A stretch of DNA of 64,000 bases from a virus (IMGVR_UViG_3300012000_000002:55040-119039); one strand, 5' to 3'; shown: positions 1 through 64,000, counted from the stretch's first letter. The notes: generated from the sequence alone by a model not told the origin. Numbers and translations: made by a program.

Positions 1-191
1 AATGATATTTCTTTGTTTGTTTTTAACTCAGCAGGAAGCACTATACCAAAATCGTGTTCATCTTGAATTATTACACGGCAAGTATATACAGCATCATCTA
101 AAAGCGAAGACAAGCTTTCATGAAAAGCTTCTTCCACAGATAACAAAGTTAAATTGTTTGGTTTGATTGATAAAACAGAAAGCTCTTCCAT
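1..191 (-). CDS. hypothetical protein, runs off the window edge
   Basis: Open minus-strand frame from ATG at 191 (MEELSVLSIKPNNL...) to position 1; not in the ORF track. Confidence 0.55.
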   Translation of the reverse strand, partial: MEELSVLSIKPNNLTLLSVEEAFHESLSSLLDDAVYTCRVIIQDEHDFGIVLPAELKTNKEIS

Positions 192-192
192 A

Positions 193-987
193 TTAGCCTT
201 TTAAGATTCCACGGCCATTGTGATTTGGATAATAGTTTTGTTGTGGATGTTGGCGGGCGTCGGTAATCATTTGTCTACCATTGCCATATGGACCGGGAGC
301 AACAACAGCTTCCCGTGGTACAAGCAACGGTCCAAGAGAAGCCATTGGTGGTGCATGTACTTCAACCAATGAAGAAAGTAAATGTGGATTACGTTGAATC
401 TCATTAATGTTAACTTGCGTTTGATGTTGAGGAACAACATAAGCTTGGATTAATCCCTTCATAAGAAAGGGTTGATTAGCTAATTGGTTGTTAACAACTC
501 CAACTTCTCTTGCAAGAATAAATGCATTTCCAAAAGCTTGTTGAATTGCACGATACACTGGATATCCTTCACGCAAAACAACTTGTTGAGGATTTTGTTG
601 TGGTTGTTGATGATGACCGGGAAGAGGTTGTTGTGGTGCAGCTTGTCTTCCTTTGTTGAAGATCATATCTAAGTCTGCTTCACCCACAGGATTCACTCCA
701 CCAGTTTGTTGAAGTAGTTGTTGTTGACGAGCAAAGGCTTCCATATCAACGTTGGTTTTTACTTCTTTTTCTAGGGGGATAGGGCCATAATGAGGTTGTT
801 GCGCTCGTTTAGCAACAAGATCACGAATATAAGGATCATGAATTTCAGCTTCTTTTGCCGATTGATCTTTATAAGTTACACGTTGGTCTAATGGATTGGT
901 ATTGCGTTGATTGTGACGTTGTTGAGCACGCATACGCATTTGTGCGTCAAACCAAGCTTGGCTACCGTCATCGTACTTGTTGGACAT
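193..987 (-). CDS. Q/P-rich hypothetical protein
   Basis: 264-aa ORF with GGAG upstream; low-complexity Q/P tracts. Confidence 0.75.
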   Translation of the reverse strand: MSNKYDDGSQAWFDAQMRMRAQQRHNQRNTNPLDQRVTYKDQSAKEAEIHDPYIRDLVAKRAQQPHYGPIPLEKEVKTNVDMEAFARQQQLLQQTGGVNPVGEADLDMIFNKGRQAAPQQPLPGHHQQPQQNPQQVVLREGYPVYRAIQQAFGNAFILAREVGVVNNQLANQPFLMKGLIQAYVVPQHQTQVNINEIQRNPHLLSSLVEVHAPPMASLGPLLVPREAVVAPGPYGNGRQMITDARQHPQQNYYPNHNGRGILKG

Positions 988-1022
988 TTATATTCTCCAA
1001 CCAAAGAGGATAAGAGATTATA

Positions 1023-1319
1023 TCAAACTTTTACAAAACCTCGACGCACAAGAAGACGTTCAAGTAGCACTTCATCAGATGTGGATACATCAAATTGTAG
1101 ATGTGCATAGCTGCTATCGATATCTTCTTTGATAACCTTTGCATGTGGCAAGGTTGAGCGAAGTTCTTGTTGAACAGATATAAACTCACGACGAATGTCT
1201 TCACGTTTGCAAAATTTTGGATATTGTTTCACAAACATATTGCTTTGACCTTTGCCGCTAATAGCAGGTTGTTCTGAACGTTCGTGGAACTCGCTTTGTA
1301 ATGGAACTGCGTATCTCAT
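1023..1319 (-). CDS. hypothetical protein
   Basis: 98-aa ORF, AGGAG SD 6 nt upstream of ATG. Confidence 0.7.
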   Translation of the reverse strand: MRYAVPLQSEFHERSEQPAISGKGQSNMFVKQYPKFCKREDIRREFISVQQELRSTLPHAKVIKEDIDSSYAHLQFDVSTSDEVLLERLLVRRGFVKV

Positions 1320-1362
1320 TGTTTAACTCCTATCGACTAACCTAGTCGATTGATGATTCTCC

Positions 1363-1875
1363 TCACTCATAAAGAGTATCATCAGTATCTTCTTCTAAAT
1401 AGCTTTCCGATTTAACTTTTGCTTTTTTTGTGTTGGCCACAAATTGTTTGCGGCCACCTTTTGATTTGCTTTTCTTTTTCTTTGCTGTAGCAGCTCGTTC
1501 TTTTTTAGACAGGGAATAAGCCTTAGAAGCAGGAAGACAACGATCTGGATTGCTGGTATCTTTACTTGAACCGCATTCACCTTTCACTTCTCCAGAAGAG
1601 CTTATGCGTTTCCATTTTTCCTTAAACCAATCACGTAAGTCTTCCATAATGATTTCTTTAAGAGCTTCATTTAACTCTAAAGATTCATTAGCTTTCTTTT
1701 TTTTCTTTCTCCAACCGCCACCTTTGCTTTTATACCATTTAGAAGCCCACGCATTAGCATAAGCACTGGGGTATTTAGTGAATTTACTTCTGGCAGCAGC
1801 TTTTGCTCTTGACCATAGCTCGGGATTTGTTGGTGCATTCTCGCCTTCAAAAAGAATATCGTCGTCGTCTTCCAT
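1363..1875 (-). CDS. basic conserved phage protein (DUF5872-like)
   Basis: KYPSAYANAW, DLRDWFKEKW and CG...CLP motifs recalled from a widespread phage family; late motif ATACTTA 6 nt upstream. Confidence 0.6.
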   Translation of the reverse strand: MEDDDDILFEGENAPTNPELWSRAKAAARSKFTKYPSAYANAWASKWYKSKGGGWRKKKKKANESLELNEALKEIIMEDLRDWFKEKWKRISSSGEVKGECGSSKDTSNPDRCLPASKAYSLSKKERAATAKKKKSKSKGGRKQFVANTKKAKVKSESYLEEDTDDTLYE

Positions 1876-1954
1876 ATTGCTTAAGTATAGAAGCTAACGC
1901 TTTATTGATATTGTTGCAAAAAATAACATACCCAACAATATCAAAACCACAAAA

Positions 1955-2275
1955 TCAAGATATATTGGTATTAACTCTTTCAAAAGAAGCATATCCATCA
2001 TCTAACACATAAAGTATTTGATCTTCAACCAACAACTTAAAATATACAGCTTGTTCAATAATTGGTTGCAATTTAAAATGCATTATGCTGGTAACGAATT
2101 GTTCTAAATAAACAACCAATGTACCGTTAACAATGGTTACACCAGCGTCTTCAACATCATGATATGGATCTTTTGTTGCAAAAACAAAAGTGCTAAAAGG
2201 TGCAATAACAGCATCTTCTTCATATCTTAAAGAAGAGTAAATTATATAAAGTTTTCCACGTTCAAGCTCTTTCAT
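1955..2275 (-). CDS. hypothetical protein
   Basis: ORF; start moved to MKELERG. Confidence 0.55.
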   Translation of the reverse strand: MKELERGKLYIIYSSLRYEEDAVIAPFSTFVFATKDPYHDVEDAGVTIVNGTLVVYLEQFVTSIMHFKLQPIIEQAVYFKLLVEDQILYVLDDGYASFERVNTNIS

Positions 2276-2333
2276 GTTAACTTGTAAAATAGCTTTGTAA
2301 TGATTTATGCTTAAGCATAACAAGGATAACTAT

Positions 2334-2699
2334 ATGACAACAAACAACCAAAACAATTCTGAAGAACAACAAGCTGCAAAAAGCTTTGTAAGTTTTTTCT
2401 ATAACTTGATAGCTTTTGCTGGTGCTGGACTTATTGTTAAGCTAGCTTGGAATTTGGGCATAGCTTCTTTGTTTCCCGGCAAGATACCGGTAATCAATTA
2501 TATTCATGCTATGACATGGCTTACCATGCTTTATATCGCAGCAAGAACTATTGCGGCTGGATTTATGTCTGAGGTAGAAAAAACTGTTTCAAACCTTGTT
2601 GATCAATTCGAAGGTTTTATAAAAACAGCTCAAGAATATTTCGATGTTGCTAGCTCAAAAACTGCTGGCGATAACAACGATCATTCCAACTTGAATTAG
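2334..2699 (+). CDS. hypothetical membrane protein
   Basis: AAGGA SD before ATG 2334; two hydrophobic segments. Confidence 0.65.
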   Translation: MTTNNQNNSEEQQAAKSFVSFFYNLIAFAGAGLIVKLAWNLGIASLFPGKIPVINYIHAMTWLTMLYIAARTIAAGFMSEVEKTVSNLVDQFEGFIKTAQEYFDVASSKTAGDNNDHSNLN

Positions 2700-3004
2700 C
2701 CGATAAGATAACGTAGGCGTAGAATGTTTCCAATGCCATTACGTGTTTCTCTTAAATAACCAACAAGACTTAAAATCACACGGCGACGTTCTGTTGCTGC
2801 CGTGTTATGAAAATAGTTTTCACGAAGAAGTGTTTCACCTTCTTCTGCAAGTTCATCAGCACTAGCAAAAGTTTCATTCAAAAACTTTTCTACCTTTTTG
2901 TTGTATTCGGATAATCCACCTTCTCCACCAGAAAGAAGGATGGAATCAACATCTAGTGCTTCTTTGATTGCAGCTTTAAGTTGGTTGCGAAGTTTATTGT
3001 TCAT
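2696..3004 (-). CDS. hypothetical late protein with LKxxIKE leader
   Basis: MNNKLRNQLKAAIKEAL; CTACTTA motif at 3023-3029. Confidence 0.65.
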   Translation of the reverse strand: MNNKLRNQLKAAIKEALDVDSILLSGGEGGLSEYNKKVEKFLNETFASADELAEEGETLLRENYFHNTAATERRRVILSLVGYLRETRNGIGNILRLRYLIG

Positions 3005-3049
3005 AGCCAATACCTTTTGTGATAAGTAGTGGCATATATCGATTTTAAA

Positions 3050-3376
3050 CTATTTTCGCAACACTAGCGGATTGTCTTTGGGATGAATCTTCCAATATTG
3101 TTCTTCTAATGGAGGTGGTTCTCCCTTGCGAAAGAACATTAATTGGCGGCCATTTGCTTTGGTGCTGGGATACACACCTATGATAACAATGTCGCCGGTA
3201 TGAACAAGGCTATGACAAATAGCACAAAGGACAGCCAAGTTGTTCAAGTTATTTGAACAACGAGAATCTGCCCTTGGGATTATATGATGAATATGAAGAG
3301 CGTCGGGATTGTTGTAACTGCAAACTTCGCAAGAAACCTTTTTCAAGGTTTCACCTGTGCGCTTCTTACGTTGCAT
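3050..3376 (-). CDS. HNH endonuclease
   Basis: CEVC...LHIHHIIP...NNLNNLAVLCAICHSLVH signature. Confidence 0.85.
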   Translation of the reverse strand: MQRKKRTGETLKKVSCEVCSYNNPDALHIHHIIPRADSRCSNNLNNLAVLCAICHSLVHTGDIVIIGVYPSTKANGRQLMFFRKGEPPPLEEQYWKIHPKDNPLVLRK

Positions 3377-4220
3377 CTACATAATGCTCCAAGCAAGAAC
3401 GCAAAGTGTTTTCATGCAACGAAAGAACCTTAGAGATTGGGTCTTGATAACCTCCAGCAAGATTCCAAACAATCGGCTTTTGATGCTTGGCAGCGAACTG
3501 AAACACGATATCATCACGAAGCTTCATTTGTTCAGTGGTCAGATATCCACCAAGAGGATCGTTGATGTGAGGATCGGCACCGGCTTGATAAAGCAAGATA
3601 TCACAATCACGGAAGTTTGCATTGAGATATGCAGGAAGCTTTAGAAGCCAATGATCGAAGTTATCACCGTTATGTGCAAACTCACCAAAGGTGTAGTGTT
3701 CGATAAGCTTGTTAGCTCCCTCAAACCGATTAATGATATCGTGCGTACCATTTCCATAATGGGCATCAAAATCGATGATACCGATTCGTCCAACACCCTG
3801 CTTCCAAAGCTGGAATGCTGTAACCATCAAGCCGTTGAAGGTACAAAACCCTCCGCAGCTACTATAGCAACTGTGATGAAATCCGCTTGTGGGACTCATT
3901 GCAACAGTATCATTTACCAGCGCATATTCAGCGGCACGCAAAAAGCTACCAACCGTATAAGGCAAGCTATTCGCTACAGCCTCCAAGGTGTTACCAAACC
4001 CATTCATTCGACGCAACGACAAAATATCGTCAACAAACTTAGGATCGTGAGCAACAGCGATTTCGTGCTTACTCACTGGCAACCAATCGTTTACTACATC
4101 AATTCGCTTGCTCTTATTGAAAAGCTCTACAACCTTTTCGGGCTTTCCTGCGCTCGGAGAAAAACTGGTGTTGGTGCTAACAGACTGCTTTGGAGAATAA
4201 AAGACCTTGAGATTCGACAT
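3366..4220 (-). CDS. histone deacetylase (HDAC) family Zn-dependent deacetylase
   Basis: GFHH, GGFC..N, IDFDAHYGNGT, QAGADPHINDPLG and AGGY motifs intact; start MSNLKV after AAGGA. Confidence 0.93.
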   Translation of the reverse strand: MSNLKVFYSPKQSVSTNTSFSPSAGKPEKVVELFNKSKRIDVVNDWLPVSKHEIAVAHDPKFVDDILSLRRMNGFGNTLEAVANSLPYTVGSFLRAAEYALVNDTVAMSPTSGFHHSCYSSCGGFCTFNGLMVTAFQLWKQGVGRIGIIDFDAHYGNGTHDIINRFEGANKLIEHYTFGEFAHNGDNFDHWLLKLPAYLNANFRDCDILLYQAGADPHINDPLGGYLTTEQMKLRDDIVFQFAAKHQKPIVWNLAGGYQDPISKVLSLHENTLRSCLEHYVDAT

Positions 4221-4242
4221 ATGCTTTATTTCCTTTAGTATT

Positions 4243-4271
4243 ATAATAACACGTTTTAACAATATTCTAAA
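4243..4271 (-). promoter_or_regulatory. sigma70-like early promoter of the HDAC gene
   Basis: TTTAGA-17 nt-TATTAT on the minus strand. Confidence 0.65.
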
Positions 4272-4277
4272 AGAAAT

Positions 4278-4308
4278 AAAAAAGGCTTTTTGTTTCCAAA
4301 AAGCCTTT
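4278..4308 (-). terminator. intrinsic terminator after tail tube gene
   Basis: 11-bp inverted repeat aaaggcttttt/aaaaagccttt with flanking A run. Confidence 0.75.
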
Positions 4309-4343
4309 GTTTTAAGGGTGTTTAGCGATTTTGAGAAAGAATA

Positions 4344-4835
4344 TCAATATTGCATTACACAGTTGTCGAAACGTAGGGTAAGAGAAATTTCTGCCATATC
4401 TGCGGTGCTATCGTATGAAAGATCACCGAAACCTGCTGTTGTGCAGAAAGCTCCTTTGATATCCCAAAGTTGGATTACTGTACCAACTGGGTCAAGCATT
4501 TTAAGTTGAATGTCACGCTTGTAGAAGTCTGGGTAACCAGCACGACCTGATACAGATTCAAAGCAAAGGCGAACCCATTCCATTACTTGTTGAGCACCAG
4601 ATGGTGCTATTGGATCGTGAAGGGTTACAGCGAGGGTACCGAAGGTTGTTTTACCAGCAACATAGCGTGTGCTGTTAATCCAGTTGATTGTTACTTCTTC
4701 GGTTGTGATTTCTGGTCTTGCTGCTGTTTTCACCAAGAATGCGTCAATACCTTCGATAGCGAAGATAAACTGACGTTTCATCATTGGGGTAAACTTAGCT
4801 GGAAGCATTTCCGTTACTGATAATGTTTGTGCCAT
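4344..4835 (-). CDS. tail tube protein (T4 gp19-like)
   Basis: 163 aa; FLVKTAARPEI, LHDPIAPSGAQQVMEW, YKRDIQLKMLDPVG, WDIKGAF, ISLTLRFD; adjacent to sheath genes. Confidence 0.9.
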   Translation of the reverse strand: MAQTLSVTEMLPAKFTPMMKRQFIFAIEGIDAFLVKTAARPEITTEEVTINWINSTRYVAGKTTFGTLAVTLHDPIAPSGAQQVMEWVRLCFESVSGRAGYPDFYKRDIQLKMLDPVGTVIQLWDIKGAFCTTAGFGDLSYDSTADMAEISLTLRFDNCVMQY

Positions 4836-4886
4836 TGACTTAAACTCCTATTTTCTTTAAGTTAAATATTGCTTGTTTTCTATTTT

Positions 4887-7800
4887 TCAACCACCAACAA
4901 AGTTATTGCGGTTTGTTACGAAGAAGTCGATTGTGAAGAACTCTAGAGATGTGGTTGGGATTAGATAAATCTTGCCACGAAGAGTTTTGTTATCTAGATC
5001 GGCTTGTGTTGTTGTTGTTGCATCGATAACAACACGATAACGTTCAACACCACCAGCGGATTGATAACGTGCCATGATTGGTTGAACAGCAGCGTTAAAT
5101 GCTTGTAGCGTTGTTGATTGAGCTGGTTCGAACAAGAAGCGTGTTGCAACTTGACGTACATCACGACGAATTGCAATAAGCAATCTACGAACGTTTACAC
5201 GGTTAAGCAAACTGTCTTTGTTGAGAAGAGTTTTTTGACCCCACACAACTGGACCAACACCTTGTTTTGAAAGCAAAAGGTTTATTCTTGCCACATAAAG
5301 GGTGTCAGAGTTGGCTTGATTTAGTGCAACAGCAAAGTCTGTTACGTTAGCAAGTGTGCCTCTTGTAAAGCCTGCTGGTGCGTTGAATGGTTGACCAACT
5401 GTATCGTTTTTAGCATATGCACCAAGTACAGCAACAGATGGTGGTACTTTTTCATAAACAGAACCGTCGTTTGTTACAATGTTTACGTCTGGGAAATAAG
5501 TTGCTGCAAAGCTGCTGTTTACTCCACGAGTAACGAATTGTTGCGCTGTTTGTGAAACGTTAACTGCTTCATAAGAACCAGTAAGTGATGTACCATTAGA
5601 ATCATATTGTTCTGGATCCATGATGTAGAAACAGTCGAAGCGATCATTTTCTACAGCGTTGATTGCTGTATCTGTGACATAACGCACACGGATACCGGGC
5701 ATTGTAAGAAGTTGGATGTTAACATCGTTAACATCTGAGATAATTCCAATGCTCTTCAAGTAGCTTTGTACGGTTGGACCGTTTGTTAGACCACGGCTTG
5801 TTTGTGTGATTTCTTGAGCAACGGCTGCGTTTTTAAGATAACGTGTATCTGGATTAAAGATACGAGTACCATCGAAACCACGTTCTAGATAAAAGCTGAA
5901 CTTAGCCAAGCGTTGTACTGCGGCATTTTCAACAAGGTCGTTCACTGAAAGAGCTCTTGTTTTTGTTGCTTCGTCAGCGGCAATGTTTCCTGCACGAACA
6001 TAACTCCAGCTTAGAAGTGCTGCTGTGCTTGTGTTTGGTACGTCGCCGCTACCCGTTACAATCTTAACTTTTTCTAGAGAGAAAAGGTTGTTGTTAAACA
6101 AGTCTGAGTCAATGATACCGTTTGCGGTTGTGGTAGCTGCGCCATTGTTATCAAACACTGCTGGTTGCACATTTGTTGAGCCTTCAAGATTTGGATAATA
6201 CTTGCTGAATCCAAGTAAGCTTGGATTAAAGATAGAACTTCCATTTGGATCGGTAAGGCTTGTTACGTTTTGGAATTGTACACCCCAATAAAGACCTGTG
6301 TCAACACCAGAAGAAGCAGATAGCTTCTTAATGTTTAGACGCATTGGAATAGGTGGTTGCGATGCGTTGTAAAGTGGTACGCCCCCGCCAGCAAAGTATG
6401 GGAAAGCTGGGGCTAGTAAATCGCCTTGCTTGATGTTATAAAGTGAGCTTGACCCTTGTGTTACAAGGTGTTGCGGACCACGGAAACCAAAAGGCATCGC
6501 TGAAGGATCAAGTTCACCAGCGTCTACTGCATCTGCAATTTCAACACGAACATAACGAGAATTGTTTGAATAAGATCCATCTGTTGTTACTTTTTGTGAA
6601 GCTGTGTCTGTGTCGAAGTTAAAGAACGTGTTTATGTTGCCGATTTTCTTGGCAATATAGTTTGGTGAAGTTGGATCAAGTGAGCAGTTTGTAAATGTTT
6701 CCAAAGCTGCATCGTTATCGGTTGAAGTCATCGAACGAACAAGAACTGTAAACACACCATATGGTTGTGTTGCTGTTCCGGGTTGAATGTTAACGATAGA
6801 TATCTTTACCTCACCATTGCTTGCTTCACCATCTGAGAGACTGTGGAAACGGAAAAGATTTTGTGGAACTCCACCGAATCCTTGAGAAATAACCCAAGGT
6901 GAGAAAGCGTGGCCATAACGATCTTGGAAGCCTTCGAAGTTTGGTGTGATTGCTGAACCAACGTTTGATGTGTGGGTAGCGTTCGAACCAGATGAAGGAA
7001 CAAGGAACGCAATGTTTTGTTTGGTACCGTAAGCAGAGCCAGAAGAAGCCACAATAACACCAGAACCTGTTGGAACTGCAAGGGCAGAGAATACATCAAA
7101 GCTACCATAAAGCAAGTGACCAGCTTCTTCTGTTTTAAGCGGATCAGTATTCAAAACACTTGGGAAATAGTTCACGGCTTGTGGATCGAAACTTGCAGTA
7201 ATAACGTTCGGATAACGTGCATCTGTTCCTTTGTGACCATTAAGAATCATCACAAAGCTTTGTTGGCCAGAGGCAAGTTCAACTGACCCAGTAAATGCAC
7301 CACTGAATGACATTTCAGTAGCTACAAAGCTTGAAGCTGGAGCTGGTGAATTTTGTGCTGCTGATGATAGACGAAGCACAACTCCAGACGGAGCAAACAG
7401 CACACCACGAACGATTGGTACTGAGCCTGTTGAAGTTTGCAAGCCTGCATCAGAAAACACAGTAGAGCCAACTGATTCACTCATGAAGCAACCAAGCATA
7501 TACACAGAGCCGGTCACACCACCTGCGTTTGCAAACACGTTGTTTCCAAGAGCACCAGTGCTTCCACTTGGCTGTTGAGAACCAACAACGAAACCTGCAT
7601 CTGTTACAGTTCCGTTAGTATTTCGTGCTAAACCTTGACCAGCTCCAAGCACTCTTAGTTGCATGAGAGGTACACCAGTGTTACTAAACCATTCTCTCGC
7701 TGAAAGATAACCTAGTGGAGTATTTGAGTTAACACCACCAAACACTGACACATATTGTGTTAGTGTTGTTGCCATGATAGGAACAAATGCTGGTCCTTTG

Positions 7801-7904
7801 GCTGTTGTAGATATTACCAACGCAGGAACTCCTGATGGTGAGCGAGTTGTTGGTTGACTTATATCAAACTCTCTTGCTAGTACGCCGGGGCTTAATAGTG
7901 CCAT
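4887..7904 (-). CDS. tail sheath protein 1 (gp18-like)
   Basis: SPGVLAREFD N-terminus, GPAFVP, C-terminal PAGFTRG and WGQKTL...LNRVNVRRLL. Confidence 0.92.
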   Translation of the reverse strand: MALLSPGVLAREFDISQPTTRSPSGVPALVISTTAKGPAFVPIMATTLTQYVSVFGGVNSNTPLGYLSAREWFSNTGVPLMQLRVLGAGQGLARNTNGTVTDAGFVVGSQQPSGSTGALGNNVFANAGGVTGSVYMLGCFMSESVGSTVFSDAGLQTSTGSVPIVRGVLFAPSGVVLRLSSAAQNSPAPASSFVATEMSFSGAFTGSVELASGQQSFVMILNGHKGTDARYPNVITASFDPQAVNYFPSVLNTDPLKTEEAGHLLYGSFDVFSALAVPTGSGVIVASSGSAYGTKQNIAFLVPSSGSNATHTSNVGSAITPNFEGFQDRYGHAFSPWVISQGFGGVPQNLFRFHSLSDGEASNGEVKISIVNIQPGTATQPYGVFTVLVRSMTSTDNDAALETFTNCSLDPTSPNYIAKKIGNINTFFNFDTDTASQKVTTDGSYSNNSRYVRVEIADAVDAGELDPSAMPFGFRGPQHLVTQGSSSLYNIKQGDLLAPAFPYFAGGGVPLYNASQPPIPMRLNIKKLSASSGVDTGLYWGVQFQNVTSLTDPNGSSIFNPSLLGFSKYYPNLEGSTNVQPAVFDNNGAATTTANGIIDSDLFNNNLFSLEKVKIVTGSGDVPNTSTAALLSWSYVRAGNIAADEATKTRALSVNDLVENAAVQRLAKFSFYLERGFDGTRIFNPDTRYLKNAAVAQEITQTSRGLTNGPTVQSYLKSIGIISDVNDVNIQLLTMPGIRVRYVTDTAINAVENDRFDCFYIMDPEQYDSNGTSLTGSYEAVNVSQTAQQFVTRGVNSSFAATYFPDVNIVTNDGSVYEKVPPSVAVLGAYAKNDTVGQPFNAPAGFTRGTLANVTDFAVALNQANSDTLYVARINLLLSKQGVGPVVWGQKTLLNKDSLLNRVNVRRLLIAIRRDVRQVATRFLFEPAQSTTLQAFNAAVQPIMARYQSAGGVERYRVVIDATTTTQADLDNKTLRGKIYLIPTTSLEFFTIDFFVTNRNNFVGG

Positions 7905-7948
7905 GTTTTATTCTCCGTATATCAAACGTTAACGATAAATAGAAGAAT

Positions 7949-7987
7949 AAAAAAAAACTGCCACCTTTCGATGGCAGTTTTTCTTTT
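7949..7987. terminator. bidirectional intrinsic terminator between sheath genes
   Basis: aaaaactgcca-loop-tggcagttttt with A/T runs on both sides. Confidence 0.8.
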
Positions 7988-8018
7988 GTGCTAGTTTCGT
8001 TCTAGCGTATTAATGTAA

Positions 8019-11000
8019 TCAGATAGAAACTCCGCTTGGAAGAACAACGAAATCCATTACGATGTATTCGATTGCTCTTGTTGGAAGCACTCTAATTTGA
8101 GCATTCATACGGTTGCTGTTAACGTCTTCAGCAGTATTGTTACGATCATCACAGATAATCGCAAACTGTTCAATACCTTGTTGGGCTTGAACTGTTGCAA
8201 GTACCAATGCTGCTTCGTTAACAAAACGTGTGCGAAGTGCTGGTGTGTTTTGTTCGAAGAGCAAACGGTTACCGATTGCAACAATTTGACGCTTGATTTC
8301 TAGTAACATTCTTTTAACGTTAATAGATTCCAAAGCACTTTCTGCTTGTTGCAATGTGTTTTGTGAGAAGAACACATAGTTGGCACCGGGGAACTTCACG
8401 ATTGGGTTAATGTTGGCATCGTAAAGTGTGTTGCGATCATTTTGGTTTATTCTTATTGAAGTAAGAAGTACGAAACCAAGAGAACCACGATCAAATCCTG
8501 CTGGAGCAAACCAAGGGAACTTAACACGGTCGTTATAGCTCAATGCTGAAAGAGCAGCAATAGAAGCTGGGAGTTGTACACGGCGAGTGTTAACAGTGTC
8601 TTCGATAACGATGTTGGGGAAGTATGCTGCACCACCGTTGTTATCCAATGCACGGTTTATAAACGCATTTGATGTTTTGTTGATGGAGATTGATCGATTT
8701 GATTCACCATCAAAGATACGAACATCGTCTTTGTCGTATGGTTGAAGGTCTAGAAGATAAAAACTCAAACCGTAATCTGTGTTTTTCTCTAGTGCGTAGT
8801 TTGTGATAAGTGGATCACGTTGACCGGGCGTTGCAAGAATGTTGTTGTTTGCAAGGCTTGGGTTGGTTGCAATATCAAGTGCTGTGCGATAAGCAACAAC
8901 GTTTTGGTTAGAAGCACCAACGCCAGTATAGTTGGTTGCTGATGGAGCACCGGGAGATACATAGCTTGCATTAGCAAGACCATATACACCACCAGCACCA
9001 GCTTCTGTAGATGTTGATTGATCTGTAAAGCGAGCAGCTTGTTTGTCAAAGATGTTTACACCATCCCAGCCACCTTGCATAAAGGTTGTGAATTTAGCGT
9101 AGTTAGAGAAGTTGTTAAACTGAACTGCGCTGCTGCTGTTAACCAACGAAGCAAAAGTAATACGGTTGCTGTAGTTTGTTGCAACGTATGTTGTTGGATC
9201 GATTGTTGCGTTACGAAGATATGCAGCAGACTTCATAAGTGTTAGAATATCTGTTGAAGCTACCGTTGTCATTGAAGTTTCGTTTAGCGCAACATTTGCA
9301 AGGGTGAACTTGTTGTTGTTCAAAAGATCGCTTGCTGAACCAGTTGTAAGCACACCTAGTTTTTCAATGCCAGCAAATTTAGAAAAGTTTGCAACAATTG
9401 GGTTAATCGCTGCATTAACGTTAACGTTTAGAACGTCATTGTTGTTTCGTTCTAGTTTAACGCCCCAATACAATCTTCCGTCTACAACTGTTTGAGCACC
9501 GGGAGCACCAAACACTGTACCAGAAGCAGTTAGTGGGTTGCGTGTAACTGTAAATCGATATGGAACAGGTGGAACAATTGATCCAGATAGCAAAGCACCA
9601 TTTGGAACTGTGCTTGAAGATACACCACTTATTCTTGCAAGTGTTGGCAAACCACCTTGATCGCTCAAAGCTACGTTTGTCAAAAGCATTTGGTGACCAC
9701 GGAAACCGAATGGAAGAGCTAGTTCTGGCACTTCGTCGTTTTCAAGTTGTGAGCTTGGAACCACACGAATAAATCTGCTGCGATTACCGTATTTTCCTTC
9801 AACTACAACACCACGGTCTTCTGCTTCAACTTGATCAAAATCAAACTTGGTGCGTTTATCACCAATAACTCTTGCAATATATTGGCTGCTTTTTGGATCA
9901 AGTGATAGGTTGTTAAATTGTTCTAGAATTTGTGGTTGTTCGTCGGTGTCATTGAACGCTCTAACAGACAAAGTAAATGAACCATATTTTGATGATGGAT
10001 TTGTTGATGCCAACAAGTTTGAAATGCTGATTTTATACTTGCTGTTTGCATATTCACCGTCATCACGGCTTTCTACATAAAATAGATCATACTCGATTCC
10101 ACCAAAAGGTTGTGAAACAAAGTATGGAGTTTTTGGTGCTGTATAACGTGTGTTAAAGTAACCAAATACTTCACTGTATTCAAGACCAAGTGAGTTTGTG
10201 TTGGCAGATCCAGAAAGAACCGCAACGGTTGGAACAGTGTTGCTAGCGGAAAGAGTTGCAACTTGTGCATCTACAGCATAATCAAGATAAAGAAGATGTT
10301 TTTTTGTTGCAAAGTTTTCTGGGTTTGTGTTTAAGATTTTTCCAACGTATTGATCTGAGTCTGGATCGAATGATGCTGAGAAGATTTGAAGACCTGCAAC
10401 ACCATCATCGGAAGAAAATGAAGAACCAGCAGAGCAAGAAAGAACTAGTTTAAACATTCCTTGCATTGGTCCAGTTGTACCAACTTGTGCTGCTTCGTAT
10501 GTGCCGCTTCCTCCAAATGCAGCAGTTGGATCATAAACACCACCAGAATCTACTGCACCACTTAAAACAAGAAAGCGTGAATCCGGTGCAGTGAATAGAA
10601 CAGCACGAACAAGATTTACACTATCATTGTCTGGTGTAAAGCCGCTAACGTTATAGCTGTTGTTGTTGGTAAACATTGGATATCCAAACACTTCGTTGTT
10701 TTGTACAAAGTGCTTACCAACCAAGAATTGTACACGGCCTTGCAACGCACCAGAAACGAATACTGTTCCGTTACCGACAACTTGCATACCGGCGTTTGTA
10801 ACAGTGCCGCTAACTTGTGTTTGTGTTATATCAATTGAACTACTATTGGCACCACAACCAAGAACACGAATGTAGTTAACTGAAGCTAGCTCAGTGCCTT
10901 TTGCTTCTAGAAATTTTTGTACACCATATGTACCAACATATTTCGAGTTTACTGGTCCAAACTTGTTTGAAAAATCTGTGTAACTTCCAAGGGTTATTGG

Positions 11001-11129
11001 CACAAAGGCTGGGCCTTTTTCTGCACCACCAATAATGGTTGCTGGCGTTCCACCAACAGGGATTGTACGTTCGGTTAAGTCGAACTCTCTATCGAAATAA
11101 TTGGGGGCTTTTAATACTGTTTCTGGCAT
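8019..11129 (-). CDS. tail sheath protein 2 (gp18-like)
   Basis: APNYFDREFD, GPAFVP, PWFAPAGFDRG, FSQNTL...LESINVKRML; start MPETVL after GAGG. Confidence 0.92.
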   Translation of the reverse strand: MPETVLKAPNYFDREFDLTERTIPVGGTPATIIGGAEKGPAFVPITLGSYTDFSNKFGPVNSKYVGTYGVQKFLEAKGTELASVNYIRVLGCGANSSSIDITQTQVSGTVTNAGMQVVGNGTVFVSGALQGRVQFLVGKHFVQNNEVFGYPMFTNNNSYNVSGFTPDNDSVNLVRAVLFTAPDSRFLVLSGAVDSGGVYDPTAAFGGSGTYEAAQVGTTGPMQGMFKLVLSCSAGSSFSSDDGVAGLQIFSASFDPDSDQYVGKILNTNPENFATKKHLLYLDYAVDAQVATLSASNTVPTVAVLSGSANTNSLGLEYSEVFGYFNTRYTAPKTPYFVSQPFGGIEYDLFYVESRDDGEYANSKYKISISNLLASTNPSSKYGSFTLSVRAFNDTDEQPQILEQFNNLSLDPKSSQYIARVIGDKRTKFDFDQVEAEDRGVVVEGKYGNRSRFIRVVPSSQLENDEVPELALPFGFRGHQMLLTNVALSDQGGLPTLARISGVSSSTVPNGALLSGSIVPPVPYRFTVTRNPLTASGTVFGAPGAQTVVDGRLYWGVKLERNNNDVLNVNVNAAINPIVANFSKFAGIEKLGVLTTGSASDLLNNNKFTLANVALNETSMTTVASTDILTLMKSAAYLRNATIDPTTYVATNYSNRITFASLVNSSSAVQFNNFSNYAKFTTFMQGGWDGVNIFDKQAARFTDQSTSTEAGAGGVYGLANASYVSPGAPSATNYTGVGASNQNVVAYRTALDIATNPSLANNNILATPGQRDPLITNYALEKNTDYGLSFYLLDLQPYDKDDVRIFDGESNRSISINKTSNAFINRALDNNGGAAYFPNIVIEDTVNTRRVQLPASIAALSALSYNDRVKFPWFAPAGFDRGSLGFVLLTSIRINQNDRNTLYDANINPIVKFPGANYVFFSQNTLQQAESALESINVKRMLLEIKRQIVAIGNRLLFEQNTPALRTRFVNEAALVLATVQAQQGIEQFAIICDDRNNTAEDVNSNRMNAQIRVLPTRAIEYIVMDFVVLPSGVSI

Positions 11130-11209
11130 ATTTATCCTCACTTTACAGTTAGTTAAAGTTCTACGGCATAAATAGAGACAAGAAACCGGTTTACCTTAAA
11201 GAACCAAAG

Positions 11210-12418
11210 TCACTTATTATCGATAAAGAAATCATACAACGCTTGTTGGTCTGAAGCGGTATAAACCGTTTCGCCTTGTTTTTGATTGTTTGATACTTCT
11301 TTTACATACTTTGTTTGTGTAACGTTTTGGTTGAATGGATCACGATAAACTCTTTGAAAAACAAGCTTGTCTTGTTCTGGTGGAGTTTCTTTTGTTGCTG
11401 GGTCTTGTTCAATGTCTGTAAGCACAAACTGGTTTTCTTTGGTGAAATCGTTTTTTGTTTCGTTGTATTGATCTTTGGCTGGTTGAGAGAAAACTTCGCC
11501 GGGAGCCACATAAGTTTCAAACGATATGTTGACGTTTGAAAGATAACGCTTGAATGGCACTCTTTGACCGGGAGCGTTTGGAGCAAGTAAATAACCCCGT
11601 ACTGTGATGTTAAAGCTATACTTGATTAAACGTTCTGCATCTGTTATATCGTCAAAATTGTCTTGAGCATTTAATCCAGCATCAACTGTTGCAGCAAACC
11701 AATATCCTTTTTCAGTTTTGAGATAAAAACCTTTGCCGGGAGTTATTTGGCTGGCAAGAAACGTTTCAATCAAATAGTTCATATGTTGGGTATAGTTCGT
11801 CCAAAACACAATCTCATACGTTGCCGTGAAAAATTGAGGAAACGGGATTGCAATAATCTCATAAATGTGATCGGCTCTTAAACGTTTTGTTTTATCGTCC
11901 AACAACATTCCTTCAACAATAGAAGGGTCTTTTGCATTTTCTCCCTTGCTTTGCCTCAAGGTGTCTGGAGGAGTTGGAGTGTTGTTTAAAAGCAAACGAT
12001 TAATCAACGATTGATAATCTTTGTCAGATTCATCTAATCTGCGTTTGATTGTTAACTCTCCAACAAAAGTATCTCCAGAGTTTTGTTCTATACCTGTTCT
12101 ACGCAACGATATCGCTGGTAGCAACAAAACACCGTTACGATCACGAAAAGGCTTTAAACGCTTGGCAAGAGCAAATCTTTCGCCTGTTGCCAAAATAACA
12201 AACGGTTTCTTTAAGTTGATTTCTTTTTCATAGCTTGTGTTTATTTGATATGTTTGAAAAGGAATCTCTTTATCAAACAAGCTATGCATTCCGGCATCAA
12301 CGTCTTCGATTCCACAAGAAGGAATGTAATAAGTTGATGGGTCATTGTTGCGAAGATCGTAGCCCGTTGGTTGTTGATCTTTGCCTTCTAAAAAAGGAAC
12401 GTTAAAACGTGTGGTCAT
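11210..12418 (-). CDS. tail completion/terminator protein (gp15-like, putative)
   Basis: Position between neck and sheath genes; IEDVD, TGERFA, LPAISLRRTG motifs. Confidence 0.6.
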   Translation of the reverse strand: MTTRFNVPFLEGKDQQPTGYDLRNNDPSTYYIPSCGIEDVDAGMHSLFDKEIPFQTYQINTSYEKEINLKKPFVILATGERFALAKRLKPFRDRNGVLLLPAISLRRTGIEQNSGDTFVGELTIKRRLDESDKDYQSLINRLLLNNTPTPPDTLRQSKGENAKDPSIVEGMLLDDKTKRLRADHIYEIIAIPFPQFFTATYEIVFWTNYTQHMNYLIETFLASQITPGKGFYLKTEKGYWFAATVDAGLNAQDNFDDITDAERLIKYSFNITVRGYLLAPNAPGQRVPFKRYLSNVNISFETYVAPGEVFSQPAKDQYNETKNDFTKENQFVLTDIEQDPATKETPPEQDKLVFQRVYRDPFNQNVTQTKYVKEVSNNQKQGETVYTASDQQALYDFFIDNK

Positions 12419-12437
12419 ACCTTATAAGTAGCCAACA

Positions 12438-13157
12438 CTATTCGTCATATAATCCTTTTTTGGGAGGCAACGGATCATTGTTAAAGCTTTGAGTTTCGCC
12501 TTCAATAAAATCTCCACCGTCATCAACGTTTGGCTCAACACGACGTTGCCCTGTGCCAAGAGCAATAGGAGCCATATCGTGTCCAAGACGTTCACGCATT
12601 TCACGAACATCTCCTGTTGGATCACCATCGTTGGTTATTGGTAAGCCACGTTGTTGTTCGTATACTCTTTCAATGTCATCTGGAGCAAGGCGTGGGTTTG
12701 GAATGTTTGGCACATCAATTTGATTAAGTCTTGCAGAACGTGCTGTGATTTTCCATGACACGTTATATTCAGCAAGACCAAAGATGTTTTTACCAGCGTT
12801 GGTAAACGTAAGAACCTCGTAAAGAATATCGTCGTAAGAAAAGAAATCTCCCTCGCTTAATATGATACCTTTATCTTGAAGATCTTTATATTGAATCAAC
12901 ACTTCAACCTTGGCTTCAATGTCTGGGCCAAAGTTTGTTGTTTTACTTGAATATTCTGGCATTCCAACAAGAGCGGGAATCATGATTGGGTTTTCGAAAA
13001 TCTTTTGTAAAGATTCGTTGTATATCTTGTGTACAGAGCTTTTAATGGTTGAAACTGGGAAGTAGTTTATAAACTGCCCTGCAACGTCTTTTATAAACTC
13101 TTTCGTCAAGTCGTTTATGAACTGTACTTCTCGTTGACCTATGAATAATCTTGCCAT
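12438..13157 (-). CDS. neck protein (gp14-like, putative)
   Basis: Synteny with gp13/gp15-like genes; MARLF..REVQFINDL start. Confidence 0.6.
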   Translation of the reverse strand: MARLFIGQREVQFINDLTKEFIKDVAGQFINYFPVSTIKSSVHKIYNESLQKIFENPIMIPALVGMPEYSSKTTNFGPDIEAKVEVLIQYKDLQDKGIILSEGDFFSYDDILYEVLTFTNAGKNIFGLAEYNVSWKITARSARLNQIDVPNIPNPRLAPDDIERVYEQQRGLPITNDGDPTGDVREMRERLGHDMAPIALGTGQRRVEPNVDDGGDFIEGETQSFNNDPLPPKKGLYDE

Positions 13158-13194
13158 TGTTTATCCTGTTAATATAGAGGGCAGGTTTTACAAA

Positions 13195-14451
13195 CTAGAA
13201 TATACCGATTGCGTACTTGGGTGGCATTGGTATAAACGCAAGTTGCTTAACTGCATTTTCTGCTTTAGACGCTTCACGTTCAGCGATTTTATCATACGTT
13301 AAGTTATCCAAGGTTTCTTTCAAGCTTGTCATAAGCTTTTCTTTGTCTTCTTTGCCTTGAGATATTAGATCGTCACCGTTAAGAGAAAGGTCGGCACCGG
13401 GAATAGGCATCGATTTAAACTTGCTTCTGATACGTCCAAGTTGGATAGTGCATAGCGCAAGAGTCATTTGAGCAATCCAGTTTCTGCTCCACATGTTTAA
13501 CGAATCGTAGTTTAATGGACCGAAAGGTGCGGTAAATGGTCCGTTAACACCATAGATTTTATCTTCTTGATAAGCTCCAGAGCTACCCGATCCAACAGGA
13601 GAAAAGCTAGAACCACTATTGACTATGGTGTTAGCTAAAGTTGGAAAAGGTTGTCTGGTGAATCTAACCCGAATCCAAACACGATTGTTATAGCCGGGAA
13701 CAAGACTGTTTGGTGTTGGGTATATTCTTATACTGCGGCCAGAAATCTTGTAGCTATAATGTGATCTTCTTACTCTTTGAGCAGCTTCTAACATTCCTGC
13801 TCTTAATACGTCTTCAAACAATGGAAGAACGTAGAAACGTGTATCTGGAATGTAAGACTCTACAGGAAGACCTGTTGCAACGAAGTTGCTAGCAAGGTTA
13901 GAGTTAAACACATATTGTACAGGTGCGTTGTGAAACACTTCAACAACTTGCATAGAACCAACAGAACCACTTGGCTGCAAGTTCCATATAGGTGTTCCAT
14001 TCTTGTCAACTAAATCAGTATATAAATCGTATTCTTGTTTGGTGTTTTGCATTGTAAGATAACCAAGATAAGTTTGCTCGTCTTGGGCATAACCTACAAC
14101 ACCTGCATATGGAGCTGCAAGAGTTAACAAAAACTCTAAGTTTTGTTGCACGTACATATCTGTAACGTTTATGCTGGGAGTTCCGTTTGCGTCAATGCTT
14201 CCTGTTGGTGAACCAAGAAGGTTGGCAAGATTGGATATGTTTTGATATTCAATCATTTTGCCGTTGAATTCACGGGTTGCTTGCTCAAAGTTATCCCAGA
14301 TTTGACGTTTGGTTAGCTCAACAGATAAAACGTCTTCACCAAGAAACCTTAAGACGAATGTAACCATATTGTCGGCGTCTTGCTGAAACAGTTGATATTT
14401 GTCGTAAAAACCAAAGCTTGTTGGTTTTAATGTTGTGTTGAACGTGCTCAT
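13195..14451 (-). CDS. neck/head-completion protein (gp13-like)
   Basis: LGEDVLSVELT, QLGRIRSKF..MPIPG..LSLNGDDLISQG. Confidence 0.75.
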   Translation of the reverse strand: MSTFNTTLKPTSFGFYDKYQLFQQDADNMVTFVLRFLGEDVLSVELTKRQIWDNFEQATREFNGKMIEYQNISNLANLLGSPTGSIDANGTPSINVTDMYVQQNLEFLLTLAAPYAGVVGYAQDEQTYLGYLTMQNTKQEYDLYTDLVDKNGTPIWNLQPSGSVGSMQVVEVFHNAPVQYVFNSNLASNFVATGLPVESYIPDTRFYVLPLFEDVLRAGMLEAAQRVRRSHYSYKISGRSIRIYPTPNSLVPGYNNRVWIRVRFTRQPFPTLANTIVNSGSSFSPVGSGSSGAYQEDKIYGVNGPFTAPFGPLNYDSLNMWSRNWIAQMTLALCTIQLGRIRSKFKSMPIPGADLSLNGDDLISQGKEDKEKLMTSLKETLDNLTYDKIAEREASKAENAVKQLAFIPMPPKYAIGIF

Positions 14452-14467
14452 ACTTATAATTACAAAC

Positions 14468-14998
14468 ATGAACGTAAGATTAATTAAGCCCGTAATAAAA
14501 GCGATACTTTTAGAAGCTTTAGCAAAAGCAAAAACTCTTTATGTGTTTGACTTCGATCATACCATCGCAAAAACGTATGAAGAAAACATACGTTTGCCAA
14601 ATGGTAGAATCGATTTACGTGCTTTTTCTAACTTAAGCGACGAAACAAAACCAAACGGTGAAATATTCGATATGTTTGCCGATAAAGTTGAAAGCGATCC
14701 TGATACAACATTTATTCTCACCGCTAGACCTATAGGAGTTAAAAACCCAATGATCGAATGGTTGAAAAGCCAAGGAGTTGATATCGATCCCGCAAAGATC
14801 GTATGTCTTGGAGATGGTGCCGCAGGTAAAAAACGAGATTGGATCAAAGAAAAAATTTTGAAAACCAAAGCAAAAAAAGTTATGTTTTGGGATGATAGAG
14901 AAAGAAATACAAAAGCAGTTGACAGCTTAAACGATAAAGAAAAGCATCCAGAATTGGAAGGCGTTAAAGTCAAAACAACAACGGTGGTAAAGTCATGA
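14468..14998 (+). CDS. HAD-superfamily phosphatase 1
   Basis: YVFDFDHT motif I, ILTAR motif II, GKK and FWDD motifs III/IV. Confidence 0.8.
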   Translation: MNVRLIKPVIKAILLEALAKAKTLYVFDFDHTIAKTYEENIRLPNGRIDLRAFSNLSDETKPNGEIFDMFADKVESDPDTTFILTARPIGVKNPMIEWLKSQGVDIDPAKIVCLGDGAAGKKRDWIKEKILKTKAKKVMFWDDRERNTKAVDSLNDKEKHPELEGVKVKTTTVVKS

Positions 14999-15669
14999 AC
15001 AAAAACTTAAAACAAATCATTAAAGCGGTTATCTTAGAAGTTCATGAAGAAGAGTTTTTAAAACTTGGAGTGCCTTCTGAAAAAACTGGATTGAAAACTC
15101 TTCGTGTGTTTGATTTCGATGACACTCTTGCTAAAACCAATTCAAAAGTTGGTGTAACTGAATTCGATAAAGAAACTGGCAGGCAAATCAAATCAGAATA
15201 TATGATTACTCCCGCCGAATATGCAACGTTTAAAGTAGATGTAGCAGAAAAGAATCCTGACATTGAATACGCATACGATTATCGTGAATTCGCAGAAGTT
15301 AAAGATCCAAAAATAATTGATTGGACTTTTGAAGTTTTAAACAAGATTGTTCGAAAGTTAAGAGCTAGCGAAAACATTCCCGCCGTTATTCTAACAGCAA
15401 GAGGTCATGGCGCAAACAAAAACATTCGTGAGTTCTTAAGAGAAATGGATATCAACATTCCTGTTAAAACCCTTAATGGCTCTGCTCCAGAACTAAAAAG
15501 CGAATGGATCAAACAAACAATGCTTGATCGCAACATTCCTCATATTGAGTTCTTTGACGATAGCAGACTTAATGTTGCTGCTGTTAAACAACTAAACGAT
15601 GATTTAGAGCTGTTGGCAAAGTTTAAACAAGACCTAAAAGTTCGTTCTCGTCTTGTGCAAGCAGAATGA
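14995..15669 (+). CDS. HAD-superfamily phosphatase 2
   Basis: RVFDFDDT, ILTARG, LK and FFDDS motifs; ATGA overlap with upstream paralogue. Confidence 0.8.
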   Translation: MNKNLKQIIKAVILEVHEEEFLKLGVPSEKTGLKTLRVFDFDDTLAKTNSKVGVTEFDKETGRQIKSEYMITPAEYATFKVDVAEKNPDIEYAYDYREFAEVKDPKIIDWTFEVLNKIVRKLRASENIPAVILTARGHGANKNIREFLREMDINIPVKTLNGSAPELKSEWIKQTMLDRNIPHIEFFDDSRLNVAAVKQLNDDLELLAKFKQDLKVRSRLVQAE

Positions 15670-15732
15670 AAAAAACTCTTGATGGAAACATCAAGAGTTT
15701 ATAAAAACAAGCTGCATACTTGGAAAAAAGTA

Positions 15733-16050
15733 TCAGCGACGGGATGAGCGACCTTTGCGGTAACCGGCACGATAAGCTGCTGCTACTGCTTCTTTTAAAG
15801 ATTCGGAATAACCAGAAAGTTCAATGCTTGATGGGCCTTCGCCACGTTCTTCTCTACTTTTGTAGGTATATTCTTGATCACGTTGTCTGCGGCGTTGATC
15901 TTCGTAGCTTTCTTTTTCGCCTGAATCCCATGAGTCGCCGTGACGATTTCCACCTTCACCGCCTCTTGAATAGCTTCCAAATTGTTCATCCATAGCTTCT
16001 TCAGAAGCTTCACGAATTAATGCTTTTAGTTGCTTAACTGTAATTCTCAT
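15733..16050 (-). CDS. small protein with MRITVKQLKALIREA leader
   Basis: GGAG SD; N- and C-termini shared with neighbour. Confidence 0.8.
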   Translation of the reverse strand: MRITVKQLKALIREASEEAMDEQFGSYSRGGEGGNRHGDSWDSGEKESYEDQRRRQRDQEYTYKSREERGEGPSSIELSGYSESLKEAVAAAYRAGYRKGRSSRR

Positions 16051-16064
16051 AACAATATCTCCAA

Positions 16065-16280
16065 TCAGCGACGGGTGGCACGGCCACGACGATAACCTGC
16101 ACGGAAAGCTTTGGCAACTGCTTCTTGAAGGGCTTCTTCCATGCCAGCACCTTCGTCTTTGCCATGATCCATAGCTTCGTCCATATCTTTACCTTCGTCT
16201 TCTTGCTTCTTCATTTCGTCCATAGCTTCTTCTGTAGCTTCACGGATCAATGCTTTTAGTTGTCTAACTGTAACTCTCAT
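16065..16280 (-). CDS. small acidic protein with MRVTVRQLKALIREA leader
   Basis: AGGAG SD; paralogue of 15733-16050. Confidence 0.8.
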   Translation of the reverse strand: MRVTVRQLKALIREATEEAMDEMKKQEDEGKDMDEAMDHGKDEGAGMEEALQEAVAKAFRAGYRRGRATRR

Positions 16281-16322
16281 GATAAAACTCCTTTGGCAGA
16301 TATAATAGCCATACTTAATTAT

Positions 16323-16550
16323 TCACGCTTTTTCTTTTTGTTTTTTTAAACCCATATTTTTCATGATCTTGGTGGCCGTACCATATATTGCTGCTTCGTT
16401 GTCACCATAACGGGGTTTAAGTTCTTTTTTGATAATCTTTTCTACTTCTGCTGGGAAGTGTATTTTGCCCTTACGTTTCTTTTTACGTTTTTCTAAAAGA
16501 ACTTCTTGAATAATCAAACTTATAAGTTCTTCTAAGATTACTTCCTTCAT
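16323..16550 (-). CDS. small basic late protein
   Basis: GGAGG SD; CTATTTA motif at 16574-16580. Confidence 0.7.
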   Translation of the reverse strand: MKEVILEELISLIIQEVLLEKRKKKRKGKIHFPAEVEKIIKKELKPRYGDNEAAIYGTATKIMKNMGLKKQKEKA

Positions 16551-16565
16551 ACTGGTTATCCTCCA

Positions 16566-17102
16566 CTATGAAGTAAATAGTAGCACAATTTCAGAGATGT
16601 TATTTTGTACAAGAGATATATTAGGCAAAGCTTCACGAAGTTTTACACGATTGCCTTCGGCAAGATATGTGCGTGTATCTGTTCCAGAAATACGCTTTAC
16701 ACCTTTGCCAGCTTTCACAGGAGAAAGAATCTCAACACGAATCTTGTTGTTTTTCACAAGAATCGGAAAGTTCTTTTTCAATGCTTCGGGACGATACCTG
16801 TCTTTAGCATCCTCAACACCAGCAAACAAATATACTTCGTTATTCCTATCCAACGTTTCAATCATTGAATACATCTCACCTACAGGTGATCCGTTAATGT
16901 AATGAAAAACAACGTTAGGCAACGTAGGAGCAACATACTTCTCAACATATTGCTTGCACGCCAATCCACTTAGCTCTCCTCGATTTTTTACACTCATAAG
17001 CACATGAAGTTCATCCACACACTCACACATAGAAACAATTGATTGATAATGCCCACGATGAAGTGGCTTAAAACTACCGGGAAAAAATCCAATCTTATTC
17101 AT
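16566..17102 (-). CDS. HxGH (cytidylyltransferase-like) nucleotidyltransferase
   Basis: FFPGSFKPLHRGH and ISGTDTR motifs. Confidence 0.85.
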   Translation of the reverse strand: MNKIGFFPGSFKPLHRGHYQSIVSMCECVDELHVLMSVKNRGELSGLACKQYVEKYVAPTLPNVVFHYINGSPVGEMYSMIETLDRNNEVYLFAGVEDAKDRYRPEALKKNFPILVKNNKIRVEILSPVKAGKGVKRISGTDTRTYLAEGNRVKLREALPNISLVQNNISEIVLLFTS

Positions 17103-17145
17103 ATTTCTACAATATCAAACAAAAAAGAATAAGTCAAAGAATATC

Positions 17146-17174
17146 TTTAGAAATATATTTGAGTTTGTTACACT
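17146..17174 (+). promoter_or_regulatory. sigma70-like early promoter
   Basis: TTTAGA-17 nt-TACACT. Confidence 0.6.
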
Positions 17175-17196
17175 GGGGCAAAGGCAGGAAAAGTAA

Positions 17197-18222
17197 ATGG
17201 GTGGAGCAGCAGGACATATGAAGCATCCGTTTGACATTGTTGCAAACGGAAACGAACTACATAACTTGTTCATGCGTGCGTATACGCATATCAATAACAA
17301 CAACAACGCTTGTGTTAAAATCGATGGATTGAATATTAGCGTAAAGCTCGTAAACGGCTCTACAAGGCACGGAAAGCAGTTTGCCATAGATCGGGGTAGC
17401 GCAAAAGAACTTGACGTTCTAGGCGTCACCAAAAACGATCTCAAGGCACGATTTGGCGAACATCATGGTATGATGACCAAAGGTGGTGTTGTGCTTGATA
17501 TCTTGAACCAAGCTATTCCTAATATCAAAAACGAACTTAAGTTGCTTGGTATGTGGGATAACAATAATCTTGTTTTGAATATGGAATATGTTGAAGGCAA
17601 AAGCAACGTTCAAGATTACGGTTGCAACTTTTTGGCTGTACATGGTTTGTTGGGTATGAAGTTTGTTACTAACAAGCGTAGAGCAAGTTATGAAGTTGAC
17701 TATGCGGCTGTTACCATGCGATCATTGATTGATAAGCTTAACACTGTTTCAAGCAACTTTGGTTTCAAGGTAGTTGGTTCCATTGGTGTTGAAAACGTTA
17801 ACAAGCCTAACTTTGATGTTGAGCTTAACAAGCATTATACCGTTTGTTACAACAAGAACAACAAGGTAACAAAGACTTTGCGTGATTGGTTGTATGGTGT
17901 AACATATGTTCCACACAACGTTAAGATCAATCTCAAGAATGGTAGAAAAGTTGATGCTTTGAGCAAAGAAGTTTTTGTAAGCATCCTTGAAGGCATTAAC
18001 TTGCATGAATATATGCAAGATGATTGTACTGATGCTGTTAATGGTTTTGTTTGTTATCTTGCCACAATGAAGCTTGGTGAAGCATTTCTACAATCTTATA
18101 CTTCTGAACTTGGAAACGTTAGCGAGCAAGAAGGTTTGGTTGTAAGAAATATGTTCAACGAACCGTTTAAGATTACTGGAAGCTTTATCCTACGAGGTAT
18201 GAATAGCTGTTTCCAGAAGTAA
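17197..18222 (+). CDS. conserved phage protein with polynucleotide-ligase-like motifs
   Basis: MGGAAGHMKHPFD start; VKIDG (motif I), EGLVVR (IV), PFKITG (V). Confidence 0.55.
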   Translation: MGGAAGHMKHPFDIVANGNELHNLFMRAYTHINNNNNACVKIDGLNISVKLVNGSTRHGKQFAIDRGSAKELDVLGVTKNDLKARFGEHHGMMTKGGVVLDILNQAIPNIKNELKLLGMWDNNNLVLNMEYVEGKSNVQDYGCNFLAVHGLLGMKFVTNKRRASYEVDYAAVTMRSLIDKLNTVSSNFGFKVVGSIGVENVNKPNFDVELNKHYTVCYNKNNKVTKTLRDWLYGVTYVPHNVKINLKNGRKVDALSKEVFVSILEGINLHEYMQDDCTDAVNGFVCYLATMKLGEAFLQSYTSELGNVSEQEGLVVRNMFNEPFKITGSFILRGMNSCFQK

Positions 18223-18268
18223 ACAACATAACACCATATATATAAACTACTCACAAGGAGAATATCTT

Positions 18269-18583
18269 ATGAAAGCTGTATTAAATGGTGAATATTCTGG
18301 GTCTGGTGGAAAACAACATATTTCTATCAAAGGTGATTTAAGCGTTGAAGGATTGAATGTAGAAGCTTTGCTAGGTAGAATTGCACAACTTGAAGCTCAC
18401 GTTGTAAAGCTTGAAGAAATTGTTTCAAGACTTCAAGAGCAAAGCATTCGTTCTTCTACAAAAGAACTAGCTAAAGCTTTGGAAGAAGTAAAAGTCGAAG
18501 AAGCCGTTTCTGAACCAGTTGTAGCTCCAGTACAAGAAGAAGTTAAGCCAGTAGCTTCAACCAGCAAAAAGAAATCAGCATAA
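18269..18583 (+). CDS. hypothetical coiled-coil protein
   Basis: AAGGAG SD, 104-aa ORF. Confidence 0.7.
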   Translation: MKAVLNGEYSGSGGKQHISIKGDLSVEGLNVEALLGRIAQLEAHVVKLEEIVSRLQEQSIRSSTKELAKALEEVKVEEAVSEPVVAPVQEEVKPVASTSKKKSA

Positions 18584-18589
18584 TTGCAA

Positions 18590-18961
18590 TTATTTATTCA
18601 TTGGGATGCCTTGGGGACATTTCTCCAAGGCATCTTGCTTTTTAGTTAAAGCATTTAACGCATCTTGCACAACGTTTGGATTTTCTTTTTTCCAACTACC
18701 AAGATGACCAACGTTTAAATGACATTGATATTCTTTGTTTTCACAAAGAGTTATAAGGTTTGAATTCTCTAATTCAAGTTCTGGATAAAGATGAAATGGT
18801 TTGATGTGATGAACTTGAAGTTGTTGTTCACAACCACAAGCCGCACACACTGGAAACGATTTTAAATGCCTTTTGCGGACAGTTTCCCAACGAGGTGAAC
18901 GTAGCTTTAATGGTTTACCTTTAACAGCCTCTGTTAAGGCTTTAAACAGTCTTTTAATCAT
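18590..18961 (-). CDS. HNH endonuclease
   Basis: RSPRW..VR..HL...CAAC...VHHIKPFH...ENSNLITLC...CH...GH. Confidence 0.88.
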   Translation of the reverse strand: MIKRLFKALTEAVKGKPLKLRSPRWETVRKRHLKSFPVCAACGCEQQLQVHHIKPFHLYPELELENSNLITLCENKEYQCHLNVGHLGSWKKENPNVVQDALNALTKKQDALEKCPQGIPMNK

Positions 18962-18997
18962 CTGGATATAACTCCAGATGTAAATAGTATAAAAGCA

Positions 18998-19027
18998 GAA
19001 AGGCTGCCTTTTTAGGGGCAGCCTTTC
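18998..19027 (-). terminator. intrinsic terminator after major capsid gene
   Basis: aaaggctgcc/ggcagccttt 10-bp stem. Confidence 0.75.
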
Positions 19028-19056
19028 CTAACCTTTTATAAGGTCTTTTGTGTCTA

Positions 19057-21009
19057 TCAGATGATGGACATATCGAGGCAGGTCACGGTGGCGTAGAAGT
19101 CTGCACGAACCATCTTCTTCCCGTAGCGGGTCATGATGCCCTTACGTGGGGTGAAGTCCTCTTGTCCGTAGATTACGGGGGTGAGGATAAGTGGAACGTA
19201 TGGAGCGTAGATATAGCCGCTTTCAAGGAAGCTTGAACCCTTAAGACCGATAAGGATCTTGTTTACTGGGAAGTATGGGTCAACGAATACTGAGTAGCGA
19301 CCGTTTACTGTACCGACTGCTTCTGCACCAATGCTCATGTTGTCACGAACTTGGCCGTCTGAGTCGATTTTGTAGTTGGCACGGTAAGCAACTGTTGCTT
19401 CAAGGATTGTGCCCACTTCTGGTGAGCAGACGATGAAGTTACCTGAGCCACGGAGGGTCTTCTTGTGGATGACGTTGGCTGCGTCTGTGATGGTTTCGAT
19501 AAGTGTTTCGTACCATTCACGGACTGTGCCGGTGAATTGTGGACCGGGGTAAACGGTGTTGGTACGAGCAACTTCGGTGCCTGTGTATTTGTTGACGAAG
19601 CGACCGGGGGCACGGCTCCAGTAGTAGTTAGCTGCTTGAGCTTGTGTGAGGAGGTCGTTGAGAATTTCACGGTCGATATCCAATGTGATCATTTCAGAAA
19701 GGATATTTGTGAGATTTGCTTCTACGTCGATTGAGTAGAATGCTGTAAGGTCTTGAGCCAGTTCTGGTGACCAGCGAGCACGTAGCTTGCGGGTTGTGGC
19801 TGTTACAGCTACTGAATCGATTTTGATGTCAACGTCTGGGATGCGTGGTGATGCATCAACAGCGAAGTTTGATTCAAAGCTTGGAATTGTCAATGTTGAA
19901 CCATCAGCATTGACTGAGAGGGAGTCAGCAATTGGAATAGAAGCTGTGATTTGTGTTGATGCGTTGCCAAGATAAACGGAGCTAACGCTTTGTGCGTTTG
20001 CAAGACCGAGAGCAACAAGGATGTGTGAACCGCCGAATGGATCTGGTGTGAATGTTGAGCTTGTGCCAGCATCGGTCCAGTTACCACGCTTGGTGAAGCG
20101 ACGGAAGTTAAGAACGCCTTCGCCTGCTTGGTAGGTTAGTGGAGGTGCTGTGAAGCTTGAGCCTGACAAACCAAGACCAACAACTGCGAGTTGTTCAAGT
20201 GATGTAAGGTCTGCACCATTGATTGCGTTTGTTACTTGTGAAGCTGAGAACACCAAGAAGGTATAGTCGAGCACATTGCTTTCAACGTCTGCTGCAAGAA
20301 GTGGATCATAATCAGTGAAGCGTGCGTTGTAACCAACGTTTGCTGATGCTGAAGCAACTGATGATTGTGATAGCCATGTTGTGCCTTGATACCATGTACC
20401 GAGAGCAACTACGCCTGTTGCAAGTTTGGATTCTGAGTGAACCTTTGAGTAACCAGAACCGATAAGGTTGTATTGACCACCGGCAGCGAGTGAACCGCTG
20501 GTACGGATCAATGAACCGGATGGGTTGGTGTATACTGATTGACCACGGGCATATGTTGCTGCGCCGGGATCGGTACCAGTTGCAAATTGGTTAGCTGCTG
20601 TACCTGCATCACCACCGACGTATGAGCCGTAGGTGTAATCTAAGTAGAAGAGTAGACCTGATGGAAGGCTCATTGGTTGAACGCTGACGATTTCGTTAGC
20701 AACGAGGCCAGCGAACACACGACGAACGATTGGGAATGCTACGTTTGTAAACCCAGCAACTTGTCCAGAGGATGCAAGTGATGCACCACCTGTTGAAAGT
20801 GAAAGGCTTTCATTGAGCATTGATGAGCCGCCCTTAAGAACTTCTACTGCTTGGTTTTCAAGGAGGCGAGCCATCTTTTGCTTGCCAGTATCTGAAAGAC
20901 CTTCTAGAAGACCTGTGCGTGACCACTTGCCTACAATGCGGTCATCGCCATTTGCTGCGGTACGTTGAATACCTTCAGCTAGTTGTGAGAGTGTTAGTGT
21001 ACGTGACAT
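19057..21009 (-). CDS. major capsid protein (T4 gp23-like)
   Basis: AFPIVRRVF..LVANEIVSVQPMSLPSGLLFYLD, RKLRARWSPELAQDL, GYIYAPYVPL, FTPRKGIMTRY. Confidence 0.96.
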   Translation of the reverse strand: MSRTLTLSQLAEGIQRTAANGDDRIVGKWSRTGLLEGLSDTGKQKMARLLENQAVEVLKGGSSMLNESLSLSTGGASLASSGQVAGFTNVAFPIVRRVFAGLVANEIVSVQPMSLPSGLLFYLDYTYGSYVGGDAGTAANQFATGTDPGAATYARGQSVYTNPSGSLIRTSGSLAAGGQYNLIGSGYSKVHSESKLATGVVALGTWYQGTTWLSQSSVASASANVGYNARFTDYDPLLAADVESNVLDYTFLVFSASQVTNAINGADLTSLEQLAVVGLGLSGSSFTAPPLTYQAGEGVLNFRRFTKRGNWTDAGTSSTFTPDPFGGSHILVALGLANAQSVSSVYLGNASTQITASIPIADSLSVNADGSTLTIPSFESNFAVDASPRIPDVDIKIDSVAVTATTRKLRARWSPELAQDLTAFYSIDVEANLTNILSEMITLDIDREILNDLLTQAQAANYYWSRAPGRFVNKYTGTEVARTNTVYPGPQFTGTVREWYETLIETITDAANVIHKKTLRGSGNFIVCSPEVGTILEATVAYRANYKIDSDGQVRDNMSIGAEAVGTVNGRYSVFVDPYFPVNKILIGLKGSSFLESGYIYAPYVPLILTPVIYGQEDFTPRKGIMTRYGKKMVRADFYATVTCLDMSII

Positions 21010-21071
21010 TTTATTAATCTCCTTATTACTTTGTTTTTACCTTAATTGGTAACTTATCTCTAACTATGCGC

Positions 21072-23315
21072 TTACTTTGCGTTTCTCTTCATACCAGCAA
21101 GTATTTGCCAGCGTGAAGTATCGAAGCTTGGTTCTACAACTGATTCGGTGATATATCTTACTACTGGACGTTGTGCTGATTCTTTAATCATTGCACCGTT
21201 TTTCTTGCCAGCATCTAGAACACGCACCAAACGGCTGTAGATTTCTTTTGCTTCTGCAATTGTGCGAGCACTGTCGAGATACTCAACGATTTTGCGTTTT
21301 TGTGTCCCTGTCAATTCGTCTCTCACGAAAAGCTTGTTTACATACAATGAACGTGCTGTAAGAAGTTGTGTTTCTGAAAGATGACCACGAAGAGCTTTGT
21401 TTTCGTTAACAGCCTTGCTAATCATTCTACGTGATTCCTTGACTAGCTCTTCTACTTCTTCAACTTCTTCATCAGAAGAATCTTCTTCTGAATCATCTTC
21501 TTCTGATGCTTCTTCTTCGTCCATTTCAACTTCTAGTTCTTCACCATCAAGTGAAACATTAACGTTTTGAACATTAGCACCAGAAACACCATCTAGATCG
21601 ATGGTAAGAGAAAGTTTTTCTTCTGCTTGTTCACGAAGAGCCTTGAGACGAGCACGGGCTTTGCGTGCTTCCATCATTACTTCTTCGTCTGCAAGTTCAA
21701 GAACAACTTCATCTTCTTCGTGCATACCTTCATCGGTATCATCACCCATTTCGGCCATGAGCTCACCAATTTCTTCTTCAAGTTGTTCTAGAAGAGATTC
21801 TGGGGATGGTTTACCGGGCCATTCTTTCTTTTGTTTGGTGCGGAACGGAGCAGCTTCGGCTTCGGCTTTAACACCTTTTGGATTGCCAGAAACTTTATGG
21901 GCGTGTTCTGCTGAACCGCCTTCTGAGTCACCAGCAGGATCAACCTTGCCTGCTTCGTCTTCGAAACCTTCTGCGCCTTCAAAAAGCGCACGAACTAATT
22001 CTTTCAATGAGTTATTTTTCATATTTTTACCCTTTACTAATGGATTTTGCTTATAACTAGTGATTACATTTAAATTTTCGTGAAGCAATCCCAATCTGTC
22101 TTCATTGAAAGAAAATAGTCTAGGGGATATTGCATTTTTTGCTTTTAAACTAAGGAGGTTGTTGTAAAGTGAAAAAAGATGCTTTTCATAAGCTTCTTTC
22201 ACAAACATCAAATTTCCGCTTTCGCTTTTGTTACGAAGGGATTGAATTAAAACTTCTGTACGTTCAAGATTTTGTTTAAAATTCTTGTATTCGGTTACAG
22301 GAGCAGGAGCAGCCGGGGCAGCAGGAGCACCAGCAGCGGTTGGTGTTGGTGTAACGGGGGGTGGTGCTGCGCCTGTTGCATCGGGTGTTGCAGGAGCACC
22401 AGCAGCGGGGGGTGCAGGGGCAGCAGCGGGAGTTGCTGGGGCACCGGGAGCAGGAGTTGCACCAGCGGCAGCATTTAAATCTGTTGGAGCCCCAGCCGCA
22501 GGTGCAGGGGCGGCTGCGGCTGGATCAGGAGTTGCTGGTGGAGTTGCTGGGGCTGCTCCTGCGGCTGGTGGAGCTGGTGCGGCAGGGGCAGGTGCGGCTG
22601 CTGCTGGATCGGGAGTTGCTGGAGCTGCGCCTCCTGCGGGTGGTGCTGGTGGAGCTGCTGCTGCTGGATCAGCGGGAGGAGTTGCGGGAGCAGCAGGGGC
22701 AGCAGCTTGTTCTCTTAAAAGCTTTTGCACAGCACGATAAATTTCAGAAATTGATTCTGGTGTTGCTTCTGGAGAAGGAGGAGGAGGAGGAGGGGGAGGT
22801 GCAGAAGCATCTGGTGTTGGTGCCGTTTCCATAGCAGCGGGAGTTGCTTCTGGTGTTGCGGTTGCTGCTGAAGCTGGTGATGTTTCTTTTTGAAACAACG
22901 CATCAACAGGAATAACAATTTGTTGTTCACCTGACGGACCAAGATCAATTTTTCCAATAACATCTGTACCGGGAGTTTTTATTGGTGGAGCAGCAGCAGA
23001 AACTGCTGGTGTCATTCCGGGCATTGGTGGTTTTGATTCAGCACCAGCAGGAGGAGTTGCTTCAACTGGACCTGTTGAACCTGCATCTGGTGATGGGGTT
23101 GGAGGTGCAGGAGGAGGTGCGTCTGCTGACGCTGCATCTGCTGGTGGGGGAGGTGGTTCATCTTGTTCCAAAATAATGCCAGAAATTTCTTTGTCGATCA
23201 TTTGTTTGATCAATGGAGACACTGCTTCTAAAACTGCATTCTTTGCTTCTACTGCTGCTGCATCACGCAGCTTTTTAGCTTCAATAAGGGCTTCTTGGTA
23301 CAAAGGTGTTGACAT
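21072..23315 (-). CDS. prohead core/scaffolding protein with long Pro/Ala linker
   Basis: Directly upstream of MCP; acidic, many L/I-x-E sites, C-terminal RWQILAGM. Confidence 0.75.
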   Translation of the reverse strand: MSTPLYQEALIEAKKLRDAAAVEAKNAVLEAVSPLIKQMIDKEISGIILEQDEPPPPPADAASADAPPPAPPTPSPDAGSTGPVEATPPAGAESKPPMPGMTPAVSAAAPPIKTPGTDVIGKIDLGPSGEQQIVIPVDALFQKETSPASAATATPEATPAAMETAPTPDASAPPPPPPPPSPEATPESISEIYRAVQKLLREQAAAPAAPATPPADPAAAAPPAPPAGGAAPATPDPAAAAPAPAAPAPPAAGAAPATPPATPDPAAAAPAPAAGAPTDLNAAAGATPAPGAPATPAAAPAPPAAGAPATPDATGAAPPPVTPTPTAAGAPAAPAAPAPVTEYKNFKQNLERTEVLIQSLRNKSESGNLMFVKEAYEKHLFSLYNNLLSLKAKNAISPRLFSFNEDRLGLLHENLNVITSYKQNPLVKGKNMKNNSLKELVRALFEGAEGFEDEAGKVDPAGDSEGGSAEHAHKVSGNPKGVKAEAEAAPFRTKQKKEWPGKPSPESLLEQLEEEIGELMAEMGDDTDEGMHEEDEVVLELADEEVMMEARKARARLKALREQAEEKLSLTIDLDGVSGANVQNVNVSLDGEELEVEMDEEEASEEDDSEEDSSDEEVEEVEELVKESRRMISKAVNENKALRGHLSETQLLTARSLYVNKLFVRDELTGTQKRKIVEYLDSARTIAEAKEIYSRLVRVLDAGKKNGAMIKESAQRPVVRYITESVVEPSFDTSRWQILAGMKRNAK

Positions 23316-23367
23316 ACGATAAACTCCTAATAGCGTTAATTTTTATATATGCAACGATTTGCAAATA

Positions 23368-23991
23368 TCATGTTGGTGGACGGGGGAATTGTCCTCTTGC
23401 TGCGGGAATTGATGTACCAGTTGCTGCACCAGAACCAACTCCTAGTTTAAATCTACGTACTGCTCCAACGTTGTTAACGTTTGTTGTAGAATCTGTATTT
23501 TGGTGTTCAGCGTCTGCTGGATTATCTTTGTTAACAGGCCCAGCTTGCAATACTTGTGTTGCTTGACTTTGTACGGAACGTAGAGCTTCTGGATTGATTC
23601 CTTGACCTTCACCGGGAGAATCGATTGTTGGTGTAAATGCATTTCCAACTTTGAGTCGGTTTCTTTCTTCTTCACTCAAATCGATTGGTTTAACTCTTGG
23701 TTCAACATATTCTTCTGTAAGGCTACCACCAGCAGGAACAAAGTTTCTGCGATATTGTGGAAACATTGAGTTTTGACCATTATCTTCTGGGCGGTCGAGA
23801 GTTGCTCTTGCATTAGTCAATGCTGTTTGTTGAGAATCATTGGAAATACCAACTCCTCCAACAAATGCGGCTTCAAGACCGGTTTGGTTTCTTACACCCA
23901 GAGTTCCTGCTGCTGTTCCCGTGCCATAACCGGGACGAGTTTCGGGTGAAACGGTTGATTCGTATTTTGGGGGTGGGGTTGCTGCTGGCAT
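23368..23991 (-). CDS. hypothetical head-module protein
   Basis: 207 aa, AAGGAG SD inside a long hairpin. Confidence 0.7.
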   Translation of the reverse strand: MPAATPPPKYESTVSPETRPGYGTGTAAGTLGVRNQTGLEAAFVGGVGISNDSQQTALTNARATLDRPEDNGQNSMFPQYRRNFVPAGGSLTEEYVEPRVKPIDLSEEERNRLKVGNAFTPTIDSPGEGQGINPEALRSVQSQATQVLQAGPVNKDNPADAEHQNTDSTTNVNNVGAVRRFKLGVGSGAATGTSIPAARGQFPRPPT

Positions 23992-24037
23992 GATCTATAC
24001 TCCTTGTAGTTATTTCTACAAGGATAACTATAGATCA
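23991..24037 (-). promoter_or_regulatory. RBS-sequestering hairpin containing late-promoter motif
   Basis: tgatctata/tatagatca and tccttgtag/ctacaagga stems; ATAGTTA in the 5' arm, AAGGAG in the 3' arm. Confidence 0.7.
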
Positions 24038-24051
24038 AATCTAGTTTTAGA

Positions 24052-24546
24052 TTATTCGAAACTACCTTTTTTAGAGCCGGGAAGATGTCCACCACCACCA
24101 AATCCACCACCAGATTGTGCTGGACGGTTTGATATTGGCTTGTTAAACGCTAAACGTGCCCATGCACTTGTAGGATTTTGAACTTGTTGCTGTTGATATT
24201 GTTGTTGTAGATTTGCAACAGCTTGTGGATCTCTTGGAGGAAGAGGATTACGTCCTTGTGGAGCAGCTTCTCCTAGCATTGCAAGGTTAACGCCTGTGGC
24301 TAGCGGCATACCATGTTGTTGTTGAGGAAGACTTGTTACAGCAGTATCGGCAAATATTTGTTCCATGATTGGATTGCCACCAGCAGCCATTTTAATTCTT
24401 GGGTCTTGAAGCAAAGCTTGCTGTTGAACAACTTGTGAACGTTCAGCTAATAAGCCACTAACCATATGATCTAATGCACCTTCAGCAACAAGCTCTTTAA
24501 GGCACTCTTTGATAATCGCTTTAAACTCTGTTTTTTGTATTTTCAT
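24052..24546 (-). CDS. hypothetical head-module protein with leader motif
   Basis: MKIQKTEFKAIIKECLKE N-terminus, Q-rich. Confidence 0.75.
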   Translation of the reverse strand: MKIQKTEFKAIIKECLKELVAEGALDHMVSGLLAERSQVVQQQALLQDPRIKMAAGGNPIMEQIFADTAVTSLPQQQHGMPLATGVNLAMLGEAAPQGRNPLPPRDPQAVANLQQQYQQQQVQNPTSAWARLAFNKPISNRPAQSGGGFGGGGHLPGSKKGSFE

Positions 24547-24588
24547 GTTAACTTGCTTCTTATTGTTTTTTAGAGATTGAAGAATTGA

Positions 24589-25200
24589 CTAAGGTTTTTT
24601 GCGAAGAGCTAATATTTCGTTTGCTGCACGATCAACAAGATCGCTTTTTGTAAAAATATTCTTGGTAATGCTTGCGTCATATTGTTTTGCTTCGGCCATC
24701 ATAAACGCACCGGGAGTGCTTGGTTCGCTAACAAAGTCCCAACAAATAATTTGTAAGTCATCTTGAACAACGTTTACATTGTTTTCTCTTTGAAGAGAAC
24801 CTAATGCTCTGCTAGAAATGCCGGGTTTGCATTTTGCTTTAATAATGCTTTCGATTATTTTACCGCAAGGTGTATCAAGGATTTCTACCTTGCCGTATAC
24901 TACGTCGCCTTCCATCCAAATCTCACGAATAACGTGAGAAATGTTTTTCATATTGACAATTGGTTCGTTAGCATGGTCAAGTTCACCAAACGCACGATTC
25001 TCACGAATAAGTTTTTCGTAGTTACGAATCTCACGTTCAAGGATGTGACGAGGATATACACGACCGTTTTGGTTTAATGTGTTAGCTTTTTGAAGGATAC
25101 CATTTAAAACAAGTGGCTTTCCTTCTTCACGTTTATCTAAATCAGAGTCGTTATATTCAAAGGCTGTGAATTCTTTGAGTAGAAATTTTTTGTCGGTCAT
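24589..25200 (-). CDS. prohead protease (T4 gp21-like)
   Basis: NQNGRVYP, GELDH, SHVI, GISSRALGS, DFVSEPSTPGA. Confidence 0.93.
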   Translation of the reverse strand: MTDKKFLLKEFTAFEYNDSDLDKREEGKPLVLNGILQKANTLNQNGRVYPRHILEREIRNYEKLIRENRAFGELDHANEPIVNMKNISHVIREIWMEGDVVYGKVEILDTPCGKIIESIIKAKCKPGISSRALGSLQRENNVNVVQDDLQIICWDFVSEPSTPGAFMMAEAKQYDASITKNIFTKSDLVDRAANEILALRKKP

Positions 25201-26069
25201 TTTGCTTTTACCTCTCCTTCTAGTTTCGATAAGCCAAGATAGAAGGTTACAAGCTCTTCAGTAACAACTGAAATATCGCTAAAATCTTTTTGCAGTGTGT
25301 TGCGAATCTCGTTTAGTTTGTTTGACAAAACTTTATCTTCAGCAAACTCATGAGAGTGAGCGGCAACTGTTCCAAGAAAACGTTTCTTAAGAATGTCTAG
25401 TTTTTCTGCAAGTTGTTTCTCTGCTTGAGAATCATCTTTGCTAAACACATACAAACGAATGATATCTTTTTGCTCTAGGTTAAGGTTGTTATAACGCTTG
25501 TTAACTTTTTCTGTCATGATGTTGACAACAAGACGATCAACGTCTTCATTTGTCATTTTTGCTGCTTCATTAGCTTGCTCTTCTGTTTTACGTTTTTCAA
25601 GCATATGCTCGATAAGACGTTCTTCTAGTTGAACAGTTTCAGAAACCGATTCTTTTAAGGTTTCATCCCGCCATGTGTTAAGAAGCACTTGAATGGTTGC
25701 AAGCTTTTTATAATCTGGAATTGCTTCTTCAAAGAACAAGTTTGCATTCAAGTTTGCGTTAACTTCATGAATAAGAGAAGTTTTTTCTAATTCAAGTCGA
25801 GCTTGACTTTGAAACTTTACGGCATCACGCACACGATTAACCATATAAATTGCTTGCTCACGTTGAGCAAAGCTACTTTCAGACAATGCTTTAAAGAGTT
25901 TGAGTTCTTTGTAAATGTCTGTGGTTTTGTTGAAATGTTTTTTCAACAAAGTTTTGGCTTTGGATATATCGTTGTCTCGCCCTTCTAAAATAGCTTTGCC
26001 GATATAACGGGCGAAGAACTCGTAAAGCAACCCAGTGTTTCGTTTTTTGTTGTGTTTTAGCTTTTGCAT
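25197..26069 (-). CDS. conserved head-module protein between portal and protease
   Basis: KLKHNKKRNTGLLYE start; synteny. Confidence 0.75.
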   Translation of the reverse strand: MQKLKHNKKRNTGLLYEFFARYIGKAILEGRDNDISKAKTLLKKHFNKTTDIYKELKLFKALSESSFAQREQAIYMVNRVRDAVKFQSQARLELEKTSLIHEVNANLNANLFFEEAIPDYKKLATIQVLLNTWRDETLKESVSETVQLEERLIEHMLEKRKTEEQANEAAKMTNEDVDRLVVNIMTEKVNKRYNNLNLEQKDIIRLYVFSKDDSQAEKQLAEKLDILKKRFLGTVAAHSHEFAEDKVLSNKLNEIRNTLQKDFSDISVVTEELVTFYLGLSKLEGEVKAK

Positions 26070-26134
26070 TTTTTACCTTGCTTACAGATATATTAGATAG
26101 CTGCTTGCCGCTAGCCGATTTATAAGTAGAATAC

Positions 26135-28150
26135 CTATTCCGATTTCAACTCTTTTTCTATAAGGAATAATTCGTCTGTATCATTCAATGATTGAGTTTT
26201 TTCGGTAACTATTTTTACTTGTTTTTGTGAAAACAAACTTTCGTTTAACTGACGAAGGCATGTTTGCATTTCTCTAGAAATTCCGATTGGTAAACGATTT
26301 TGTGTATCAAACAAATCTTTTTCCATTTCGTTTTCTTCTAACACAAACTTGCGAATCGATTCAACGTCAAACGGATCTTTGCTGTATCGATTGTTGGTAA
26401 TATCCAGCATCTTTTTAAAGTCTGGCATCACAAGTGCTCTGTCCCCTGTAAAAGACTTGTTTCTTCTGGATTTCCTAAAGCTTTTATCTAGGTTTGGTGT
26501 TGGGCTAAACCTAATTGGAATTCCACCTTGCGATCCAGCATTTTCTTCACGTTCCTTTTCACGGCGAGCTTGATGTTCTCGCTCTTGCTCATGGTTTTGT
26601 TGTTCGATTTTACGAACTTCTTTTTTATCGGGAGCAAATGGTGAAGTAGGAACGCTATAGTTGCTTGGATCAAAGATATCGATATTGCTATCAATGCTTT
26701 TATCGAATGGTGGATTCTCTGCGATCTTTTTAAGTTCGGCCATTGTAACTTGATCTTGTTTAGCTTCTTGCCGAATAATGTTGATTTGTTCTGGGCGAAG
26801 ACCTAGAATCTCTTTTTGAATATAGTTGAAGCTTAACAAACCAGTTTCTTTTGATAGTTCTAAAGCTTTTCCGGCAATCTCAAGCTTACTAGAAATCAAA
26901 GCTAGTTTTTGTTGCACCGCAACAGTTGATGGATTGCTAAACTTTAAATCAAAGTTCAAAAGATCGTCACCGGAAAATCCAAGAGAATAAAGATGAATCA
27001 TTGCAAGTTTGTTAAGTTCTGCAATCAAAATCTTTTGCAAATGTGCAATGGTTCTAGAAAATCGAATATCTTCCTGTGCTAGCGTTGCTTTAGAAGAAAT
27101 AGCTTCGTCATAGGTAAGATAAGCTTTTGGTACCATCAAAGCAGCAATAAGCTTCTTGTGAATATATTCTACGTCTTCGATAGCTGTTGCGTTTTGTCCT
27201 CCAGCCAACGATTCAATCTTGGTTTGATTGTTTGGTCTGGTTGGCAAGAAATAATCTTCATCAATAGCAAGAGGGTTATATCTAAAATCTTGTCTACCTG
27301 TTTGTTGTTCAATAACAGAAGCTCCACGCATAGACTCTTTAACAGCTTCCATATAGCTTGGAATATCGTTTGGATGTACGGCTGATACGTCTACATAAAA
27401 CACTCTACGTTCTGGAGAGCGTACAAGACGATATACCAACATGCTGTCTTCCATCATGGTTAGCTGTCTCCAAGGTCTTCTTGCGGACTCTAGAAAGCTT
27501 GTACCATATGGAAGAAACAAATCGTTGCCAAGAATACGGAAATGAAGCATTTGCCAGTTTTCTAGATACTTGCCACCTCTTGTGATAAGACGGAATCTAA
27601 CGGCATATGGGTCATGCTTGTCAAATCCTTCTTCACGTTCTACTTCATTTACTGGAAGCGGTTCTACGTTGATTACACCGTAGTCTGGTACAACTTCAAC
27701 ATACATGAAGTAATCACCGTTTTTAACAAGGTTACGAACCATACGTCTGGCATTGAATTCAATGTTTAGTACGTCATAAAACAGTTCTTCTAACGCTCGT
27801 TGTATTTGTGGTGTATCGCTATAAATGTGGAATGTTTTACCGTTTTCATCTGTTGCACAAGATTCATCAGCGTATACGTTTAATGCTGTTGCAATATCCG
27901 CTGTGTTTTCCATTTCAGCAAACTCAGCATAACGAGACATACGATCAAGAATACCGTATGCGCCCATTACCGAGAATGGAGAAGCTTCACGTTTAAATCC
28001 GGCAGCACCATAGTAGCCAAGATTGTTTTGAACAACTTGATTATCGTAGAAGTTTTTGTAATCTTGTCCTCTAACTTTACGACGTATTGCTGGACCGCTG
28101 CGGAATAAACGAGTTAGCCTTTGATAAAAGGATTTTTCTTTTTTGGCCAT
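26135..28150 (-). CDS. portal protein (T4 gp20-like)
   Basis: LESARRPWRQL..MEDSMLVYR..RSPERRVFYVDV, DEDYFLP, IESLAGG. Confidence 0.94.
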   Translation of the reverse strand: MAKKEKSFYQRLTRLFRSGPAIRRKVRGQDYKNFYDNQVVQNNLGYYGAAGFKREASPFSVMGAYGILDRMSRYAEFAEMENTADIATALNVYADESCATDENGKTFHIYSDTPQIQRALEELFYDVLNIEFNARRMVRNLVKNGDYFMYVEVVPDYGVINVEPLPVNEVEREEGFDKHDPYAVRFRLITRGGKYLENWQMLHFRILGNDLFLPYGTSFLESARRPWRQLTMMEDSMLVYRLVRSPERRVFYVDVSAVHPNDIPSYMEAVKESMRGASVIEQQTGRQDFRYNPLAIDEDYFLPTRPNNQTKIESLAGGQNATAIEDVEYIHKKLIAALMVPKAYLTYDEAISSKATLAQEDIRFSRTIAHLQKILIAELNKLAMIHLYSLGFSGDDLLNFDLKFSNPSTVAVQQKLALISSKLEIAGKALELSKETGLLSFNYIQKEILGLRPEQINIIRQEAKQDQVTMAELKKIAENPPFDKSIDSNIDIFDPSNYSVPTSPFAPDKKEVRKIEQQNHEQEREHQARREKEREENAGSQGGIPIRFSPTPNLDKSFRKSRRNKSFTGDRALVMPDFKKMLDITNNRYSKDPFDVESIRKFVLEENEMEKDLFDTQNRLPIGISREMQTCLRQLNESLFSQKQVKIVTEKTQSLNDTDELFLIEKELKSE

Positions 28151-28208
28151 ACTTTAACCTTATTGTTGCTTAAGTATTTAAAAGAAAGGCTAAAAACGAT
28201 AATCTATT

Positions 28209-28577
28209 ATGCCTCTATCGGATTACGCTAAAGAACGAATCGAATATGTTGCGTCATATGTACAAGGTAGTGTAACAGATTGGTTTATTTTAAAACGAAT
28301 AATATTGCAAGGTATACCGGGACAACATCGCAAGTCTATAGGAATGTCTAAAAGGCATCGAAGCACCAAAAAAATGATAATCAACGATGTTGATCGTGAA
28401 GTGATAGCTTATTGGGAACTAATTACAGGTGTAAAGCTTTGGATTGACCCAGCAAGATTGCACGATCCCAACTGGATATATCGACCAAAAGGATGGGCTT
28501 TAAATGGTGGCAAACAAAAAGTTCTTGAACAAAAAGTTAAACGAGAAGCGAATGGAGATTCTTCTTCAAATCATTGA
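28209..28577 (+). CDS. hypothetical protein
   Basis: 122-aa ORF divergent from portal. Confidence 0.6.
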   Translation: MPLSDYAKERIEYVASYVQGSVTDWFILKRIILQGIPGQHRKSIGMSKRHRSTKKMIINDVDREVIAYWELITGVKLWIDPARLHDPNWIYRPKGWALNGGKQKVLEQKVKREANGDSSSNH

Positions 28578-29556
28578 AGAAGAAATTGATATTGCTCATG
28601 AACAACTTATTGAACAATATGATGATTATTCGGACGGCAGTGGTACCGGGGGGCCGTTGCGAAGAGATCGATTCGTTGGCCAACTATTATCGCCTATTAC
28701 CGATATATGGAATGCCATAAAGTTCAGAGCAGGAGAAATCGGAATCAAAGCAGTTAGAACAGTTGGTCAATTAATTTCGAACACTGTTTCTGGTTTGTTG
28801 CCATTTAATGAATACAGCAGAGAAAAGCTAAATGATTATTTTGAAAACTGGGAAGATAAAGCTTTAAGTGGTTTAGATCGTCAATTTGCACAAGAACGCA
28901 AACAAATGGACGAAGGTTGGGAAACGTTTAAAACCGATTTTTGGGGTATTGGTTTTGTTGCTTCTCCAATGAATGCTATAGCTGGTCTTGCGGTTGGTGG
29001 CAAAGCTTTAGATACAGCGTTCTCTATTTTAAACGTTGCAAGTGGAGGAAGAGCTGGAGCGATATACGATCTTATAACTGGAGAGCGTACAGAAAGAGGA
29101 TATCGTTACGAAGCATTAGAACCAAAGAAAGATGCATTTAAAGATTTACCAGAAGACGAAAAGAAAAAAATCTTTGATGAAATCATAGACAACCCAGAAG
29201 TTATAAAAGCAGTAAATAAATGGAGCGCAAAAAATTTGCCAAAAGTTATGGGCAGCATCGTTAAAGATATGAACCAAGCAATAACTTCTGGTAAAGCTGG
29301 CAACATCACTTCTAAAGAAATCGAAAGTTACAAAGAAATGGCTCCAAACTTTGTTACAACCATATTCGATAAAATAAAAGGCAAAAACAAAAAGTTTGAT
29401 GTTGAACCTTCAAAAGAAGCTTTGGCAGCCGCAAATCGAGTTGTTGCTGACGAAATTATAAGTATGCCCGACGTTGTGGTTGAGCCAGAAGAACCAAAGG
29501 CTATAGCTTCAACACCGGCTCCACCAAAGCCTGTTGCGGTAAAACCCCAACGATAA
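28504..29556 (+). CDS. hypothetical protein with hydrophobic central segment (start 28504 or 28552)
   Basis: 350-aa ORF; FWGIGFVASPMNAIAGLAVGG; early LNE/IEE/LIE sites. Confidence 0.7.
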   Translation: MVANKKFLNKKLNEKRMEILLQIIEEEIDIAHEQLIEQYDDYSDGSGTGGPLRRDRFVGQLLSPITDIWNAIKFRAGEIGIKAVRTVGQLISNTVSGLLPFNEYSREKLNDYFENWEDKALSGLDRQFAQERKQMDEGWETFKTDFWGIGFVASPMNAIAGLAVGGKALDTAFSILNVASGGRAGAIYDLITGERTERGYRYEALEPKKDAFKDLPEDEKKKIFDEIIDNPEVIKAVNKWSAKNLPKVMGSIVKDMNQAITSGKAGNITSKEIESYKEMAPNFVTTIFDKIKGKNKKFDVEPSKEALAAANRVVADEIISMPDVVVEPEEPKAIASTPAPPKPVAVKPQR

Positions 29557-29616
29557 GTTATACAAAAAGTTAAAAACCCAAATATGATATGCATATCCAC
29601 AAGGATAGGCATAAAC

Positions 29617-29889
29617 ATGGGAAGAAAACAACAAGTTGAACCAGACGAGATGCCGGAAAATCTCGCTGAACTTAAACCGATTGTTAACGAGTTTGTTGAC
29701 AGAATGAGAACTCTTGAAAACGAAGAAGTAACTCTTCGTGAAGCAAAGAAAGAACTCGTTGATGAATACGCTTCAAAGCTTGACACAAAAACTTTAAAAC
29801 TTGCTTTGCGGTTGGTTGATCTCAAAAAGAAAGTGCAACACAAGCACTACTTCGACCTTTTCCTTGAGATTCTTTCCGATGACCAATGA
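29617..29889 (+). CDS. DsbA/GapR-like dsDNA-binding protein (putative)
   Basis: Helical IVNEFVDRMRTLENE..TLREAKKELVDEY...KLALRL pattern. Confidence 0.6.
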   Translation: MGRKQQVEPDEMPENLAELKPIVNEFVDRMRTLENEEVTLREAKKELVDEYASKLDTKTLKLALRLVDLKKKVQHKHYFDLFLEILSDDQ

Positions 29890-30776
29890 TACTTATTGGT
29901 ATGGCATATACCGTTTATCGAATCAAAAGAAAAACAGTCGAAGATAATCGCTCATATATCGGTGTCACGGGTGTAGAGTTAACAACTCGCCTCTCAAGAC
30001 ATAAGCATGGAAACAACAAAAAACTTGTCGCATGGTTAAAAAAGTATTGGGACGATATCATAATCGAATCGATAGCTTTTTTTACTTCTTTGGAAGATGC
30101 GCTGTCTTTGGAAAAAACGCTAGTGCCAGCCAAACAAGAAGAACGTGATAAACTAGGTTTATTAAATCTAACAGAGGGTGGTGGATCGCCGGGACATTGG
30201 GATAATCTATCTTCTGAACAACAAAAGATTAGAAAGACAATATTGTCAGAAAAGCTAAAAGGAAAAAAAAGATCAGCAGAACAAAAAAAGAGAATGTCAG
30301 AAGCTCATAAAGGCAAAAAACAAACACAAGACCAAATAACGAAAAGAATGCAAAGTTACGTAAAATCCGAAAAACTAAACAGACAAATAATGTTGATATC
30401 TCCTGCTGGGGTGAGCGTAACAGAAAAAAATCCAGCGATATTCGCAAAAAAATACAACTTAGACGATTCTTTGCTGCGTAGGCTTTTAAAGAAAAAGGTT
30501 CGCCACTATCAAAACTGGAGTCTTAATGGTGTCCCAGTTTATATTGTTTGTGCGCCTAATGGAGAAAAGTATGCGTTTTGCAACAAGAGCAAATTTGCTA
30601 AAACGCATAACTTGTCACAGGTTGGCATCAGTCATCTTGTAACCAAACGTATACAATCCCACTGTGGATGGACTCTTATAAAAGTATCTAGCAACATTAT
30701 TTTATACGATTCCGATCCAGAGCATTATAAAATATTCCAGAAATATCTGAAAACAGAAGAAAGAGATGAACCATGA
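29886..30776 (+). CDS. GIY-YIG homing-type endonuclease with NUMOD3-like repeats
   Basis: YTVYRI...SYIGVT...RLSRH, LNLTEGG, KGKKRSAEQKKRMSEAHKGK. Confidence 0.85.
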   Translation: MILIGMAYTVYRIKRKTVEDNRSYIGVTGVELTTRLSRHKHGNNKKLVAWLKKYWDDIIIESIAFFTSLEDALSLEKTLVPAKQEERDKLGLLNLTEGGGSPGHWDNLSSEQQKIRKTILSEKLKGKKRSAEQKKRMSEAHKGKKQTQDQITKRMQSYVKSEKLNRQIMLISPAGVSVTEKNPAIFAKKYNLDDSLLRRLLKKKVRHYQNWSLNGVPVYIVCAPNGEKYAFCNKSKFAKTHNLSQVGISHLVTKRIQSHCGWTLIKVSSNIILYDSDPEHYKIFQKYLKTEERDEP

Positions 30777-31261
30777 GCACAGCAAAGCAAAATCGTAAAC
30801 TAGACTTTATTCCAGAGATTCTTTATGAATCACCAAGTTATCCCGGTGAAAAAGTTTCTCCAATTCCTTATATGGTTATTCCAAAAGACAAGGATATGCC
30901 TGTAGGATTGTTTCTTATGCGTTATACACAAACAGGTGAATACGAAGTTGGTGATTCTGGAAAGCCAGAAGAAATCATGGATGGACCACATCCTCATATG
31001 TTTGTTGACTTTAAACACGTTGAAGCTGTTCTTCATGAATCTTTCCCCAATCTTCATATGGGAGATGCTGTTGACAAGATTCGTGTTGGTTTAGGTCTTA
31101 AGCCTCTTGCCAAAGCTCGCAAAGATGGTAATGATCTTCTAGAACGTGTTGTCGCTAAAGCAAATGACATTGCTAGCGTTGCTTTTGAAAAACAACAAGA
31201 ACGTAAAGCACAATATGAAAATCAACTACAAAAGGATATTGCGGAGGATCAAAAACAATGA
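30773..31261 (+). CDS. hypothetical protein
   Basis: ATGA-coupled ORF. Confidence 0.7.
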   Translation: MSTAKQNRKLDFIPEILYESPSYPGEKVSPIPYMVIPKDKDMPVGLFLMRYTQTGEYEVGDSGKPEEIMDGPHPHMFVDFKHVEAVLHESFPNLHMGDAVDKIRVGLGLKPLAKARKDGNDLLERVVAKANDIASVAFEKQQERKAQYENQLQKDIAEDQKQ

Positions 31262-31665
31262 AGTTTCATGCCAGTGTTATTGAAGACATTATTTTGAATT
31301 GTAGAAACTTTGGTGGTCATGCATCAGAACGTAAACTTCGTGAGGTTCTTGGAGCCAAACGTTATGCAATTTACGTTGGTGATAGAAGAGATATGGTATT
31401 GGTTGATGCTGAACGTTATATGAAAGAAGCATTTCAACGTGGACAATCAACAAATCAAATTGTACCAATGACTCTTCATCCAAAAGCATTTGAAAAAATC
31501 ATGTATTTTTTCGATTTGTATTCTGGATATGATACCGAAGCCAAGCTAAGACAGTCTTTGGTTAGTATGGATTTTACTCCATACGAACGTAAGCTTGGAG
31601 GAAGTCACGATACCATTCTTGTTCTTACGGAAGATTATACTAAGGCATTACAAGGATCACCATGA
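31258..31665 (+). CDS. hypothetical protein
   Basis: ATGA-coupled ORF. Confidence 0.7.
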   Translation: MKFHASVIEDIILNCRNFGGHASERKLREVLGAKRYAIYVGDRRDMVLVDAERYMKEAFQRGQSTNQIVPMTLHPKAFEKIMYFFDLYSGYDTEAKLRQSLVSMDFTPYERKLGGSHDTILVLTEDYTKALQGSP

Positions 31666-32198
31666 GCTTTGCAATCGGACAAGTGATTTATGTTCTTAGC
31701 GACAAAACGCAAACTGTTTTGCCGGGAATCGTTCAAGAAGAAATTCATCACCGAACCATTGATGGAGAAAAAGTTTCTTATCGTGTTGCTATCGGTCCAC
31801 CAAACAAACAACGTGTTGTAGACCTTGCAACCGTTGATGGTGAAGTATATGGAAATCTAGACGAAATCCGAAACGTTTTAATCGCTCGTCTTACTGCGTT
31901 TGTTGACGATCTTTGTAACACAACAAACGAAAGAGTTAATCAATGGTATCACGCTAATACTAGAACGCAAACAACAACTACAAACAATGGAAAACTTGAT
32001 CCGGCAGCTTTAATGAACGAAGTAGCTCCTACTAATGGAACAAACGTATATCAAACGCAACAAAAACCATTGGTAAATGGAATCGTTAATGGATTAAATG
32101 GTTTGAGAACGGCTTTAGCCGATCCAGACCTAAACACTCGTGAATTCATCGACGCTGACGGAACAATCCGCAAAATTTCAATCAACATACCACAGTGA
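31662..32198 (+). CDS. hypothetical protein
   Basis: ATGA-coupled ORF. Confidence 0.7.
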   Translation: MSFAIGQVIYVLSDKTQTVLPGIVQEEIHHRTIDGEKVSYRVAIGPPNKQRVVDLATVDGEVYGNLDEIRNVLIARLTAFVDDLCNTTNERVNQWYHANTRTQTTTTNNGKLDPAALMNEVAPTNGTNVYQTQQKPLVNGIVNGLNGLRTALADPDLNTREFIDADGTIRKISINIPQ

Positions 32199-33925
32199 AA
32201 CATATGAACAAAAACGTTGAAAACGATTCGAATAGCCAAGAAGTTACATTTGGTCAAGATGCACACGAACAGCTTTTAGCTGGTGCCGCAATACTTTATA
32301 AAGCTGTTAAAAGCACAATGGGTCCAAGTGGTCATAACGTTATTATCGATAACGGACAAACAGCACCGTTGATTACAAAAGACGGTGTAACTGTTGCAAA
32401 GAGTATTAATCTCAAAGCTAAACTTCCAAGCTTGGGTGCTGAACTTATAAAAGAAGTAGCTAGCAAAACAAACGAACTTGCTGGTGATGGTACCACCACT
32501 GCTACCGTTCTTGGCTATGCCATGCTTCAGCAAGGTATTAAAATGACTGCCACAGGACGTTCTGCAATTGAAATCAAACGTGGAATGGAATGGGCAACAA
32601 ATAAAGTTATTGATTGGTTAAAGCAACACGCTATATCAATTCGTAACAACGAAGATATCGTTAACATTGGAACCATTTCTGCTAACGGAGACAGATCGAT
32701 TGGTGAACTTCTTTGTGATGCAATCTCGAAAGTAGGACAAGACGGTATCATCACAATCGAACCAGCGAAAAGCGTTAAGACAACATTAGACGTTGTTGAA
32801 GGTATGCAGTTTGATTCTGGTTTTGTTAGTCCTTATTTCGTAACAAACCAAGAAAAGATGTCAGCAGAGTTAACCGATCCTTACATCTTAATCACCAACA
32901 AAAAGATATCTTCGCTTCAAGAAATTCTTCCTGTGTTGGAACTTGCAGCCAACGCCAGCAAGCCTCTTTTAATCATTGGTGATGAAATTGAAGGTGAAGC
33001 TCTTCACACAATGATTGTTAACAAGATGAAAGGAGTTCTTTTCACTTGTGCAGTCAAAGCTCCAAGTTACGGTGAAAATCGTACAGATATTCTTTCTGAT
33101 ATTGCTCTTGTAACTGGCGGCAAAGTTTTTGATGCTAGTTCAGAAAAGCAAATCAAGAATGCTGTACTTTCTGATCTTGGAAAATGCAAACGAGCTATTA
33201 TCACCAAAGGATCAACAACTCTTGTAGGTGATGATACAAGCCGTAAAGATCTTATTGCTGAACGTGTTGAACAACTAAGAAATCTTCTTTTGGCTAATGT
33301 TGGAATCGATGATCTTAAACGTGAAAACACAAAAAAGCGTCTTGCCAAACTTGCTGGAGGTATCGCCGTTATCAAAGTTGGTGGAAGTACAGAAGTTGAA
33401 ATCTTTGAAAAGAAAGATCGTGTTGAAGACGCTTTAAATGCCACCATAGCGGCTGTTCAAGAAGGAATCCTTCCCGGTGGTGGTACAGCTCTTTTCTACG
33501 CCTCAGAATGGCTGCAAAGAGAAATGCAAAGCACTTCTGAATTCACAGAAGATGAACTAGCTGGAGTAAAGGTTATATACGAAGCTTGTCGTCAACCTTT
33601 AAGAGTTATTGTGGAAAACACAGGTAAGAGTGCTGATGTTGTAATGAACGAACTACGTTCATATGACAATAAAAAGCTTGTTAGCTTTCTTCATGATCTT
33701 GCTGGAGATACAAACCGTCCAGAAGAATTAGTTGAAAAGAAAGCAGAGATACTATTAAGCAAACGTTTACGTCAAGGATATGATGCAAGTCGTCATACGT
33801 ATTGCGACTTGATTGAACATGGTGTAATCGATCCTCTTAAAGTTGAACGTTATGCTATTGAACATGCTTGTTCGGTGGTTGGGTTGTTGCTTACCACAAA
33901 CTGTGTTGTAGTTGTAGAAAATTGA
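32195..33925 (+). CDS. groEL: phage-encoded chaperonin GroEL
   Basis: TMGPSG, ITKDGVTVAK, AGDGTTTATVL, GMQFDSG, KLAGGIAVIKVG, GILPGGG, IDPLKV; start may be ATG 32204. Confidence 0.96.
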   Translation: MKHMNKNVENDSNSQEVTFGQDAHEQLLAGAAILYKAVKSTMGPSGHNVIIDNGQTAPLITKDGVTVAKSINLKAKLPSLGAELIKEVASKTNELAGDGTTTATVLGYAMLQQGIKMTATGRSAIEIKRGMEWATNKVIDWLKQHAISIRNNEDIVNIGTISANGDRSIGELLCDAISKVGQDGIITIEPAKSVKTTLDVVEGMQFDSGFVSPYFVTNQEKMSAELTDPYILITNKKISSLQEILPVLELAANASKPLLIIGDEIEGEALHTMIVNKMKGVLFTCAVKAPSYGENRTDILSDIALVTGGKVFDASSEKQIKNAVLSDLGKCKRAIITKGSTTLVGDDTSRKDLIAERVEQLRNLLLANVGIDDLKRENTKKRLAKLAGGIAVIKVGGSTEVEIFEKKDRVEDALNATIAAVQEGILPGGGTALFYASEWLQREMQSTSEFTEDELAGVKVIYEACRQPLRVIVENTGKSADVVMNELRSYDNKKLVSFLHDLAGDTNRPEELVEKKAEILLSKRLRQGYDASRHTYCDLIEHGVIDPLKVERYAIEHACSVVGLLLTTNCVVVVEN

Positions 33926-33938
33926 AAGGAATGATATC

Positions 33939-34292
33939 ATGGCTAAAGGAGATCATGTTAGAGTAGGTCACGGCAGTACAGTTCATGGAATCGCACCAGA
34001 CAACGTACCCGTTTATGAACTTGAAAAAGATGAATGGGGAAATGTTCGCTGCGATATCAATGGATGTGCATTTCCAAGACCTGTTGGTGGAGTAAAAGGA
34101 GGTTCAGCAGCTACAATTGCTGGTGACCCCATTAAAGTCCAACGTGGATATGTTGAACGTATGAGCGAAAGCACTAAATCATTTGGTGGTGCTGACTTTG
34201 TAATGCTGTTTCCTGTTTATTTCACTCACTATCAAAAAACAGCATACATTCAAGCCAATCATATGCATTTAACTCATGGACAACTTACCTAA
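33939..34292 (+). CDS. hypothetical protein
   Basis: AAGGA SD; no recognisable GroES motif. Confidence 0.7.
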   Translation: MAKGDHVRVGHGSTVHGIAPDNVPVYELEKDEWGNVRCDINGCAFPRPVGGVKGGSAATIAGDPIKVQRGYVERMSESTKSFGGADFVMLFPVYFTHYQKTAYIQANHMHLTHGQLT

Positions 34293-34294
34293 AC

Positions 34295-34597
34295 ATGGAA
34301 CCTAAAAAAGATTGCAAGCTTTGTGAATATGCTCCAGTTATATCTTTGATTGCGTTAGATTTCGTTGGAGCTTTTAATGGTTTATCGATGAACGTATATT
34401 GGTATATGTTTGAAATGATGTTTGCTGCGCTTTATCTAAGACACATAACATCTATCAACGATATCTTTACAAGAAAACCAAACGGCTCAATCAAATATAA
34501 ACCACATGGAATATTGCTTGCTATTATGTTTGGAATATCAATGAGAACATTGATTATGCTTTCCTTCTCTTCTATTGGTTATGTTCCACAAGGTTGA
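34295..34597 (+). CDS. hypothetical membrane protein
   Basis: Three hydrophobic segments. Confidence 0.6.
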   Translation: MEPKKDCKLCEYAPVISLIALDFVGAFNGLSMNVYWYMFEMMFAALYLRHITSINDIFTRKPNGSIKYKPHGILLAIMFGISMRTLIMLSFSSIGYVPQG

Positions 34598-34603
34598 TAA
34601 TAA

Positions 34604-34870
34604 ATGTTACCTCCTATAACCGAACAAGAAAAAGCTGTATATACTCTTAAATTACAACTACAAAAAGCTACTGAAGAGCTTTTAGCTGAAGCTTATGAGT
34701 CTGGATATAACGGTTACATTGATATATGGCCTATTGTTACCAACAACAAAAAGCAGTTGATATTAGAAGTGTCTAGCAAAAAGGTATTAGTTGCTTCATC
34801 TGGTTTAAGTCATAACGAAGCAATGCGATATCATGTGCAACAAGGCAAGGGTTGCAAGCGCATTAAATAA
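34604..34870 (+). CDS. hypothetical protein
   Basis: 88-aa ORF in operon. Confidence 0.55.
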   Translation: MLPPITEQEKAVYTLKLQLQKATEELLAEAYESGYNGYIDIWPIVTNNKKQLILEVSSKKVLVASSGLSHNEAMRYHVQQGKGCKRIK

Positions 34871-34873
34871 CTC

Positions 34874-34902
34874 TTGACTTTTGGTATTAATGCTTGTACC
34901 CT
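34874..34902 (+). promoter_or_regulatory. sigma70-like promoter of primase gene
   Basis: TTGACT-17 nt-TACCCT; ATG 7 nt downstream of the -10. Confidence 0.5.
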
Positions 34903-34909
34903 ATGTACA

Positions 34910-35869
34910 ATGCATACACAAGGTCAAGCAATTACATTTATTGAACGTTGCTTTGGTCCAGCAAAACTTACAAACGCTGGATTGAATGCAAACGTTTGTT
35001 GTCCTGTATGCGGAGATACAGACAAAAAGAAACTTGCTATTCGTACCGATAACTGGTTAACAAAATGTTGGAAGTGTGGTTACAAAGCAAGAAGCATTTA
35101 TGGTCTATTAAGGCGTTATAAGCCCGTACAAGCCGAAGAGTTTATCACTCAGTTCGATGGTGCATCTCTTGTCTCTGACGCCGAAGAAAATGCCTTTAAA
35201 AAGGAACTAGAGGTACTTCAATTACCAACAGGGTTTCAGCTATTAGCGGAGTGGTTAGATAATGAAGATACTCCAGCTCATATCAGACAAGCAACGAAAT
35301 ATCTTGAAAGTCGTGGACTAACAGAACGTGATTTTTGGTATTTCAAGTTTGGTGTAACGGACTTAGATAAATCTTATAAGAATCGTGTTATTGTTCCTTC
35401 GCACGATATAGAAGGTAACTTAAACTTCTTTACCGCAAGAACCTACAAAAGCTTTATCAAACCAAAGTATTTCAATCCAAGGTTTCGTAGAGAAACTGTT
35501 GTGTTTAATGAAATCAATATCGATTGGGAAGAAGAACTAACAATTGTTGAAGGGCCATTCGATATGTTCAAGGTAAATGACAACGCAACTTGTTTGTTGG
35601 GAAAAGAACTTACAAAGCAATGTGCATTGTTTCAAGCTATTGTATCTCATAACACGCCTGTATTGCTTTGCTTGGACAACGATGCATTAAGAGCAACGCT
35701 AGATACCGCCAAGCTGTTGTATGAATATAACATCAACGTAAAGATATTAGAACTTCCCGAAGATATTAAAGACCCCGGCGAAATATCAAAAAAACGATTT
35801 TTAGAGTTGCGTGAAACAAACAGTGTAGAATTTGATGAAATGTATTACTTGAGAAACATTATCAAGTAG
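34910..35869 (+). CDS. DNA primase (Zn finger + TOPRIM)
   Basis: CPVCGD...KCWKCG zinc finger, YLESRG, RVIVP, IVEGPFD, LCLDND, KDPG. Confidence 0.9.
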   Translation: MHTQGQAITFIERCFGPAKLTNAGLNANVCCPVCGDTDKKKLAIRTDNWLTKCWKCGYKARSIYGLLRRYKPVQAEEFITQFDGASLVSDAEENAFKKELEVLQLPTGFQLLAEWLDNEDTPAHIRQATKYLESRGLTERDFWYFKFGVTDLDKSYKNRVIVPSHDIEGNLNFFTARTYKSFIKPKYFNPRFRRETVVFNEINIDWEEELTIVEGPFDMFKVNDNATCLLGKELTKQCALFQAIVSHNTPVLLCLDNDALRATLDTAKLLYEYNINVKILELPEDIKDPGEISKKRFLELRETNSVEFDEMYYLRNIIK

Positions 35870-35895
35870 TATATGCTTGACTCTGGAGAAACCTT

Positions 35896-38800
35896 ATGCC
35901 TAAGTTTGCCTTTGTTTCTGATATTCACTGGAGAGGTATCACTCGTCACGATGAATATTCTCAGGTATTTACCGAACTTTTTCGTCAATTGCGAGAAGAA
36001 GTTAAACCAGATTATATTCTTTGTGGGGGTGATATCTTTCACACCAAAACTCAAGGTATTACACCAGAAGTAATCGATAAAATCACATGGATGTTTAATG
36101 AACTTGCATCCATTGCTCCTGTGTATTCCATTCTTGGTAACCACGACGGTAACTTAACCAACGATAACCGTCAAGATACCATTTCTCCTATTGTTGCCGC
36201 AATCAACAATCCAAGAATCACTTTGTTCAAAAAGAGTGGAAACCAAATCATTCCAAAAACAAACATAAACCTATGTGTTCTATCATGTTTTGATGAAGCT
36301 GGATGGAACAACGTTCAAACAGATCATGACTTAATCAACATTGCAATGTTTCACGGCTCTGTAAGAGGCTGTGCAACAGATAGCGATTGGGTTATGACTC
36401 ATGGAGAAGCTGAAATCTCTATGTTTGAACGCTTTGATTTTGCTTTGCTGGGAGATATTCACAAGCAACAGTTTCTTGGTTATCGTTCACACGATGGTAT
36501 TACAAGAGATATGAAACCTTGGATTGGGTATCCCGGCTCTCTAATCCAGCAAAACTATGGTGAAGACATTGTTAAAGGATATCACGTTTGGGATATTCGT
36601 TCTGCTGATGATTGGGATGTAACTTTTCATCAAGTGCAAAACGATTATCAGTTTATCACCGTTGATTGGAAAGGTGATGTAGCTTCTACCGTATCAGAAG
36701 CATTAAAAGTTGCAGGGAAAACCTTGCAACATAAACGTGTTCGTATTGTTTCAGATCAAACAGTGTTTCATCTTCAAATGAAAGAACTGTATGATGAACT
36801 CAAGAACAAGCACAAAGCTTCCGAGGTTGTGTTTAAAGCGGGTAAAAACGAAAATATCAGCGAAAGTGGATCTGATGAAGATACACATCAAAAAGCAACA
36901 AGTCTGCGTAATGCACCAGAAGTGCTTTGTGAACTTTATGATTCGTTTATCGATAAAGACTATAAGATTGCGTTGTCTTTGGAGCAAAGAGAACAAGCAA
37001 AAACGCACATTCAAAAGTCTTTGGAAAAAGTACGTCAATCAGAAGATGATGTAGCCAGAGATGTTGTGTGGTCTATCAAAGAAATGCAGTTCTCTAATCT
37101 ATATCGTTATGGAGAACATAACTACATCAACTTTTCTAACCTTAGTGGGATTACAGGTATCTTTGGACCAAACAAAGTTGGCAAAAGTTCTATCGTTGGC
37201 TCTCTTATGTTTGGGTTGTTCAACACCACAGATCGTGGCCCTGTAAAAAGTGCTTATATCATCAACAAAAACAAGCGTGAAGGTTATTCCCGTATTACCT
37301 TGAATGTTTCTGGGGTAGACTATGTTGTTGAACGTAGTGTTGCTAAAGCTTCAAAACGTGGCGGCAGATTCGATGATGAAAAAGCAGCAACAAAGCTATG
37401 TTTATCTCGTTTGGAAAGCGATGGAACAGAAGTAGAACTTGTATCCGAAAACAGTGAATCCAGAACAGATACCGACAAAGTTATTCGTAAGCTTATTGGT
37501 ACATCACAAGACTTTTTGCTTACTGCTTTTTCAAACCAAGGCGGCATGAATCGTTTTATCGATGAAGGTGCAACTCAACGTAAAGCTATTCTCAATCGTT
37601 TTCTTGATCTCGATATCTTTGAAAAGCTTTACAAGATGGGAAATGAAGAGCTTCAAGGATTTAACGTTCTTAGCAACAAGTTCCGTAACGTAAACTGGAA
37701 CGAAGCAAAGAATGAATGTGAAGCTTCAATTGCTGCTTGCAACCAAGATATTCTTCTAGCAAAAGACGAGTTAGACACAAAGCAATCAAAGCGTGAAAAG
37801 CTTCGTGGCTGGTTGCAACAACATGGTGCAGACAAGCAAGCTGATTTACGTCGAAAGACTGTTGACGCTTTTGACAAGGTAGAACGAGTGCAAGGCAAGC
37901 TTGCGATGCGTCAAGTTGAAGTTGACAATCACAAACAAACTTGTGAACAGCTTAAGCAACGCATTGAAGATATAAACAACGAAATAGCTAGTGTGCAACT
38001 TGCTGATCTTGAATCAAAAGCATCAAGGCTAAAAAGCCTTGGTCAACAATACAACGATCTAAAAGTTGAAGTTTCTCAAGAACAACAAAAGCTTGTTGCT
38101 CAAGTTAAAAGCATCAAAAAGCTTGATGTTGTTCCTTGTGGTGATTCATTTCCAACTTGTCATTATATCAAAGACAGTCATGCCGACAAAGCTTCGCATG
38201 AAGCTCAAAAGAAAATCGTGGAAGATATTCTTGCAGCATACGAAGCAATGAAAACTGATTTTGAGTCTCTTCAACAAGAAAAGATTGAAGAGCAAATCAA
38301 GTCATACAATCGTTGGGAAAAAGAGCTTGAAACCAAGCAACAACAACTACAGTTTACAGAAACCTTGTTGAAAGGTAGCTTGGATGCTATTGGAAATCTC
38401 CAGCAAGAACTTGAAGCAATAAAAGCAGAACACAAAACTCTTGTAGATGAATTAAACAAGCAAGAAGATCTTGGAGCAGCTATCGAAGAAGAAAAAGCGT
38501 TGGCAACTGTTATAAAAGATATAGAGTCAAAGCTTCAACAACTTTATGTTAAGCTTGGAGGATATAACAACAAACTTGAACAACTAAACAAAGAATCAGA
38601 AGATGCGGCAAAGATTATCAAAGAGCAAAAAGTATATGACTCAATTGTTCAAGCATTTTCCAAGAACGGTATTCCGGCTTATGTGTTGAAGAACAAGCTC
38701 CCAGAAATCAATTCAGAGTTAAACAACATTCTTGCTGGTATTGTTTCATTCCGTATCTTTCTGGAAACAGAAGTAGGAAGCAACACACTTGATGTGTTTA

Positions 38801-39108
38801 TCGAAGATAAAGACTCTAGAAGGGTTATAGAGCTTGCTAGCGGTATGGAAAAGATGATTGCATCACTTGCTATTAGAGTGGCTCTAATAAGCCTCTCAAG
38901 CCTTCCAAAACCTGATATCTTTATCATTGATGAAAGCTTTGGAGCGTTGGATAGTTCGAACTGTGCAAAGGTTATTGAGTTACTTCAAACAATCAAAAAC
39001 AGGTTTAAGAGCATTCTGATAATCTCTCACGTTGAAGAGATTAAAGAAGCTGCAAGTAACATTGTAACGATTTATGACAATGGAACAGAAAGCAGTGTTA
39101 ACTGCTGA
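35896..39108 (+). CDS. fused Mre11/SbcD nuclease - Rad50/SbcC ATPase (gp47-gp46 fusion)
   Basis: SDIH, GGDIFH, GNHDG, LGDIH nuclease motifs; GPNKVGKS Walker A, Cys hook, ASGME signature, IDESFGALD Walker B; one continuous ORF. Confidence 0.93.
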   Translation: MPKFAFVSDIHWRGITRHDEYSQVFTELFRQLREEVKPDYILCGGDIFHTKTQGITPEVIDKITWMFNELASIAPVYSILGNHDGNLTNDNRQDTISPIVAAINNPRITLFKKSGNQIIPKTNINLCVLSCFDEAGWNNVQTDHDLINIAMFHGSVRGCATDSDWVMTHGEAEISMFERFDFALLGDIHKQQFLGYRSHDGITRDMKPWIGYPGSLIQQNYGEDIVKGYHVWDIRSADDWDVTFHQVQNDYQFITVDWKGDVASTVSEALKVAGKTLQHKRVRIVSDQTVFHLQMKELYDELKNKHKASEVVFKAGKNENISESGSDEDTHQKATSLRNAPEVLCELYDSFIDKDYKIALSLEQREQAKTHIQKSLEKVRQSEDDVARDVVWSIKEMQFSNLYRYGEHNYINFSNLSGITGIFGPNKVGKSSIVGSLMFGLFNTTDRGPVKSAYIINKNKREGYSRITLNVSGVDYVVERSVAKASKRGGRFDDEKAATKLCLSRLESDGTEVELVSENSESRTDTDKVIRKLIGTSQDFLLTAFSNQGGMNRFIDEGATQRKAILNRFLDLDIFEKLYKMGNEELQGFNVLSNKFRNVNWNEAKNECEASIAACNQDILLAKDELDTKQSKREKLRGWLQQHGADKQADLRRKTVDAFDKVERVQGKLAMRQVEVDNHKQTCEQLKQRIEDINNEIASVQLADLESKASRLKSLGQQYNDLKVEVSQEQQKLVAQVKSIKKLDVVPCGDSFPTCHYIKDSHADKASHEAQKKIVEDILAAYEAMKTDFESLQQEKIEEQIKSYNRWEKELETKQQQLQFTETLLKGSLDAIGNLQQELEAIKAEHKTLVDELNKQEDLGAAIEEEKALATVIKDIESKLQQLYVKLGGYNNKLEQLNKESEDAAKIIKEQKVYDSIVQAFSKNGIPAYVLKNKLPEINSELNNILAGIVSFRIFLETEVGSNTLDVFIEDKDSRRVIELASGMEKMIASLAIRVALISLSSLPKPDIFIIDESFGALDSSNCAKVIELLQTIKNRFKSILIISHVEEIKEAASNIVTIYDNGTESSVNC

Positions 39109-39110
39109 TA

Positions 39111-39302
39111 TCACTCTTCGTCTTTTTTAGACTTAGCTTTGCTGCGACGACCGAGTTTTTCGAAATCATCGCCTGTTAGCTTACCAAAAGGAGGAGCAAC
39201 ATCAAGTTCATCTTGATCTCCTTTTAGTTCATCTTTTTCTTCCATTACTTCTTCAACAGCTTCACGAATAAGTTGCTTTAGTTGTTTTACTGTAATACGC
39301 AT
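39111..39302 (-). CDS. small protein with MRITVKQLKQLIREA leader
   Basis: AGGAG SD, CTATATA motif at 39320-39326; isolated on the minus strand. Confidence 0.8.
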   Translation of the reverse strand: MRITVKQLKQLIREAVEEVMEEKDELKGDQDELDVAPPFGKLTGDDFEKLGRRSKAKSKKDEE

Positions 39303-39339
39303 AGATAACTCCTAAACAATATATAGTTTTCGAAATGTC

Positions 39340-39368
39340 TTTACTTTCAAATATTGATTTGGCATTAT
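39340..39368 (+). promoter_or_regulatory. sigma70-like early promoter
   Basis: TTTACT-17 nt-CATTAT. Confidence 0.55.
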
Positions 39369-39429
39369 GAGTATGTAGCCGATGGGTGCTACAAAGTTTT
39401 TAATCGGTTCATAAAAGAGATACAATAAT

Positions 39430-39714
39430 ATGGCAAAATCAGTTCGTCTATCAGAAGCAGATCGTTTTCTTCTTGAAACACTTGGCAAGTTTTGTGTTCG
39501 TGCTCGTCATTCAAGCTGGCAAGACCTAACATATTCCAACGATGCAGAGGCTGTTGGTCTAATGCGAGAAATGAGTCCACTACTTACTGCATCTGAGTAT
39601 CGTAACCTTATGGAAGGATGGGGAAACATTCGAATCAACAACGATCAAAAAATGCTAAATGAAGCTGTAGAACATATTACACAAAGGCTTCAACAGCGTG
39701 TAGAATCATACTGA
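39430..39714 (+). CDS. hypothetical protein
   Basis: 94-aa ORF. Confidence 0.65.
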   Translation: MAKSVRLSEADRFLLETLGKFCVRARHSSWQDLTYSNDAEAVGLMREMSPLLTASEYRNLMEGWGNIRINNDQKMLNEAVEHITQRLQQRVESY

Positions 39715-39767
39715 TTACACTAGTTACATAACACATACGCAAGAGAATGTAAAACTTCTCTTGTTTC

Positions 39768-39840
39768 GGGCTCATAGCTCAGTTGGTAGAGCGTCAGATT
39801 TGCATTCTGAATGTCGCAGGTTCGACTCCTGTTGGGTCCA
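39768..39840 (+). tRNA. tRNA-Ala(TGC)
   Basis: Cloverleaf; tcaga/tctga stem, TGC anticodon, G3-U70, GGTTCGACTCC; CCA not encoded. Confidence 0.93.
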
Positions 39841-39848
39841 CAAACAAA

Positions 39849-39920
39849 ACCATCCTAGCTTAACTCTTAAAGCCCTATCTTGTTGATGGGAAGATAAAGG
39901 TGAAAATCCTTTGGATGGTA
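39849..39920 (+). pseudogene. degenerate tRNA-like gene, TGT (Thr) anticodon
   Basis: accatcc/ggatggt acceptor, gctt/aagc D stem lacking GG, cctat/atggg anticodon stem with U37, aaagg-tgaaaat-ccttt T arm. Confidence 0.6.
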
Positions 39921-39922
39921 TT

Positions 39923-40003
39923 GCCGGGTTTGCATAGAGGTCGATTGCACCACTTTTGTAAAGTGGCATTTAAACACCGTGGGTTCGAATCCCACACTCG
40001 GCT
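39923..40003 (+). tRNA. tRNA-Thr(TGT) with unusually long variable region
   Basis: gccgggt/actcggc acceptor, ccact/agtgg stem with loop tttgtaa, 12-nt variable region, gtggg-ttcgaat-cccac. Confidence 0.8.
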
Positions 40004-40010
40004 TTAAACA

Positions 40011-40048
40011 ACAAAGGCACCAAGGCAATACCTTTGGTGCCTTTTGTG
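40011..40048 (+). terminator. terminator-like hairpin after tRNA cluster 1
   Basis: aaaggcaccaagg/cctttggtgccttt with T tract. Confidence 0.65.
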
Positions 40049-40125
40049 TTATAAACTGCCTTTGGCAGTGGTCTAAGGGCCAAAAAGAAGTTTGGTTTTG
40101 AGCGCACTATATATATGTAGCCGAT

Positions 40126-40154
40126 TTGGCTTTTGATTTCGCAAAGCGTATGAT
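40126..40154 (+). promoter_or_regulatory. sigma70-like early promoter
   Basis: TTGGCT-17 nt-TATGAT. Confidence 0.5.
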
Positions 40155-40185
40155 ACGCTAGAAATCGACAAAAAAGGAAATAAAC

Positions 40186-40671
40186 ATGATTACAGCAGCA
40201 GAAGTAATAACTGCAATCCTCGTTTTGTACCCACACATGTCAGGAAATAACCGACAATGCATTATGGAACGTCGTTCACAAATCGAACAAGTGCTTGTAG
40301 AAGCTCAACGTCAATATCCAGAAATGCCAACCGAGGTATTTGCAACTATTGGCTTTATGGAAACTCATCTTGGTTGCGATCAAGGTGAAGGTGGCAACTG
40401 GGGAGCACCATTGTCTCCTCAACAAAGACATATAGCTGGAGCACCTATCCAAGCAGCTACAGCATTGTGGCGTTCATATCAAGTATGCGGCACATGGAAT
40501 GGTGCAGCAAGAAGGTTTAGAACAGGTCTTTGCCGTCCAACAGTTATCGGTACAAGATATTCAACAATCGCAAATCAAATAACCAACAGAATCAGACTTA
40601 ATGTTGATTCATCCAGAGAACATTCAAGAAGACTGTGTTTAAACTCTCCAATGGAATGTAGACCACTATGA
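40186..40671 (+). CDS. putative lysozyme-like/lytic transglycosylase protein
   Basis: Hydrophobic N-terminus; VFATIGFMET resembles the SLT catalytic-Glu helix; weak. Confidence 0.4.
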   Translation: MITAAEVITAILVLYPHMSGNNRQCIMERRSQIEQVLVEAQRQYPEMPTEVFATIGFMETHLGCDQGEGGNWGAPLSPQQRHIAGAPIQAATALWRSYQVCGTWNGAARRFRTGLCRPTVIGTRYSTIANQITNRIRLNVDSSREHSRRLCLNSPMECRPL

Positions 40672-40964
40672 AACAAACCGTTTATCAATTCATCAAAAAT
40701 GTTATATTTGGACTTGCTATAGGCGTATTTTTTCCTATAGGAGTTATATACACTCTTTTCAAAAGAGAAATAAGTCCTTTTGCAACTATTCTAGGAACCG
40801 CAATCATTATGTTGGTTGCAATTTTTGGTGGTACGTATCTTCACCAAATTACTCAACTGCCTCGTAACCTAACAATCGGATTGTTGTATTTCGGAATGTG
40901 CATTAGCTTTGCTGTTGCAACAAACGTAAGTTCTCAAAACAATACCGAAAATACCGAGAAATAA
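40668..40964 (+). CDS. small membrane protein
   Basis: Three TM-like segments, ATGA-coupled. Confidence 0.65.
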   Translation: MKQTVYQFIKNVIFGLAIGVFFPIGVIYTLFKREISPFATILGTAIIMLVAIFGGTYLHQITQLPRNLTIGLLYFGMCISFAVATNVSSQNNTENTEK

Positions 40965-40968
40965 TCAT

Positions 40969-40997
40969 TTTAAATCATGAATATCTTGTGATAAAAT
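40969..40997 (+). promoter_or_regulatory. sigma70-like promoter of uvsE
   Basis: TTTAAA-17 nt-TAAAAT. Confidence 0.55.
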
Positions 40998-41003
40998 GAT
41001 ATT

Positions 41004-41936
41004 ATGAGTCTAGGTGTTTGTTGTCAATGGTTGGAACCACGCACGAAACGTGATGGTTCTGTTGTTTATGAAAACTCTATCAACGAGCGTACACTTCAAC
41101 TTGGACGCTTTCAACAAGGTGCATATACCAAAGCTTATGTTCGTGAATGTTACATCAACAACATCAACGAAATCATTAAGCTTGTTCCAAAGCTTGTAGC
41201 TAACAAGCTTAAGCTGTTTCGTCTATCCAGCAATTTGTTTTCATTGTCCGAGTACAACAAAGATATACTTCACAATGATGAGCAAATCAATCTATTGCTT
41301 GCCAAGGCTGGCAAGGCTTTTATAGACGCTGGTATTCGTGTTACTACACATCCCGATCAGTTTGTTGTATTGAGTTCAGATAATCCTGTAACGGTTGAGA
41401 ATGCTATCAAGGAACTATCACATCATGCGTGGGTGTTTGACCGTATGGGCTTCTCAATGTCTCCTCATGCTGCAATCAATATTCATGGTGGCAAGTCTGA
41501 CAGGATGGATCAACTTGTTAAAGCTATTCATTATCTACCAGACAATGTACGTTCTCGACTCACGTTTGAAAACGATGAAAGTGCGTACAGTTTGGTAGAC
41601 TTGCTTAAGGTTAATTCTACCACCAACATTCCTCTTGTATGGGATTCACACCATCATACATTTAACGATGGTGGTTTGTCGTTAGACGATGCATTTAGCT
41701 TGTCTGTGTACACATGGAAGGCTAGTGGGTGCAAGCCATTGCAGCATTTGTCTAACACCACACCGGGACTAGAGAATGGTAGTTTCACTGAAAGAAGGAA
41801 ACACAGTGATTATATTCACTACGTTCCAGATTGTCAGCGAGAAGGTTTGTTGGTTGATGTGATTGATGTTGATGTAGAAGCCAAGATGAAGAACTTGGCT
41901 GTTAACGTGTGCGAGTCTTTACTGGTTTCGTGCTAG
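41004..41936 (+). CDS. uvsE: UV damage endonuclease
   Basis: LFRLSS, RVTTHPDQFVVLSS, INIHGG, RLTFENDE, PLVWDSHHH, KHSDYI, DVEAKMK. Confidence 0.92.
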   Translation: MSLGVCCQWLEPRTKRDGSVVYENSINERTLQLGRFQQGAYTKAYVRECYINNINEIIKLVPKLVANKLKLFRLSSNLFSLSEYNKDILHNDEQINLLLAKAGKAFIDAGIRVTTHPDQFVVLSSDNPVTVENAIKELSHHAWVFDRMGFSMSPHAAINIHGGKSDRMDQLVKAIHYLPDNVRSRLTFENDESAYSLVDLLKVNSTTNIPLVWDSHHHTFNDGGLSLDDAFSLSVYTWKASGCKPLQHLSNTTPGLENGSFTERRKHSDYIHYVPDCQREGLLVDVIDVDVEAKMKNLAVNVCESLLVSC

Positions 41937-43050
41937 CTAAAGCTTTAAGTTTGCCTACATCACCGATTTTAAGTTGAGGTGGGTGCCCTTCACCATCGGT
42001 ACGAATTTCAATATAAAACAAAGGATTTGTTTCACCGTCAGGGTCATCTTTATCCCAAACAATGCCGTATGGTTGTTTTGCACCTGCACCTGCAACGAAT
42101 TTTGTTGAAAGAATAATCGCTGCTGGTAAAGCGTAGATATCAAAATCTAATGCTAGCGTATCAACTTCTGGGAATCCGTCAGCATCTTTATTGCAAGTAT
42201 ATTTTGCAAACGCTGTGGTTTTACCTTTCATCGGTGAAAACAAACGATCTCGCATATCTTGGTTTATTTGCCCAGCGAAATTAAGCCGAGACAACAACTT
42301 GAAATTGTTCTTAAAAGCGATTTTTACAGCTCTTTTTACTACAGCAAACGGATGACTTTGGTTGGGGGAACCATGCATATCAGTTGGTTTCTTAGGAAAG
42401 CCGCCGTTGGTAAAAAGGTTGTATGCTTTTTCTGCCGCCGCCCGATTGTTTAGTCTTTTATTTGCTCCATCCATCATGATAGCTTCTATGGTAGCTTTTT
42501 TGACCGCTGCCGATCTCATGACTCCATCAACGCTACTAAAAAACTTGTTGGCAAACAATGTGTCTGCACCAAAGCCAAACACTCTTTGCCCCGGTGAGCT
42601 TTGATTTAGCTTAACGTGTATGTTTGCTTTATCAGTTTCAACGTCAAACTTTGCTGTTCCACCAATAGCAGAACCCGAAATAGTGCTTCCTGCTAATGCA
42701 CGATTTGTCGTTCTTTGTCTTTTATAAATTACATCGGTGTTTAAAACATTGTTGCTAACTCTAAATGCTTTACGAACAAAAGCATCGAAAGCACTTATTC
42801 CACTAGTTGCGTAGGCTCTTTGCGCTCGATCTCCCATACGTTGCATATCAACAACATTGTTCCAAGCATTTGTTAAAGCTTTGTGTTTGGCTGCCCAAGT
42901 AGATAAATCGGCTGGAATAGGATCACCTGAGATTGCGTCCATTAAAGCGAATTCACAAGCGAAGCCAAGCATTTGATCTGATAGTAATTTTTTTACTGGA
43001 TCTTTTTCATCATCAGCTTCGTTTAAAATATATTCCCACAAATATTTCAT
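41902..43050 (-). CDS. hypothetical late protein, possibly nuclease-like
   Basis: GAGGAG SD; MKYLWEYILNEA leader. Confidence 0.7.
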   Translation of the reverse strand: MKYLWEYILNEADDEKDPVKKLLSDQMLGFACEFALMDAISGDPIPADLSTWAAKHKALTNAWNNVVDMQRMGDRAQRAYATSGISAFDAFVRKAFRVSNNVLNTDVIYKRQRTTNRALAGSTISGSAIGGTAKFDVETDKANIHVKLNQSSPGQRVFGFGADTLFANKFFSSVDGVMRSAAVKKATIEAIMMDGANKRLNNRAAAEKAYNLFTNGGFPKKPTDMHGSPNQSHPFAVVKRAVKIAFKNNFKLLSRLNFAGQINQDMRDRLFSPMKGKTTAFAKYTCNKDADGFPEVDTLALDFDIYALPAAIILSTKFVAGAGAKQPYGIVWDKDDPDGETNPLFYIEIRTDGEGHPPQLKIGDVGKLKALASTKPVKTRTR

Positions 43051-43061
43051 TATCATTCTCC

Positions 43062-43322
43062 TCAATCTGGTGTGACAACAATATCTACTGTTGGAGTTTC
43101 TTCTGAATCTTCATCTTCGTTAAGCTCTGCGCTTTCTAATATCTCGCTGGCTTCTGCACCTTCGGGTTTGTAATATCTTGTTTTTAACCAATCAGACATT
43201 TCTTCGTCATCCATTGGTTCGATAGCTGGCTCTCCAATGTCTTCTGGGTCGGGCATTAATTCGTCATAAGATTCTTGCTTTTCTTCTTGCTCGAACAAAA
43301 TCTTGTATAGCTTTGTGTTCAT
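43062..43322 (-). CDS. small acidic late protein
   Basis: MNTKLYKILFEQ leader; CTATATA motif at 43347-43353. Confidence 0.7.
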   Translation of the reverse strand: MNTKLYKILFEQEEKQESYDELMPDPEDIGEPAIEPMDDEEMSDWLKTRYYKPEGAEASEILESAELNEDEDSEETPTVDIVVTPD

Positions 43323-43361
43323 TAAAGGTTCCTCGTTCTATAACAATATATAGCTTTTATC

Positions 43362-43655
43362 ATGCAAACTATTGTTCACGACAATAAACGTATAACTATT
43401 TTACACGACGGGAAAGTTGTTGTTGTGTCTCCTGTAGACAATAACAAAATCATTGTGCCTTTCCATTGTCCTATGTGTGAATATCCAATGAAAACATCAG
43501 ACGACGCTCAAAGCTACCGAGAAGTAGAATGTTGCAGCATGTGTCAGCTATATTGGAAAACAAGCAACATAGAACCAGACAAAACAAGCGAACGTTGGAA
43601 GAGTTATATGCAACGCAGACATATGGCATTCCTTCCACAAATCCAGTTTAAATGA
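43362..43655 (+). CDS. small Cys-containing protein
   Basis: CPMC and CCSMC motifs. Confidence 0.65.
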   Translation: MQTIVHDNKRITILHDGKVVVVSPVDNNKIIVPFHCPMCEYPMKTSDDAQSYREVECCSMCQLYWKTSNIEPDKTSERWKSYMQRRHMAFLPQIQFK

Positions 43656-43685
43656 ATACTTATCCGTAAAGGATAATCACAAGAT

Positions 43686-44144
43686 ATGCCTATTCAGCAA
43701 AAAGCACGCTATAGATTGTTAACCAATCTTCTTAACACTTCATTCGGTAAATCATCCGAACGTCAATATCCAAACCATTTTGTTAAATTTACAATGCCAC
43801 TTGAAAACACCATTCAAGTTAAAGCGCAGATTCTTGTTAATCTTGGCGGCACAACAAACGCTTATATTGCGATTCGTCCAAAACTTCGTGAAGAACTATT
43901 AGAAATCATCAAGCAACGCTTGGAACGTATTTCAGACGAATATAAACGTGCCGTTGAAGCCGCAACAGATGAATCAATGCTTTCATATCGTAAACAACCT
44001 TACGAAGAAGCTCCAGAAAAAACTGTTAAGCTAGCCGTTGACAACTATTCCATTCAAGAATGGATTGAACCAATCTCAATGAGTGCTTATCGTAACAATA
44101 AAACCAATATATATCACTTACATTGCGTTGTAAGCGTATCATAA
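43686..44144 (+). CDS. hypothetical protein upstream of terminase
   Basis: ATACTTA motif at 43656-43662, AAGGA SD. Confidence 0.7.
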   Translation: MPIQQKARYRLLTNLLNTSFGKSSERQYPNHFVKFTMPLENTIQVKAQILVNLGGTTNAYIAIRPKLREELLEIIKQRLERISDEYKRAVEAATDESMLSYRKQPYEEAPEKTVKLAVDNYSIQEWIEPISMSAYRNNKTNIYHLHCVVSVS

Positions 44145-44151
44145 TATCGGC

Positions 44152-45801
44152 ATGGCATTAACGAAAAAAGAACAAGTTGATGAAATAATGAAATGTGGCA
44201 GCGATCCCTGCTACTTCATTAAAAAATACTTGTATATTCAACATCCCGTTAAAGGTAGACTTCCATTTGAACTTTATCCGTTCCAAGAAGAATGTATTAA
44301 TTCGTTCTTGGATTACAAGTTCAATATTGTTCTTAAGTCTCGTCAGTTGGGCTTGTCCACAACAACATCTGCTTATTGTCTTTGGATGGCAATGTTTAGA
44401 CAAGATGCCAACATCATGATTATGGCAACAAAGCTGGAAACCAGCAAAAACATGATTCAAAAAATCAGAACAACGTTTAAAATGCTTCCTCCTTGGATGC
44501 TTACGTTGCTTGATTTAAAAGAACCAGAAGCAGAATCTGTTAAGTATATCAAGTTCAACAACGGATCAAAGATTACAGCTATTCCTACATCTGCTGACGC
44601 TGGTCGTGGTGAAGCGTTAAGTCTTCTTGTGGTTGACGAAGCTGCTCACGTTGATGTTCTTGAAGAACTATGGTTAGGTCTTTATCCTACACTATCAACT
44701 GGTGGTAGAGCTATTATCTTCTCAACTCCTAACGGCAAAAACTTTTTTTATCAACTATGGGCTGGAGCAGACACAGGGGAATATGAAGAAGGTAAGGTAG
44801 GCTTGCACTGTAAAGGTGTAGGTCAAAACAAATTTCATGGCATTAAACTTCCTTGGTATGTTCATCCAGAACGTGATGAAAAATGGTTTGAAGATCAAGC
44901 CAAGCCAATGGATGCTAGAGGTATTGCACAAGAACTTTTGTGTGGCTTTGAAGGTTCTACGTTAACCTTCTTTGATCAAAACAGCATTGATTGGATTCGT
45001 AACTTATCTCAAACTCCTATTGGCTTCACAGGGCCAAACAACAAAGGTCAAGACTTACACATTTGGAAAACTGCTATTCCAGATCACAAGTATGTTATAG
45101 CCGCAGACGTTGCAAGAGGTGACGCAGAAGACTTTTCAACCTTTCATGTGTTTGATACAAATGAAAGCGAAGTTGTTGCTGAATATATGGGCAAGATTCC
45201 TCCAGATAGATTTGGAGAATGGCTTATAGAGATTGGTAAAAGATATAACGATGCTCTTATCGTAAATGAAAAAAACACGGTGGGTATTGCAACAGCAATC
45301 AAGTTAAGAGATGCTGAATATCCAAACTTGTATTACGATTTAGATTTGGCTGAAAAGATGCTAACAATGACGCCGGATGAAAAGAAAGACGTTCTTCCCG
45401 GCTTTACAATCACTCCCAAGAACCGTGAAAAGATTCTTGAAAACTTAGAACAAGTTATCAGAAACCATCAATTAAAGATTTATTCGTTACGCTTTGTTGC
45501 TCAAATGGAAACGTTTGTTTGGAACGGCAAACGTGGTCAAGCATTAAAGAAACGTCACGATGACCTTATTATGGCAATGGCTATTGGTTTGCAAGTATTT
45601 ACACCAATGGCTCATGAACAAGGTTATCTTGGAATGTTAGCCGTTAACAAAACCATTGCTGATGCAATGCTTGCTGGCATGACAAGAGGTTATCGTGATG
45701 TTAAACAAAAAGTTAACGGCAAAAAAGTTCCGGCTGGAGTTAATCCAGATTCAGTTAAAAACGAGTTAGAGTTCAGAAAAGAATTTTGGTGGCTTTACTA
45801 A
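44152..45801 (+). CDS. terminase large subunit (T4 gp17-like)
   Basis: LKSRQLGLST, LLVVDEAAH, STPNG, AADVARG..DFS, HDDLIMA. Confidence 0.95.
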   Translation: MALTKKEQVDEIMKCGSDPCYFIKKYLYIQHPVKGRLPFELYPFQEECINSFLDYKFNIVLKSRQLGLSTTTSAYCLWMAMFRQDANIMIMATKLETSKNMIQKIRTTFKMLPPWMLTLLDLKEPEAESVKYIKFNNGSKITAIPTSADAGRGEALSLLVVDEAAHVDVLEELWLGLYPTLSTGGRAIIFSTPNGKNFFYQLWAGADTGEYEEGKVGLHCKGVGQNKFHGIKLPWYVHPERDEKWFEDQAKPMDARGIAQELLCGFEGSTLTFFDQNSIDWIRNLSQTPIGFTGPNNKGQDLHIWKTAIPDHKYVIAADVARGDAEDFSTFHVFDTNESEVVAEYMGKIPPDRFGEWLIEIGKRYNDALIVNEKNTVGIATAIKLRDAEYPNLYYDLDLAEKMLTMTPDEKKDVLPGFTITPKNREKILENLEQVIRNHQLKIYSLRFVAQMETFVWNGKRGQALKKRHDDLIMAMAIGLQVFTPMAHEQGYLGMLAVNKTIADAMLAGMTRGYRDVKQKVNGKKVPAGVNPDSVKNELEFRKEFWWLY

Positions 45802-45861
45802 TCTATACGTTTTAGATACCTTTTATGCCACTTTATACTAAACACTAGGAGAACTATTATT

Positions 45862-46617
45862 ATGGCAAACAAAATCAATGTAGGTAACCCAGAAGTTACA
45901 ACCAAAACAAACATCTTAGACATTGGCCTTCCAACAGAACTTGAAAATGCTATATCAACAGGTTGGGACCACTTTGACGCTCTTTGCGCTGGAGATGGTA
46001 TGATTCCTTCCACCGTAGCAATTCTTACAGGTCTTCCCGGTTCTGGTAAAACAACGTTTGCAATTCAACTTGCAGACTCTATCACAGGCACAGGTAACCT
46101 CGCTCTTTATAACACTTGTGAAGAAAGCATTTATCAAGTAAGAAGAACTGCTAAAAGAATGCAACTACAACACGGATTCATTCCATCATATCACAATGAT
46201 GTAAATGACATTCTTAAGCACGCCGACGAAATTCGTGCAGAAAATCCCGGTAAACAACTATTCCTCTTCATTGATTCACTTCAAACAGTTGAATGCAATG
46301 AAGTTGATCCAAAAACAAACAAAGTATATTCTCAACAAGCTCAAACAATTCAATCAGCTTGGAGACTTGCTGAATGGTGTAAAAAGAACTATACCAACGC
46401 AATCATCATTGGTCAAGTAACCAAAGACGGCACCTTTGCCGGTAAACAAGAAGTTAAACACGCTGTTGATATGCATATCTCTCTTCACCTAGACACAGAT
46501 CGTAGAAGTGAAACTTATGGTGACAGAGTTGCAATGGTTGAGAAAAATCGCTTTGGTACAGGCGGGCTTTACTTCCCTTACGAAGTTACTAGCAAGGGAA
46601 TCCAATTCAAAGATTAA
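45862..46617 (+). CDS. RadA/Sms-like RecA-fold ATPase (ATPase domain only)
   Basis: GLPGSGKTT, EES, IDSLQT, GQVTKDG..AG, HAVD, KNRFG. Confidence 0.88.
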   Translation: MANKINVGNPEVTTKTNILDIGLPTELENAISTGWDHFDALCAGDGMIPSTVAILTGLPGSGKTTFAIQLADSITGTGNLALYNTCEESIYQVRRTAKRMQLQHGFIPSYHNDVNDILKHADEIRAENPGKQLFLFIDSLQTVECNEVDPKTNKVYSQQAQTIQSAWRLAEWCKKNYTNAIIIGQVTKDGTFAGKQEVKHAVDMHISLHLDTDRRSETYGDRVAMVEKNRFGTGGLYFPYEVTSKGIQFKD

Positions 46618-48692
46618 AGAGCGTCTTTAATAGCGTTTAATTTTGCAAACAATGCTGTGATTTGCTCGTTTGGAGCTCTTTGAAAAGCTATCTGAAAAGC
46701 TTTAAAGCTTTCAGAATCTTTTAATGCATTAGCGGGTGCTGCTAGTTTTGGTACATTAGCATTAATATCAGCAACTGCTTTGCTGATAGCGTCAGCAGGC
46801 GCATTAAATGCTTTGGTATATTCTTGTATTGTTGCTTGAAAATTTGCTACTTTGTTACCGCTACCATCAACAAGATTTCCGTCCGCATCCATTCCAGCAC
46901 CAATTCCATTTGTTACATTTACAACCTGTTGTTGTGGATTTCCACTGGGGGTGTCATATGAAGAACTATAGCCGGTATATGAGTCTTTAAAGAAACCTGA
47001 TAGTTTTGACGTTGCCCAAGCTATAGCTCCTGCCAATGCAGAAAGAAGTAATGCTGTAAGAAAAAACTCATTAAGTTGAATCTTGTTGGCAACTTCTCCT
47101 GTTTTTGCATATTCCGACAAAACTTGTTTTTTGAAATACAACTTAGCAAGTTGTTGTTGTTTTGCTGTTAAAGCAGATTCAGCAACTTGTTCTTGACCAA
47201 TTTTTGTCAGTGCGTCTTGTAAAGCAGAAGATTGTTTCAGCAATGCTCCAAAGGCTCCTGTATCTGCATTTACACCAATAATCGTAGAAATAGCTTTGCC
47301 TATTGGTTCTATAGCTGGATCTGGACCTTGTTGTGCTGCTGCTCCTCCTTGTGGTGAGACTCCTGCCGTTGCTGCTGGTGCTGATGTTGGTGCTGATCCT
47401 CCTGATGGTTGTTCAGCTAGAACTTTTTTTGTTTTAACAAGAGCAGCAAGATATTCAGAGCGATCAATCAATCCAGCTTCATAAAGTCTTTTTGTTAACA
47501 TAAACGATTTGTTTATGTTTTCGGTGGTTGGTGCTGGTGCTGCTGGCTGTACTATAAACGACATATTTTGTGGGAGCCTACTAAGCCTATCCCACTCTGC
47601 ATCAATAACGTCCTTTTTTAATCCTATTGCATCTAGTTTTGCCTGCAAACTTTCTTCTGTTTCTGCTGGGACAGCTACTGGGGCTGTTGCGGCGGGCCGA
47701 GGCTCGAGCCCTGATACATCTGCTGCTGGTGCGTCGGATGCTGGTGGATTTGTAACTGATGCTGTTCCTCCTCCTGCTGGTGGTGGTTGTCCTGCTTTGG
47801 TTTCTCCTCGTTTTCCTTTGCCACGCCCGCCCCCGCCACCGGGACCACGGCCTCCTCTTGTTCTATTTGCTTCTCTAGCTCCTTCGTTTAAATGATTTCT
47901 AACATCAAGAACAGAAGCAAGATATTCTGAACGTTCAATCAATCCAGCTTCATATAGCTTTTTATCCATCTTGAATCTATCAACGATTGATGACTCTTTT
48001 AATGGTGCTCCTGCTGATGCTGTTCCTCCTACTGCTGGTGTGGTTGTTACAGTTCCTCCTGCTGATGCCGCTGGAGCTTTAAGTTCATCCCACAATGCTT
48101 TCATCCATTGAGGTTTGGTTATGGGCTGGTTTTTGTTAGCCACTAAAGCCTTTTCAAAAGCACTTTGAGATTTTACTGCGTCTACTGGTGCTGGTTGTGT
48201 CGCCGGGGCCGCTGGTTTTGCTGTATTGACGCTATTAAAAGCCTTTGCAAAGTTGGCAGCGATTGGAGCAAGACCTTTGCTATCGTTTGAAATTATGTCT
48301 GTTAATGCTGCTGCTGCTTTAGCCGCTTCGGTGGTGGCTACTTTTAGTTTACCTTGAAAATCCTCTGCTGCTTGTTGAAGTTCGTCAAAAGCTTTGTCGT
48401 CAGACAAAGCATCAAAAATCAATTTTGCTTCATCGGTGGCTTTTCCACCCCAAGGCTTCAAAAAAACTTTTATAAACCAAGCACGATTTGAACCGCTTGG
48501 TTTTAAGTTTTTGATTACGTTATTAATCTCACCGATTCGTTCACGTTTTACTTTGCCTTCTTTGCCGCTAAAAAGTTTCTTAACCCAGTTTGCTTCTTGT
48601 TCTAGATTAAGATATTCCTTCGACCAATCTTGCAAAGCTTTGATTGGAACAAGCTGATCGTTTTTTGGATTCAACGTAAGTTTGATTGCCAT
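46614..48692 (-). CDS. large late protein with internal duplication and TM-like segment
   Basis: 692 aa; CTATTTA motif at 48717-48723; two LYEAGLIxRSEYLA modules. Confidence 0.75.
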   Translation of the reverse strand: MAIKLTLNPKNDQLVPIKALQDWSKEYLNLEQEANWVKKLFSGKEGKVKRERIGEINNVIKNLKPSGSNRAWFIKVFLKPWGGKATDEAKLIFDALSDDKAFDELQQAAEDFQGKLKVATTEAAKAAAALTDIISNDSKGLAPIAANFAKAFNSVNTAKPAAPATQPAPVDAVKSQSAFEKALVANKNQPITKPQWMKALWDELKAPAASAGGTVTTTPAVGGTASAGAPLKESSIVDRFKMDKKLYEAGLIERSEYLASVLDVRNHLNEGAREANRTRGGRGPGGGGGRGKGKRGETKAGQPPPAGGGTASVTNPPASDAPAADVSGLEPRPAATAPVAVPAETEESLQAKLDAIGLKKDVIDAEWDRLSRLPQNMSFIVQPAAPAPTTENINKSFMLTKRLYEAGLIDRSEYLAALVKTKKVLAEQPSGGSAPTSAPAATAGVSPQGGAAAQQGPDPAIEPIGKAISTIIGVNADTGAFGALLKQSSALQDALTKIGQEQVAESALTAKQQQLAKLYFKKQVLSEYAKTGEVANKIQLNEFFLTALLLSALAGAIAWATSKLSGFFKDSYTGYSSSYDTPSGNPQQQVVNVTNGIGAGMDADGNLVDGSGNKVANFQATIQEYTKAFNAPADAISKAVADINANVPKLAAPANALKDSESFKAFQIAFQRAPNEQITALFAKLNAIKDAL

Positions 48693-48738
48693 TAGTTACA
48701 ACCTTTTGATATTAAGTAAATAGGCTAACCTTAAATAC

Positions 48739-48767
48739 TTGCTTTTGAGAATATAATGTGTTAGCAT
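48739..48767 (+). promoter_or_regulatory. sigma70-like early promoter of peptidase-sigma operon
   Basis: TTGCTT-17 nt-TAGCAT. Confidence 0.6.
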
Positions 48768-48773
48768 GAAAGT

Positions 48774-49199
48774 ATGAGTTATACTGATTGGAACAATTAT
48801 CTAACAACATTAAAGCAACACTGTGTTAACAACAACATTGAAGTTGTTTTCAAGCGTGGTTGCCAAGACGCTTACACTGTAGAAACTCAACTGATCGAAA
48901 TTAACAGCAACCGAACAAAGCAAAATCAAGTTTATATTTTGCTTCACGAAATCGGGCATCACAAAGTTGTTAACAACAAAAAGCTTGCAAAAAAGTTTGC
49001 ATCATTGAATCAACCATATTCTCGTAACTTGTCCAACAAGATTTTAAATCTTGAGGAAGAAGTTATGGCATGGCATTATGGAGAAAATCTTGCGGCAGAA
49101 CTTGGAATTGAACTTGACTCAAAATACCAAGTGCTTAAAGCAAAATGTTTGAAAACTTATATTGAATCAATCAGTTCAAAGAAAAGGAATCAACAATGA
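48774..49199 (+). CDS. HExxH metallopeptidase-like protein (ImmA/IrrE-like)
   Basis: YILLHEIGHH and EEEVMAW. Confidence 0.7.
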   Translation: MSYTDWNNYLTTLKQHCVNNNIEVVFKRGCQDAYTVETQLIEINSNRTKQNQVYILLHEIGHHKVVNNKKLAKKFASLNQPYSRNLSNKILNLEEEVMAWHYGENLAAELGIELDSKYQVLKAKCLKTYIESISSKKRNQQ

Positions 49200-49924
49200 A
49201 AACAAATCAAAGCGAAGAAGACATTGAATTATTCAAACGTTATCAAGAAACAAAAATCCTAGACGAAAATGGAAAAGTTCTAAGAGCTGATGTAAAGCTA
49301 CGCAATGATTTAGCTGAACGAAACGCAAAGCTTGTAACGTTTGTTATCAACAAGTTTTATAGCAAAAAGCAACGTCATAAGGAACTAAGAAACGATTTAC
49401 TTCAAGAAGGTCATCTTGGCTTGTTTGATGCTATTGATGGATTCAAACCCGAACTAGGGTTTAAGTTTTCAACATATGCAACTTGGTGGATTCGACAAAG
49501 TGTAAACTCATATCTTTTGGATGAAGAACCAATGCTTCATATTCCCAGCCATATCAGAACAGCAAGAAACAAGTTGTTTAATCTGGCAAAGGAACGTTCG
49601 ATTGCGTTTAAAGACATTGGCAAAGACATGTTAGAAGAACTTAACATGACAGAAAAGATGTTTGCTTCTGTTACAGCGGCAGTAAAAACAAAGTCATGGA
49701 ACGTTCAATCAATTGATGAACCTTTATCGTCCAGCATGGATAGAACACTACGAGATGTAATTCCTAGCAACGATGTTGAGTTGTCAACATCAGTTGACAA
49801 CAAGCGTATTCTTATTGCTGCCAAAGAAGCGTTTGCTAAATTGTCATTAAGAGAGAAATGTGTTTTGTTGGAACGATATGGTATTGATTGCAGTCAAATT
49901 CTTAAGAAGGAAGGTGAGAAATGA
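49196..49924 (+). CDS. sigma-70 family factor (regions 2-4.1; lacks 4.2)
   Basis: NAKLV, DLLQEGHLGL..AIDGF.PELGFKFSTYATWWIRQ; ends after LSLREKCVLLERYGI. Confidence 0.92.
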   Translation: MKTNQSEEDIELFKRYQETKILDENGKVLRADVKLRNDLAERNAKLVTFVINKFYSKKQRHKELRNDLLQEGHLGLFDAIDGFKPELGFKFSTYATWWIRQSVNSYLLDEEPMLHIPSHIRTARNKLFNLAKERSIAFKDIGKDMLEELNMTEKMFASVTAAVKTKSWNVQSIDEPLSSSMDRTLRDVIPSNDVELSTSVDNKRILIAAKEAFAKLSLREKCVLLERYGIDCSQILKKEGEK

Positions 49925-50202
49925 ATCAGAAGTATATAACTATCGAAGAAGGTGAAGACTATCGCACCATTGCGGCAAAGATGACAACATTAGGATATAA
50001 AATGAATCATGCAACAGCAAGAAACATTCTTTTATCTGGGATGTATAAGTTCATGCAACATATGTCTGAATCTCTTGGTAAACCGCTATCAGAAGAGGAA
50101 TGCACAACCTTGGTAATGCGGCAAGACATTCATGAAGTATTGGGTGATATTCTTCCTCTTTGTGCAACAGAGGAAACAACATTATGCCCGGTGGAAAAAT
50201 AA
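49921..50202 (+). CDS. HTH protein resembling sigma region 4.2
   Basis: GEDYRTIAAKM...MNHATARNILLSGMYKF; ATGA overlap and own SD. Confidence 0.6.
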   Translation: MNQKYITIEEGEDYRTIAAKMTTLGYKMNHATARNILLSGMYKFMQHMSESLGKPLSEEECTTLVMRQDIHEVLGDILPLCATEETTLCPVEK

Positions 50203-50597
50203 CAATAAAGTCTGATATTCCTGATTTCGAAAGCTTTCTTGCACGCAAACGTTATCCTTTAGATAAATGGTTGCTTGCTAATAACATCACTTCTTTAGAA
50301 GCGTTTAAAAGCCTATTAAATTCCGGTCAATGGGTTATGAGCGAAGCCATTGTTAAATCCGTTGAAGAGCTTTTAAAGCCTGTTCCTACGCCAGCAAAAG
50401 CCATTGCACCAGTTGTTGTTGAAGAACCTGTGCAAGTTGTGATGGCTGCGGTAGAAGAACCAAAAGTTGAAACACAAGTTGTCCTCAATGGTGAGGATTC
50501 TGTGGTTTCTTCTATAGAAGAAGTTGTTCCACATGTTGTGGAAGAACCTTCTTTAGTTTCAGTTAATTCTTACAAAGAAAGAAAAAAGTCAAGGTAG
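50160..50597 (+). CDS. hypothetical protein
   Basis: 145-aa ORF with V/E/P-rich tail. Confidence 0.6.
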   Translation: MCNRGNNIMPGGKITIKSDIPDFESFLARKRYPLDKWLLANNITSLEAFKSLLNSGQWVMSEAIVKSVEELLKPVPTPAKAIAPVVVEEPVQVVMAAVEEPKVETQVVLNGEDSVVSSIEEVVPHVVEEPSLVSVNSYKERKKSR

Positions 50598-50604
50598 TAT
50601 TTTC

Positions 50605-50787
50605 ATGAGTTCTCGTCATCAAAAAGAAAAGCGTCTTCGTCCACAAAGAGATCCTTATAAAAGAGATCATTTCGATCAATCAAAGTATATTGCAATTCCT
50701 GTAAATAACAAACAAACCCTCGATTCTACAATTAACGAGGATATCGCTGATTTCACTGATGAAAACGACTATGACGAATTCGAATGA
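50605..50787 (+). CDS. hypothetical protein
   Basis: 60-aa ORF, AAGG SD. Confidence 0.55.
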   Translation: MSSRHQKEKRLRPQRDPYKRDHFDQSKYIAIPVNNKQTLDSTINEDIADFTDENDYDEFE

Positions 50788-50793
50788 AATACT

Positions 50794-50822
50794 TTTAGAG
50801 ATTGTTTTTTAACTGGCATACT
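50794..50822 (+). promoter_or_regulatory. sigma70-like early promoter
   Basis: TTTAGA-17 nt-CATACT. Confidence 0.6.
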
Positions 50823-50890
50823 GAATCTACCGAAAGGAGCTACGGCAACAAAACAACAATCCCGTAGCAAAAATGAAAGGTAGAAACATT

Positions 50891-51175
50891 ATGTCATACG
50901 AAACAACCAACTCATCATACGATTCACTCGCTCGCATTGGCACCGGCTCAAACCCACGCAACGCTTTGCGTTTCACTCCAACGAATTCAACCGATATCGG
51001 TGTAAGCGTTGAACAACCTGCTAGCAAGAAGGCTATGACGATGGAAGTAATTGTACCAATCTCACGGTCGAAAACTCGTTCTCGTCGTACCGCTCACTTC
51101 ACCCTTAACGGTGCTCAAGCTCGCAAGCTTTACGAAACACTCAGCAAGTTTTATTCAGAACGTGATGGTGAATGA
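50891..51175 (+). CDS. small hypothetical protein with own promoter and terminator
   Basis: MSYETT start after AAGG. Confidence 0.75.
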   Translation: MSYETTNSSYDSLARIGTGSNPRNALRFTPTNSTDIGVSVEQPASKKAMTMEVIVPISRSKTRSRRTAHFTLNGAQARKLYETLSKFYSERDGE

Positions 51176-51210
51176 TATAACATCACATTACAACAATCAA
51201 AATCTCTAAT

Positions 51211-51246
51211 AAAGGCAGGATGTTATACATCCTGCCTTTTTTCTTT
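51211..51246 (+). terminator. intrinsic terminator
   Basis: aaaggcaggatg/catcctgccttt 12-bp stem + T tract. Confidence 0.85.
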
Positions 51247-51262
51247 GTTCATACTTATAAGT

Positions 51263-51940
51263 ATGACTTCGAAGTTGCAACTAAAAGATATTGGAAAGCT
51301 TTACAAGGTGAAAATGCTTGCCGAAGCTTTTATTCTTTGCAACAACGTTATCGATGCAGGAGATTGGTGGCGCAAGGTTGTAGCCTTGAACGCAAATTCA
51401 CGATCTTATAAACACGATACAATCGAAAGCACATATGGTTTGTCGCTAGACAAGCTTTTCTCTCAACTTGATATCGATCAATATGTTGTTGAAGTGTGTT
51501 CGTTTGTGATTATTACAAATGGTGGCTATAGATTTATTAGGAACAATCAAGAAGCCGAAAATGTAATCAAAACAGGTAAACGTTGGTCGATAAGAGCTGT
51601 TGGCGTAAAAATCTATCACAGCTACGATCCAGAAACAAAAACACTTGGCAAGATATGGGAGCCAACATCGCTACCAACAATTGAATGGTTTTATTTGCCA
51701 AGACACTTTGTTGATTTAGATATTGCTCAACTTTACAACAGCATCAATGTTGGTGATATGGTTGTGTTCAAAAAAACACAAGCGTTTGTTGCAAGTGTTA
51801 AAACGCTTAAGCGGAAAAAGTTTTGGGCTACATGCAGTTGGACAAAGAAAAAAATAACTGTATTGAATGGAAGCACTGGAAGACAAATGCGATTAACTAC
51901 TAGTCGTGATTATACGGTGTTAAAAGGAAAAGTAACATAG
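51263..51940 (+). CDS. hypothetical protein
   Basis: ATG 5 nt after ATACTTA motif. Confidence 0.65.
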   Translation: MTSKLQLKDIGKLYKVKMLAEAFILCNNVIDAGDWWRKVVALNANSRSYKHDTIESTYGLSLDKLFSQLDIDQYVVEVCSFVIITNGGYRFIRNNQEAENVIKTGKRWSIRAVGVKIYHSYDPETKTLGKIWEPTSLPTIEWFYLPRHFVDLDIAQLYNSINVGDMVVFKKTQAFVASVKTLKRKKFWATCSWTKKKITVLNGSTGRQMRLTTSRDYTVLKGKVT

Positions 51941-51941
51941 C

Positions 51942-52115
51942 TTACTCTTCGTTGTCTTCGTCGTCTTCGTCCTCAAGTTCTGTTTTAACACGATCAACGA
52001 TTGAAATGGTGTCATCCACAGTTGACATTTCATCGGCTTCTAAAAGTGTTTTATACTCTTCCATGAACTCTTCAAGGCGATCAATCAATCTAGCAAGTGC
52101 TCGTACATTTGACAT
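51942..52115 (-). CDS. small acidic hypothetical protein
   Basis: AAGGA SD, MSNVRAL start. Confidence 0.6.
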   Translation of the reverse strand: MSNVRALARLIDRLEEFMEEYKTLLEADEMSTVDDTISIVDRVKTELEDEDDEDNEE

Positions 52116-52119
52116 ATAA

Positions 52120-52431
52120 TTATCCTTTTTCAACTAACTCAAACTGTTTTTTACTTCCGATAATCCAACCAAATATATCACCATACAAGCATTTGTAATA
52201 AAAACCACCATTTTCGTCTTTTAGTTCATCAAGCAAGATAAATGGTTCTGTTGTTGATTTCATGGTTGATCTCTTGGGAGCTTTGCAAAGCTCACTTGTT
52301 AATATACTTGGCATCCAATTATTGTTCTTTGTTCTTTGGTTAAGTACGTCATCAATATCAGAATACAAAACAACATATGACTGCAACGAATTCTTTTTAC
52401 TTCGAATGTAACAAAGGGAACCTTTACGCAT
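52120..52431 (-). CDS. hypothetical protein
   Basis: GGAG SD; ATAGTTA motif at 52458-52464. Confidence 0.6.
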   Translation of the reverse strand: MRKGSLCYIRSKKNSLQSYVVLYSDIDDVLNQRTKNNNWMPSILTSELCKAPKRSTMKSTTEPFILLDELKDENGGFYYKCLYGDIFGWIIGSKKQFELVEKG

Positions 52432-52472
52432 TTATAAAGCACAACTCCATTTTCAACTAACTATAGGATAAC

Positions 52473-52712
52473 ATGGAAACGTTTGTTGGTAACGAAAGAT
52501 ATCTTACACATGTGTTTAAGTCAAGTACAAATTTATCATATTGCAAATATGATACTGTTCTATCTCTTCTATTGGTTATCTTCCACAACGGTACGGAATA
52601 CGAATATTCTGGTGTAGATTTACAGACTTATCAAGAACTTATATCAGCGTCTTCTGCTGGAAGCTATTTTAACAGAGTAATAAAAACTTACAAGCACCAA
52701 AGATTTAAATAA
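52473..52712 (+). CDS. KTSC domain protein
   Basis: SSTNL....YD...L.VIFHNG..YEY..V....YQELISASSAGSYFN..IK. Confidence 0.85.
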   Translation: METFVGNERYLTHVFKSSTNLSYCKYDTVLSLLLVIFHNGTEYEYSGVDLQTYQELISASSAGSYFNRVIKTYKHQRFK

Positions 52713-52723
52713 TACTTATCCAT

Positions 52724-53935
52724 ATGCGTAAACTTTTCGACATTCTTTTCACCAACGAAAATACTGGTGACTTTTCTGGTGCTGGTACTTTTCAAGGTGG
52801 GCCTTATGGATTTGGTAACCGTTATCAGTTAGCTAACTCCCAAGTATGGCCGGGACTACAAGACCCAGATGAAGGATTACCTCCCAATCCTTCTTTAAGA
52901 CCTGCAATTGACGCACAAAGAGATCCAAAGGACACCGAATATGAATCCCTTGAAAGTTCTGAAATTTACGATAGTCGCCCTCATTTATTGCCCGGAGAGG
53001 ATATGGTTAGAGACGAAGTGCTCCTTAAAAGCAAAGATATCGAACCTTCGTACTTTTATACGCCGGACTTTATGAACGAAGACCCAGCACGAGTTCTTTA
53101 TCGAGACTTACCCGGCTTTCCTGCCATGAACACTTTGTCTGAACCAATCGATCACGTTCCTGACGATCAAGACCCAGACAGAACAGAACCAGAAGAAGAA
53201 CGCTATAATGTGCCTCGTTTGCTTCCTTCACCAAGAGAAGGCAAGCGTGGCGTTCCGTTTGGTCATGGACCGGTTAATGTTCCCGGTGAAGGAACTCTTA
53301 GCATGAAACCGGGAGACATTGGTGTGCAAGCCAGTATGTACGATCCTATGGAACCAGAGGGTAACCAACTAAACCTAACCAAAAAACGTAATCAAACGCT
53401 TAATCGTTGGAAAGAAACAACTGAAGTTGATAAAGGACACACCAATCGTGACGCTGTGTTTAATCATCTTGTAAAGCCTATTGATTACATCAAAAAAGAG
53501 TTCGGCCAAAACGATTATGTAAAAGACTTGGACAATCCTGACGATGTGCCACTTCATGCTGGTGGACAAGGAGTAATCGCACATCCTGTTAAGCATGTTC
53601 CCGGCAACATCAATATCTATAAGAAAGGTAATCCCGGTTATTCTCTGGGTGAGGCTAAGGAAACTAAAATGGCAAAGAAAGAACCAAAACGTGAACTTGA
53701 AGATTATGTTCCAAAAGACCTTGATAAAAAGGAAACAAAGGAAACATATGGAAATGGTATGGGTCAAATCATGAAAGCTTATCAGTTTCCCCGTGAAGAT
53801 AGAGAAATAAAAAAACACAAACCTCTTGAACCGGAACAAACTTATATTCCATATCAATATGATCGCAGCAACATTGACGTTATCATTCTCGACAAGCTTT
53901 TCGAGAAACTATCCAAACTAACAAAAAAGTCATGA
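52724..53935 (+). CDS. Pro/Asp-rich hypothetical late protein
   Basis: ATACTTA 5 nt before ATG; MRKLFDILFTNE leader. Confidence 0.75.
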   Translation: MRKLFDILFTNENTGDFSGAGTFQGGPYGFGNRYQLANSQVWPGLQDPDEGLPPNPSLRPAIDAQRDPKDTEYESLESSEIYDSRPHLLPGEDMVRDEVLLKSKDIEPSYFYTPDFMNEDPARVLYRDLPGFPAMNTLSEPIDHVPDDQDPDRTEPEEERYNVPRLLPSPREGKRGVPFGHGPVNVPGEGTLSMKPGDIGVQASMYDPMEPEGNQLNLTKKRNQTLNRWKETTEVDKGHTNRDAVFNHLVKPIDYIKKEFGQNDYVKDLDNPDDVPLHAGGQGVIAHPVKHVPGNINIYKKGNPGYSLGEAKETKMAKKEPKRELEDYVPKDLDKKETKETYGNGMGQIMKAYQFPREDREIKKHKPLEPEQTYIPYQYDRSNIDVIILDKLFEKLSKLTKKS

Positions 53936-54747
53936 AGTTATCGGATATCATCGAAGCGAAAATATTGCAAAGATTAGCTGAATCCAGTGAAGAAGATGTA
54001 GAAAAGCTTCACAAAGCTAACGAAGTCTTTGAAAGTATTATAAGCTTTGTTGAAAACCTAAATCAAGACCCTAAAAACTTCGATAAAAAATTTATGAAAG
54101 ACAACGAAAATCGGTTGTATGGAATTAAGTTGCATTCCATAATATCGATGCCAGAAACTGAAAACATGCGTGTGTTATTCTTTGATTACGATATCGAAGG
54201 AGTGAAAAAAACCATTAAAGCAAAAGCTGGAAGAAAAATTGAAGGCGATCAACTTAAAAGCGTTTATGTTTCGTTGTTCTTTGATGCTCCATCTTCTGTT
54301 AAAGAAAACGTAAAAACATACAATCGTTGGTTTGCTAAAAACCTAATCAACATTTTGAACGATTCAAGATATCGTTCTTCCTTTGTACATGAATTTACGC
54401 ACACACTTGATTATCGCAGAATAAATCCAGAATATCTTGTTGCAAGAGCAAAACAAAAAATATCAGAAAAAGAAGCGAAGAAAACAAAAGATCGTGACAA
54501 GTACATCAACGATCCATTAGAGCTTAATGCTTATTACCAACAAGCGATGAGTGATATATACAACAAGTTACTTGCTACTGAAACCGTAGAAGAATGGAAC
54601 AAACTTATAGGAAACACTCCACAAGAATTTGTAGAAGTGCTATTAGCAAATTTGCGTCCACAAGTTCAAAAACGGTTGAATCCAGAAAACGTTAAACGTC
54701 TTATGAAGCGTGCATCAACAACTTGGGAATATTTAAGATTAACATGA
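53932..54747 (+). CDS. zincin-like (HExxH) protein with leader motif
   Basis: FVHEFTHTLD and YINDPLELNAY; MKLSDIIE start. Confidence 0.65.
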   Translation: MKLSDIIEAKILQRLAESSEEDVEKLHKANEVFESIISFVENLNQDPKNFDKKFMKDNENRLYGIKLHSIISMPETENMRVLFFDYDIEGVKKTIKAKAGRKIEGDQLKSVYVSLFFDAPSSVKENVKTYNRWFAKNLINILNDSRYRSSFVHEFTHTLDYRRINPEYLVARAKQKISEKEAKKTKDRDKYINDPLELNAYYQQAMSDIYNKLLATETVEEWNKLIGNTPQEFVEVLLANLRPQVQKRLNPENVKRLMKRASTTWEYLRLT

Positions 54748-54918
54748 GTATTATTCAGTATTTCGTTATTTCGATTGTGTTGATTGTTGGCTTGTATTTT
54801 TGTCTAATCAAAGAAGACTAAACTACCCTGTTGCTTGAATATAACGGCATTATGCGGGCGTTGAAACTAGTTTGTAGCAGCGATTTATCGTGCAAACGTT
54901 TTGCCGTGTAAAAAGCCA

Positions 54919-55608
54919 TTAAGATCTTTTTGGGATATCTTCCAAAAGAAGTAAACCATGATCGAACTCCCAATGGTGATTTCTACAAAGCACAAGGATG
55001 TTATCAGAAGAGTTGATTTCTTCCAAATAAGCTGAATCTGGGAATGATGAAACAGCTTTTATATGAGCTAACTCTACATGGGTAGAATACCCACATTTTT
55101 GGCATGGCAACTTTTTTAAAGCTCGATTATATGCAGCATTATGATGACGAACATGAGTTGTCTTCCAAGAAGGATGTTTACCTTTAACCGACAGTTTTTC
55201 TATACATTCGACAAGTGTTATATTTTTTGTAGTTTTTTTATTGTTTCTACAATCACGGCACAGATATGACCGATCATCATTCAAACGAAAAAACGAAGTG
55301 CCACATCGCTTACATTCTCTCGATTTTGGTGGATTTTTTTGTTTTCCCTTATTGTTCCAAGTAGCAGCACATGAAGAGGAACAAAATGTATTTCCATTCG
55401 TTTTGGAACTTTTAGGTCGATAAAAACTGGCATTGCAACACAAACAAATTGAATTTTCTTTCATATGAGCTTTGCTAAAAGCAATCGAACATTCAGAAGA
55501 ACAAAAAAACTTTTTTGTACCTTTTTTGACTTTTGCTTGATAACGATTTTTTTGTAGTGTATACTGTTTTTGGCAGTGAAAACAAACAAGATCAACTAGT
55601 TTAGACAT
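54919..55608 (-). CDS. HNH endonuclease with Cys-rich zinc-ribbon repeats
   Basis: FCSSEC/FCSSSC repeats; CQKCG...ELAHIK...NILVLCRNHHWEFD; GGAG SD before MSKLVD. Confidence 0.85.
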   Translation of the reverse strand: MSKLVDLVCFHCQKQYTLQKNRYQAKVKKGTKKFFCSSECSIAFSKAHMKENSICLCCNASFYRPKSSKTNGNTFCSSSCAATWNNKGKQKNPPKSRECKRCGTSFFRLNDDRSYLCRDCRNNKKTTKNITLVECIEKLSVKGKHPSWKTTHVRHHNAAYNRALKKLPCQKCGYSTHVELAHIKAVSSFPDSAYLEEINSSDNILVLCRNHHWEFDHGLLLLEDIPKRS

Positions 55609-55622
55609 ACTAGACTCCATCT

Positions 55623-55698
55623 GCCCTTATACCGGCTCTGTCTTCTAAACAGTAGTACCGTAATTGGATTTATGCAGGTTCGAATCCTGCTAAGGGCG
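55623..55698 (+). tRNA. non-canonical tRNA-Arg(TCT)-like RNA lacking a D arm
   Basis: gccctta/taagggc acceptor, ctgt-cttctaa-acag anticodon arm, gcagg-ttcgaat-cctgc T arm; about 7 nt where the D arm should be and about 21 nt variable region. Confidence 0.7.
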
Positions 55699-55762
55699 CA
55701 AATCATAGGTAGTATCATTAATTCGAAATAACAAAAAGAAAAACTCTAAAAAAGAGTTTTAC

Positions 55763-55787
55763 GCTGGTTCGAATCCAGCAGAGCGCA
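55763..55787 (+). pseudogene. tRNA 3' fragment (T arm + acceptor strand)
   Basis: gctgg-ttcgaat-ccagc-agagcgc-a with no matching 5' half nearby. Confidence 0.6.
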
Positions 55788-55807
55788 CTAACTATTGGAA
55801 TTCAACA

Positions 55808-56182
55808 ATGAAACTAAAAGCTTTGATTCTTTGTTGTTTTCTTTTTGGGTGTGAAACAACACAACCAAGATTCGTAAACTCTTATCCAATGCAAGCGTCT
55901 CTTGAAGAAACGCAGCATGAAATCGAAAGCAAACTCCACGATCTAGGCTGGAGAATTCTTCCAAGAATAGGTCCGATTGGATATATTACTGCTGTTAATA
56001 ATCAAACGGCAACAATGAGAGATCATCTTACAATCGATTTATCGATGAGTGGTCATATATCTTTGTGGATTCGTACAGAAATTAAAATCGATCATCATTG
56101 GATTGCTCCCGATCATGTATGCGATGGTTATACTTGGGCAAGAGAACAACAACTGCTTTCTCGAATTCTAAGCAGCAGATAA
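55808..56182 (+). CDS. putative lipoprotein
   Basis: MKLKALILCCFLFGC lipobox-like signal. Confidence 0.65.
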   Translation: MKLKALILCCFLFGCETTQPRFVNSYPMQASLEETQHEIESKLHDLGWRILPRIGPIGYITAVNNQTATMRDHLTIDLSMSGHISLWIRTEIKIDHHWIAPDHVCDGYTWAREQQLLSRILSSR

Positions 56183-56200
56183 GAAAAAAACTAAAACAAG

Positions 56201-56229
56201 TTTACAAACGAATAAGAGCTTGCTAGAGT
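56201..56229 (+). promoter_or_regulatory. early promoter of tRNA-Leu
   Basis: TTTACA-17 nt-TAGAGT with extended TG. Confidence 0.65.
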
Positions 56230-56239
56230 AAGAACATAA

Positions 56240-56323
56240 GCCAAGGTGGTGAAATCGGCAGCCACAGAAGACTTAAAATCTTCCGACTGAAAGGTCTTAC
56301 GGGTTCAAGTCCCGTCCTTGGCA
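56240..56323 (+). tRNA. tRNA-Leu(TAA)
   Basis: gccaagg/ccttggc acceptor, gaaga-ct-TAA-aa-tcttc, long variable arm. Confidence 0.93.
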
Positions 56324-56493
56324 CTAAATGGATCAAATTCAAATTGATGAATGCATAAGAGCTGTAAGAATGCGTATGCGTTATGGTCACAATAAACAAC
56401 AAATCGCTGAACAACTTGGGAAGTTCTTTCCTCAAGAATTGTTGTTTCTTGCGTATCATGCAGCACTAATACTAGAAAAACGACGATAACAAA

Positions 56494-56519
56494 GCCCTTG
56501 TGGTGGAATGGCAGACACG
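56494..56519 (+). pseudogene. tRNA 5' fragment (acceptor strand + class II D arm)
   Basis: gcccttgtggtggaatggcagacacg resembles a Leu-type 5' end; rest absent. Confidence 0.55.
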
Positions 56520-57028
56520 GCAAAAAGAAGCCAATTATCGAACATACAATACCCTACGAATTATCTCTTGTTGAGGAAATCGTGCTAGATGCCTATACAT
56601 GGCATAACGTAAAAAATCACGTTCCTTCCATTAAAGACGTTAAGGTAATCTACAGAGAAGAAGTACAAGACAAGATTTGTATTCGTAAATGGTATACACC
56701 CAACATTACAGTTCCTTGGTTTGCAAAAGGTAAAATCAAAGACGATATGTTGGAATGGGGCGAAATGCTTACATGGTGTCCCCAAAGTCATTCTGGAGAA
56801 TTCATTATCGAGCCAAACATTCCAAACGAATGGAAAACTTATTTTGATTGCCAAGGCCAATATAAGTTGGAGAGTGCTTGGATTGAAACAACCAAAAGAA
56901 TTGTATCTATTAACTTAGACGTAAAAATTCCATTGTTTAGAGGAATAGCCGAAGAATATATTGCTGAAAAAGTAAAAGTTTGGTATCAGCAAGAAGCTGA
57001 AGCGTTGAAGATTCTAGCGGCAAAATAA
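56498..57028 (+). CDS. DUF2505-like (SRPBCC/START fold) protein; start uncertain
   Basis: IEH...E...D N-terminus, VKIPLF.G.AE..I pattern; TTG start lies inside the tRNA fragment. Confidence 0.55.
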   Translation: MWWNGRHGKKKPIIEHTIPYELSLVEEIVLDAYTWHNVKNHVPSIKDVKVIYREEVQDKICIRKWYTPNITVPWFAKGKIKDDMLEWGEMLTWCPQSHSGEFIIEPNIPNEWKTYFDCQGQYKLESAWIETTKRIVSINLDVKIPLFRGIAEEYIAEKVKVWYQQEAEALKILAAK

Positions 57029-57029
57029 C

Positions 57030-57236
57030 ATGAACAAAGAACAAAAGAAACAACTTATTCTTGAGTTTATAAACGGGCCATTACAAAGATATCTCACGGG
57101 AGATATATCCTTTGGTAAGTTTAAAGAAGTAATCAACGAAACGTTTGAAGTAGATTTCAGTTATTCAGATCTTTATCCCAGTTATTTGTTCAATGCAGAA
57201 ATAAAGTATCCACAAGATTTTATCGAAATAAAATAG
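57030..57236 (+). CDS. hypothetical protein
   Basis: 68-aa ORF. Confidence 0.55.
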   Translation: MNKEQKKQLILEFINGPLQRYLTGDISFGKFKEVINETFEVDFSYSDLYPSYLFNAEIKYPQDFIEIK

Positions 57237-57237
57237 A

Positions 57238-57266
57238 TTTAGAATACAAATATCGGCTGCTAATCT
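57238..57266 (+). promoter_or_regulatory. early promoter of tRNA-Ile
   Basis: TTTAGA-17 nt-TAATCT with extended TG; shares TAAGAACATAAG with the tRNA-Leu promoter. Confidence 0.65.
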
Positions 57267-57287
57267 AAGAACATAAGAGAAACACAT

Positions 57288-57361
57288 AGGCGTATAGCTC
57301 AGTTGGTTAGAGCACCTGCCTTATAAGCGGGAGGTCATTGGTTCAAGCCCAATTACGCCTA
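57288..57361 (+). tRNA. tRNA-Ile(TAT)
   Basis: aggcgta/tacgcct acceptor, cctgc-ct-TAT-aa-gcggg. Confidence 0.92.
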
Positions 57362-57402
57362 CTAAATTAAATCGTTTTCAAGATTCAAACGTCAATAAAA
57401 CC

Positions 57403-57744
57403 ATGAAAACAATTATGGCACTCGCACTGGTTGGTTCAATGGTAATGAACTTGAGTATCGAAAAAAGAAACAACAACCCACAATATTGTTATAGGGTAAC
57501 TGAATCTACATCTGCTTCTTTGTTCACACGAACACAAAGCTTTTGTCACACCACACAAGCTCTTTGTATGAGAAGTGCAGATCGAGCAAGAGAAAGATCA
57601 TCAGAACATATAGAAGTTTCTGGATGTGAAAGAACAAACAGATTGTTTTGTGTTAGTGTTCATAACACAAGATGGTGTAGCAGCGATCTATATCAATGTT
57701 CAGAAACAGCACAATATTTTGGTATAGATCACGGTTGCAGATAA
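57403..57744 (+). CDS. secreted Cys-rich small protein
   Basis: Signal-like N-terminus; eight Cys. Confidence 0.6.
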   Translation: MKTIMALALVGSMVMNLSIEKRNNNPQYCYRVTESTSASLFTRTQSFCHTTQALCMRSADRARERSSEHIEVSGCERTNRLFCVSVHNTRWCSSDLYQCSETAQYFGIDHGCR

Positions 57745-57745
57745 T

Positions 57746-59110
57746 TTATTCTGGACGTTGTAGATTAAACGGATAGTTTACTGTTACAATTCCACCACCT
57801 TCGGGTGTTGGAAACTGCCAGCGACGAACAGCGTTCGAAATACATTGACCAACAGAAGGTACTGAAATGTTACTTTCGGTAACGTTTGCACCCATTACTA
57901 TACCTTCACTTCCTATAATAAACCGTACAACAACTCTTCCTTCCAATGCAGGATTTTGCACTAATCCTTGCTCATGGCAGTGAATGACTTGTGGTAGGTT
58001 GCGAATAACAACTCTTCGGATGGATTCTGGAGACAGTAATCCGATTACGCTTGGAGCGGCTGGACGAACAATTGGACCCCTTGTGCCACGATTGCCAAGT
58101 CGTGACCCCCTATCAGTACCATAACCGTGATTACCGGAACCTCCAACACCGTTGGTGTTTAAGTTACCGAGTCCAATAACTCCTTCGCCGTTGCCATTTG
58201 CACCCCATCCTGTACCAGAATTACCTAATCCGTTATAACCAAAAGAATCACCAATAACATCGCCGTTAATGTTACCGTTTGCATTTTGGCTTTCCAAGCC
58301 AGATTCAGTTAATCCTCCAAATGGAGAAATAATGCCTGCGTTGCCGCCAGCTAATGCTCCCCTTGAACCAAGGGCAACAAATATACCTCTGCTTGCTACC
58401 ATATCACGAGCAGCTTGACGAGACATATGCGGTGGTTCTCCATTGTTGCGAATAGCGTGACGAGCATTCCTAGCAGGAGATTGACGGTTACCCATTTGTC
58501 CATCTGGGCCAGAATGTCTTTGACTTGCTGCTCCTTGTTGGCTGGTGGTGGTTTCTTGTTGCGGTTGTTCTACTTGACGTTCTTGTTGACGTTGAATAAA
58601 CGCACGTAAGTCATTTAATCTTTCTTCTTCATTTACTTGTTGCAAAAGATCATTGTTTGCTGGAACAAGGAAATGCATGGATAGCATGATAAAGATTCCA
58701 GCAAAAGCAGAAGCAATGCTAGAAACCAAAAACGGTTTATCGAGTTTTAGTGCAAAAGGTAGTTTCTTGTCTTTCACAACTTTTTTTGCTGTGATGGTTA
58801 TTCCTTTAACGTTCATTTTGTAACAAGAGGAATCATCGATTAAAGCTTCTTGTGTGTTGGTTTCAACACCATTTATTTCTATTGTTGAGTTGTTTAACGT
58901 TAGGAATTTAACTTCGTCTTGTGAATTGATAACAATTGGAACTTGATTTAACTCACCGAGAATATCTGTACCAACAACAAAGTGATTGTTGTTTTTTATC
59001 TTTTCGCTTGAAAGAACAAAAGATTGATTGTTGTCGATATGGAAAACTTGTAGTAAAGAAGTTCCCCATGAAACAGTAACTTCAACAGTTTGCGTTTGTT
59101 TGTTTTGCAT
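57746..59110 (-). CDS. AgmX/PglI C-terminal domain (GltG/TonB-like) membrane protein
   Basis: Single TM, Gly-rich linker, LSPESIRRVV.RNL.QV..C.EQGL..NP.LEGRVVVRF.IG...WQFP.PEGGG.VTVNYPF. Confidence 0.88.
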   Translation of the reverse strand: MQNKQTQTVEVTVSWGTSLLQVFHIDNNQSFVLSSEKIKNNNHFVVGTDILGELNQVPIVINSQDEVKFLTLNNSTIEINGVETNTQEALIDDSSCYKMNVKGITITAKKVVKDKKLPFALKLDKPFLVSSIASAFAGIFIMLSMHFLVPANNDLLQQVNEEERLNDLRAFIQRQQERQVEQPQQETTTSQQGAASQRHSGPDGQMGNRQSPARNARHAIRNNGEPPHMSRQAARDMVASRGIFVALGSRGALAGGNAGIISPFGGLTESGLESQNANGNINGDVIGDSFGYNGLGNSGTGWGANGNGEGVIGLGNLNTNGVGGSGNHGYGTDRGSRLGNRGTRGPIVRPAAPSVIGLLSPESIRRVVIRNLPQVIHCHEQGLVQNPALEGRVVVRFIIGSEGIVMGANVTESNISVPSVGQCISNAVRRWQFPTPEGGGIVTVNYPFNLQRPE

Positions 59111-59189
59111 TGTTTTCTTCCTAACTCAACAGCTTAGGCTGTTAAAAGTACCGACAATCAACAAACGAAAAGGTTTCAAGAAAAATACT

Positions 59190-59218
59190 TTTACAAACAA
59201 TATTTTGTACGGCATACT
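59190..59218 (+). promoter_or_regulatory. early promoter of tRNA-Lys/Asn
   Basis: TTTACA-17 nt-CATACT. Confidence 0.65.
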
Positions 59219-59230
59219 GAAAACATCAAA

Positions 59231-59303
59231 GGGTTGTTAACTCAGTCGGAAGAGTAGTTGGCTTTTAACCAATTAGTCGAAGGTTCGATCCCTTCACAAC
59301 CCA
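59231..59303 (+). tRNA. tRNA-Lys(TTT)
   Basis: gggttgt/acaaccc acceptor, gttgg-ct-TTT-aa-ccaat. Confidence 0.93.
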
Positions 59304-59307
59304 CTAT

Positions 59308-59381
59308 TCACCCATAGCTCAGTCGGTTAGAGCGTCTGCCTGTTAAGTAGAATGTCCCTAGTTCAAGTCTAGGTGGGTGAG
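59308..59381 (+). tRNA. tRNA-Asn(GTT)
   Basis: tcaccca/tgggtga acceptor, tctgc-ct-GTT-aa-gtaga. Confidence 0.93.
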
Positions 59382-59414
59382 CAAATCATAATCCTCACTA
59401 TGTAATATCAAACA

Positions 59415-59636
59415 ATGAAGGATTATCCAAATCATAAATGCGCTGATTGCGGCTTACAGTTTTTTCGAGATAAAAAAGCAATCGGTTATCGATGCCCGCT
59501 TTGTGAATCGATTAATGTTCAATCTTTATTCGTACTATGGTATGCAATAGAAAAGGCAAACAATGAGCCACAAACACAAGTACATGATTTCAACACGTTG
59601 GTTTATGCTCTTCCAAGAAGCACCGGGAGTTATTAG
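59415..59636 (+). CDS. zinc-ribbon protein
   Basis: CADC and CPLC. Confidence 0.6.
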   Translation: MKDYPNHKCADCGLQFFRDKKAIGYRCPLCESINVQSLFVLWYAIEKANNEPQTQVHDFNTLVYALPRSTGSY

Positions 59637-59754
59637 CAAAGACCCTTGTTGGGTTCTTTTCTATGACTGTTACGGTATCTATGATACATCTTTGATTCGA
59701 TTGCTATGGACGGCAATCAAAGAATACAAAGATGATCGTCACCTTGTTGGATGA
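59563..59754 (+). CDS. hypothetical protein
   Basis: 63-aa ORF overlapping both neighbours. Confidence 0.4.
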   Translation: MSHKHKYMISTRWFMLFQEAPGVISKDPCWVLFYDCYGIYDTSLIRLLWTAIKEYKDDRHLVG

Positions 59755-60833
59755 TAAAAATCATGAGCACACACGAAGTAAAAGTTGTTCGCATCGAATC
59801 TATTCACTCTCATCCAAATGCTGATTCTCTTGAACTAACAAACATTTGGGGTTACCAATGTGTTATCCGTAAAGGAGCACATAAAGTTGGTGATCTAATG
59901 GCTTATATTGAGCCAGATTATAAGATTAACATTACTCGAAATGAGTTTCGTTTTCTTGATGATGGGAAGGGTAAGGAATGGCAACGTATTACTATGAGAA
60001 GGTTCCGTGGAGAGCCTTCTTATGGACTGCTTATCCCGGCTCCACAAGGCTCTGTAGAGGGCGATAATGTCATAGAGCTACTTGGAGTCGAACGATATGA
60101 ACCACCGGCTCCAAAAGGCTCTGGGATGCCTTCCGGCATCCAAGTTTCTGGACCTAATATTCCTGTTCCCCATTACGATCTTGAAAACTTTAAGAAGTAT
60201 CATACCCTTTTTAATGAAGGAGAGAATGTGATTCTTACCGAAAAAGTTCATGGCACAAATGCTCGTTATGTGTTTCATAACGGTGAAATGTACTGTGGAT
60301 CAAGAACCACATGGAAGATGAAGCCGGGAACTCATGTAAAAGACGTTACATGGACTGATGAAAATGGCATTGAAGTAATCAAAATTATCTCAGCCCCAGA
60401 GTGTGTATGGTGGACTGTACTAAACCAAAATCCTTGGATTGAGGAATGGTGCAAGAATCACCCAGATGTAGTTCTATATGGAGAGGTATACGGACCAAAT
60501 GTTCAAGGTGGTAATTTCCATTATGGAAAAAATCAAGGCAAGTATGGATTCGCAGTCTTTGATGTACTGGATCATGGTCGTTGGATTGACAATGCTGAGT
60601 TATTTGACAATCCTGTTTATGCTAGTGGTTTACACGAAACTGTAAAAGTTCTTTATCGTGGACCACTAGATAGCGGTTTGCTAGCAAAGCTTGCAGAAGA
60701 AGATAGTGCTTACCCTAATCAGAAAATTAGAGAAGGTATTGTGGTTAAGCTCGACCGAGGAGAACGTTATGATCCTCGACACGGTAGAGTTGCACTCAAA
60801 TATGTTTCAGATCAATACTTGATGAAAAGTTAA
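59751..60833 (+). CDS. RNA ligase (DRB0094-like family)
   Basis: HPNADSLEL OB-like N-terminus; TEKVHGTN, YGEVYG, FAVFDV, REGIVVK, LKYVS. Confidence 0.9.
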   Translation: MIKIMSTHEVKVVRIESIHSHPNADSLELTNIWGYQCVIRKGAHKVGDLMAYIEPDYKINITRNEFRFLDDGKGKEWQRITMRRFRGEPSYGLLIPAPQGSVEGDNVIELLGVERYEPPAPKGSGMPSGIQVSGPNIPVPHYDLENFKKYHTLFNEGENVILTEKVHGTNARYVFHNGEMYCGSRTTWKMKPGTHVKDVTWTDENGIEVIKIISAPECVWWTVLNQNPWIEEWCKNHPDVVLYGEVYGPNVQGGNFHYGKNQGKYGFAVFDVLDHGRWIDNAELFDNPVYASGLHETVKVLYRGPLDSGLLAKLAEEDSAYPNQKIREGIVVKLDRGERYDPRHGRVALKYVSDQYLMKS

Positions 60834-62026
60834 GAACCATACAAAATGGTTGATAGCTTAACTGTCCGACGATGCTCACCCATAACGGGTGCTGCGCCTG
60901 CTTGTTGAGGTGCGGCTGGTGCAGCTCCTCCTGCTGCCGCTGGTGCCGCTGCTTGTTGAGGATTAATCATTTGATTGTATTTTGTTATGAATTCGTTTAC
61001 AATAGGTTTGATAGCATCAACGGCTGTAGATACAACTTTGTATAAAGCGTAGATTCCTGTGACAAAAGACCCTGCTGCTAAACCAGCAACCCACATTGCT
61101 AGCTTGGTACCAAGAAGATTAGAAAATTTCTCTTTAAGAGACTTAAGCAAACCGGTTGTTAATTGAGTTACGGCTTCTTTTGCACCTGCCTCTGCACCAC
61201 CAAATGCTGCCTGACCAGCAACTTTACTTGTTGCGCCTTTTGCTTTTTCTGCTGATTTTTTGGCACTAGCCGCAACGCTTAATCCTTTTTGAACTGCACC
61301 TTTTGGTAATGCTTTGGATATCTTTGCAAGAATCTCTGAAACCTTTAACTGATCCATAAGTTGTTTTTGCACATATGAAAAAATAACGAAAGCCATTAAA
61401 CCAAAGGTTACTTTTTTCCAACCAGCCAATTCATCGTATTTTGCTTTTAAGTTCATTAATGCGTTCTTCATGGTATCAATGATACCAACATCTTGATCGG
61501 CGGCAGCCTCTTGCTCGCTTAGTACAGCTTGCACTTTGGTTTTTACAGTTTGCACAATTTCTTTGATTTTCGCAAACAGGTCTGCGACCGGCTTATAAGT
61601 TTCTTCGATTTTCTGGCCAATCACACTAGTCATCATAGGTATGGTTTCTGGTTTTTGAATCATAATCATGATTGCGTTTGCTGTGCTTTTTAGGTCTTTA
61701 GCTAAAGTCAAAGGTTTTGTGATTTTATCGATAGTGGCAGCTTTAGCCGCTGCACCAACACCAGAAGCAAACTGACCTACTTGCGAAGCAACACCTGTTG
61801 CGGCTTGTTTTAGTTTTTGAAACCATTGTTCGAACAAATATTGCTCACGAACGATTTCTTCTTGTTTGTGACGATTAATCGATTCTGTGAGTAGAGGAAG
61901 TTTAATACCCAATACCAACTCAATGTGTTTACGAGTTAAACCAAACACTTTGTTCGGATCATTATCAAACAAACCTTCGTTAATAAGCTTTCTGCGAAAT
62001 GATTTAAAATCGTTTTTGTACGACAT
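60830..62026 (-). CDS. Ala-rich late protein with hydrophobic segments
   Basis: ATAGTTA 6 nt before ATG; LINE, LLTE, LFE sites in the first 70 aa. Confidence 0.75.
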   Translation of the reverse strand: MSYKNDFKSFRRKLINEGLFDNDPNKVFGLTRKHIELVLGIKLPLLTESINRHKQEEIVREQYLFEQWFQKLKQAATGVASQVGQFASGVGAAAKAATIDKITKPLTLAKDLKSTANAIMIMIQKPETIPMMTSVIGQKIEETYKPVADLFAKIKEIVQTVKTKVQAVLSEQEAAADQDVGIIDTMKNALMNLKAKYDELAGWKKVTFGLMAFVIFSYVQKQLMDQLKVSEILAKISKALPKGAVQKGLSVAASAKKSAEKAKGATSKVAGQAAFGGAEAGAKEAVTQLTTGLLKSLKEKFSNLLGTKLAMWVAGLAAGSFVTGIYALYKVVSTAVDAIKPIVNEFITKYNQMINPQQAAAPAAAGGAAPAAPQQAGAAPVMGEHRRTVKLSTILYGS

Positions 62027-62043
62027 ACACTTTAACTATTCCC

Positions 62044-62268
62044 GTGATACGAAAAATGCGAGAACCCACCCCCGGAGATTTGATACAAATCATAGAAATG
62101 CCAGATCAAGGCTACTATGAAAAGTCTTTGCGTGGCAAGCTTGGGGTTATAATCGAACATGTACACACAAACAGTTCTCCAAACATATGGAAAATCTTAA
62201 TCGACAACAAGTGTTGTAATCTTCACTTGTTTGATTTTGTCATCGTTCAATCAACAAAAAAGGAATAA
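62044..62268 (+). CDS. hypothetical protein
   Basis: 74-aa ORF. Confidence 0.55.
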   Translation: MIRKMREPTPGDLIQIIEMPDQGYYEKSLRGKLGVIIEHVHTNSSPNIWKILIDNKCCNLHLFDFVIVQSTKKE

Positions 62269-62272
62269 CAAA

Positions 62273-62482
62273 ATGGAAAAACAAGCAAACAGCATGTGGA
62301 TTGCAAGAAAAATGGTATATGTTGGACCATATCCAGCGTTTCAATACGAAGAAGTAACAAAGGAAAAACTAGAACAAATGGCTATGGAAGCTCAGATTCT
62401 TTTAGAAGAAGAAGCACATCGTCATACCGAAAATTGTGATTGGTGGCAAGATTGGCACGCTTGTAACTGTGGTGGGTTTTAA
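62273..62482 (+). CDS. hypothetical protein
   Basis: AAGGA SD; C-terminal C..W..WH.C.CG. Confidence 0.65.
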   Translation: MEKQANSMWIARKMVYVGPYPAFQYEEVTKEKLEQMAMEAQILLEEEAHRHTENCDWWQDWHACNCGGF

Positions 62483-62487
62483 TCAAA

Positions 62488-62520
62488 AAGAAAAAGGGAG
62501 CTTTCGCTCCCTTTTTCCGT
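62488..62520. terminator. bidirectional terminator between convergent genes
   Basis: aaaaagggagc-tttc-gctcccttttt. Confidence 0.85.
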
Positions 62521-62539
62521 TTTAGTTTATTGATTGTTT

Positions 62540-63013
62540 TTATCTTGTGCTTTTTATAGCTTCACGAACAATTGTTTTAAGACTTTCTCCAAGTCTACGT
62601 CTCATACCGCTACGTTTTGGAAGATCTTCTAAATCTTCATATCCTAAGCTGCCAAGTTCTTTCTTAGCATCTTCTGCTCGCTTGTCTTCATCTTCGAATT
62701 TTTTCGATAGTTTTTCGAAATATCTTTCTTCTTCTTCGGCTTCACGTTTGCGTTGTTCCATTTCTCTTGGATATATTTCTTCAAGGTGAGCAATCAACGC
62801 ACGAAGTTGTTCTTCTGATACGTTTTCTGAGCGTATCCAGCGTGGGCGAATGTTGTAAAGCTCTTTGTACATATCGCTGTACAAACTTATTAGGTCATCT
62901 TTATCGCTAATTGTATCTACATATTTAGCTTTTCTATCTAGTTCGCTAGGATCGATTTCGTCTATCGCTTCACGAACAAGACGTTTAAGTTGTTTAACGG
63001 TTAGTTTAGGCAC
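62540..63013 (-). CDS. protein with KLTVKQLKRLVREA leader
   Basis: GTG start, AAGGAG SD, GTATTTA motif at 63042-63048. Confidence 0.8.
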   Translation of the reverse strand: MPKLTVKQLKRLVREAIDEIDPSELDRKAKYVDTISDKDDLISLYSDMYKELYNIRPRWIRSENVSEEQLRALIAHLEEIYPREMEQRKREAEEEERYFEKLSKKFEDEDKRAEDAKKELGSLGYEDLEDLPKRSGMRRRLGESLKTIVREAIKSTR

Positions 63014-63050
63014 TGAAATACTCCTTTAAATCTGTTAGCGATAAATACAG

Positions 63051-63079
63051 TTTAAACTTTGTTTTTTATCTGCTATGCT
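63051..63079 (+). promoter_or_regulatory. sigma70-like early promoter
   Basis: TTTAAA-17 nt-TATGCT. Confidence 0.55.
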
Positions 63080-63098
63080 AAAAAAAGAAAGGTATACA

Positions 63099-63338
63099 AT
63101 GAACACGTACAGGTTGATAAAGTTTCTTGATATGGATCGAGCAGTATTAAAGCGAAATGGCAAAACATATGTTGCATCATTCGCTGATGTACATGGATCT
63201 GGACCAGAGGTGCTTGTATTTCCTGCAACAACGAACGGAACGATCACAGATTGGAGCGAAGTGGACGGAGGCAGAGGATACACTAGCTTGCAAGATTTCC
63301 TATCGCAAGCCCTGCTAAACACTAACCGTTATCAATGA
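63099..63338 (+). CDS. hypothetical protein
   Basis: AAGG SD before MNTYRL. Confidence 0.65.
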   Translation: MNTYRLIKFLDMDRAVLKRNGKTYVASFADVHGSGPEVLVFPATTNGTITDWSEVDGGRGYTSLQDFLSQALLNTNRYQ

Positions 63339-63583
63339 GATTTTTTCAAGCCCCTCTTAACCGCTTCAAAAACGGCTGAACGAATCATGCCCTCGGGAGA
63401 ATATGATTCTAATTCTTTTTCAAGTTCTGCAACCGGAGTATCGATGACATCCATCAGATCTGAACCGCTTAGGCTTTCTCCACTGTACATGTTTCGACGT
63501 TCTAAAACCTTGAGAATCAATCGATAATGCTTTTCTGGCAAATCTCTAATCTTTTCCATTACATCTAAAAATGTTGTTTCCAT
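63332..63583 (-). CDS. small late protein
   Basis: AAGGAG SD; ATATTTA motif at 63619-63625. Confidence 0.7.
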   Translation of the reverse strand: METTFLDVMEKIRDLPEKHYRLILKVLERRNMYSGESLSGSDLMDVIDTPVAELEKELESYSPEGMIRSAVFEAVKRGLKKSH

Positions 63584-63654
63584 TTTACTTAAACTCCTTG
63601 TATTAAACGTGTTTTGATTAAATATGTTGGCAACAAAAATTTTGAGGTAGATTT

Positions 63655-64000
63655 ATGAAAACGTTTAAAAGTGTGTTTGGATTGGCTGCAAACAAAGAAG
63701 AATCAAAAGAAAAAACAAAAAAGCCAAAAGTCAAAGAAAAAACAAAAACCAAGGCAAAGACAAAAGAAAAGGTTGAACCAAAGAAGCGTGGTCGTCCAAC
63801 AAATGCCGAGCTTGCTGCAAAGGCAAAAGAAAAGCGTGACACAGAGATTGCGTTGCGTAAAGAACTAATCGAACGTCAAAAAGCTGCAACGGTTTCTGGG
63901 TCTGTAACAACAGTTGAATACAACGAAAATAATGAACGTGTATATCCAGAGTACAAAACCGACTTCTCAACAAAGGTTAAAGATCCAAACTGGATTCCTC
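63655..64000 (+). CDS. Lys-rich protein with AT-hook-like KKRGRP, runs off the window edge
   Basis: GAGG SD; open frame MKTFKSVFG...KKRGRPTN to the end. Confidence 0.65.
   Translation, partial: MKTFKSVFGLAANKEESKEKTKKPKVKEKTKTKAKTKEKVEPKKRGRPTNAELAAKAKEKRDTEIALRKELIERQKAATVSGSVTTVEYNENNERVYPEYKTDFSTKVKDPNWIP

Follow-up and report, generated by a model that had tools for sequence, protein, structure and literature searches.

A portable N-terminal leader of uncultured jumbo far-T4 phages, a probable capsid-targeting propeptide

The T4 protease gp21 follows an L/I-x-E cleavage rule (PMC9026906). IPI, IPII, IPIII, and Alt are described as carrying a capsid-targeting sequence (CTS), MKTYQEFIAE, that gp21 removes (Mullaney and Black 1996, as cited in PMC9026906 and PMC5694885). 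Diverged gp21 homologs cleave propeptides of the giant phages phiKZ, 201phi2-1, and SPN3US on the C-terminal side of S/A-x-E or A-x-E (PMC5694885, PMC9026906).

The leader described here resembles the T4 CTS in being short, lying at the extreme N terminus, ending in L/I-x-Glu (I12-[RK]13-E14, which fits the gp21 rule), and occurring on unrelated proteins in a phage that encodes a gp21-family protease. Both are hydrophobic at P7, P4, and P3. However, the sequence likeness reaches no further than hydrophobic P7/P4/P3-x-Glu, the ten residues of the T4 tag being too few for homology to be judged, and the function of the leader is a predicted one. The T4 CTS has 10 residues and is neutral or acidic, whereas the leader has 14 to 15 and is basic (4 to 6 Lys/Arg). 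T4 has about 4 tagged genes, whereas here there are 12 to 33 per genome, with long tandem arrays and fused multileader proteins. The phiKZ, 201phi2-1, and SPN3US systems are alike in that Glu is the processing point in many of their head and ejection proteins, paralogs have identical N termini, and propeptides can have multiple sites. However, their propeptides are mostly 100 to 160 residues long with no single short universal tag, P3 is small rather than hydrophobic, and the phage lineage is different.

The DNA analyzed (the window, 64,000 nucleotides) is a fragment of a contig from an uncultured marine jumbo T4-like phage; the full contig is 119,039 bp. Four minus-strand ORFs, with starts at 16050, 16280, 39302, and 63013, share the N terminus M-R-[IV]-T-V-[KR]-Q-L-K-x-L-[IV]-R-E-A, and in all four this short leader peptide lies at residue 1. 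An earlier note on this DNA had reported these near-identical N termini, and its coordinates were right. When a 22-residue HMM built from the four leaders was run over the full contig in all six frames, only those four ORFs matched (E values 9e-16 to 3e-14). There was no fifth tight-leader match, the next one having an E value of 0.25. The four ORFs are as follows (here and below, a slash marks a predicted cleavage point).

15733..16050, minus strand: tight-leader ORF, 105 aa; leader MRITVKQLKALIRE/A; HMM E value 8.9e-16; matrix score 33.0
16065..16280, minus strand: tight-leader ORF, 71 aa; leader MRVTVRQLKALIRE/A; pI of the predicted mature part 4.8
39111..39302, minus strand: tight-leader ORF, 63 aa; leader MRITVKQLKQLIRE/A; HMM E value 2.9e-15
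62540..63013, minus strand: tight-leader ORF, 157 aa, GTG start; leader MPKLTVKQLKRLVRE/A; HMM E value 3.2e-14

The leaders of the first and third ORFs differ in five codons with the residues unchanged. Because leaders differ at synonymous sites, selection acts on the leader peptide and not on a DNA motif. The first two ORFs are tandem paralogs with a common C-terminal A-x-R-A-G-Y-R-x-G-R..RR, so the description of the four as otherwise unrelated fails for this pair. After its leader, 15733..16050 has an acidic middle and then a basic tail (..YRAGYRKGRSSRR), and 16065..16280 has the highest [LIVM]xE density of the proteome (7.0 per 100 aa versus 1.8) and a CTATTATAT motif at -28. The 39111..39302 ORF, with a CTATATAT motif at -23, is the sole minus-strand ORF amid plus-strand genes. 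The leader of 62540..63013 has one additional residue (MPKLTV...). Its C terminus is also leader-like (..SLKTIVREAIKSTR) and scores 7.0 with the position matrix described below, which only one of the 30,057 internal windows exceeds. All four proteins (63 to 157 aa) have acidic bodies, Lys/Arg-rich tails, and 6 to 7 [LIVM]xE sites per 100 aa, compared with 1.8 in the proteome. These sequence features make a small core or internal protein the likeliest identity of each, rather than enzymatic cargo. T4 gp67, gp68, and gp22 (which gp21 cuts into peptides) are likewise small and acidic or basic-tailed; gp67 has an acidic tail and gp68 a basic one, and both have N-terminal L/I-x-E sites. The tight ORFs differ from these T4 core proteins in being scattered and not within the head operon.

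The window also contains a head module.

19057..21009, minus strand: gp23-like major capsid protein, 650 aa (PF07068, 3e-76)
21072..23315, minus strand: scaffold-like protein, 747 aa; Pro/Ala-rich middle; 22 [LIVM]xE sites in residues 381 to 747
24052..24546, minus strand: conserved head gene, 164 aa, directly downstream of the protease gene; N terminus MKIQKTEFKAIIKE/CLKE/LVAE/G
24589..25200, minus strand: gp21-family prohead protease, 203 aa (phrog_207, 1.5e-48); N terminus ..FLLKE/F
25197..26069, minus strand: conserved protein of the head module, 290 aa; gene flanked by those of the portal and the protease; ..GLLYE/FF; 13 [LIVM]xE sites

The ..FLLKE/F of the protease is comparable to LIE-9 of T4 gp21, and homologs of the 290-aa protein were found in phages immuto and Mel-JY01. 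The gene at 24052..24546 holds the position of T4 gene 22 and has homologs in over 50 loci, with K9, E14, E18, and E22 invariant in the family; residues 5 to 21 are predicted to form a helix (pLDDT about 93). When the leader profile was compared with the profile of this family, hhalign gave a probability of 94.8% and an E value of 5e-8; the alignment covered 24 columns and paired M1 with M1 and E14 with E14. The leader was apparently copied from the N-terminal segment of this protein. T4 offers a parallel, where the tag MKTYQEFIAE/A resembles MLKEQLIAE/A of gp22, the protein encoded after the protease gene, as 24052..24546 is here. The same family profile had no detectable homology to T4 gp22 or gp68 (hhalign probabilities 0.1% and 0.2%), and the protein is their analog only by position, helicity, and cleavage-type sites.

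The predicted maturation site of the capsid protein, ..SSMLNE/SLSLSTGG, lies about 27 residues ahead of FPIVRRVF. Across the clade this site reads ..Q[VL]L[RK]E/[AS], at the place of ..FLTE/A in T4 gp23, and it is of the same kind as the site that ends the leader. A leader-bearing protein encoded beyond the window reproduces the capsid-protein cleavage junction at 15 of 22 residues. The MLNE/S of the capsid protein and the many sites of the scaffold, both pointed out earlier, were seen again, with the 22 hydrophobic-x-E sites falling in the C-terminal half of the scaffold-like protein.

The earlier proposal of a modular tag was borne out on a far larger scale: at least 412 protein clusters carry the leader (cluster representatives with E values of 1e-3 or below, among 1.84 billion), with the clade-wide consensus M-K-[IL]-T-[KV]-[RK]-Q-L-[KR]-x-[IL]-I-[RK]-E. 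It is at residue 1 in 141 of the 150 best representatives. These 150 proteins measure between 29 and 631 aa; Pfam domains are lacking in 140, and those of the others are EF-hand, NUDIX, HAD-like, DUF3008, or LRV. Near-complete genomes have 12 to 33 copies (12 to 25 by HMM), often in tandem arrays, and in a complete 293-kb genome 33 of 392 genes have leaders. RM378, Syn19, immuto, and Mel-JY01, which are far relatives and have other head genes, gave no match or one weak match, and the leader is missing from the closest cultured phages. An entire clade of uncultured jumbo far-T4 phages shares the leader as a portable module. Glu14 is the best-conserved position after Met1 in the matrix (2.8 bits), with Ile12 at P3, and conservation in the wide family drops beyond Glu14/15; some copies have no Glu (e.g., ..VIRKLL). 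Half of the best-scoring representatives also have copies inside the protein. Such copies resemble fused tandem genes in which the ribosome-binding site and start codon are retained, so the N-terminal position is not universal. A homolog of the window protease was present in all nine large leader-bearing contigs examined (52 to 58% identity), but this co-occurrence may equally reflect common descent, as the protease is universal in the clade.

The leader is probably a CTS-like capsid-targeting propeptide. An amphipathic helix copied from the N terminus of the head-core protein encoded beside the prohead protease would carry the protein that it tags into the prohead core during assembly. The gp21-family protease would then cut after the near-invariant Glu14 (with Ile or Leu at P3), freeing the mature protein inside the head, from which it might be injected. 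The tight ORFs, with their acidic bodies, basic tails, and many cleavage-type sites, would have a role analogous to that of T4 gp67, gp68, and the IPs.

Nine looser leaders had also been proposed, and these were scored with a position matrix made from 124 metagenomic leaders, with the 30,057 internal windows of the proteome as background (99.99th percentile, 5.8; 99.9th percentile, 0.6). Four held up. Those with starts at 3004, 14468, and 24546 (the head gene above, which scored 11.9) were above the 99.99th percentile, and the one at 14995 was well above the 99.9th. For the starts at 16550, 43050, 43322, 52724, and 53932, the LKxLIREA motif was not significant with the leader matrix (p 0.06 or more). 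Overall, 9 of 150 genes bear leaders (four tight, four loose, and one beyond the window), versus 0 in RM378 and 1 in Syn19, control phages processed with the same gene caller.

2696..3004, minus strand: diverged-leader ORF, 102 aa; MNNKLRNQLKAAIKE/A; matrix score 11.3; 5.9 sites per 100 aa
14468..14998, plus strand: HAD-type phosphatase, 176 aa; 21-residue diverged leader ..IKPVIKAILLE/A before a DxD fold; matrix score 8.1
14995..15669, plus strand: second HAD-type protein, 224 aa; diverged leader ..LKQIIKAVILE/V plus linker; matrix score 4.9
16323..16550, minus strand: 75-aa protein, MKEVILEELISLIIQE/V; 6.7 sites per 100 aa; leader matrix p 0.08
41902..43050, minus strand: 382-aa protein, MKYLWEYILNE/A; hydrophobic-x-E near the N terminus only; neither leader matrix significant
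43062..43322, minus strand: acidic protein, 86 aa; second leader type, MNTKLYKILFE/Q; LKxLIREA not significant
52724..54747, plus strand: two genes (403 aa; 271 aa with HEFTH); N-terminal hydrophobic-x-E, leader match not significant

Residues 22 to 151 of the first HAD protein align with residues 2 to 141 of a leaderless homolog in the relative G003, and the second aligns in register with a protein that has a canonical leader plus HAD (P0125). HAD homologs therefore come three ways: with a canonical leader (P0125 and P0126), with a diverged leader (window), and leaderless (G003). Beyond the window, an Fe/Mn superoxide dismutase (SOD) has a 43-residue extension with two leader-like units. As part of the propeptide reading, the two HAD phosphatases and the SOD are true enzyme cargo with diverged leaders, which would be packaged. 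The diverse cargo that the earlier note envisaged retains its HAD phosphatases, but the zincin (53932) and the proteins at 41902 and 52724 fall below significance.

A promoter-like motif (ATA[CGT]TTA/CTATTTA/TATATAT) stands upstream of several leader genes and also of the genes for capsid, sheath, and portal. The statement that most leader ORFs carry the late motif is indistinguishable from background: a fixed pattern found the motif upstream of 3 of 9 leader genes versus 24 of 141 others (p 0.2). Several leader ORFs had also been said to sit alone against the local gene direction, which is true of 39111..39302 and the pair at 41902 to 43322. Directly ahead of the leader arrays in the relative G005 there is no sigma-70-type TGGTATAAT promoter, and one array is headed by the motif found before structural genes.

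Could the leader instead stay on the protein, as a permanent scaffold-binding or oligomerizing helix of fast-diverging head-core-protein paralogs? Its homology to residues 1 to 24 of the core protein, the predicted stable helix, the true paralogy of the two tandem window ORFs, and arrays of small orphan genes that match duplication plus divergence all suit such a helix. However, the cargo folds are unrelated (HAD, Fe/Mn SOD, NUDIX, and EF-hand), the leader is present on some HAD homologs and absent from others, and conservation declines after Glu14/15. Only processing at this point would account for the near-invariant Glu and its Ile at P3, and we consider a permanent helix unlikely. It is quite improbable that the leader is a recognition tag for a machine other than the prohead, such as the chaperonin GroEL or a RiPP-type modifying enzyme. 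The genome does encode GroEL, but so does phage immuto, which has no leader. Of the genomes searched, only G007 has the radical-SAM family PF04055; G000, the 96% complete G003 with its 25 leaders, and the 100% complete G005 do not, and complete genomes with 20 or more leaders have no radical-SAM gene. Such a tag also leaves the likeness to the head-core protein and the capsid-protein cleavage site unexplained.

The 4 to 6 basic residues in 14, on one helical face, and the predominance of small orphan proteins as cargo, as in early host-takeover arrays, might also indicate a Lys/Arg-rich nucleic-acid-binding or host-directed helix on nonvirion host-takeover proteins. This, too, has a low probability, given the promoter context of the G005 arrays, the structural-gene motif common to several window members, and the acidic mature parts of the window proteins. 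An origin by chance, or as an artifact of start-codon choice or composition, is barely credible. Short amphipathic N termini are frequent, and the five weakest loose cases are not significant. However, the six-frame HMM E values (on the order of 1e-14 or better), the 412 clusters, and the lack of such a signal in the control phages refute it for the eight supported leaders (four tight, four loose).

The contig also has a wider N-terminal signal. Hydrophobic-hydrophobic-x-E occurs at the N termini of 27% of genes versus 11% expected (p 1e-7), an enrichment absent in RM378. A second, weaker leader type, with [LIVM][FY]E among residues 1 to 20, is found in 14 genes (3.5-fold, p 2e-4), which include the one starting at 43322 and some genes of the left half.

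The four near-identical N-termini described in the earlier note lie where it had placed them, all on the minus strand. The four ORFs that carry them ("tight" ORFs) and the head genes that bear on them are, in window coordinates:

15733-16050, minus strand, tight ORF
16065-16280, minus strand, tight ORF
39111-39302, minus strand, tight ORF of 63 aa
62540-63013, minus strand, tight ORF
19057-21009, capsid protein
24052-24546, core protein, 164 aa
24589-25200, gp21-family prohead protease (phrog_207, 1.5e-48)

The earlier note had also called for an HMM scan of the genome and its relatives. A 22-residue HMM built from the tight ORFs recovered only those four among the 1,980 stop-to-stop frames of the contig (E values of 9e-16 to 3e-14; next match, E value of 0.25). 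Their coding sequences vary at synonymous positions, and therefore the conserved thing is the peptide. These differences between the window copies rule out a DNA-level motif, such as a promoter, recombination box, or mRNA element, in its place. The ORFs had been described as otherwise unrelated, which is only partly true because 15733-16050 and 16065-16280 are tandem paralogs that share the C-terminal pattern A-x-R-A-G-Y-R-x-G-R..RR.

We then compared a 34-column leader profile with 1.84 billion cluster representatives. At E<=1e-3 it matched 412 proteins, and the leader is a module found across the clade. Among the best 150 of these, the match begins at residue 1 in 141, and 140 have no Pfam domain; the rest have EF-hand, NUDIX, HAD-like, DUF3008, or LRV domains. 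Cargo length ranges from 29 to 631 residues, and the leader consensus reads M-K-[IL]-T-[KV]-[RK]-Q-L-[KR]-x-[IL]-I-[RK]-E-[EA]. The proteins come from marine metagenomes (Tara mesopelagic, GOS, IMG, and ENA), and none carries a name. A full-text literature search for the leader strings had no match among the papers covered, and the strings occur in no PHROG or Pfam family. With the short peptide as query, tblastn against cultured phages also gave no match, the query being too short. The exact canonical leader is present in 101 IMG/VR stretches, at up to 11 copies per 10 kb, and near-complete relatives have 12 to 25 HMM matches apiece. The scale is notable. One relative is a complete genome of 293,409 bp that has terminal repeats; of its 392 called genes, 33 (~8%) bear the leader, mostly in three arrays of back-to-back small genes. 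A second relative (G003) has ~19 leader genes in succession.

The window makes up the right-hand half of a viral contig of 119,039 bp, for which CheckV estimates a completeness of 35%. Among the products of this contig are a gp23-like capsid protein (PF07068, 3e-76), a T4-like portal, GroEL, and a pair of tail sheaths. The closest cultured capsid proteins, from Microcystis phage Mel-JY01, Flavobacterium phage immuto, and Rhodothermus phage RM378, are just 34-46% identical, and megablast with 10 kb of the window matched zero phage records. IMG/VR contigs that encode relatives of the protease reach 293 kb. Therefore, the phage is an uncultured jumbo phage of the far-T4 group. The protease was present in all nine large leader-bearing contigs tested, with 52-58% identity. 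In RM378, Syn19, immuto, Mel-JY01, and a 484-kb uncultured phage, there were no leader matches or one weak match.

The leader terminates in Ile-x-Glu, and T4 gp21 cleaves after L/I-x-E (PMC9026906). A candidate site of this kind, MLNE|S, had been noted in the capsid protein. When 60 capsid-protein N-termini of the clade were aligned, it proved to be a conserved Glu ~27 residues ahead of FPIVRRVF, with a predicted cut context of ..Q[VL]L[RK]E|[AS].. in the clade and ..SSMLNE|S in the window. This is the counterpart of T4 gp23 ..FLTE|AEIGG, which lies ~32 residues before MVRR. From the alignment, the predicted capsid site shares the hydrophobic-[RK]-Glu form of the leader end.

The core gene lies directly downstream of the protease, in the position of T4 gene 22, and has homologs in >50 loci. 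Its product begins MK[IL]T[RK]xxLKx[IL][IV]KEC[LI]VE[IV]LxEG, with K9, E14, E18, and E22 invariant, and residues 5-21 form a confident helix in an AlphaFold prediction. The leader and core-protein profiles align over 24 columns, M1 on M1 and E14 on E14 (hhalign probability of 94.8%; E value of 5e-8), and the window's tight leaders retain Glu at 14, 18, and 22. From these alignments, the tag appears to be a copy of the N-terminus of the core protein. T4 offers a parallel: read directly from its genome, gp22 starts MLKEQLIAE|A, which the IPII/IPIII tag MKTYQEFIAE|A resembles. The core protein has no detectable homology to T4 gp22 or gp68.

The looser cases were scored with a position matrix, which we derived from 124 metagenomic leaders, all non-identical, and in which Glu14 (2.8 bits) is second only to the start in conservation. 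Every predicted N-terminus was scored, and 30,057 internal windows from the same proteome served as the null. Nine of 150 genes stood out: the four tight ORFs, 2696-3004, 14468-14998, 14995-15669, the core gene, and one Fe/Mn superoxide dismutase outside the window. Of the looser versions that had been listed, those of 2696-3004, the two HAD-type genes (14468-14998 and 14995-15669), and the head gene 24052-24546 thus survive, and those of 16323-16550, 41902-43050, 43062-43322, 52724-53935, and 53932-54747 do not. More broadly, a hydrophobic-hydrophobic-x-Glu ending inside the first 22 residues is found in 27% of genes versus 11% expected (p 1e-7). With the same gene caller, the values were 15% versus 17% expected for RM378 and 14% versus 9% expected for the cyanophage Syn19. 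Another type of leader, weaker than the first, is [LIVM][FY]E inside the first 20 residues (e.g., MNTKLYKILFE|Q); it occurs in 14 genes (3.5-fold; p 2e-4), most of them in the contig's left half. A 204-aa protein outside the window (contig positions 5578-6192, plus strand; L190:579-1193) has this second type (MKTKLFDYIFE|N). Its residues 16-37 repeat capsid-protein residues 65-86, spanning the predicted maturation cut (15/22 identical; E value of 6e-7).

Neither the four tight ORFs nor ten array proteins matched any PHROGs or Pfam family, and the ESM Atlas returned viral hypothetical clusters only. The mature parts predicted for the tight ORFs are acidic (pI 4.6-5.5), span 49-142 residues, and have Lys/Arg-rich tails. 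The top [LIVM]-x-Glu density of the proteome, 6-7 per 100 residues versus 1.8, belongs to these four ORFs plus 2696-3004 and 16323-16550. This pattern of charge and sites is like that of T4 gp67 and gp68, partly like that of T4 internal proteins, and unlike that of enzymes. We therefore read the tight ORFs as putative small core or internal proteins, and the HADs and superoxide dismutase as putative enzyme cargo. The C-terminus of ORF 62540-63013 (62540-62590; ..ESLKTIVREAIKSTR) is itself leader-like, the second best of the 30,057 internal windows, and is kept in relatives (L082 and P0056); one possibility is a C-terminal propeptide like that of T4 Alt. Relatives of 39111-39302 (P0014, P0004, and P0034) have an EF-hand-like loop, D-K-N-H-D-G-E-L-S-G-E-D-F, which is degenerate in the window protein.

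Among the enzymes, HAD homologs P0125 and P0126 have a canonical leader, and those of the window have a diverged one that aligns in register with P0125. A homolog in G003 has none; its fold begins at residue 2 and aligns with window residues 22-151. Judging from these alignments, the leader is gained and lost on one fold. The superoxide dismutase (contig positions 50867-51709, minus strand, outside the window; L191:5868-6710; PF02777, 3e-15) has a domain that begins ~43 residues in. The extension contains two leader-like units, ..LQKVIQE|AV and ..KKILQE|AV, both of which end I/L-Q-E|A-V.

A second or third in-frame leader is present in 75 of the best 150 representatives, a share that is inflated because scores add up across copies. 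Internal copies are preceded by E-[SG]-[KV] and then M or V, which is the array ribosome-binding site and ATG or GTG start read in frame. This suggests that the multicopy proteins are fused or nested tandem genes, and natural protease-jointed polyproteins were set aside for the same reason. Fused arrays would be harmless, provided that each leader is cut. An example of a fused array gene is a 477-aa ORF of G003 (L080:2455-3888, minus strand), in which a leaderless HAD domain runs in frame into an internal MKITKRHLKRIIKK.. leader and a further module.

The N-terminal position, the L/I-x-E end, the gp21-family protease, and the unrelated cargo all suggest that the leader works like the T4 capsid targeting sequence, to which it is not homologous. 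In T4, an Asp at P1 prevents processing and leaves targeting intact. A permanent structural helix shared by a family of paralogs is a less likely alternative, a poor match for cargo of unrelated folds and for an invariant Glu. A radical-SAM enzyme as the partner of the tag was rejected, since two genomes that are essentially complete and have 20-25 leaders lack PF04055. The idea of a chaperonin-client tag is weakened by immuto, which has GroEL without such a leader. The leader proteins could instead be early host-takeover proteins. Two upstream motif classes are enriched in G005 (L212 to L226) and the window: ATA[CGT]TTA/CTATTTA/TATTTAT, which precedes capsid, sheath, and portal genes, and TGGTATAAT, of the extended -10 type, which precedes other genes. 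In G005, no TGGTATAAT-type promoter lies directly before leader arrays, and one array is headed by the structural-gene motif, so this alternative is not supported. As a caveat, enrichment of the structural-gene (late-promoter) motif at leader genes was not significant, and the earlier claim that most of them carry it was indistinguishable from background.

The T4 tag is well known, and the leader system is not a new principle. We tentatively propose, with rather more doubt than confidence, that one 14-residue tag lets a marine jumbo clade load 20-30 different, fast-turnover proteins per virion for coinjection with DNA, including HAD phosphatases, superoxide dismutase, and NUDIX hydrolases, and that its conserved coding sequence is also the recombination joint that builds tandem arrays and in-frame multileader fusions, which the head protease would then separate. 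If the leader does act as a capsid-loading tag, these ocean phages would deliver ~10 times as many proteins from the capsid as T4, all marked by a single peptide readable from sequence alone. The injected proteome of uncultured phages, likely to be rich in antidefense and host-takeover factors, could then be listed from metagenomes. Copying the N-terminus of the core protein would be a general T4-like route to loading tags, and the leader would provide a second, unrelated tag for packaging foreign proteins in phage heads.

Three other features of the window deserve mention. An Mre11-like phosphoesterase (PF00149) and a Rad50/SbcC-like ATPase (SMC_N, AAA_23, and SbcC Walker B) share a single 1,070-aa ORF (35896-39108, plus strand), in which the counterparts of T4 gp47 and gp46 would be fused as one protein. 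Two neighboring paralogous tail-sheath genes (4887-7904 and 8019-11129, minus strand; phrog_23 and PF17482) encode ~1,000 aa each. Finally, a scaffold-like protein of 747 aa (21072-23315, minus strand) has a Pro/Ala-rich low-complexity stretch of ~300 residues, which lifts local G+C to 46.5% versus ~39% elsewhere.
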